Shown here piece after piece: positions 1 to 32,246 of a stretch of DNA of 32,246 bases. How positions within the stretch are numbered: position 1 is the first letter of the stretch; every line of letters begins with the position of its first letter. The notes beneath the pieces were generated by a model. It made no database searches. It saw only the letters and a program-made list of their open reading frames with translations, and was not told the DNA's origin. The stretch is from a virus. Lineage: Duplodnaviria > Caudoviricetes. Both the position numbers and the translations under genes were made by a program. The stretch covers positions 1 through 32,246 of the IMG/VR virus record IMGVR_UViG_3300014818_000018; one strand, written 5' to 3'.

Positions 1-2
1 CA

Positions 3-839
3 GCGACTAACAGCACAAGCATTACGCTGACTGCTGCTGCTGAGAATGGCGACCAAGTTGTTGTCGTATCTTATGCTACGTTCCAGACCAGTGACACTGT
101 GAGTGCATCTGCTGGTGGTACGTTTAGCAACGCCATTACGTCTACTGCTGCTGGTACTGCACTTAACCTTGACCGCACAGGCTCAGACGGGACTATCCTT
201 GATCTGAAGAAAGACGGCTCCACGGTGGGGAGTATTGGTAATTACGGCACGGAATTATACTTAGGCAGCACAGGTGGGACTGATGCTTTCATCAGGATGG
301 GTTATGATACCGTAGCACCTGCTAATTCTTTGGGGAATAATAGGGATGCCGCAATCAATCTTGGAGCGTCTAACAACCGCTTCAAAGACCTCTACCTCTC
401 TGGCGGTGTCTACCTTGGCGGCACTGGGTCGGCCAATAAGTTGGATGACGTAGAAGAGGGTACTTGGACGCCTACTTTAAGTGAAGGTACTACTAACAGC
501 ACACTTAAGGGCCACTACTACAAGGTAGGGAGTGTTGTTCATTTTACCCTACGTGCCGTTTATTTGAATGAAAGGGCTTCTACAGGTCAGATAACATTTC
601 AAATGCCTTTCACGGCTAGCTCATATAATAGTATGGGTGTGAATTGCCGCAACATAGCCTTCATACGTTATACCAATCTTGATTCTGGGTATACCTACGT
701 CAACGGGGCAATATCTGATGGTAACAATCAAATGTTTCTAGAGCAGTTAGGTGATTACAAAACCAACATCCCGCTAAGATATGACCAACTAGACAGCGCC
801 TATAACTGGATAGAGGTTTCTGGGCAATACTTTGTTTAA
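3..839 (+). CDS. Tail fibre / receptor-binding protein, 5'-truncated by the window edge
   Basis: The frame of ORF 99..839 is open back to nt 3 (ATNSTSITLTAAAENGDQVVVVSYATF...). It carries LGASNNRFKDLYLSGGVYLGGTGSANKLDDVEEGTWTP, a typical marine phage fibre shaft/tip junction. The N-terminal part resembles ORF 1152. Confidence 0.8.
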   Translation, partial: ATNSTSITLTAAAENGDQVVVVSYATFQTSDTVSASAGGTFSNAITSTAAGTALNLDRTGSDGTILDLKKDGSTVGSIGNYGTELYLGSTGGTDAFIRMGYDTVAPANSLGNNRDAAINLGASNNRFKDLYLSGGVYLGGTGSANKLDDVEEGTWTPTLSEGTTNSTLKGHYYKVGSVVHFTLRAVYLNERASTGQITFQMPFTASSYNSMGVNCRNIAFIRYTNLDSGYTYVNGAISDGNNQMFLEQLGDYKTNIPLRYDQLDSAYNWIEVSGQYFV

Positions 840-843
840 CCAC

Positions 844-872
844 CCCTGTTGGATCACAGGGTAGTCAGTCCA
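844..872 (+). promoter_or_regulatory. Predicted intercistronic H-type RNA pseudoknot (PK-A)
   Basis: CCCUG-U-UGGAU-CA-CAGGG-UAGUCA-GUCCA. S1 is 844-848 with 857-861; S2 is 850-854 with 868-872. Same geometry as the element at 22454-22482. Confidence 0.6.
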
Positions 873-896
873 TAAACCATCATAGGAGATAAACCG

Positions 897-1148
897 ATGG
901 CACTAACAGAAACAACACTAGACGATAAGATCGAAGTCGTAGGCGAGTTTAAGCACGTACAGGTACGCACTGCCCGTGTAATCTACGACAGTGGCACAGA
1001 GATCAGCCGCAGCTTCTCACGTCGTGTCATTGCACCAGATGCTGACATCACAGGCGAAAGCACAGAGCTACAGGCGATCTGCAATGCAGTACACACAGAC
1101 GAGGTTAAGGCTGCTTACGCTGCACACATCGCTGCACAGGAGGTCTAA
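897..1148 (+). CDS. Small fibre-associated protein (83 aa; putative fibre partner/chaperone)
   Basis: AGGAG RBS at 884-888. DKIEVVG..HVQVR...EISRSF.R.V is a family I recognise downstream of EEGTWTP-type fibres. Confidence 0.7.
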   Translation: MALTETTLDDKIEVVGEFKHVQVRTARVIYDSGTEISRSFSRRVIAPDADITGESTELQAICNAVHTDEVKAAYAAHIAAQEV

Positions 1149-1151
1149 ACT

Positions 1152-1604
1152 ATGTCAGGATACATTGGCACACAGCCAGTACCACAGGCTACCCAGACAC
1201 GGGATAGCTTCACTTGTACAGCAGGTCAGACCAGCTTCGCTACTGGTGGCTACACTCCCACGTACCTAGACGTGTACCTCAACGGTATCTTCTTGGCTAA
1301 CGGTGCTGACTACACAGCAAGCAACGGCTCAGATGTAATCCTGACAGCAGGTGCAGCAGCAGGGGACATCCTTGAGGTTGTAGCTTACACCACGTTTGAA
1401 GTGGCTAACGTCTCAGGCGGTGGCATGTTCAAGGGTGACAACGGTACTGTAGGCTCTCGTGCAGGAGACATCTTCCGCATTAACGAGCAGACCCTCAACA
1501 CAAACACAACCATTGACGCAGATGAAAACGCTTCTTGTGCTGGTCCTTTGACCCTCGCAACAGGCGTTACCCTGACAGTCAATGGCAACTTAACGGTGGT
1601 ATAG
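1152..1604 (+). CDS. Tail fibre connector/structural protein (150 aa)
   Basis: MSGYIG..P start; LDVYLNG...DYTASNGSDVILTAGAAAGD beta module, paralogous to the N-terminal part of 3..839; C-terminal NAS.AGPLTL..GVTLTV module. Confidence 0.7.
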   Translation: MSGYIGTQPVPQATQTRDSFTCTAGQTSFATGGYTPTYLDVYLNGIFLANGADYTASNGSDVILTAGAAAGDILEVVAYTTFEVANVSGGGMFKGDNGTVGSRAGDIFRINEQTLNTNTTIDADENASCAGPLTLATGVTLTVNGNLTVV

Positions 1605-2153
1605 ATGGCAGGCACACTAACAGTACAAAACTTACAAGGCCCGTCATCTGGGGCTAATGCTAATAAGATTATCGTTCCTAGTGGGCAGACTTTGGATGCT
1701 AGTGCGGGGTTTGTGCCTCCTGCGGGAAGTGTTGTGCAGGTAGTGCGAGAGTATTCCGCATCTGGCGGTCACATTGCCACCTCAAGTACATCCTTAGCGG
1801 CGTCGGGACTTACAGCGACGATAACACCTAAGTATAGCGACAGCTTGATTTTAGTCGATTTTACAACCGCAATGGCATACGTATCATCAACAGCAGGTCA
1901 CATACGTGCGGTAATGTATCAGTCAATAGGTACGGGGTCTCGTTCCGCTATGGCGGGGGCAAGTCTTTATCATGTTGGTTATAGGGAGGCTAATACTGGC
2001 TACGGCCCTATGGCGTTTGGGGGAAAGTACACAGCCTCTAGCACCACCTCACTCACTTTTGAGCCGTACTTTTTAGCAGGTAGTGCGGCTGGTGTTTATA
2101 TTGTACACAGTAGCAGTTCATGGGGCATGACTTTGACGGAGATCAAACAATGA
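1605..2153 (+). CDS. Small fibre-tip/adhesin subunit 1 (182 aa)
   Basis: N-terminal TLTVQNLQ, internal PAGSVVQVV, ITPK.S.S.ILV, C-terminal LTEIKQ; beta-rich; lies in the tail cluster. Confidence 0.65.
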   Translation: MAGTLTVQNLQGPSSGANANKIIVPSGQTLDASAGFVPPAGSVVQVVREYSASGGHIATSSTSLAASGLTATITPKYSDSLILVDFTTAMAYVSSTAGHIRAVMYQSIGTGSRSAMAGASLYHVGYREANTGYGPMAFGGKYTASSTTSLTFEPYFLAGSAAGVYIVHSSSSWGMTLTEIKQ

Positions 2154-2635
2154 GTACGCTATATGTAGATAACCTAGAGCCTAACTTGGGTAGCCAAGTA
2201 GAAATACCTGACTTGAAGCCGTTGGCGGGTAGTGTTGTGCAAGACGTAGTGGGATACAATGATACACAATACGCTTCTCCTGCCACGTCGGTATACGTTG
2301 ATACATTTTCTTTTTCTATAAATAACTGCATCGCAGGTTCGCATGTTATTGTTGAGTGCGACCCCGCAGGTTTGATGGAAAATGCTGGTAACGTCACATA
2401 CGTTATTTTCAAAGGCTCGACTGAGTTAGGACACACTAGGCACAGCGGCACGGGCAACGGCGGATGGCGTACCGCCCCTACTATGATACGGGGTACGGAT
2501 ACAAATGTTACATCTGGCACGAACACATACACGCTAAAATTCTACTCTACTGGCCCCTATATGTACCTTAACTACAATTACCCTGACGGGTATCGTTGTG
2601 TGAGTAGCTACAGAATGACGGAGATCGCACAATGA
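2150..2635 (+). CDS. Small fibre-tip/adhesin subunit 2 (161 aa; start revised from 2120 to ATG 2150)
   Basis: ATGA overlap with the upstream stop; GGAG upstream; MSTLYVDNLE, AGSVVQ and MTEIAQ make it a paralogue of 1605..2153. Confidence 0.65.
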   Translation: MSTLYVDNLEPNLGSQVEIPDLKPLAGSVVQDVVGYNDTQYASPATSVYVDTFSFSINNCIAGSHVIVECDPAGLMENAGNVTYVIFKGSTELGHTRHSGTGNGGWRTAPTMIRGTDTNVTSGTNTYTLKFYSTGPYMYLNYNYPDGYRCVSSYRMTEIAQ

Positions 2636-3114
2636 CCAGCATATTAAAAGTCGATACTCTACAAACGGCTGCGGGTGGTGTACCTACTGTGGGTGACTTG
2701 GGTGTTTCTGAAAACCCCAAGGCTATTTTTTATGCCTACCCTCCCAGCAACATCTCAGGTTCTTCTGCTGCGTGGCTGAAAATATCTAGCGGCCTCACGA
2801 TAGCCGTAGATAACGATAGCGCTTGGGATGACGCTAATTATCGCTGGGTCGCCCCTAGAGACGGCAATTACCAGATACAAGTAAATCATTTAAGCAATGG
2901 GCAGGCACACAGTGCTGTTTATTTGAACGGTTCGTCTATGCGAGGCAATCATCAAAGCCACTCTCGCCAAGGCGAAACAGGGTACAATGCGACTTCGGGG
3001 ATAAATAACATTATCTCATTAACGTCTGGGGATTATATAGAGTTTTATAACTACCTAGCTGGCGGTTACATCTACTCAGGTACATATTCAGCTTTTTCAA
3101 TTACACAGCTTTAA
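2632..3114 (+). CDS. Small fibre-tip subunit 3 with C1q-like jelly-roll (160 aa)
   Basis: MTSILKVDTLQ start. WD..NYRWVAPRDGNYQI...YLNG...ISLTSGDYIEFY...FS matches the C1q-like pattern F..P..G.Y.F...L..GD.V. Confidence 0.6.
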   Translation: MTSILKVDTLQTAAGGVPTVGDLGVSENPKAIFYAYPPSNISGSSAAWLKISSGLTIAVDNDSAWDDANYRWVAPRDGNYQIQVNHLSNGQAHSAVYLNGSSMRGNHQSHSRQGETGYNATSGINNIISLTSGDYIEFYNYLAGGYIYSGTYSAFSITQL

Positions 3115-3128
3115 CAAGGAGCGATAAA

Positions 3129-3512
3129 ATGACAACAGTTTCAAACGCACTAACAGAACTAGGCGTCACAGAGTGGGTACTCCGTGGCGAACCGACAACC
3201 GAAGCAGAGTTTGGCACTATGTTTGCCAAGGTCACTGGCGCAGATGCCAATGGCACAGCTATTGAGAGCAGCGACCCTGCTGACTGGGGTACAACATGGG
3301 CGGCTGTAGTAGCCAAGCGTGATGCACTCATCGCAGAAGAACCTCTCAAGCTACTACGTGCAGAACGTGACCGCTTGATTGCAGCTACTGACTGGTGGGC
3401 TGGCTCAGACCGCACGATGACAGCGGAACAGACAGCATACCGTCAGGATCTACGTGACATCACTTCCAGTGCAACATCACTAGATGACGTGACGTGGCCT
3501 GTAAAACCATAA
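3129..3512 (+). CDS. Tail fibre assembly chaperone-like protein (127 aa)
   Basis: AAGGAG RBS; C-terminal LRAERDRLIAATDWW...YRQDLRDIT...WPVKP chaperone signature. Confidence 0.8.
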   Translation: MTTVSNALTELGVTEWVLRGEPTTEAEFGTMFAKVTGADANGTAIESSDPADWGTTWAAVVAKRDALIAEEPLKLLRAERDRLIAATDWWAGSDRTMTAEQTAYRQDLRDITSSATSLDDVTWPVKP

Positions 3513-3524
3513 GGGGTACTCGCT

Positions 3525-3572
3525 ATGACTAAAGCAAGAGATTTAGCTGCACAGGAGTTGGGCAATGAGTAG
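3525..3572 (+). pseudogene. 15-aa mini-ORF MTKARDLAAQELGNE (collapsed fibre cassette remnant)
   Basis: TAAGGGG RBS at 3510-3516, ATG at 3525, TAG at 3570-3572 overlapping the next ATG by 8 nt. MTKARDLA is a common N-terminus of marine phage fibres. Confidence 0.6.
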
Positions 3573-4338
3573 ATCACGGGCAAGACTAGCCGCAGACTGG
3601 TTCGCAAAGCTGCGACAGAATGCAGTGACGCAGGAGATCGAACATACGGATGTTGTGGATGCTGAGACTGAGGCTCTGGAGGCAAAGGCTGACGCCGCCG
3701 CTGTCGGTATCGTTGTCGGGCCTACAGGACCTCAAGGTCCTCAAGGGGCTACAGGACCTCAAGGTCCTCAAGGGGCTACAGGTGCTGATGGTGCTGATGG
3801 AGTGCAAGGTGCTGCAGGTCCAGCTGGTTCCACAGGTCCAGCTGGTCCAGCAACTTATAATGCCAGTTCCCTTAGTGGGTACTCAATCACCCCTCAGAAC
3901 AGAAACAACACCGCAAACAGAGTAGTACGCACACAGGCTAGTGGCTATGTAGAGTTTGGTTGGATTAACACTACATCTGGTGACACAAGTAGTAGCCTAT
4001 CCAGAGTGTTTGTTGATACGGGCGATGGTTACATGCGTAAATCTACTCTGGCTCACCTCAAGAGTCAGGGGGGCTTCGGTGCTAGTACAACCGCTGGTGA
4101 TGTTGGCACTTATGCTATGCTTATGAGAACGTCTGGTGGATCAACTATTTCAGCAGGTTCTACCTACGCAGGTAGCGGTCTTAGATATTCTGGAGTTAGA
4201 GTGGGTTACAATGCGTATCATGAAGCATATAGCCCAGGTAGCATCGGAAGTACTGTTTCAGGAACATGGAGAGCTATGGGTAAGACATGGAACAACAGCG
4301 GTATTCACCCTTTAAACATCTTTGTTAGGATTTCTTAA
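3565..4338 (+). CDS. Collagen-like tail fibre protein (257 aa)
   Basis: 15 Gly-X-Y triplets (3718-3852); fibre-type motifs ANRVVRT..SGY..FGWINT.SGD and VGTYA...SGTWRAMG...FVRIS. Confidence 0.8.
   Translation: MSRSRARLAADWFAKLRQNAVTQEIEHTDVVDAETEALEAKADAAAVGIVVGPTGPQGPQGATGPQGPQGATGADGADGVQGAAGPAGSTGPAGPATYNASSLSGYSITPQNRNNTANRVVRTQASGYVEFGWINTTSGDTSSSLSRVFVDTGDGYMRKSTLAHLKSQGGFGASTTAGDVGTYAMLMRTSGGSTISAGSTYAGSGLRYSGVRVGYNAYHEAYSPGSIGSTVSGTWRAMGKTWNNSGIHPLNIFVRIS
3722..3782 (+). repeat. Exact 27-bp tandem repeat (about 2.3 copies) in the collagen region
   Basis: ctacaggacctcaaggtcctcaagggg at 3722-3748 and 3749-3775, followed by ctacagg. Confidence 0.95.
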
Positions 4339-4752
4339 ATGAGCATTATAATCACAGAAGTCCGCAATGCGGCATCTTTACAATCTGACAACCTTCGTAT
4401 GGACGTAGAGATTAACCACCCACAACACGGTTGGATACCATACACAGTAGACCCTGCTGATACTGACACAACCATCGACAATACTGCTGTCATGGCTTTG
4501 ATTGGCTCTAACTTTGCAGCTTACGTTGCACCGACACAGGCAGAGCTAGACGCAGCACTTGCGTCAGAGGTTCGTGCTGATCGGGATGGACGTCTTGCAG
4601 AAGTAGATGCTATCGCTGGTAACGCATTGCGTTGGGCTGACCTTACATCCGCCGAGCAAGCTGAGTGGTCTACATACCGTCAAGCACTATTAGACGTACC
4701 ACAACAGGCTGGCTTCCCGAATAATGTCGTGTGGCCTGTTAGGCCGACTTGA
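4339..4752 (+). CDS. Tail fibre assembly chaperone-like protein (137 aa)
   Basis: DVEINHPQHGWIPYT N-terminal motif; VRADRDGRL...W..YRQALLDVPQQAGFPNNVVWP C-terminal signature. Confidence 0.85.
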   Translation: MSIIITEVRNAASLQSDNLRMDVEINHPQHGWIPYTVDPADTDTTIDNTAVMALIGSNFAAYVAPTQAELDAALASEVRADRDGRLAEVDAIAGNALRWADLTSAEQAEWSTYRQALLDVPQQAGFPNNVVWPVRPT

Positions 4753-4753
4753 C

Positions 4754-4816
4754 GTGACGAAGAATATCATGCGGCAGGTTGATGCTGGCACACTTACAAT
4801 ACAGGATGCTGATTAA
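4754..4816 (+). pseudogene. C-terminal gene remnant (V)TKNIMRQVDAGTLTIQDAD
   Basis: Open frame from GTG 4754 (ATG 4769) to TAA 4814-4816, overlapping the next ATG (TAATG). IMRQV.AGTLTIQDAD resembles the C-terminus of a small fibre-partner family (from memory, not searched). Confidence 0.55.
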
Positions 4817-5496
4817 TGATCTTTGGTAGCTCTCCCTTTTCGATTAACGCCTTTGCTAGTACTGCAGAGACACGCTTTGACGTTCAGGGTGTAGCTGCCA
4901 CTGCATCCACTAATTCTGTTGTAACAGTATCTGCAGCTAACACGTCTATCGTAGGCGTTACATCTACTACTACAGTAGGTAATGTTGTAACGATAGCTAA
5001 GGCTGTAACACTTAGTGAGTCTGTATCTGCTACAGCTTCTCTAGGAACAACTATTGTCATTGCTAAGGCTGATGTACTACCTTCAGGGGTTGACTCTCAA
5101 GGTCTTATCGGTACAACTACAGTCTCAGGCCTAGCAAATACATCCGTGACAAGCCCAGCGCTTTCTGTTACACTTGGTAGTGCAGAGACTATTGCTGAAG
5201 CCGTAGTAGTAGCGGTAGGTGTAGCAGCTAACATTAATGCAGGTGTTGTTGAAACTCGTACTACTAACGTATTCGAGATTAGCTCTGTACCACTAAACAT
5301 CTATACGAAACGACCTGCAGTTGATGCGGAGCAGTTTGACTACGCTTCACTTAAGGATAGTTATAGCAGGAACAGGGTAGTCTACGTAGAGGCTACTTCA
5401 CAGAGATTTACTGTCCTAGTCCCTGCAGATCACGCACAAAGAACCGTACACATTGAGGCTCCTAACACGGATAGAGTTGTCCGTATAGCAGCATAA
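4816..5496 (+). CDS. Virion structural protein, V/T/S/A-rich (226 aa)
   Basis: MIFGSSPFS..AFA N-terminus; low-complexity beta-repeat composition; tail cluster context. Confidence 0.6.
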   Translation: MIFGSSPFSINAFASTAETRFDVQGVAATASTNSVVTVSAANTSIVGVTSTTTVGNVVTIAKAVTLSESVSATASLGTTIVIAKADVLPSGVDSQGLIGTTTVSGLANTSVTSPALSVTLGSAETIAEAVVVAVGVAANINAGVVETRTTNVFEISSVPLNIYTKRPAVDAEQFDYASLKDSYSRNRVVYVEATSQRFTVLVPADHAQRTVHIEAPNTDRVVRIAA

Positions 5497-5507
5497 GGAA
5501 CATACTG

Positions 5508-5825
5508 ATGTCATACAAATGGCCTGATAAAGATAAAGATGAGATATTAGACTACAGTGTAGACTGGTCACGTTTCTTGGGTGATGATAACATATCTGGT
5601 GTAACTTGGTACATCAACGATGCTTCTGGTGTTAAGACCGAAGTAGACGCTGCAGACGTAGTAAATGGTTTGCAGATGGTACAGAAAACTAATACACTGA
5701 ACGTAGCCACTATTCGTCTTTCCTTAGGAACTAACAACATACGTTATACTATTACGTGTAAGGTTACTTCTGTAGAAGGCTTGCAGTATGAGCGGTCTAT
5801 CTTTGTACGTGTTAAGGAGAAGTAA
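5508..5825 (+). CDS. Putative fibre-tail adaptor (105 aa)
   Basis: TAAGGA RBS; KD.DE.LDYSVDW..FL and Y.ITC...T..G...ER motifs. Confidence 0.6.
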   Translation: MSYKWPDKDKDEILDYSVDWSRFLGDDNISGVTWYINDASGVKTEVDAADVVNGLQMVQKTNTLNVATIRLSLGTNNIRYTITCKVTSVEGLQYERSIFVRVKEK

Positions 5826-5827
5826 GA

Positions 5828-6517
5828 ATGGCATATGATTTCATTGGTTTGGTTAATGATGTTAACCGCCGCCTTAACGAAGTAGAACTAACTACAGCAA
5901 ACTTCGCTGGTGCACAGGGTTACTATAACTTGACTAAGGATGCAGTTAACGCATCTATGCGTCATATCCATCAGGAAGAGTTTGAGTGGCCGTGGAACCA
6001 TGCTGAGGAAGAAGAGATTCTAACTCCTGGTGAAGTTCGCTATAGTATGCCTTACAACAGTAAGACAGTTAACATGAACAGCTTCCGTATTAAACGGGAT
6101 GAAGCTTTAGGTATTGGTACTAGCAAGCTAAAAGTGCTAAACTACGAAGAATATCTTGACAAGTATGTGGATGCTGAGTATAACTCTGGGGAAGATGTAA
6201 GAGGTGTACCTAAGTTTGTTGTTCGTGCACCTAGTCGTGAACTTCTCTTTGTTCCATCACCTAAAGATGCATATGAAGTAGTCTATGAATACTACGCTAC
6301 GGGTGTAGACATGACTCTTTTCTCAGATGTCCCTGAAATACCTGAACAGTATCGCCACACCATTGTAGACGGTGCTATGTATTACGCATACGTATTCCGT
6401 GGTGATATGCAAGCAGCAGGCTTATCAGAGTCTAAGTTTAAGGCGGGTATTAAGAATATGCGTTCTGTTAACATTAACCGCACTGAGTACCTTCGAGATA
6501 CACGAGTACACTACTGA
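5828..6517 (+). CDS. Head-tail adaptor / tail tubular protein A-like (229 aa)
   Basis: LVNDVNRRLNE, EWPW, P.P..AYEV.YEYY and D.PEIPEQY...IV.GA motifs; lies directly before the nozzle-like gene. Confidence 0.7.
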   Translation: MAYDFIGLVNDVNRRLNEVELTTANFAGAQGYYNLTKDAVNASMRHIHQEEFEWPWNHAEEEEILTPGEVRYSMPYNSKTVNMNSFRIKRDEALGIGTSKLKVLNYEEYLDKYVDAEYNSGEDVRGVPKFVVRAPSRELLFVPSPKDAYEVVYEYYATGVDMTLFSDVPEIPEQYRHTIVDGAMYYAYVFRGDMQAAGLSESKFKAGIKNMRSVNINRTEYLRDTRVHY

Positions 6518-8052
6518 TGGCTACTAATTGGCAGACATTCCCTATTGAGTTTAAAGGTGGTCTCATCTCTAATCTCAGCCCTCTTCAGCAGGGTGCAAAT
6601 GCTGTTGGTTCTGCTACTATCCTGCAGAACTTCGAGCCTGCACGTTCTGGTGGTTACACTAAGCTGCAGGGTTATGTGAAAGCAGATGATGCAGTAGTAC
6701 CTGGTTCAGGGCGTGTTCTGGGTGTTAAAGTAGTTAACCCTAGTGAGTACATTGCAGCTAGAAGTAATGGTTCTGTCACAGAGTACCACCTGTCAACAGG
6801 AAGCGGCTGGTCTAGCTTAGGTACTACAGCACTTGCTGGTGGTAAGATTCGTAGTACAGAGTATAACTTTGGTGCGGGTCACTTTGTAATCTTTGTAGAT
6901 GGGACTAATGCTCCTAAACTGTACAATGACACAACAAACACTCTCTCAGACATCACCTCAAACACAGATATACAGGGTGCTGAGCAGGTAGCGATCTTTA
7001 AGAATACAGTGTTTTTCTCTAAGGGTTCTAATCTTTATTTCTCTGCTCCCTCTAGCTCTACAGACTTTAGTTCCGCTAATGGTGGCGGTGTTATTAACGT
7101 AAGTCACGGCATTACAGGTCTTATCTCTTTCCGTGATCAACTTATCATCTTTAGCCGTAACAACATTCAACGTCTCTCAGGTACAACATTAGCTGACTTC
7201 CAACTCAGTCCTATTACTGAGAGTATTGGTTGTCTTGACCCTGATACCATCCAAGAGGTTGGCGGTGACGTTATGTATATGTCACCTGATGGTATTCGTC
7301 TCCTAGGTGCTACGGATCGTATTGGTGACTTTGCACTTGAGGTTGCTTCTGACCCTATCGCTGATGACGTTTATAAGTTTGCTCAGAGTACTTCTAACTT
7401 TTGCTCTATCGTTGTTCGAGAGAAGGCACAGTATCGCATCTTTGCTTACACAGAATCAGAACAGTCTAAGGTTGCTCGTGGGTTGCTTGTAACTAAGTTC
7501 TCTAACCAAGGTGCTGAGAGTATGGCATGGGGTGAGAGTTCAGGTATTAAAGCCTACGTAGCGGATTCTAAGTACACATCTTCTGCAGAAACTATTGTGT
7601 TTGCTAATGAAGACGGTTATCTTTACCAAATGGAGCAAGGATCTAGCTTTGATGGTGCTTCCATTGAGGCTATTTATGAATCTCCTTACATGCCTATCTC
7701 TGACCCACAGATACGTAAAACATTCTACAAGTTAACTTCTTACATTGATCCTAAGGGTTCATTCTCTTTAGACTTATCAACTAAGTATGACTTTACACGA
7801 GCTAATAACCAGAACCTGATTCAACCTGCTTCTACGACTATTACCAGTACGGGCTTGGCAGTATCTTTCTACGGGGCTGTTGTTTCTCGTTACAACACTG
7901 CTACATATGGTGGTGAGCTAGACAAGGTTTATCAGAATCAGATCATCGGCTCAGGCAAGACTATTTCAATCCGTATTGAAGATAACTCAACAAACCCTTC
8001 ATTCACACTAGATACTGTTCTACTAGAGTTTACTCAGAATGACAGGCAATAA
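6517..8052 (+). CDS. Tail nozzle / tail tubular protein B-like (511 aa)
   Basis: F.GGL N-terminus; propeller-like repeats (LYFS, ITGL..FRDQLIIF, IGC..PDTIQEVGGDV.Y.SPDGIR); podovirus synteny. Confidence 0.75.
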   Translation: MATNWQTFPIEFKGGLISNLSPLQQGANAVGSATILQNFEPARSGGYTKLQGYVKADDAVVPGSGRVLGVKVVNPSEYIAARSNGSVTEYHLSTGSGWSSLGTTALAGGKIRSTEYNFGAGHFVIFVDGTNAPKLYNDTTNTLSDITSNTDIQGAEQVAIFKNTVFFSKGSNLYFSAPSSSTDFSSANGGGVINVSHGITGLISFRDQLIIFSRNNIQRLSGTTLADFQLSPITESIGCLDPDTIQEVGGDVMYMSPDGIRLLGATDRIGDFALEVASDPIADDVYKFAQSTSNFCSIVVREKAQYRIFAYTESEQSKVARGLLVTKFSNQGAESMAWGESSGIKAYVADSKYTSSAETIVFANEDGYLYQMEQGSSFDGASIEAIYESPYMPISDPQIRKTFYKLTSYIDPKGSFSLDLSTKYDFTRANNQNLIQPASTTITSTGLAVSFYGAVVSRYNTATYGGELDKVYQNQIIGSGKTISIRIEDNSTNPSFTLDTVLLEFTQNDRQ

Positions 8053-8067
8053 TAAGGAATACCTCTG

Positions 8068-9660
8068 ATGGTAGGTTACACTCGCCAAGATACGGCAAAC
8101 AACATCGCTAACGGTAACGTAATTGATGCGGATGATCTCGACAGCGAGTTCAATGCTATTGAGGATGCTTTTAACTCGACTTCAGGCCACTCTCATGATG
8201 GTACTGCAGGTCAGGGTGCTCCTATCTCTAAGGTAGGTCCAGGCCAAGATATTATTGTAGGTACAACTAACGTGTTACCTAAAGCTAACAACATCATGGA
8301 CTTAGGCTCACAGGCTGCTCAGTTCAAGGATGCTTGGTTTGACGGTACAGTCTCTACTGATACTCTGATTGTTGGTAACAACAGCTACACAAACATCTCT
8401 AACAACGAGTATGATGTTACTTCAGGTGGTCTAACCTTTGATGTAGCAGGTGATATTACACTTGATGCAGATGGTGGTGATGTTGTCCTAAAAGACGGCG
8501 GCGTTACTTACGGTAGCCTTAAGGGTGTTTCTAACGAACTGTCTATCTATTCAGGTACAACAGAGGCTTTGGCACTTACAGGTTCAGATGTTGTAGCTCG
8601 TGGTGACTTAGATGTAACTACAAACGCTACTGTAGGCGGCACTATGTCTGTCACAGGTAACATGACTATCCCTACCGCTAACCTTACACTTAACTCAGGT
8701 AATGCAGTAATTGGTGGTACTCTAGGTGTTACAGGTCTAATCACAGGTAATATCTCTACCCTATCCAATCATACCACCAGTGGTCTAACTGAGGGTACTA
8801 ACCTGTACTACACCACAGCACGAGCACAAACAGATGCTAAGACTGCTATTTCTGTAACTGATGCAGGTGGTGACGGCAGTGTCACGTACTCAGCAGGTAC
8901 TATTACTTATACAGGTCCAAGTGCTGCAGAAACTCGTGCACACTTCTCAGCAGGTACAGGTGTAGCTTACTCAGGTGGTCAGTTCTCTATTGGTCAAGCC
9001 GTAGGTACATCATCTAACGTAACCTTTAACAACGCTATCGTTAACGGTAATCTAACTGTGAACGGTACAACAACTTCTGTTAACTCTAATGACGTAAACA
9101 TTGGTGACGCAACCCTAACGCTTAACTCTGATGAGACAGGTACACCTAGCCAAGACGCTGGTATCACCATTGAACGTGGTACATCTGCTAATAAGTCTTT
9201 CCACTGGGATGAGTCTGAGGATGAGTGGTCAACTTTCGGTGAACGTATTAAAGCTGGTAGTTTTGAAGGTTCATTAACAGGTAATGCCTCTACAGCAACT
9301 GCACTACAGACAGCACGTACTATTAACCTTACTGGTGACGTAACGGGTTCTGTATCATTCGATGGTACAGCTAACGTAAGTATTGCAGCTACTGTAGTAG
9401 ACGATCAACACAACCATGTTATTGGTGACATTGATGGTCTACAGACAGAAATCGACACTAAGGCTGAACTAGCAGGTTCTACTGGTCAGGCGTTCTCAGC
9501 AAGTACTTTAAACGCTACAACAGTAGACTTGGGTAATTGGACTGTCACACAGGAAGGGACAGACCTTAAGTTTGCCTATAATGGAACTAACCGAATGAAG
9601 TTAGACTCCTCTGGAAACCTAACCGTAGAAGGCAACGTCACAGCTTACGGGTCTGCATAA
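8068..9660 (+). CDS. Main tail fibre (530 aa)
   Basis: GYTRQ...IDADDLD.EFN.I..AF tail-attachment N-terminus; EG.NLYYT.AR, DAGI.IERG, GNA.TATAL.TARTI and H.H.I.DI.GLQ fibre motifs; ends GNVTAYGS. Confidence 0.85.
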   Translation: MVGYTRQDTANNIANGNVIDADDLDSEFNAIEDAFNSTSGHSHDGTAGQGAPISKVGPGQDIIVGTTNVLPKANNIMDLGSQAAQFKDAWFDGTVSTDTLIVGNNSYTNISNNEYDVTSGGLTFDVAGDITLDADGGDVVLKDGGVTYGSLKGVSNELSIYSGTTEALALTGSDVVARGDLDVTTNATVGGTMSVTGNMTIPTANLTLNSGNAVIGGTLGVTGLITGNISTLSNHTTSGLTEGTNLYYTTARAQTDAKTAISVTDAGGDGSVTYSAGTITYTGPSAAETRAHFSAGTGVAYSGGQFSIGQAVGTSSNVTFNNAIVNGNLTVNGTTTSVNSNDVNIGDATLTLNSDETGTPSQDAGITIERGTSANKSFHWDESEDEWSTFGERIKAGSFEGSLTGNASTATALQTARTINLTGDVTGSVSFDGTANVSIAATVVDDQHNHVIGDIDGLQTEIDTKAELAGSTGQAFSASTLNATTVDLGNWTVTQEGTDLKFAYNGTNRMKLDSSGNLTVEGNVTAYGSA

Positions 9661-10391
9661 TGGCTATTCAATCAACAGGGTTAATTACCCTTCAAGACAT
9701 TGAGGATGAGTTTGGTGGCACTGGGTCTGTCAGCCTCTCTGAGTATTACCGCAATGGTGCTTACGTAACATCAAACAACACGTCTGTGCCGAATAGTGGT
9801 GCCGCCATTAGCTTGTCTAACTTTTATGGTGCTGTTAATGGCCTGCTAGTTGAGTACGAGATTATTGGTGGTGGCGGTGGCGGTGGGTACGGCCAAGCCA
9901 ACTACCAAACAACTAATGGGAGCCGGGGCGGGACGGGTGGCACTTCATCTATTTCAGGATCAGGGTTCTCAACCAGGTCATCAACAGGTGGTATTGGGGG
10001 TCTCAACGGCCCCGTGCAGAGCCAGCCGCAGGGTGTTGCGGGTGCTGCTTCCGTTTACGGCTCTGGTGGTGCTGCTGTCGGTGACAAAACCCACGGCAAT
10101 GATGCACCATCAGCCTCATACGGAGCAGGCGGCGGTGGCGGTGGCGGAGATAACGCAGGTACCTACGGAACAGATGGCGCTGGAGGTAAGGGTGGTGCAG
10201 CGTCCAGTCGCATTACAGGTAATGTGGGGATTATACCTGTGGGAACTACTATTTCCGTTGTAGTAGGTAGCGGAGGCAGTGGCGGAACCCCTAACTATAC
10301 AGGTGGTGATGGGGCTAATGGCTACGTGCGCATCCGCAAAGATGGTGGTTCTTGGACTGCTTTCACTTCATCGGGCTCTTACACGGTTTAA
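9660..10391 (+). CDS. Glycine-rich fibre-tip adhesin (T-even gp38-like architecture, 243 aa)
   Basis: TAATG coupling to the fibre; MAIQS.G.I.L.DI..EFGG...SLSEYY...ISLSNFYG attachment segment followed by multiple GGGGG and GG.GG motifs. Confidence 0.75.
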   Translation: MAIQSTGLITLQDIEDEFGGTGSVSLSEYYRNGAYVTSNNTSVPNSGAAISLSNFYGAVNGLLVEYEIIGGGGGGGYGQANYQTTNGSRGGTGGTSSISGSGFSTRSSTGGIGGLNGPVQSQPQGVAGAASVYGSGGAAVGDKTHGNDAPSASYGAGGGGGGGDNAGTYGTDGAGGKGGAASSRITGNVGIIPVGTTISVVVGSGGSGGTPNYTGGDGANGYVRIRKDGGSWTAFTSSGSYTV

Positions 10392-10402
10392 GGATTTTTC
10401 AT

Positions 10403-10945
10403 ATGTCGGTAGGTACATACTTCGCTTCATTTAACGCAACTTTGGGTCAGCTAAGTGACGCTGTTTTGGAGGACATCAATGAGGTTGTATTCTGTTGTAG
10501 GGATGGGCTTGAAACCATCTGTGCCGTTACCCCCAGCTTATCCACTCTTACATCTATTGTAGGCACTGTCCCTGTTGAGGTTGAATCAGCCCTTACGGGT
10601 AGGTACTTTATTGACCTTGATAGCGTGAATACATCTGCTGTGAGGTTCTATGTGGATGGTGTTGGCGAAGGTGAAGTGCTTATCAATTACAACTATGATG
10701 CTTCCAATACATTGACGCAGAAAAAGATATACAAAGAAGGTTCTGATAAGTTTAATGTGGTCATAGATCGTTATGACGGGTCTGGATTGCTTGTGTCATC
10801 AAACGAGCCAGAGTCCCAAACGGATAGAACCTCTTGGACAGGGAGTGATCTTACTGCAGATACTGTTGAGGACAGCCCTTATAGGACACGATGGATGTCT
10901 AAGGGGCATAAGCCTCAATCTTACATATATGTATTAGGGTCTTAG
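10403..10945 (+). CDS. Hypothetical protein (180 aa; start revised to ATG 10403)
   Basis: TAAGGA at 10389-10394 precedes ATG 10403; no motif recognised. Confidence 0.6.
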   Translation: MSVGTYFASFNATLGQLSDAVLEDINEVVFCCRDGLETICAVTPSLSTLTSIVGTVPVEVESALTGRYFIDLDSVNTSAVRFYVDGVGEGEVLINYNYDASNTLTQKKIYKEGSDKFNVVIDRYDGSGLLVSSNEPESQTDRTSWTGSDLTADTVEDSPYRTRWMSKGHKPQSYIYVLGS

Positions 10946-10947
10946 TA

Positions 10948-11205
10948 ATGTCCCCAGTAACATTGACACATGATGAGCTAGAAGCTATGCTTGACCGTGC
11001 TGCTAAGCGTGGTGCTAGTGTAATTCTCTGTGAGTTGGGCCTTAAAGATGAGGATGCAGCAACAGACCTTCGAGAGATACGCGGCCTGCTCGTAACATGG
11101 CGTAACACACGTCTTAGTATCTGGAACACCTTCGTAAAGATAACAACAGTTGCCGTATTCGGCTTCATCGCTACAGCCATCTGGATGCAGCTAGGCAATA
11201 AGTAA
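10948..11205 (+). CDS. Small membrane protein, DUF6127-like (85 aa)
   Basis: ELE.ML.RAA.RGA...L..LGL.D..A..D.RE.R.LL..W followed by one C-terminal hydrophobic helix. Confidence 0.6.
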   Translation: MSPVTLTHDELEAMLDRAAKRGASVILCELGLKDEDAATDLREIRGLLVTWRNTRLSIWNTFVKITTVAVFGFIATAIWMQLGNK

Positions 11206-11216
11206 GGACTAATATT

Positions 11217-13283
11217 ATGGCTAAGAGATTTGGTGGTTTTACACCTGAACAGATGGGGAAGATTATCCCTGAGATGCAGGGTATGCAGGCTGATGAACAG
11301 GCTAAGTTCTTAGCTGCTACTCCTGGTGCTGCAGTACGTGTAGGTAAAATGGCAGAGGCTGCGCAGAAGCGTATTGGTATGGCTCAGGGAGGTATGGTCA
11401 AGTCAGGTTATGCTGAGGGTGGTTACGCTGATCAACAGGCTGATCTTGATAAAGCCCAAGCAGCGGCTGCAGCTGAAGCTAAAGCCTTAAGCGATGCTCA
11501 GCAGAAACTAGCCCTTAACCCTAAAGACAAAGCTGCTCAGGCTGCAGTAACTGCGGCTGAGGCTGCTAATGCGGCAGCTGGTGCAGGGGTCTCTGGGGCA
11601 AACACTGCCTTGGGACTAACAGGTATGCCGACTGCTACAGAAGCTTCAACAGGTGCTTTTAACGATCCTACAAGTATGGTTGGTAAAGCAGACGTTGTTG
11701 AGATCAGTGACGAAGATAAGGCTGCGGGTACTATTGAAGCGGGTACAGGTCAAGCAGGCGATGCTGCAACTGGTACAGTTACTACTGCAGAAGGTGCGGC
11801 AGATGTCTCTGCTCCTGCTGTTACTGAGGCTGCAACATACGAACCTCTAGAAGCCACTGCAGGTGTAGAAGACGTATTGTCTCGTCTAGAAGCGGCTACA
11901 GGTAAACCTAGTGCTGACGCTCTGGCTGACGCAGCTACAATGAAACCTGAAGCTTTGGCTCAACTAGGTTTAACAGTAGCTCAGATCGAACAAGCACAAA
12001 CAGTTAACGCGCCAGATGCTCGTGAAGTAGAAGAAGGTGAACTAATTAGCGGATCTACCGTTGATCGTGATGCAGTAGACGAACGTACAGGCTTTGAAGC
12101 AGCTACAGGTTCACCATCATCTGACGCGACTGTCCAAGGGCAGTTGACTGGTCTGATGGAAGACTTTGAGGGTTCAGAACCGCCAGCTTGGGCTGCAGGT
12201 GCTTTACGCGGTGCCGCTGCTGCAATGGCTGCTCGTGGTTTGTCTAGTTCGTCTATGGCGGGTCAAGCAATGATCCAAGCGGCTATGGAATCAGCCATGC
12301 CAATCGCTGTTCAGGACGCTAATACTAATGCTTCGTTTGAGACTCAGAACTTGTCTAACAAGCAACAGGCTGCAATGTTTGCTGCTGAACAACGAGCTAA
12401 GTTTCTTGACCTAGAGTTCAGCCAAGACTTCCAGGCACGAGTAGTTAACGCTTCTAAGATCTCAGACATTGCTAATATGAACTTTAGTGCTGAGCAACAG
12501 ATTGCGTTAGAAAATGCTCGTATGGCTCAGACAGTAGACTTAACTAACCTTAACGCTACTAATGCCAAGGTTATGGCTGATGCTGCTGCTATGACTCAGC
12601 TAGATCTAACTAACCTAGATAACCGTCAGAAGGCTCAGGTGCAGAATGCACAGGCTTTCCTAGAGATGGACATGGCTAACCTAGACAATGAACAACAAGT
12701 CTCAATGTTTAAGACACAGCAAACAGCTAATGCTCTATTGTCTGATGCGGCTGCAACTAACGCAGCTTCCCAGTTCAATGCTTCTTCTAAGAATCAAACA
12801 GACCAGTTCTTTGCTAACTTAACTACGCAGGTTGCTCAGTTTAATACTGCTCAAACTAATGCAATGTCTCAGTTCAATGCTGGTGAGACTAATGCCTTAG
12901 AGCAGTTCAATACTCTACAGCAAAACCAACGTGATCAGTTCAACGCACAGAACCACTTGGTTGTAGCTCAAGCCAATGCGCAGTGGTCTCAAAACATCAC
13001 AACTACAGAGAACGCGGCAGCTAACCAAGCTAACCGTGATCAGATGTTAGCAGCAAACAACTTAACAACTACAGCGTATAACAACCTCCTTCAAACAGAG
13101 CGAGACATAATGTCTTGGGCTTGGTCTAGTGCAGAAAGCGCTATGGAGCGAGATACTAAGATTATGATTGCGGATATTGAAGCTAGTGCCTCAGCAGACT
13201 CAAAAACAAGTGCCCTTTCTGCTGCCGCTGGTGGTTTCCTTTCTCGTCTTGCTCTCAACGCAGCAGACCACTTCTGGAAGTAA
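11217..13283 (+). CDS. Internal virion/ejection (DNA pilot-like) protein, A/Q/N-rich (688 aa)
   Basis: TAAGGA RBS; acidic Ala-rich N-half; GLSSSSMAGQA; long Q/N-rich helical region with 11-residue QFN repeats. Confidence 0.7.
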   Translation: MAKRFGGFTPEQMGKIIPEMQGMQADEQAKFLAATPGAAVRVGKMAEAAQKRIGMAQGGMVKSGYAEGGYADQQADLDKAQAAAAAEAKALSDAQQKLALNPKDKAAQAAVTAAEAANAAAGAGVSGANTALGLTGMPTATEASTGAFNDPTSMVGKADVVEISDEDKAAGTIEAGTGQAGDAATGTVTTAEGAADVSAPAVTEAATYEPLEATAGVEDVLSRLEAATGKPSADALADAATMKPEALAQLGLTVAQIEQAQTVNAPDAREVEEGELISGSTVDRDAVDERTGFEAATGSPSSDATVQGQLTGLMEDFEGSEPPAWAAGALRGAAAAMAARGLSSSSMAGQAMIQAAMESAMPIAVQDANTNASFETQNLSNKQQAAMFAAEQRAKFLDLEFSQDFQARVVNASKISDIANMNFSAEQQIALENARMAQTVDLTNLNATNAKVMADAAAMTQLDLTNLDNRQKAQVQNAQAFLEMDMANLDNEQQVSMFKTQQTANALLSDAAATNAASQFNASSKNQTDQFFANLTTQVAQFNTAQTNAMSQFNAGETNALEQFNTLQQNQRDQFNAQNHLVVAQANAQWSQNITTTENAAANQANRDQMLAANNLTTTAYNNLLQTERDIMSWAWSSAESAMERDTKIMIADIEASASADSKTSALSAAAGGFLSRLALNAADHFWK

Positions 13284-13305
13284 TAGGGTCTCAAAGGATT
13301 ACATA

Positions 13306-14901
13306 ATGACTTACCAAGCACCTACAACCTCTCTGAGACCAAAGTCTCGTCCGACGACGGTTAGTTCTTCACCAAGACCACCTTCTCGTCCTAGCCAGAA
13401 ATCCTCTACACCTACGGACAATTCATCCTTTGGCTCGTTTGTGTCTCCTACAAACACAGGTTCAGGTGGTTTAGCTTCTCCAACTAAGCCTAAGAAACAA
13501 GAAGAAAAGCTGTCTATGGTAGATCGCTTCTGGTCTCTGTTTGATTCTACTGGTGGTACTGTATCAGAGGATGATACAACTTCTTCTTCAGAACGTGCCC
13601 TTAGTTTCTATGACACTGTAGATATGACGTTACCTGAGGTTCCTCAAGTGTCTATGCCTTCTGAACTAGCGCCTACGGAGCTTGACCCGTATGTAGGTGC
13701 CGTAGGAACAGGCAATCGTGATGTAGCTCCCAATACTATGGACTCTTACTTGAAGGGTGATGCAGGTCTTGAGGCAATTATGCCGCCCGCTTCTACAGGT
13801 CTTATGACACGTCCTGCACAAGGCGGTGTATCAGAGATTGATACAAGTGCTGATGCACCTGAGTCAGAGCCTGCAGAACCTTCCTCTCGTTTAGATGATA
13901 AGGGCAGGGAGGTTTCACAGTATGAGGTAGGCCTTTATTCTGAAGTAGAGTCCGATAAAATAAGAGGTGTTCAAGGTGTTTTATCTAGGTTAGGTTACGT
14001 ACCTAGAGGTATTGACGGTTCCAATGGTGCTGGAACAAGGTCTGCTATAAGGCATTACCAAAGAGCAAATGCGCTACCTGTGACAGGCGAAGCCGATGCA
14101 GCCACATTAACCTCTTTAAAAAAGCCTAACACAGCTACAGGGTTTACCTTTTCGGATGCTACCGATGGTCTCTACACCAACTATGTAGATGACGGGATTG
14201 AGGGTGCTGGCCACCACCTAGGAGGTGCAGACTACAGAGATGTGGGTATCACATTAGAAGCTGGTATTGTTCCAGATAGCGGTCTCAAGTATAAGCATAA
14301 CGGTACCGTGATAGACCTGCCTAATAACAGAGCACAGCGTTGGTCTGTTCTAAGTGATGCGGGAGTAACACGAAGAAACTTTGATACAGGTAACGTAATC
14401 ACTGATGATGTAGTAAAGGCAGGTATCAGGAGAAAAGATTATTCTAGTGACGAAGACTTCACTAAGGCTGTTCTAACAGGCTTTCAGGATAAAGCAGAAG
14501 ACACTTGGGTCAGCTTAGGTTACGATAGAGACACCTTTAACACAGATGCTCGAAAGACTTTAGCTGACATGGCTTGGAACGCAGGAACAGATGCAATAGG
14601 TTACAACTCTATGCGCCCTGTTTTAACAGAGTTAGCTAAGGACGTAGAAAGTAGAGATACGACAGCTATGCGAGGCCTCCTAAACACGGCACCTACACAG
14701 TCGGGACGTATCCTTGGCGGTGTGATGAAGCGTAGAGCTATACAATACAACTGGTCGGTACCAGAAGAAGATAGGATTGAAAGAGTCACCTCATCCAGCC
14801 GTACTGGTCAAGGGGTCTACCACTACGCAAACGGCGACACATACACTATCTCAAGAACTAATGGTGCCGATACTCAAGACGAAAGGGTTCCAACTCTATA
14901 A
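13306..14901 (+). CDS. Peptidoglycan-binding, lysozyme-like protein (531 aa; start revised to ATG 13306)
   Basis: AAAGGA RBS. PG_binding_1 pattern VQ..L.RLGY....IDG..G..TRSAIR.YQ....LPVTG.AD..T. C-terminal LADMAWNAG and GRILGGVMKRRA resemble GH24 motifs. Confidence 0.7.
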   Translation: MTYQAPTTSLRPKSRPTTVSSSPRPPSRPSQKSSTPTDNSSFGSFVSPTNTGSGGLASPTKPKKQEEKLSMVDRFWSLFDSTGGTVSEDDTTSSSERALSFYDTVDMTLPEVPQVSMPSELAPTELDPYVGAVGTGNRDVAPNTMDSYLKGDAGLEAIMPPASTGLMTRPAQGGVSEIDTSADAPESEPAEPSSRLDDKGREVSQYEVGLYSEVESDKIRGVQGVLSRLGYVPRGIDGSNGAGTRSAIRHYQRANALPVTGEADAATLTSLKKPNTATGFTFSDATDGLYTNYVDDGIEGAGHHLGGADYRDVGITLEAGIVPDSGLKYKHNGTVIDLPNNRAQRWSVLSDAGVTRRNFDTGNVITDDVVKAGIRRKDYSSDEDFTKAVLTGFQDKAEDTWVSLGYDRDTFNTDARKTLADMAWNAGTDAIGYNSMRPVLTELAKDVESRDTTAMRGLLNTAPTQSGRILGGVMKRRAIQYNWSVPEEDRIERVTSSSRTGQGVYHYANGDTYTISRTNGADTQDERVPTL

Positions 14902-15323
14902 TGTTTGGCTTACCTTTAGAACTCATCACAATGTTATTCTCAACGATCCTAGGTGGCGTAATGTCCATCTGGGGTCAATCTAATAAGAACAAGGCTGAAC
15001 ACCAACGCGCATTAGTTGGTGCAGTTAGCCAAGCACGTGAGCACGGCAAGACAGACGTACACTTTGCATGGACACGCCGTATCATTGCTCTATCTGCTGT
15101 GTTCTCTATTATCGTATTGCCAAAGCTAGTGGCTGTATGGTATCCTGAAGTAAGCGTAGTAGTAGGTTATACAGAGATGCAGGGTGGTTTCTGGAACTGG
15201 ATCTTTGGTACTACCGAGGCTATTGAATGGAAGTCTGCTTATGGCTTCGTAATAACCCCCCTAGACACTCATATTGTTTCAGCCATTGTAGGACTCTACT
15301 TCGGCGCAGGTTTCACAAAGTAA
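14901..15323 (+). CDS. Holin-like membrane protein, 3 predicted TM segments (140 aa)
   Basis: Hydrophobic N-terminal helix, W.RRIIAL... helix and terminal IVGLYFG; TAATG-coupled to the muramidase-like gene. Confidence 0.55.
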   Translation: MFGLPLELITMLFSTILGGVMSIWGQSNKNKAEHQRALVGAVSQAREHGKTDVHFAWTRRIIALSAVFSIIVLPKLVAVWYPEVSVVVGYTEMQGGFWNWIFGTTEAIEWKSAYGFVITPLDTHIVSAIVGLYFGAGFTK

Positions 15324-15332
15324 GGTATTATA

Positions 15333-15872
15333 ATGTTTGAAGCACCCATTCCAGGTCAGTCCTTGACTACAGAACCCCGTAACGTCCCTTGGGAGAACCC
15401 TGCTGAATTGTCAGACGTGGGTGAGATCCTTGAGTTCTACATCAAAAAGTTAGCTAATGACGAAGTTATGGATGACATTGTAGCCATGCTCGACATGGGT
15501 GTCTCTGTTAAGTCTGTTGTTACAGGTCTTTACAGACAAGGCGCTCTAAGAGGTATGCACACAGTAGACGCAGGTATCCTTGTAGCTCCTACTCTTCACG
15601 CCTTTATCTTTGCAGCCGCTAAAGAGATGGGTACAGATGTTATTGAAGAGAATGTTGACCCAGACAAACGTGCTTCACGTAAAGAGAAGGATCGTTTCAT
15701 CGCCTTGACTATGAAGTATATGGAATCAGGTGTTGAAGAAGACGAAGGTACTGACTTGCTAAAAGACATGTCAGAAGCCTTGGCAGAGGGATCAGACGAT
15801 GAACCTCAAGAAGAACCTACGATGGAACCACAAGAAGAAGCCCCTATGGGTCTCATGGCTAAAGGAGCTTAA
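15333..15872 (+). CDS. Putative virion protein (179 aa)
   Basis: F.APIPGQSLT.EP...PWE.P N-terminus; acidic tail ending GLMAKGA. Confidence 0.6.
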   Translation: MFEAPIPGQSLTTEPRNVPWENPAELSDVGEILEFYIKKLANDEVMDDIVAMLDMGVSVKSVVTGLYRQGALRGMHTVDAGILVAPTLHAFIFAAAKEMGTDVIEENVDPDKRASRKEKDRFIALTMKYMESGVEEDEGTDLLKDMSEALAEGSDDEPQEEPTMEPQEEAPMGLMAKGA

Positions 15873-15874
15873 TC

Positions 15875-17386
15875 ATGGCGTTTAATTGGGAAGACTTCGC
15901 TGCGGGGTTTCTACAGCAGACTAATGTAGAGTTAGACGCAAGGTCTGCTGAAGCGGAGACACTGAAGCGTGAGCAAAAAGTAGAGGCTCGTCGTAACGCT
16001 CCTCTTATTCAACAACGTAAAGCACGTGCTCGTCAAGCTGCTCAACTAGGTTCAAAGGCTAAGGCTCTTGGTGCTACAGACGCACAACTTGCAGTAGCGT
16101 TAAACTCAGGTGTAGCTGGTATTCAAGACTTCACAAATAAACTTCAACAAGCTGCGTCGCAACGAGGTATCAAGACCTTGAGCAAGTTTGACATTGAAGC
16201 TATTATTGATATGCCTGACATTCCTTCTGTAGATATGTCCTACGAAGATATGGTTCAGCAGGTCTATGGTGCACGGCCAACTCAAACAGAAGTTCAGGGC
16301 GAAACTCCCTTCTGGGCACAGGCTCTAGGTCTTACTGCAGTTCAGGATGCTGAGCGTGAATTGGCCACAGATACTTTCTCACAAGGTATGACTATCCAAC
16401 AGATCAACGACATGGCTGCGTCTAGCGAGTATTCTAAGATTGCAGGTATGGAAGGTTCGTTTGTCAATTACTTGGATACTCCATTCTTTGATAGCCCTAA
16501 AGCACTCGACTTTGTAACTACAATGTCTAAGACTATTTCAGACGTGGAAGAGACAAGAGGCTTTACAGAATTAAATTATGACTTAGAACAAAAAGTTAAT
16601 CGTGGTGAAATATCCCGTGAAGACGCCTCAGAGAAACTTGCAAGTTATGTAGCAGAAGCAGCTAACCTTGAAACATCTTTGATCGGTATGGGAGACGCTT
16701 ACAAGTCTTCCTTCTTCACAAACCCTGTTATGCAGAAGTTCTTTGAGGACTATCTACCTGAAGGTATGTTAGACAGGGTTTCTAAACCTTACACAACACC
16801 TCAGTCTGTAGAAGATTCTGTAGCTGAAGATGTTCCTGCTGCTGTATCTGATGATGTGGCTAGTGACGTAGCTAAGCCAGGTGAAGCAACCGTACCTGAG
16901 GTTACTACGACAGAGTTGAAAGACGAGACTACCTTTGAACCTTTAACTACTGAAGAAAAGGCTTTGATTAACAAACGTCTAGGTATGTTCGCTATCTTCT
17001 CAGAGCCAGAAGACAAGTATGTAGAAGATTACACGCGTGAACAGTGGAAAAAGATGAAGCGTAGCGAACGTAAACGTCTAGGCCTGCCTGAGTCTGCACT
17101 AGGTGGCAAGAACATTTACTTCCGTGATGAAATCCAAGAGATCTTAGATGACGGTCCTAAGGAAAGCAGTCTGCGTAAGAACTTCAACCAGACACGCTAC
17201 AAGGTAAAAGTTCGTGGTAAGATCGGTGCTTTCCACGTCACCAAAGAACAGTTCGAAGCTATGGACGACAAGTGGTTCGAGGGTGATCGACCAGAGTTGA
17301 CCGCTGAGGTCTATGAGGATGACGAAGATAACGTCAAGAAACTCACATCTAAACTTATGAAACGCTACACTACAGGAGCTAAATAA
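15875..17386 (+). CDS. Putative internal virion protein (503 aa)
   Basis: AAGGAG RBS; F.AGF N-terminus, helical and charged; positioned like T7 gp15. Confidence 0.55.
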   Translation: MAFNWEDFAAGFLQQTNVELDARSAEAETLKREQKVEARRNAPLIQQRKARARQAAQLGSKAKALGATDAQLAVALNSGVAGIQDFTNKLQQAASQRGIKTLSKFDIEAIIDMPDIPSVDMSYEDMVQQVYGARPTQTEVQGETPFWAQALGLTAVQDAERELATDTFSQGMTIQQINDMAASSEYSKIAGMEGSFVNYLDTPFFDSPKALDFVTTMSKTISDVEETRGFTELNYDLEQKVNRGEISREDASEKLASYVAEAANLETSLIGMGDAYKSSFFTNPVMQKFFEDYLPEGMLDRVSKPYTTPQSVEDSVAEDVPAAVSDDVASDVAKPGEATVPEVTTTELKDETTFEPLTTEEKALINKRLGMFAIFSEPEDKYVEDYTREQWKKMKRSERKRLGLPESALGGKNIYFRDEIQEILDDGPKESSLRKNFNQTRYKVKVRGKIGAFHVTKEQFEAMDDKWFEGDRPELTAEVYEDDEDNVKKLTSKLMKRYTTGAK

Positions 17387-20300
17387 TGGCTAATAGGTAC
17401 GCGCAGGGACGGTTTGGAGAGTCTTCTTCTCCATCGTTCAACCCTGAGGGTTTTGAGATCGACAAGGAAACCACTCTTAAGAAGGATGACCTGTTAGACT
17501 ACAAGAACCTTCAACCAATCAAACAGTACATGATTGAACGTAAGGGTGTAGACTACCAAGACAAACCAGACCAAGAAGTCGTAGATGACTTTGTTGAGCA
17601 TATGCGTTTCTTCAATGCGAACACTGTAAGCACTGCAGGTGAAGCCCGTTTCATTAGCAAAGCAGATGATCGTCAGAAGAAAGTAGCAGGTGCAGCTTAC
17701 CAAGTGTACGACCAACTAGGTAACGTGTTTGTTAACGATGGTTTCTTTGGCGCTGTTAGCGGTGTTGGTGAGTATGTAGAGGCATTAGCTAAAGATCCCT
17801 CCAACTATATCGGTTTAATCACTGGCGGTGTTGCTCGTGCAGGTGCTGCAGGTATTTCCGTGTCTGGTAAGCAGGCAGTTAAGGCTGCTGTTAAGAAAGC
17901 TGGTCGCGACTCTATGCGTTCTGGTGCGTCTAAAGAAGCAGCTAAGGCGATGGCTAACAATGCGGCTGTTGAGGCTGCTAAGCGGTTTGTAACTGCAGGT
18001 GCATCTAGCAAGTCTGCAGGTAAAGTGTTCCAGAAAGTATCTGAGGAAGCGTACAAGAAAGGTCGTAGTGGTCTAGCTCTTCAGGCTATGAAAGAACAGC
18101 AGGAACAACTCTTCAAAGAGGCTGGTACTCGTGCTCTTAAGCAGACCTTTGCTGCTGATTCATTCATGGCTGTCGCTCAGGACGTACAAGCACAGAACGT
18201 CATGATTGAGGCAGGTGCTCAGGAAGATTTCTCTGCCCTACAGACAGGTTTCAGTGCGGCACTAGGTGGTATCGGTGGTGGTATTGCTCTGGCTGCAGGT
18301 AAAGCTAAAGGTATTAGCGGATTAGACGCTTCTATGGACCCTCTTAAGAGAGTCGAGAAGGATGTTCTTGCTGTCAACACCCCTGCTGTTAGTAAGGCTG
18401 ACTCAACGAAAGCTGCTAAGGCTATCACTAAAGAGGTTGACGACTGGGCTGTAAAAGTAGCTCGTGGTAACGAGATGTCAGACCAAGCGATGCCTGTTCA
18501 GCTAGTTAAGAATATCTTGTTCGGTGAAGACAATAAGTCTGGTCTGGCCCAAGTCTTTCAAGAGAGCGGCTACCAGATGAAGGGCAAGACAATCTCTGAT
18601 GTTATCACAAACGTGGCACTGGTTCTTCCTGATGAAGAGCTAACCCGTTTGAACTCTAAGATTGAACCACTTGTAGGTTTTACTCTTGGTGATCTATCAG
18701 GTAATCAAACTTCAGTGGCTGACTTCCTAGCTAAGACTGCTAGTGATGCAGGTAAAAACCTTAACGCATTTGGTCAACTTAAGAAACTTCTTAACACGTC
18801 TGTCATGGCGTCTAGTGAAACACTCGCAGCACGTATGCTTGAACCTGGTTCGGCTGCGGCTATTGAGGCGGAGAAAGCTGCACTGAAGTCTGACAAACTA
18901 GCCTATGGTCAATCTGTCTGGAAGCGTTTGCTTGTATCCTCACCTGCTACCACAGCCTTGAACATTGCAGGTTACACTCAGTTTGCTGCAGGCACAGCGA
19001 TGGCTGATCTGTTTGGTGCTTCAGGTTATGTTCTAAAAGGTCTTGGACAGGGTGGCCCAGCCACTTCAGCAGGTAGGGAGTCCCTTCGTAAGGCTAACGC
19101 TCTTGTATCCCTACAGGCTCAGAAGATCGCTAACCTGATGGACCCCTTCACCACGCATGATGCGTATATGAAGTTCCTTGATCAGAACGAAGAGGTAAAG
19201 GATAAACTTTTTGCAACTATTGCAGGTGGTATTGACTCAGGTGCTAAGAAGTTTGGGATCGACCCATCCTCACCGTACTACAAGAAGATTGAGGCTGTTA
19301 CAGTAGCAGCTAACCAGATCACTGGTGTACGTATTCAAGATAGTTTCACCAAGTCCCAGATGTTTATGTCTGAGATTGATAAAACGCTACGTGTAGACTT
19401 CGGAACTTCCCTTAAAGAGGTTCTACGTAATGGTGAGGAAGGTATTATTGACGAGGCAATTCTTTCCAAGGCACTAGGCAATACTCTTGAGTCAGTTTTC
19501 TCAACAGACTACACAACCAAGGAAACACCAGAGCTACTACGTAATGCAGCTAAGGCAGTTGAGACTATCTCAAACACACCAGGTCTCGGTACAATCCTTC
19601 CCTTTGGGCGTTTCTTTAACAACGTGCTGGCGTACTCCTACAAATGGTCGCCCTTCGCAGGTGGTGGTGTAGGCCTTCGCGCTATAGGTCGCATCGCCCG
19701 CACCCGTAAGTTGGACGGCACATTTGCTGGTGAAGGTGAAGCTACTGCACGAGCAATGGTAGGCACAACCTTCCTACTTACAATGGCTGAGTATGATAAA
19801 GGTCGTCGTGAGAAGGGCTTGGCTTACTACGAAATGGAAGGTGATGGCGGTACAATCATTGATGCTAAGAACACTTTCCCGCTTTCAATGTATCTTGCTG
19901 CTGCTCGTTGGACACGCCTCAAGTTGGATGGCGAGACTGTACCTAAAGAGTTGAACGAAGAGATGTTAGCTCAACTCGCTGTAGGACAACTAGCCAAGGA
20001 TGCTCAGTTCAGCAATGACCTTCTCAACATCATGGATGCTTTCTCCAATGGTGGCGAAGGTGGACGCGGTGTGGATATGAAAGCCTTTGCTAAAGTTACA
20101 GGTAACTTAGTAGCTGGTGTTGCTCGTCCTCTTGACGCAGTTAACCGTGCAGTAGGTTTCATCACTGAGGAAGACGTAGCTAAGGATATGCGTCAGGCAG
20201 ACAGTGGTCTGGAGACATTTACTCAGGCTTCGACAAAGTACTTTGATAATATCTTGGAGGCGTTCTCTGATAAGACAGAAACCATCACTGGCGAGTCTTT

Positions 20301-20823
20301 GCGTGTAGCGACTAGGGAAGGGGATATTTATGATGCCAATCCTTTTGCTCGGATATTCGGTATCAATGTGAAGCAAGGGCGTACAGCTACTGAGAAAGTT
20401 TACTCAATGGCTGAGATGCACCCTTGGCAGGCTTCTGAACGTACGAAGATCCCAGCGTACGACAGGATGCTGAACGAAGTCTTAGCTCCGCAGCTTGAGA
20501 GACAAACACAAAGGTTGTTGGACTCTGATCGGTTTAAGAATGCTAATCTAGATAAGCGTAGAACAATGCTTAAGAAGCTGGTTAGCGATATTAAGCGAGA
20601 TGTCCGAAAGGATACTGCTAAGGGTGTATCAGGCCCAGAGGCTTCTCGACTAAGACTAGCTACTATGGCTAACAGTCGAGGCAGTAAAGAGGTCCGTACT
20701 GAAGCAATGAAGTTCATGAAGGATCGCTTTGGTGTAGATGGGAAGTTAGAAGACTTTAGTTTCTCGGAGCTAGACATCTTCATAGACTTTGTTGATGCAC
20801 TAAAAGATGACTACCAACTATAA
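17386..20823 (+). CDS. Large internal virion protein (1145 aa)
   Basis: Last and largest gene of the structural arm; DPSNYIG plus G/A-rich hydrophobic segments; PF.RF..N motif; positioned like T7 gp16. Confidence 0.65.
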   Translation: MANRYAQGRFGESSSPSFNPEGFEIDKETTLKKDDLLDYKNLQPIKQYMIERKGVDYQDKPDQEVVDDFVEHMRFFNANTVSTAGEARFISKADDRQKKVAGAAYQVYDQLGNVFVNDGFFGAVSGVGEYVEALAKDPSNYIGLITGGVARAGAAGISVSGKQAVKAAVKKAGRDSMRSGASKEAAKAMANNAAVEAAKRFVTAGASSKSAGKVFQKVSEEAYKKGRSGLALQAMKEQQEQLFKEAGTRALKQTFAADSFMAVAQDVQAQNVMIEAGAQEDFSALQTGFSAALGGIGGGIALAAGKAKGISGLDASMDPLKRVEKDVLAVNTPAVSKADSTKAAKAITKEVDDWAVKVARGNEMSDQAMPVQLVKNILFGEDNKSGLAQVFQESGYQMKGKTISDVITNVALVLPDEELTRLNSKIEPLVGFTLGDLSGNQTSVADFLAKTASDAGKNLNAFGQLKKLLNTSVMASSETLAARMLEPGSAAAIEAEKAALKSDKLAYGQSVWKRLLVSSPATTALNIAGYTQFAAGTAMADLFGASGYVLKGLGQGGPATSAGRESLRKANALVSLQAQKIANLMDPFTTHDAYMKFLDQNEEVKDKLFATIAGGIDSGAKKFGIDPSSPYYKKIEAVTVAANQITGVRIQDSFTKSQMFMSEIDKTLRVDFGTSLKEVLRNGEEGIIDEAILSKALGNTLESVFSTDYTTKETPELLRNAAKAVETISNTPGLGTILPFGRFFNNVLAYSYKWSPFAGGGVGLRAIGRIARTRKLDGTFAGEGEATARAMVGTTFLLTMAEYDKGRREKGLAYYEMEGDGGTIIDAKNTFPLSMYLAAARWTRLKLDGETVPKELNEEMLAQLAVGQLAKDAQFSNDLLNIMDAFSNGGEGGRGVDMKAFAKVTGNLVAGVARPLDAVNRAVGFITEEDVAKDMRQADSGLETFTQASTKYFDNILEAFSDKTETITGESLRVATREGDIYDANPFARIFGINVKQGRTATEKVYSMAEMHPWQASERTKIPAYDRMLNEVLAPQLERQTQRLLDSDRFKNANLDKRRTMLKKLVSDIKRDVRKDTAKGVSGPEASRLRLATMANSRGSKEVRTEAMKFMKDRFGVDGKLEDFSFSELDIFIDFVDALKDDYQL

Positions 20824-20825
20824 AC

Positions 20826-20862
20826 AAAAAGGGGGAGCCGTTAAGCTCCCCTTAATTATTTT
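20826..20862. terminator. Bidirectional rho-independent terminator
   Basis: aaaaa-g-ggggagc-cgttaa-gctcccc-ttaattatttt: 7-bp GC-rich stem with A-tract on the left and T-rich tract on the right, between the convergent arms. Confidence 0.9.
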
Positions 20863-21059
20863 ACCCCGTGTACTTCTGCACAGTTTTGAGACCATAATAA
20901 GAAAAGTGTTAAACTCTTAAGAGCCTCGTCTCGTTGGTCTGAGGAGTGTATATTATCCTCCACATACTGAACTAAGGGTTGGAGGTACTCTTCAATACCT
21001 TTTTTAAACTGTGTCTGCTTACCTCCAGAGAAGGCTACAGCTTCTTGTTCTAATTTCAT
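20856..21059 (-). CDS. Hypothetical helical protein (67 aa), weak resemblance to Acb2/Tad1-type hairpin proteins
   Basis: GAAGG upstream; pattern R..AL..L....LW in the C-terminal helix. Confidence 0.55.
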   Translation of the reverse strand: MKLEQEAVAFSGGKQTQFKKGIEEYLQPLVQYVEDNIHSSDQRDEALKSLTLFLLWSQNCAEVHGVK

Positions 21060-21060
21060 G

Positions 21061-21771
21061 TTAGAGACCTTCTTTCATGAACACCTTTACCCACTCAGCA
21101 CAGATACCACTACGTACAATATCATCTATGCCGAACTCAACAACAGGGACATCAAGCAGATGTTTCTTAGCGAGATGAATGACCTTAGCTAGGCCAGACG
21201 TACCCTTAAGATCCGACTGTTGAATATCCCCATTTAGTACGATAGTACTACCTTCACCTACACGTGTCAAGAGCATCTTGATTTCAGCTACTTCGATGTT
21301 CTGTGCTTCGTCTACGATAATGAAGGCATTGTCAAAGCTACGACCACGCATCAGCGCCAGTGTAGCAACTTCAATGTTTCCTGCCTTGAGAGCCGTATCT
21401 ACTGCACCCTTGCTGAGATGCTTTGTAAGGACGTCTAACACTGGTAAGGCCCAAGGTTGAGCCTTTTCCTCTAGTGTGCCTGGGAGGTACCCTATATCAC
21501 GTCCTACAGCTACGTGTGGCCGTGTGATAACAATCTTGTCAATCTCTTTGAGAGTATACAAGTCTGCAGCACATGTAGCCGTTACGTAAGTCTTACCTGT
21601 ACCTGCTGGACCTAGGATGAGAACCTGCTTACTAGACTTAATAGCCTTGATAAGTTTGTCTTGGTTCTCAGTCTTGGGTAGCATACCTGACACAGGCTTA
21701 GTGGAGGCACCCTTGTAGGTAGTCTTACGTCGGGAACGTGTTTGCTTCTTTGGCGGTTCGTTATCGTTCAT
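21061..21771 (-). CDS. phoH: PhoH-like ATPase
   Basis: GPAGTGKT, IVITRP, IGYLPG.L.EK..PW, MRGRSF, DEAQN, LLTRVG and GD..QSDL motifs. Confidence 0.95.
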   Translation of the reverse strand: MNDNEPPKKQTRSRRKTTYKGASTKPVSGMLPKTENQDKLIKAIKSSKQVLILGPAGTGKTYVTATCAADLYTLKEIDKIVITRPHVAVGRDIGYLPGTLEEKAQPWALPVLDVLTKHLSKGAVDTALKAGNIEVATLALMRGRSFDNAFIIVDEAQNIEVAEIKMLLTRVGEGSTIVLNGDIQQSDLKGTSGLAKVIHLAKKHLLDVPVVEFGIDDIVRSGICAEWVKVFMKEGL

Positions 21772-22180
21772 AGTGATTCCTTAAGTATGCTAAGCCTTTT
21801 TCTAGGCCTTCTACATTATCACCTAGTTTACCTAGACCTGTGTTGCAAGAGTAGCAAAGCCAGCCCCTAAACTCTAGTGTATCATGGTCGTGATCTAAGC
21901 AGTATTTATCTCCAAGAGGCTTGTTACAGCAATCACAAAAGCCTGATGTAGGAGGTGCTGTTTCTCTTAGTTTTGTGGCTACATTATTGTTCACTGCATA
22001 GCAAGACTTGCACTTTGCGTTGTGGCTAACTGTAGGCTCTGCCTTTAGCTTGTGTGTTCTTGTATACATTACGTAATACTCTGATAGAGGCTTACCTTGT
22101 CCACAGTCAGAACAAATCTTTAGGTCGTTACCTGTATATTTCTTAGTAGACTCTACGTACTCAAATAAATCTCCCTGCAC
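21761..22180 (-). CDS. Endonuclease VII-like (His-Me finger) nuclease, possible homing endonuclease
   Basis: CxxC...LDHDH.T..FRGWLC..CN.GLG.LGD signature, plus an N-terminal CxxC...CxxC zinc finger. Confidence 0.85.
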   Translation of the reverse strand: MQGDLFEYVESTKKYTGNDLKICSDCGQGKPLSEYYVMYTRTHKLKAEPTVSHNAKCKSCYAVNNNVATKLRETAPPTSGFCDCCNKPLGDKYCLDHDHDTLEFRGWLCYSCNTGLGKLGDNVEGLEKGLAYLRNHYER

Positions 22181-22181
22181 A

Positions 22182-22427
22182 TCAGTATTCCTTCTTACCG
22201 ATAAACTCCGATAGTTCTTCTAGTTCCCTATAACCACCTACAAGATTACCATTGGCTGCAAACACCTGTGGTACCGTCTTGATGTTAGCCTCTTTCATGA
22301 GTGACAACACCCACTTACTTGAACCTTCTTCGATGTTGTACGTCGTGAAGTTGATGCCTCTGTCTTTAAGTAGCGTCTTAGCCATGTCGCAGTACTTACA
22401 GTTGTTTCGTGTGATGATAGTGTACAT
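22182..22427 (-). CDS. grx: Glutaredoxin
   Basis: CKYC active site, TVPQVF and GGY motifs; close to the RNR gene. Confidence 0.92.
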   Translation of the reverse strand: MYTIITRNNCKYCDMAKTLLKDRGINFTTYNIEEGSSKWVLSLMKEANIKTVPQVFAANGNLVGGYRELEELSEFIGKKEY

Positions 22428-22453
22428 GTCGGTCCCTTATGAAATATAAGTCG

Positions 22454-22482
22454 TGAGCCTTTTAACCACGTACTCAGGTGGT
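22454..22482 (-). promoter_or_regulatory. Predicted intercistronic H-type RNA pseudoknot (PK-B)
   Basis: Minus-strand RNA ACCAC-C-UGAGU-AC-GUGGU-UAAAAG-GCUCA; S1 is ACCAC/GUGGU, S2 is UGAGU/GCUCA. Confidence 0.65.
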
Positions 22483-22486
22483 GTCG

Positions 22487-22633
22487 TTACGCTTCGGGTT
22501 TAACGAAGTTGATAGCCTGATCAACTACAGGCTTAGCCAAATCTACAGCTTGTCCTGCTACAGGTAAGACTACCTCCTCGAATACTCCGATACCGATTAC
22601 TGTCGAGGCTACAAAGAATAATACTTCAAACAT
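22487..22633 (-). CDS. Small membrane protein, 48 aa (not in ORF track)
   Basis: AAAAGGAAACTAAC-ATG; MFEVLFFVASTVIGIGVFEEVVLPVAGQAVDLAKPVVDQAINFVKPEA. Confidence 0.75.
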   Translation of the reverse strand: MFEVLFFVASTVIGIGVFEEVVLPVAGQAVDLAKPVVDQAINFVKPEA

Positions 22634-22659
22634 GTTAGTTTCCTTTTGTTGTTGTTAAG

Positions 22660-22824
22660 TTAGTTAAACCACCACCCTAGCTTAGCGCCGTTATGGATGA
22701 TGATCATGAAGCAGGTGGCAATGTGTACCACCCACCAGAATGTGCGAATGACGGCTACTAAGTCTGCTTGCGCATCCGTTTCACCTACTTTCTCACCTAA
22801 GCTTTTAGCCCAGATTCGCCACAT
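22660..22824 (-). CDS. Small membrane protein, 54 aa (not in ORF track)
   Basis: TAATG overlap with the RNR stop; MWRIWAKSLGEKVGETDAQADLVAVIRTFWWVVHIATCFMIIIHNGAKLGWWFN; the WAKSLGEK...AD..A.IRT pattern is familiar from marine phages. Confidence 0.75.
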   Translation of the reverse strand: MWRIWAKSLGEKVGETDAQADLVAVIRTFWWVVHIATCFMIIIHNGAKLGWWFN

Positions 22825-24722
22825 TAGACAAGATCGACGATTTCACATGAGTCACCAGAACAAGCAAGCGTCTGACTACCTGATGTGTTGTCTTCGTTCT
22901 CATACTCTGAAAGCTTAGACCAGTCAATGCGCTTAGGCATCTTGTCTAGCATCTCTTGGTATGCTGCTTCATCACAGTCTTGGTAAGGTGCCTGTTGATA
23001 CGTATGTTCGTTAAACGGTAGGAACGATACGCCTGACATCTCATCAAAGTGTTTGTACACGAACGCACCAACCTCTAACCATTCCTCTGACTTAACATTG
23101 ATAGTCACAGATGGTTTGTGTTCACACCAGTTGCGCTGATACATGAGCCACATCTCTAGCTGTTCAATGGCTGTCATGTCTGCTGTACAGGTAGCCCCTA
23201 CTGGAGCCTTCTGCGGGAAGCTAAACACTGTAGTCTGGTCTGGCTTAAACGCATCAGGTTCGTTAGGGATACCTTGGTCAATCATGAACTGGGTGAGAGG
23301 ATCTTTGTTGTCACCTCTGACGGTACGGATATAGAAGGGGCTGTGTCGTGCATGGATTCCTGAGGCGCTATCAACCAACTGTGAAACAGTTCCGCTAGGC
23401 TTAACACAGCTGATAGCAGCAGCAACAGGAATACCGAGAACCTCAGCCCAGACTTTGTTTGTGTCCACAGCAACCTTTTTAAGATGTGCAAGGGTCTTAT
23501 CCAATCCATTGTTCTTGAGTGTCATCAGTGGGTTGTCCATGATGCCTGTTAGTGACACACCAAGTAGACGTTCTTCGGCTGTGTTAGTAGTCCACTGCTT
23601 ACGTAGGTATGGAAACTTAATGTACGTAGACTGGATTGTACCCAAGATGGTAGCCAAGCGTACCTTCTCGGATAATGTCTCAATAGTATCCGTTGCTCGT
23701 ACTACGCACTCTGTTAGGTTGCAGAACTGGCTTGGGCGCAAAATGATCTCCGAACATGGATTAGTTCCGAACTCATAATCTGCATCACGACGACCATTCA
23801 GTGCTGCCTGTTTCTTAGATGCTTCACGGTTAAAGATACCACGTTCACCTGAGCCTGACTCTACCAATGCCATCCACTCTTTCATGAAAGACAAGTTGTC
23901 TGGCTTCTCAGTGTAGGATACAGAGTTATTAGCCAGTGCACGTTGCGGGTTGTTCTCCCACCATGCACCAGACTTAGCTGAACGCATACGGTCATCAGAC
24001 AGATTACTCAATGAAATCATAGCACTACGGCGTACACCACCGACAACTACTACCTCGCCGATCTTACACATGATGTCGTGACACTCAACAGAGTTAAGCT
24101 TACGACCCGCAGCCTTCTTAAAGGTAGCGATAGTGAAGTTGAACAAGTCAACCAATGGCGCTGGGCCTGAGGCACGGCCACCAAATGTCTTAAGAGGTGC
24201 ACCAGCAGGGCGTACCTTAGACACATCCCACGTAGGAATCTCACCACTATATAGGAGTGCAATTAATTGACGCAGAGACTTAGCCCAACCTTCCTTACTG
24301 TCCTTGACTACGATGTTAGTCTCGCTCTCGAAGAGTTGGGGGACTTCGGGGAGCTTACTGATGGATTGACGTTCGACACTGAAGCCAACACCTGTACCAC
24401 AGAGCAGGATGAACATAGCCTCATCGAAGGACTTAAGGTCATCTACGGCTAGGTACGAGCAATTATACATGCACGTATTGTCTCTTTCGGCGGCTGGACC
24501 GCTTGTCATCAATGATCGCATAGAAGGCATCACTTCTAGACCAAGGATAGCTTCCTCAAGCTGACGCTTAGTAGCAGGATCAACCATGTCACGGATAGTG
24601 TTCACAGAGAAACGTGTTACTGTATCTTCCCATGACTCACGCCCTGTGTCTTCATAGTACTTAGCGTAGCGTGACTTGTGGATGAATGCTTGGTAGTCTG
24701 TTGGTAGGTGGTTGCTTATCAT
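22824..24722 (-). CDS. nrdJ: Class II (adenosylcobalamin-dependent) ribonucleotide reductase
   Basis: PSMR, YNC, GVGFS, GGVRRSA, GTNPCSEI, QFCNL, KPSGTVS and HKPS.T motifs; C-terminal CSGDSC pair; no nrdB-like beta subunit in the window. Confidence 0.88.
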   Translation of the reverse strand: MISNHLPTDYQAFIHKSRYAKYYEDTGRESWEDTVTRFSVNTIRDMVDPATKRQLEEAILGLEVMPSMRSLMTSGPAAERDNTCMYNCSYLAVDDLKSFDEAMFILLCGTGVGFSVERQSISKLPEVPQLFESETNIVVKDSKEGWAKSLRQLIALLYSGEIPTWDVSKVRPAGAPLKTFGGRASGPAPLVDLFNFTIATFKKAAGRKLNSVECHDIMCKIGEVVVVGGVRRSAMISLSNLSDDRMRSAKSGAWWENNPQRALANNSVSYTEKPDNLSFMKEWMALVESGSGERGIFNREASKKQAALNGRRDADYEFGTNPCSEIILRPSQFCNLTECVVRATDTIETLSEKVRLATILGTIQSTYIKFPYLRKQWTTNTAEERLLGVSLTGIMDNPLMTLKNNGLDKTLAHLKKVAVDTNKVWAEVLGIPVAAAISCVKPSGTVSQLVDSASGIHARHSPFYIRTVRGDNKDPLTQFMIDQGIPNEPDAFKPDQTTVFSFPQKAPVGATCTADMTAIEQLEMWLMYQRNWCEHKPSVTINVKSEEWLEVGAFVYKHFDEMSGVSFLPFNEHTYQQAPYQDCDEAAYQEMLDKMPKRIDWSKLSEYENEDNTSGSQTLACSGDSCEIVDLV

Positions 24723-24781
24723 TTCATAGCCTTATCAAATAGGTTCATAATTAGTTCTTGCGAGTAGTTTTCTCTACTCAC
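24719..24781 (-). CDS. 20-aa bridging mini-ORF MSRENYSQELIMNLFDKAMK
   Basis: GTGA overlap with the mazG stop and ATGA overlap with the nrdJ start; no dedicated RBS. Confidence 0.4.
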   Translation of the reverse strand: MSRENYSQELIMNLFDKAMK

Positions 24782-25161
24782 CGATTGTCACCTGAGCCTT
24801 GCAGTTTCCCGCGTTGCTGGCGACTGTTTAGTTTCTCTACATTAAGATTCGCCACTTCCTGTAAGGAACCTCCGTAGAAATTAGCGAGGGCTGTTACATA
24901 GAACAGTACGTCGCCTAGCTCTTTCATAATCTCAGTCTTGTCGATGTTAGCTCCGTCACGAAGAACCTTCTTAGTTTTCTCCGCAACCTCGCCTGCCTCT
25001 CCTACAAGACCCAGTGTATTCTCTACTTGCCGTGTCTTACCCTTGGTAAGCATCTTACCCTCAACCCATGCGCTATACACAGCCATTGGGTTTTTTGGTG
25101 TTCCGTCTCCTTCAAACATATCAAAGTAACCTAGTACTTCTAAATCTCGTTCAGTGATCAT
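24778..25161 (-). CDS. mazG: MazG-like nucleotide pyrophosphohydrolase
   Basis: LGLVGEAGEVAEK.KK..RD, ELGDVLFY and N..KL..R..RG...GSGDNR motifs. Confidence 0.92.
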   Translation of the reverse strand: MITERDLEVLGYFDMFEGDGTPKNPMAVYSAWVEGKMLTKGKTRQVENTLGLVGEAGEVAEKTKKVLRDGANIDKTEIMKELGDVLFYVTALANFYGGSLQEVANLNVEKLNSRQQRGKLQGSGDNR

Positions 25162-25331
25162 GGTCTCTCCTTTACTACTAAGTTATCTAGTTTTACGTCA
25201 TCTACATCGTAGAACGTATCTACAATAAGGTCTTGTACGTCTTCTTCGTGTGCGTCATCGTACGAACCCAAGATGTTATTCTTATCAGAAACTGTTAGAA
25301 CAAACGTGGCACTGAAAGTTTTATCTTTCAT
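25158..25331 (-). CDS. Small acidic protein, 57 aa (not in ORF track)
   Basis: ATGA overlaps at both ends; MKDKTFSATFVLTVSDKNNILGSYDDAHEEDVQDLIVDTFYDVDDVKLDNLVVKERP. Confidence 0.75.
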   Translation of the reverse strand: MKDKTFSATFVLTVSDKNNILGSYDDAHEEDVQDLIVDTFYDVDDVKLDNLVVKERP

Positions 25332-25582
25332 TGGTGTTTCTCCGCTAAGGCTTCATTCATCTTGTTCAAGTACCAAGCGGCTTTCTTCATGTCTTCCACA
25401 GGGTTCTTCTTTAAACGATACCTGTGTTGGTACTTGATGACATTGCCGTGGCAGTAGGCTATGAAACCTTCTAAACCTACCACTTGCTTGATGTAGTCTA
25501 TACATTCGATACCGCCCATATTGTAGTGGGCTGGTCGATTTACAGGGTCGTATCCTGATGTCAAAGGGGGTTCTTCTTTCAT
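25328..25582 (-). CDS. DUF3310 protein (T7 gp1.7 nucleotide-kinase-like)
   Basis: DPVN.P.HY..GGIECID...GNVIKY..R...K...ED..KA.WYL. Confidence 0.9.
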   Translation of the reverse strand: MKEEPPLTSGYDPVNRPAHYNMGGIECIDYIKQVVGLEGFIAYCHGNVIKYQHRYRLKKNPVEDMKKAAWYLNKMNEALAEKHQ

Positions 25583-25926
25583 GCGTTACCTACTGTTTTA
25601 GTGTGGCGAGTGAGTTTTATTACGTTAGACTTACTTTCTACTTCATCTGGTAGATCAGTGTCAACGTCTGTACCAAAAGTAGACCTCAGTAACTCATCTC
25701 GGTAGTCTTCTACCTCGTCGATGATTTCAGGGTGGTCTTCTCCGTACGCTAGAAAAGCGTTAAGTAGAGTTATTACGCCTATCATGTGTCTTTGGATCTC
25801 TGCTGAGAGAGAATTATTTTCACCCATCGTGATACCTGACGCAAGTTGACCGTCCCAGTCCCCTTCGTCGTCGAGTACAGGCTTGATAACTAAAGCAAAC
25901 TCATCTTCTTTTATGGTGTAGCTCAT
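25579..25926 (-). CDS. Hypothetical acidic protein (115 aa; start revised to ATG 25926)
   Basis: ATGA overlap with the endonuclease stop; C-terminal NVIKL...KT.GNA. Confidence 0.65.
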   Translation of the reverse strand: MSYTIKEDEFALVIKPVLDDEGDWDGQLASGITMGENNSLSAEIQRHMIGVITLLNAFLAYGEDHPEIIDEVEDYRDELLRSTFGTDVDTDLPDEVESKSNVIKLTRHTKTVGNA

Positions 25927-26381
25927 TTGTCTTTTCTCTCCCACTTGAGTTTGATTCTAGTCTTATCGCAAGGTTTACCAGGTTCCTTTAGCCACTCTTC
26001 AGGGATTACCCTATGTGCCCACTTGAACCCGTTCTTGTCACACCATTCGTAGTAGCGACTCTTGGCACCTTTGTTCAATAAGGCTCTAGCATTACTAAAC
26101 ACGAATCTAATATCTAACTCAGGGTGTTGAAGCTGGATAGCTAAGTGTTTGCGCCGATCTGCTGGATCAAACTTTCCCTTTGTCTCGACAATGATTCCGT
26201 TATCAAGTTCGAAGTCTGGAGTGTAGGTTCGGTACGCGAGATCCTCCCACTCAATCTTGATCTTTTCGTAACGCACTTCTTTTTGCCTCGGAGTAAGAAA
26301 AAGAACGGCCTCCTTTTCGAGACCGCTCCTATATACTCTAGCATTATGTGTACGTCTGTACCCAGTTGCTCGTTTAGCCAT
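25923..26381 (-). CDS. Endonuclease I (T7 gp3-like Holliday junction resolvase)
   Basis: YRSGLE, YTPDF.L.NGIIVETKG.F...DRRKH, HPELDIRFVF and IPEEWL motifs. Confidence 0.93.
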   Translation of the reverse strand: MAKRATGYRRTHNARVYRSGLEKEAVLFLTPRQKEVRYEKIKIEWEDLAYRTYTPDFELDNGIIVETKGKFDPADRRKHLAIQLQHPELDIRFVFSNARALLNKGAKSRYYEWCDKNGFKWAHRVIPEEWLKEPGKPCDKTRIKLKWERKDK

Positions 26382-26421
26382 CAGAGACTTCTTCTGCAGG
26401 TTCGTTAACCAGTTTAGCCAT
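26374..26421 (-). CDS. 15-aa mini-ORF MAKLVNEPAEEVSDG (leader or gene remnant)
   Basis: TAAGGAAACTAAC-ATG strong RBS; its TAA overlaps the endonuclease start by 8 nt (ATGGCTAA). Confidence 0.6.
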   Translation of the reverse strand: MAKLVNEPAEEVSDG

Positions 26422-26431
26422 GTTAGTTTCC

Positions 26432-27301
26432 TTAGATTTCTATCTCGTCTACACGAGGTTTCTTTACAGTCTTAGTCAAGTACGTGGGAAACGGCATTGC
26501 TGCATACTTGTAACCCTTAAGACCTTCTCCGTCGTTAGAGTCTGACCAACAGACCTTCTTGAAGTCACAGAACACGCAACCAATACCTAGTTTCTCATTA
26601 CCTGTTTTGGTTTCTAGTTCTGGTTCGTAACAACGCTCAGGTGGTGTGTCTGAAGCAAGGGCAACCTTTAGTTCGTCTACACGTTCCTGAGTGTCTGGTA
26701 GCATAGCTGCGCTGGGTTGATATAAGGTCATGTTCCCATCAACCTTGTTCATTGCCCAGAATGCTACACCTTTGTTGTCTGGGACAGCCTCACTGTAAGC
26801 AGATATTTGCTGCATGTAACCAAACGGATCATCAACAGCGAGTGTTGCTCGTTCGAACTTCTTGAAGGCAAAAGGAGAAGCAGACTTAACATCGACTACA
26901 TGACCGTCAATTACGGCGTCCATGTGACCTGTAATACCTGCGACCTTAACCTTCTTCTGTTCACTGGTGACGCTGTGTCCAGACAATTTAGCTACTGTAA
27001 GTAGGATCTCTTCGATGACGTCACCATAGAGAAACTTCAGTAGTTTATCGCCTGTCAACTGTTCTTTTTCATAACCTTTATCAGTGTACCATAATTGTCG
27101 CGCTGGCTTACCTAGGGCTGAAAGGCGAAGAGTTGGCCCCCCGCTTTCACGGGGAACTAGTCTGGATCGGAGCAACTCTTTCAGGTTTTCACCAAAGTCA
27201 TTGATGACCTTTTGGTTGTCTTCTGTGTCTTTGTAACCGTCAGTGAAGACAGAGTAGACGTCCTCAATTAAAGTATCAAGACTTTTAGTGTTATCTGTCA
27301 T
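26432..27301 (-). CDS. PD-(D/E)XK (Cas4/RecB-like) exonuclease
   Basis: LRLS..G...RQLWY, GH.D..IDG.VVDVKSAS, Q...Y and C-terminal C..C.....CW motifs. Confidence 0.85.
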   Translation of the reverse strand: MTDNTKSLDTLIEDVYSVFTDGYKDTEDNQKVINDFGENLKELLRSRLVPRESGGPTLRLSALGKPARQLWYTDKGYEKEQLTGDKLLKFLYGDVIEEILLTVAKLSGHSVTSEQKKVKVAGITGHMDAVIDGHVVDVKSASPFAFKKFERATLAVDDPFGYMQQISAYSEAVPDNKGVAFWAMNKVDGNMTLYQPSAAMLPDTQERVDELKVALASDTPPERCYEPELETKTGNEKLGIGCVFCDFKKVCWSDSNDGEGLKGYKYAAMPFPTYLTKTVKKPRVDEIEI

Positions 27302-27325
27302 AGTTAGCTCCTCTCCTATTTAAGT

Positions 27326-27859
27326 TTACTCGAACGAGATTTCAACTTCTTCGTCAGCCATTTTCTCCACTGCTGAAGATGTCTCGTTAGAACGAATGAC
27401 AGCTGAACCACCCTCGTAGTCCACCAGTTCCATGACTTGTCCGAAGTCGAAAGTCATTTCTTTGGTGTCTTGATTCATGTCAGTCAGGTGTCCAAGCTTA
27501 ATGATGTTACCATACTTACTGTCACCAATAGATACGAAGACGTTCATCTTGGAGCCGTTACCGATTAGATCGTTTGTGGGTCCGCCTGTTTTGTCGTAAA
27601 CCTCACCGTACCGCTTCCAACCATTGCGAGTTGTCTCGTCTAGACCGATCTGAATAAAACGGCCACCATCGAAGGTTGAGTCCTTACCTTCTTTGACCTT
27701 TTTGTTCAGCTTGTAGTCTTTCATCAACGCATCAATCTGAGGCGTCATCTTGATAGCTACTGTGAACTCACGATCATCTGACTGGTACTTAGGTGCAGAG
27801 TCCTGCAACTTAGCCCAGCTAACTTCAACATTGTTTAGTACGATTTTTTTATCAGCCAT
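27326..27859 (-). CDS. ssb: Single-stranded DNA-binding protein (T7 gp2.5-like)
   Basis: WAKL, IGNGS..NV and QV.ELV.YEG motifs; acidic tail ending in an aromatic residue; lies between polymerase and exonuclease. Confidence 0.75.
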   Translation of the reverse strand: MADKKIVLNNVEVSWAKLQDSAPKYQSDDREFTVAIKMTPQIDALMKDYKLNKKVKEGKDSTFDGGRFIQIGLDETTRNGWKRYGEVYDKTGGPTNDLIGNGSKMNVFVSIGDSKYGNIIKLGHLTDMNQDTKEMTFDFGQVMELVDYEGGSAVIRSNETSSAVEKMADEEVEISFE

Positions 27860-27893
27860 GATATTCTCCTAAGGCGTTATTAGTAGTTTGATA

Positions 27894-27922
27894 GTGATAG
27901 CTAAACAGGTATTCGTTGTCAA
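27894..27922 (-). promoter_or_regulatory. Host sigma70-type promoter upstream of ssb
   Basis: Minus strand TTGACA (27922-27917), 17-nt spacer, (GC)TATCAC (27899-27894), then TAGGAG RBS. Confidence 0.65.
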
Positions 27923-29670
27923 TGTGTCTCCAACCAGTTCCTGCCTATTTTTGCCTCCCCGTCCATAGGACAGTTCAGATTGAAGTGTGTGCCAGCGTCT
28001 ATGATAGACTGCACTTGTATTTCACCAAGTCTTTCTGCTTGATCGGCATCCACTTCGGTCTGCCATTCGTCATGTACCCATGCACACTGTTTAAAGTTAA
28101 TGCCTTCTTTCCTGGCTTGGTTCTGCCAAAAGACATTAGCTACGCGCATGAGTACTGTCTCCCCGCCCTGCAGGTACACTGACAAGGCGAGGTGTTCACT
28201 GCCGATCTTCAGGATGCGTCCGTCAAGACCTTTCATCCATCCCATACTGGCTGCATTGGCTGCTTGGCTCTTTAGTTTCTTGAGCGTAGGCAATGCTTCG
28301 TAAAAGTTAGCCATAGATTTGTTTGCTTGCGCTGGGCTGCAGTCAAGTATCTCAGCAATCTTAGCTACACCCGCCCCTAGGAGGAAGGCATAGATAAAAG
28401 TCTTAGCAGTGGGCCTGTCCTTACAGTAACGGCCCAGAGCATTCATGTTAAACGTGTGGATGTCGCCATCAATAACCTGTTCAGTATAGATCGGGTCATT
28501 CATGTAGTGTGCAAGTACTCGCAACTGAATACCTGCTGCGTCTGTACCGACTAACAGTTTACCTTCTGGAACCTTGAACACTTGGCGACACTCAGCAGCG
28601 TACATCCCGTCCATTTTCCATAGGATACCCGTCTTACCGTGAGGCACTGAAGGGATGTTAGCCATGTTAGGGCCACGATGTGCTGCGCGGTGCGTGACAG
28701 CCCCTGTGGTGATTACTGTGCCGTGTACCCTGCCATCGACCTGTGATTTCTCTAACCACTCTTGTGCCAGCTTCCAGCGTGTCTCAAGCACCTTCCATGC
28801 CTTCAGGCCAAGTACTGCCTGAGGGGCTGTGCTAGGGATGGTAGCTAAGTTCTCAGGGCAGACCTTGTAACTATCGCCTGACTTAGTTTTAACTGTAGGT
28901 CTCCAGCCAAGTCTGTCTAACCGTTTGTTGATTTGTTTAGGTGAGCCTAGGTTGAACTCCTCCCACATGATCTTGGTATAGTCACCCTGTACGTTCTGTC
29001 CCTCAAGTAGTTGGTTGGAGTGGATAGTCCCATCCTTCTTGTAACGTACAACAACCTCCTTAACGGGTACAGCAATAGGAACCATGAACTCTTTGATGTC
29101 AGCTTCGATACGCTGTGTCTCTTTAAGACATACTGTGTAGATCTCTTGAGCAAGTTCTACGTTAAGTTCAAAGCCATTGACCTGTTGTTGACACATAATC
29201 ATGTGAACCGCGTGTTCTAGGCGTATGCTTTTCTTACTGAACTTGGCACCCTCCTGCATCAAGTGGTTGTAAAGTAGTTCAGTTACATGCACGTCCTGTT
29301 TGCAGTACTCTTTCATTTCTTCTGAGTACTTAGACCAGTCAGAGAACTCATCCTTGAAGTCACCTAGACGTTCACCCCATACCTTTAGTGAGTGCCCACC
29401 CTTACGTTGTGGGTCAAACAACCTAGACAGGACAAGCGTGTCGGTAGTCTTACTGAGTGGGATCTTGTAGCCCCACAACTTTTCAATGACAGGGCTGTCG
29501 AACCCTATCCCGTTATGAGCGATCCACTCAGTAACACCCTCAGCAAACTTAGCGAAAGCTTTAGGACTACGAATGACATAGTTACCTTCGACACCTAACT
29601 CTTTAGCCACCAGTACATGGATTACTGTAGGGTCAAGGCCGTCTGTTTCAATGTCGTATACTACTCTCAC
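27919..29670 (-). CDS. polA: Family A DNA polymerase with 3'-5' exonuclease (T7 gp5-like)
   Basis: Exo motifs DIETDGL, HNGIGFD and YCKQDV; motif A DAAGIQLR, motif B RPTAKTFIY, motif C VHDE; GGAGG RBS before the GTG start. Confidence 0.95.
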   Translation of the reverse strand: MRVVYDIETDGLDPTVIHVLVAKELGVEGNYVIRSPKAFAKFAEGVTEWIAHNGIGFDSPVIEKLWGYKIPLSKTTDTLVLSRLFDPQRKGGHSLKVWGERLGDFKDEFSDWSKYSEEMKEYCKQDVHVTELLYNHLMQEGAKFSKKSIRLEHAVHMIMCQQQVNGFELNVELAQEIYTVCLKETQRIEADIKEFMVPIAVPVKEVVVRYKKDGTIHSNQLLEGQNVQGDYTKIMWEEFNLGSPKQINKRLDRLGWRPTVKTKSGDSYKVCPENLATIPSTAPQAVLGLKAWKVLETRWKLAQEWLEKSQVDGRVHGTVITTGAVTHRAAHRGPNMANIPSVPHGKTGILWKMDGMYAAECRQVFKVPEGKLLVGTDAAGIQLRVLAHYMNDPIYTEQVIDGDIHTFNMNALGRYCKDRPTAKTFIYAFLLGAGVAKIAEILDCSPAQANKSMANFYEALPTLKKLKSQAANAASMGWMKGLDGRILKIGSEHLALSVYLQGGETVLMRVANVFWQNQARKEGINFKQCAWVHDEWQTEVDADQAERLGEIQVQSIIDAGTHFNLNCPMDGEAKIGRNWLETH

Positions 29671-29673
29671 TGC

Positions 29674-31251
29674 TCACCCTCCGTAGCTATTTAGTCGTCC
29701 TGTGTGTTTACTATACAACAGGCTATCTGCAACACCTGTCTCGCCTGTGAACCTATTCTTAATGACTCGGACCTTTGTGGTGTTACGTTCAATCTCATCC
29801 TCTGCCTGTGTGTTACGTTCTAGAGCCAAGATAATGTTAGACAGCTGAGCGATACCTGCACTGCCTCTAATGTCCTGCAGATTGATTGTACCGCCTTCTT
29901 CTGGCGGCTTACGGCTCTTGTCCCTGCTCAAGTGTGACACCATCAAAAGACAGATGTCTAACTCAATAGTTAAGGTCTTAAGCTTAGTAACAATCTCATC
30001 CAGAGCCTTACGTTCATCCTTGGCATGATCGCTGACAACGATACTGATGTGGTCTAGGATAATGAACTTACACTCACAGGATCGGGCAAGGTAACGAACC
30101 ATAGAGATGATACGATCTACTGTGTTACTGCCGAAACTATCATACAAGAACACACGTCCTGTACCCAGTGTCGCTTGGTATGCTGAATCAAACTCTTCTT
30201 TAGAGTAGATGACCTCAGGTACGTGTAGTTTCTTGTCAGCGTGAATAGACATAACACCTAGGCCTGTGTCACGAGTAGGTTCCTCTAGGAACAACGTACC
30301 TACATTGCCTTTGTTCTCTTGGATTAGTCCGTAAAGAACCTCGCGCATAACTTGCGTCTTACCTACACCAGTACCTGCCACAACAGTGATCAACTCACCT
30401 GTTCGCATACCTCTGGTCATATCATTCAGACCATCAAAAGGGTATGGAACACTGTCATAGTTTGGTGGAGTAGAAACCAAGTCATACATGTCAGTACCTG
30501 ACAGGATACCGTCAGGAGTAAAGGGACCAGCCTTCTTATGGCTGTCGATAAACTCTCGCTCACGACCTTGTGTAATGTAGTCGTTAGGATCGTTGAGAGT
30601 CATCTTGACTAAACGTACCTTGCGAGGGTCAAACAACTCAGCCACTGCAAGTGCAGCCTCCTGACCAGGTTTGTCACTGTCAAAGCAGATATTGATCTTC
30701 TCGAAGCTGTCTAGCCATTCGTAATTGCGCTTACAATCTTTGACTGCACCTGACGCTCCATTGATAACTGACACACAAGGCTCAGACATAAACATCATCT
30801 GGTAAACAGACATGGCGTCGTATTCACCCTCGGTAATTGTTACTGACTTACCACCCTTAGAGAAAGCAGACTGACCAAACAGATCCGCCTTGGCATTGCC
30901 GTTGAACTTAAAGGTCTTCTCTTTGAGGCTGCGCTGTTTAAACCCTGTAGGTTTACCTTCCAAGGTGTAGATAAGTTTAACCTCATCACCTGAAGTCAGT
31001 GCTTTGTATTTCTCAGCTACAGCCTTGACAAGACCTCTAGATGAGATGGCCTGTGCTGAACCAGTTATGGGTGGTAACGGTCTCACCGTAGATAGTTGTG
31101 GCATTGTTCCCTCATCCTCTTCTTCTGTAAATGTTTTAGTCTTGCACACATGACAGAAGATACCGTCCTCGTAAGGGTAGGCACCGTCACTGCTCCCACA
31201 ACTTGTGCAAGGTCTATGTTTTTTGTCTTCGTAGTCCATTGAATAGTGCAT
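29674..31251 (-). CDS. DNA primase-helicase (T7 gp4-like)
   Basis: Cys4 zinc finger, TOPRIM ITEGEYDAM and FDSD, Walker A AGTGVGKT, IILDHISI, RGS..IAQLS and KNRFTGETG. Confidence 0.95.
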   Translation of the reverse strand: MHYSMDYEDKKHRPCTSCGSSDGAYPYEDGIFCHVCKTKTFTEEEDEGTMPQLSTVRPLPPITGSAQAISSRGLVKAVAEKYKALTSGDEVKLIYTLEGKPTGFKQRSLKEKTFKFNGNAKADLFGQSAFSKGGKSVTITEGEYDAMSVYQMMFMSEPCVSVINGASGAVKDCKRNYEWLDSFEKINICFDSDKPGQEAALAVAELFDPRKVRLVKMTLNDPNDYITQGREREFIDSHKKAGPFTPDGILSGTDMYDLVSTPPNYDSVPYPFDGLNDMTRGMRTGELITVVAGTGVGKTQVMREVLYGLIQENKGNVGTLFLEEPTRDTGLGVMSIHADKKLHVPEVIYSKEEFDSAYQATLGTGRVFLYDSFGSNTVDRIISMVRYLARSCECKFIILDHISIVVSDHAKDERKALDEIVTKLKTLTIELDICLLMVSHLSRDKSRKPPEEGGTINLQDIRGSAGIAQLSNIILALERNTQAEDEIERNTTKVRVIKNRFTGETGVADSLLYSKHTGRLNSYGG

Positions 31252-31253
31252 TG

Positions 31254-31445
31254 TTATTCTCCGTCATCTTTAAAGTCCCCTCTTAGAGACATGAAGATAA
31301 TCTGCAAAGCTGTAAGAGGCCACATAAGCGCGAACCTATCCACAGCGTGGGGATCTACATCCTCATCCTCTGGCTCTGAAATGGCATACAGGAGAGGTAT
31401 TGCTAGAACGTACATGCAAAGTAGTCCAGTAACGAATTGTGTCAT
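31254..31445 (-). CDS. Small membrane protein (63 aa)
   Basis: Two hydrophobic stretches around an acidic loop; ATGA-coupled to the upstream gene. Confidence 0.65.
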   Translation of the reverse strand: MTQFVTGLLCMYVLAIPLLYAISEPEDEDVDPHAVDRFALMWPLTALQIIFMSLRGDFKDDGE

Positions 31446-31678
31446 ATATAAATATCCTTGACGTAGTAGGCACCCTCAGGGCTTTTGTAGCCTGAGTAGA
31501 TGTCTAACCATTGTTGACTACTCATGTAGATTACCTGGTGTGTATCTAAGTGTTCATCGTACTGCCGTATGTAAACGGTACCCTCATCAGTAAAGACAAC
31601 CTCAACATCGTTGTACTCATCTTGCTGATCAAGTGTGGTGATGATACTTGCATCAGGCTCTATCTCTACTGTGTACAT
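31442..31678 (-). CDS. Hypothetical acidic protein (78 aa)
   Basis: MYTVE...ITTLD......DV.V......VYIRQ; tightly packed in the operon. Confidence 0.7.
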   Translation of the reverse strand: MYTVEIEPDASIITTLDQQDEYNDVEVVFTDEGTVYIRQYDEHLDTHQVIYMSSQQWLDIYSGYKSPEGAYYVKDIYI

Positions 31679-31680
31679 CC

Positions 31681-31899
31681 TTACAACCCTTTCATGATAG
31701 TACGACGTATTGCTTCACGAGGGTTTATGTCCGCTTGCTCAACAACAAAACCTGTGTTGTACTTAGCAGCCTCCACCTGAGCCTCAAACTTTGTGTCAAA
31801 GATCAGCTTTTTTGAGTCGTAAGTAAAGGGGTTCTCTGCTGTTGCATACGCATACTCACCTGTATCTACTTGGTACATAACTACATACTTGTCACTCAT
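31681..31899 (-). CDS. Hypothetical protein (72 aa; start revised to ATG 31899 or 31902)
   Basis: AAGGAG RBS 7 nt before ATG 31899; the longer track ORF overlaps the upstream gene. Confidence 0.65.
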   Translation of the reverse strand: MSDKYVVMYQVDTGEYAYATAENPFTYDSKKLIFDTKFEAQVEAAKYNTGFVVEQADINPREAIRRTIMKGL

Positions 31900-32047
31900 C
31901 ATGTATCTCCTTACCCTGTTTACGAAACCTTTTGTTGTAAGCACGTTTGATCCGCTTTACTTGACCTGCTTTCCATAGGTAGAACTTACGTGCTTTAGTT
32001 AGAGCATCATACTCATCACCGCCCTTCATAGGGATACGCTTAGTCAT
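31892..32047 (-). CDS. Small basic protein, 51 aa (not in ORF track)
   Basis: GGAGG RBS; MTKRIPMKGGDEYDALTKARKFYLWKAGQVKRIKRAYNKRFRKQGKEIHDE; 8-nt overlaps at both ends. Confidence 0.75.
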   Translation of the reverse strand: MTKRIPMKGGDEYDALTKARKFYLWKAGQVKRIKRAYNKRFRKQGKEIHDE

Positions 32048-32219
32048 CGTCTACCTCCCAGTATCTACAGTAAAAATGATCTCCACACGCATCAATCTCT
32101 TCCTGTGGATAACCTTCACTTACTAACCATTCCAGGGTGCTAGTAAGGTCGTCTGGTATAGGTTTAGGAAAACCATACTTCCAACCACTAGGTGGATCAC
32201 ACATTAATACTTTACTCAT
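32040..32219 (-). CDS. Hypothetical protein (59 aa; start revised to ATG 32219)
   Basis: DPPSGWKYGFPK...WL...GYP motif, familiar from small phage proteins; ATGA overlap with the upstream frame. Confidence 0.7.
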   Translation of the reverse strand: MSKVLMCDPPSGWKYGFPKPIPDDLTSTLEWLVSEGYPQEEIDACGDHFYCRYWEVDDD

Positions 32220-32246
32220 CCTGTCCAACCTTCTAACTCATCTAAC
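32216..32246 (-). CDS. 3' end of an upstream gene (...LDELEGWTG), truncated by the window edge
   Basis: Open frame from the window edge ending in a TGA that overlaps ATG 32219. Confidence 0.4.
   Translation of the reverse strand, partial: LDELEGWTG

What the first reader, a model, noticed from the sequence alone, without database searches (positions are those of the whole stretch)
844..22482. Two sequence-divergent, geometrically identical intercistronic pseudoknots placed 4 nt after UAA stops
Seen: PK-A (+, 844-872) is CCCUG-U-UGGAU-CA-CAGGG-UAGUCA-GUCCA and PK-B (-, 22482-22454) is ACCAC-C-UGAGU-AC-GUGGU-UAAAAG-GCUCA. Both are 29 nt with 5-bp S1, 1-nt pyrimidine L1, 5-bp S2 (UGnnU/GnnCA with a U-G pair at the junction), 2-nt L2 and a 6-nt L3 starting UA. 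Both follow UAA-C(C/G)AC, lie on the transcribed strand of their arm, and end 24 and 26 nt before the AUG of a small gene (fibre partner; glutaredoxin). The stems differ in sequence but keep pairing, which amounts to covariation within one genome. Inference: a reusable phage cis-RNA element I cannot assign to a known family. Possible roles are an exoribonuclease block that stabilises sub-operon mRNAs, a termination-coupled re-initiation element, or a protein operator as with the T4 gene 32 pseudoknot. Stop readthrough would not fuse the flanking genes (extra in-frame TAA at 873-875; frame mismatch at PK-B).
Basis: partly seen in the sequence, partly recalled or inferred. Interest (0 to 1): 0.85.

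Follow-up and report, generated by a model that had tools for sequence, protein, structure and literature searches.

The report
Coremin-like pseudoknot between phage genes
One of the two elements belongs to a tiny predicted RNA pseudoknot family found between genes in thousands of phage sequences; it resembles a plant-virus nuclease barrier and likely shields phage messages from decay, while the other element is a separate conserved hairpin that merely fits the same shape.

Summary
Both sequences are as described, in a cobavirus-like roseophage, but they are not one element. PK-B (22482-22454, before glutaredoxin) belongs to a 24-25-nt H-type pseudoknot family present in thousands of viral contigs. 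Both of its stems covary: S1 143/143 and 142/143; S2 A-U to G-C in 109/113. It is in 29 of 35 glutaredoxin loci. It usually starts just outside a terminating ribosome (8-nt cliff after the stop) and closely resembles the coremin Xrn1-resistant RNA. True coremin motifs occur beside it in three loci, and it weakly matches Rfam GP20-b. It lacks coremin's required second hairpin, so it is a relative, not a member. Best reading (about 0.42, untested): a 5'-facing barrier to RNase J that stabilises downstream sub-operon mRNA. Rivals: a 3'-end cap (it often precedes tRNAs, ribozymes or U-tracts) and a bumper for terminating ribosomes. PK-A is a different element tied to one tail-fibre partner gene: a covarying hairpin plus spacer whose S2 is possible in 30/50 variants and never compensated. 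The shared geometry and '4 nt' spacing are not conserved. The scan noted this pseudoknot family before on other DNA.

The parts
22454..22482 (-). PK-B: member of the widespread phage H-type pseudoknot family, AAAA-G subtype. S1 22482-22478/22469-22465; L1 C 22477; S2 22476-22472/22458-22454 plus A22471.G22459 junction; L2 C 22470; L3 22464-22460
22487..22633 (-). 48-aa ORF whose UAA lies 8 nt before the invariant C of PK-B; present between RNR and the pseudoknot in 7 of 35 loci
   Evidence: no Pfam or PHROG hit
22182..22427 (-). glutaredoxin, first gene downstream of PK-B, with its own SD-like sequence
   Evidence: PF00462 E 2e-12
22824..24722 (-). class II (B12-dependent) ribonucleotide reductase; directly precedes the pseudoknot in most relatives
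20830..20853 (.). terminator-like inverted repeat found on both strands between the two convergent arms; likely end of the PK-B transcription unit
844..861 (+). PK-A hairpin (6 bp, 6-nt loop); the stem covaries across relatives
862..872 (+). PK-A conserved spacer UAGUCAG and tail UCCA; loop-tail pairing (S2) possible but not compensated
897..1148 (+). 83-aa phrog_6228 protein of unknown function next to tail-fibre genes; the PK-A element travels with this gene
3..839 (+). upstream ORF (5'-open, 278 aa) whose UAA precedes PK-A; the equivalent gene end is highly variable in relatives

Best explanation
PK-B is a predicted compact H-type RNA pseudoknot of a family widespread between phage genes, and it likely works as a coremin-like, 5'-facing mechanical barrier that would halt the host 5'-to-3' exoribonuclease RNase J and so leave a stable message for the downstream genes (here glutaredoxin onward). 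Shown by comparison: both stems, the conserved loop bases, the junction covariation (C-U versus A-G), the position after stop codons and the likeness to coremin. Inferred: that the RNA folds this way in the cell; that the extra Watson-Crick pairs of S2 replace coremin's second hairpin; that it cannot sit closer than about 6 nt to the stop because a terminating ribosome would melt it or be stalled by it; and that RNase J is the machine it stops. PK-A is a separate hairpin-plus-spacer element of the tail-fibre partner gene, likely a boundary or operator element, and probably not an obligatory pseudoknot.
For: Structure: with only the core fixed, S1 pairs -1 and -2 are Watson-Crick in 143/143 and 142/143 distinct viral members (shuffle maxima 78 and 65) and 56/57 in the window's own subtype. 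S2 pair 5-23 becomes G-C in 109/113 when A5 is excluded; pair 4-24 is A-U in 78, C-G in 5 and U-A in 2 of 113 when G4 is excluded. Position 19 is A in 105 of 113 members with G20. Likeness: coremin is a 3-4-bp hairpin, a loop starting with Y and ending A-D, then a spacer with AAACUAC. The Xrn1-resistant RnHV2 loop CGAGUAA is the phage loop minus one U, and a GAG-CUC S2 was shown resistant (PMC10520033; PMC10321173). Coremin-type motifs (hexaloop CGCAAU twice, tetraloop CGAA once) lie beside family members in L939, L1066 and L612; L939 is in provirus record G001. RNase J (PF17770) was found in 62 of 84 genomes with a true member against 15 of 33 with a chance match, Fisher p = 0.005. In three Firmicute phages it lies between portal or minor-head genes and scaffold or capsid genes. 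A flavivirus xrRNA blocks RNase J1 in vitro (PMC5760640).
Against: Coremin's required second hairpin is not enriched: 39/410 against 29-39 in shuffles, and none at PK-B by that test. The phage loop has U at position 2, not the G of YG(NN)AD. In coremin, changing spacer C18U19 to AA abolishes stalling (PMC6546385), and PK-B has A-G at the matching place. In 616 pooled members, 7 are followed by a hammerhead or twister core (0 upstream), 29 by a tRNA signature (11 upstream) and 99 by a U-tract (controls 14-20); there a 5' shield for the downstream RNA makes little sense. 22 of 84 host genomes gave no RNase J hit, and true members occur in a crAss-like phage and a Vibrio phage. The RNase J enrichment is not corrected for kinship, bin contamination or incompleteness. 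There is no RNA-end or probing evidence: the one RNA run was contigs of relatives. The predicted minimum-energy fold of PK-B's spacer is an alternative long hairpin (the program cannot model pseudoknots).
Confidence: 0.42

Rival explanations
1. The pseudoknot caps the 3' end of the upstream message. After RNase P, a ribozyme, an endonuclease or U-tract termination makes an end a few bases downstream, the knot stops 3'-to-5' exonucleases, as terminator hairpins and REP elements do (recalled). Here it would stabilise the RNR message. It may also block both directions, like chloroplast intercistronic PPR10 sites (recalled).
For: tRNAs start 4-13 nt downstream in 11 of 139 viral members with 0 upstream. 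Hammerhead and twister cores lie downstream only. U-tracts follow in 99/616 against 14-20 in controls. A convergent gene without a detected sense gene follows in 8/81, 1/49 and 15/84 members. The distance to the upstream stop is tight while the distance to the downstream start is broad. It does not need RNase J.
Against: Any hairpin would serve, so near-invariant unpaired bases and a covarying junction are not explained. SD plus start follows within 60 nt in 223/616 (control 44), as at PK-B, which has no U-tract. Protecting portal or minor-head messages rather than scaffold and capsid would be odd (inference).
Confidence: 0.28
2. The knot is a bumper for ribosomes. It sits at the mRNA entry channel of a ribosome paused on the stop codon, aids release, and blocks post-termination sliding or re-initiation, insulating the downstream ribosome-binding site, tRNA or ribozyme (a hard form of the 'ribosome termination structure').
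For: Stop-to-C1 distance: 39 members at 8 nt, 28 at 9, and only 6 of 194 below 8; PK-B is at 8. Coremin stalls scanning ribosomes and promotes frameshifting in vitro. It fits every downstream context and every host. In CRP-5, where RNR and grx overlap, the knot is absent. The RTS concept is from PMC7518266 (search listing only).
Against: Many members lie far from any stop (77 of 271 had none within 60 nt; a long tail beyond 20 nt; 53 nt after RNR in five cobavirus loci). The cliff is equally explained by tight packing against the ribosome footprint. It does not explain the RNase J skew.
Confidence: 0.2
3. One reading: PK-A and PK-B are one reusable element defined by geometry, or a protein operator like the T4 gene 32 pseudoknot (recalled).
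For: The two are the only strict descriptor hits. In the window's own PK-A subtype, S2 of 4 or more pairs is possible in 51 of 56 variants.
Against: PK-A lacks the family's C-G closing pair, L1 C and AAA. Its S2 shows no compensatory change, and each strand persists without the other; only 29 of 75 in the second subtype can pair. The PK-B family precedes unrelated genes in unrelated hosts, which argues against one phage protein ligand.
Confidence: 0.08

Closest known systems
Coremin motif (xrRNA-C) and its Watson-Crick variant xrRNA-WCC of beny-, cucumo-, hypo- and other RNA viruses (PMC6546385, PMC10520033, PMC10321173)
   Same: Short first stem closed by C-G, loop opening with C and ending A-D, spacer with an AAA run followed by C-U-R-C, GAG-CUC pairing in the WC variant, placement shortly after a stop codon, tandem copies; coremin-type motifs co-occur with the phage family in three loci.
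   Different: Phage loop has 8 nt with U at position 2 and a 5-6-pair S2; no conserved second hairpin; PK-B has A-G where coremin needs C-U; found in dsDNA phages and prokaryote genomes; nuclease resistance untested.
Rfam RF03003 GP20-b RNA (cis-reg; source taken to be Weinberg 2017, PMC5737381, recalled; main text does not mention GP20, supplement not readable)
   Same: Its 5' half aligns on family members at 20-26.5 bits in 5 loci: S2 falls on the model's first hairpin, with the AAAA run and flanking S1 halves in register. Both occur before scaffold genes (name of the motif).
   Different: All scores are below the gathering score of 36.2. The window gives no GP20-b hit. The model has a different S2 sequence, no S1 pairing in the covariance model, and a second element that PK-B lacks.
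Class 3 plant-virus xrRNA (xrRNA-LT/D; PMC6299227, PMC12397905)
   Same: Pseudoknot nuclease block, mostly intergenic and upstream of coding sub-genomic RNAs: the same logic as the best explanation. PK-A, a long hairpin with loop-to-tail pairing, resembles it superficially.
   Different: 54-nt minimal element in ST9a with stacked P1/P2, a T-loop cap and a ring round the 5' end. Neither PK-A nor PK-B shows a P1 helix or T-loop, and PK-A's loop-tail pairing is not conserved.
T4/T2 gene 32 autoregulatory pseudoknot (recalled, no call)
   Same: Compact H-type geometry with a 1-nt L1 in a phage intergenic leader.
   Different: One gene and one protein ligand; no sequence likeness tested; the PK-B family is not tied to one gene.

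Membership tests
coremin xrRNA-C / WCC | hp1 of 3-5 bp closed by C-G | tested here: met
   PK-B S1 5 bp closed by C-G; family S1 3-4 bp typical
coremin xrRNA-C / WCC | loop consensus YGAD / YG(N2+)AD (xrRNA-C) or GGNG (WCC) | tested here: not met
   PK-B loop CUGAGUAC: U at position 2 and C last; family CUGAGYAW
coremin xrRNA-C / WCC | spacer with AAA then C-U | tested here: not met
   Met by the main phage subtype (AAAC-U), not by PK-B (AAAA-G); C18U19 to AA kills coremin
coremin xrRNA-C / WCC | second hairpin hp2 directly after the spacer | tested here: not met
   39/410 against shuffles 29-39; none at PK-B by the test
coremin xrRNA-C / WCC | resistance to a 5'-3' exoribonuclease | not testable with these tools
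   needs an in vitro assay
Rfam GP20-b (RF03003) | score at or above gathering 36.2 bits | tested here: not met
   window no hit; relatives 20.5-26.5 bits
Rfam GP20-b (RF03003) | upstream of a GP20/scaffold gene | tested here: not met
   PK-B precedes glutaredoxin; met by some relatives
widespread phage pseudoknot family (this work): PK-B | CC-U-RRG-Y-A-N-G core, S1 of 3 bp or more, AAA-(CU or AG)-RCYY, intergenic on the sense strand | tested here: met
widespread phage pseudoknot family (this work): PK-A | same core | tested here: not met
   no C-G closure, L1 C or AAA run
class 3 xrRNA | P1/P2 stacked helices, T-loop, conserved loop-to-3' pseudoknot | tested here: not met
   by inspection of PK-A variants; S2 lost in 20/50
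readthrough or frameshift stimulator | open frame or slippery heptamer before the knot | tested here: not met
   15/147 open frames; 10/271 slippery-like heptamers; window frames closed

The most novel reading that the evidence does not exclude
Bacteriophages and other prokaryotic mobile elements carry thousands of copies of an exoribonuclease-resistant RNA homologous to the coremin motif of eukaryotic RNA viruses: one 25-base fold used across domains of life, against Xrn1 in plants and fungi and RNase J in bacteria, to carve stable sub-operon messages. The phage form, with a full Watson-Crick second stem, would be a protein-free bacterial xrRNA (none found in my literature searches) and a tractable route to the unsolved coremin structure.
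Probability: 0.4. Interest if true: 0.88.

Novelty: new variant of a known kind. Interest (0 to 1): 0.7.

Why it matters
No paper in the library links xrRNA, phage and RNase J, and the papers read say coremin's structure is unsolved. A covarying, Watson-Crick phage relative with thousands of natural variants gives a pairing model and a junction covariation (C-U versus A-G) that can be tested directly. It would explain how compact phage operons tune gene dosage without internal promoters, and it could offer a 25-nt mRNA stabiliser for bacteria. It is present unannotated in cultured phages (SIO1, ICBM1-3, CRP-6, Amigo, StB12, KC5a, S-RIM4), so the test is within reach.

Tried and rejected
Rfam on the window: two chance hits only. 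Readthrough and frameshifting rejected. One shared element for PK-A and PK-B rejected. An attC-like site or DGR target hairpin for PK-A was considered from recall and dropped: no closing GTTRRRY box by eye, and no reverse transcriptase among the 44 ORFs scanned (the record is partial). RNA evidence: 4 runs listed, one RNA run at 0.05 share; contigs only, mostly under 95% alike, no ends, so not used. Gene-insertion polarity in cobaviruses (7 loci with ORFs inserted upstream of the knot, 1 downstream) does not separate the models and the loci were picked by grx. CPR genome contexts (18 loci) were mostly small unknown genes, not informative. Atlas search of the PK-A partner protein: only unnamed viral clusters. 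BLAST of four 35-nt queries against cultured phages is insensitive, so absence from enterobacterial phages is not shown; of 8 hits fetched, 6 were true members, 1 degenerate (poppyseed) and 1 false (YerA41). Paper searches by motif letters or phrases found nothing on this family. The Minerva preprint passages do not describe it. The Weinberg 2017 supplement could not be read and may describe GP20-b's pseudoknot; the figure on RNase J distribution in PMC3071783 was not visible.
Full report
Observation. The strict descriptor finds only 844(+) and 22482(-); 300 dinucleotide shuffles give 0.24 hits on average and two or more in 2.3%. The descriptor was fitted to these sites and looser geometries hit many coding places, so relatives had to decide. 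Rfam gives no real hit on the window.

Genome. The 32-kb record has convergent arms, tail and structural genes on +, and primase-helicase, polymerase, class II RNR, glutaredoxin and PhoH on -. Its RNR is 79% identical to those of Roseobacter phages CRP-5 and CRP-6 and Lentibacter phage ICBM2; CRP-5 is filed under Cobavirinae. A roseobacter host is inferred.

PK-B is a family member. Of the 35 glutaredoxin loci at 60% identity or more (47 were returned; the 12 distant ones were not mapped), 29 carry the motif, 28 of them 20-28 nt before grx; so does CRP-6, with a compensated S2 pair, while CRP-5, where RNR and grx overlap, does not. A core pattern matches an estimated 6,600 viral stretches (from 2 of 64 parts) and 790 prokaryote-genome stretches. 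In 143 distinct viral members the two S1 pairs left free by the pattern are Watson-Crick in 143 and 142 (shuffle maxima 78 and 65). S2 was tested by forbidding the usual base and freeing its partner. Pair 5-23 became G-C in 109 of 113 S1-valid hits (125 distinct). Pair 4-24 was A-U in 78, C-G in 5, U-A in 2 and mismatched in 28 of 113 (120 distinct). The U3-A25 pair is optional (A in 105/143). These are sequence counts, not independent events. PK-B itself is a recurrent subtype: its exact core occurs in 92 stretches (S1 56/57), about 1,400 stretches have a non-U at position 20, and positions 19-20 switch together from C-U to A-G (105 of 113 with G20), which points to a tertiary junction contact (inference).

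Position. Members are intergenic (1 of 136 inside a sense ORF) and 120 of 136 follow a sense-strand stop within 80 nt (antisense control 55). Pooled, the distance from stop to the invariant C is 8 nt in 39, 9 nt in 28 and under 8 in 6 of 194 (271 examined). PK-B is at 8; its '4 nt' only reflects a 5-bp S1. The core stem thus starts about 6 nt after the stop, where the mRNA leaves a terminating ribosome (established knowledge, recalled). Downstream, among 616 pooled members: SD plus start within 60 nt in 223 (control 44), U-tract in 99 (controls 14-20), tRNA signature in 29 (11 upstream), hammerhead or twister core in 7 (0 upstream) (tRNAs confirmed by ARAGORN, ribozymes by Rfam, mostly below gathering score). 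Readthrough or frameshift contexts are rare.

Known relatives. The family resembles coremin, the Xrn1-resistant motif of plant and fungal RNA viruses. I read PMC10520033 parts 1-4 of 6 and passages of PMC10321173 and PMC6546385. Shared: a short stem closed by C-G, a loop from C to A-D, an AAA-C-U spacer. The resistant RnHV2 heptaloop is the phage loop minus one U, and a GAG-CUC second stem is resistant. Coremin-type motifs lie next to family members in L939, L1066 and L612; L939 is in a 16-kb provirus record. Membership still fails on loop consensus, on the second hairpin (39/410 against 29-39) and, for PK-B, on the C-U spacer. Rfam GP20-b aligns to some members at 20.5-26.5 bits against a threshold of 36.2, so a related knot is probably already catalogued in one gene context; the supplement that might say so was unreadable. 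Class 3 xrRNAs (PMC12397905: abstract, section 19 part 1 of 3, section 25; PMC6299227: passages) share the logic but not the fold. Searches for a description in phages found none.

Hosts. PF17770 (RNase J) was found in 62 of 84 genomes holding a true member and 15 of 33 holding only a chance match (p = 0.005; uncorrected for kinship, and many are bins). BLAST hits between genes came from cultured phages of alphaproteobacteria, Firmicutes, Actinobacteria and cyanobacteria. Of 8 fetched, 6 were true members, including a crAss-like phage and a Vibrio phage, whose hosts I recall as lacking RNase J. A flavivirus xrRNA stops RNase J1 in vitro (PMC5760640 passages).

Mechanism. A fold conserved down to unpaired bases, and akin to a tested 5'-3' block, suggests a mechanical barrier facing upstream. 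I put stopping RNase J to stabilise downstream cistrons at 0.42, capping the upstream message's 3' end at 0.28 (tRNA, ribozyme, U-tract and convergent contexts) and insulating against terminating ribosomes at 0.20 (the cliff). These can coexist. All functional steps are inferred; no RNA-end data were available.

PK-A. In 78 of the 80 loci of the 83-aa phrog_6228 gene (two too near a contig end), 69 carry a hairpin plus a YNGWCAG-type spacer, in 50 distinct forms. Pattern scans found it with a hairpin almost only before this gene family. The stem covaries freely and starts from 0 to about 6 nt after the stop (read by eye). The loop-tail pairing of 4 or more pairs survives in 30 of 50 forms. Twelve keep the UCC tail without the GGA loop, five keep the loop without the tail, and none compensates. 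It is possible in 51/56 of the window's subtype and 29/75 of the other (3' strand fixed by the pattern). PK-A may form a pseudoknot here, but selection on it is not shown. It is best read as a gene-linked boundary or operator hairpin at the swap point of variable fibre genes (inference; function about as open as before).

Verdict. Half the finding is a real, widespread and probably important RNA element; the pairing of the two sites is coincidental. New variant of a known kind; interest 0.7. Earlier notes of this scan report the same family in other genomes; they gave leads, which I tested here, and are not counted as support.

Noticed in passing
L1096 (G002:C138:5500-14000): Array of 7-8 family pseudoknots in 5.5 kb between small genes, with three twister-like ribozymes, one starting a few bases after a knot, and a coremin-type tetraloop motif (seen in L612 from the same genome).
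   Followed up: partly
L1095 10046-10100 (-); L1066; L983; L1007: Tandem knots: family member followed by a coremin hexaloop motif or by a second family member, like tandem xrRNAs of RNA viruses.
   Followed up: partly
L1104 1200-1268; L591, L598, L231: After the knot, a second hairpin plus A-rich spacer (the 3' half of GP20-b) that could be another WC-coremin-like pseudoknot before scaffold genes.
   Followed up: no
L505-L625 range, e.g. L509, L512, L514, L517, L532, L552: Many true members lie in tiny Saccharibacteria and other CPR genomes, often 1-3 per genome with none in reversed-pattern controls.
   Followed up: partly
L009 5127-5437; L017 upstream of 7412: tRNA-like sequences sit directly before glutaredoxin in two cobavirus-like contigs, with or in place of the knot.
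   Followed up: no
L057, L058, L091, L121, L023, L030, L032, L125: PK-A-type elements in which the UCCA tail is replaced by a conserved 5-bp GUGGC/GCCAC hairpin: modular 3' ends.
   Followed up: partly
L321: PK-A element and SD retained in front of an HNH-like ORF instead of the usual phrog_6228 gene (identity judged by eye).
   Followed up: no
window 24723-24777 (-): 6-7-bp hairpin overlapping the MazG-like stop codon just before RNR.
   Followed up: no
window 897-4752 (+): Run of several short tail-fibre and fibre-assembly modules, suggesting a mosaic receptor-binding region.
   Followed up: no
L1101 799-825 (+): Vibrio phage D456 carries a variant with C at position 3, facing convergently annotated genes: a member in a gammaproteobacterial phage.
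   Followed up: partly
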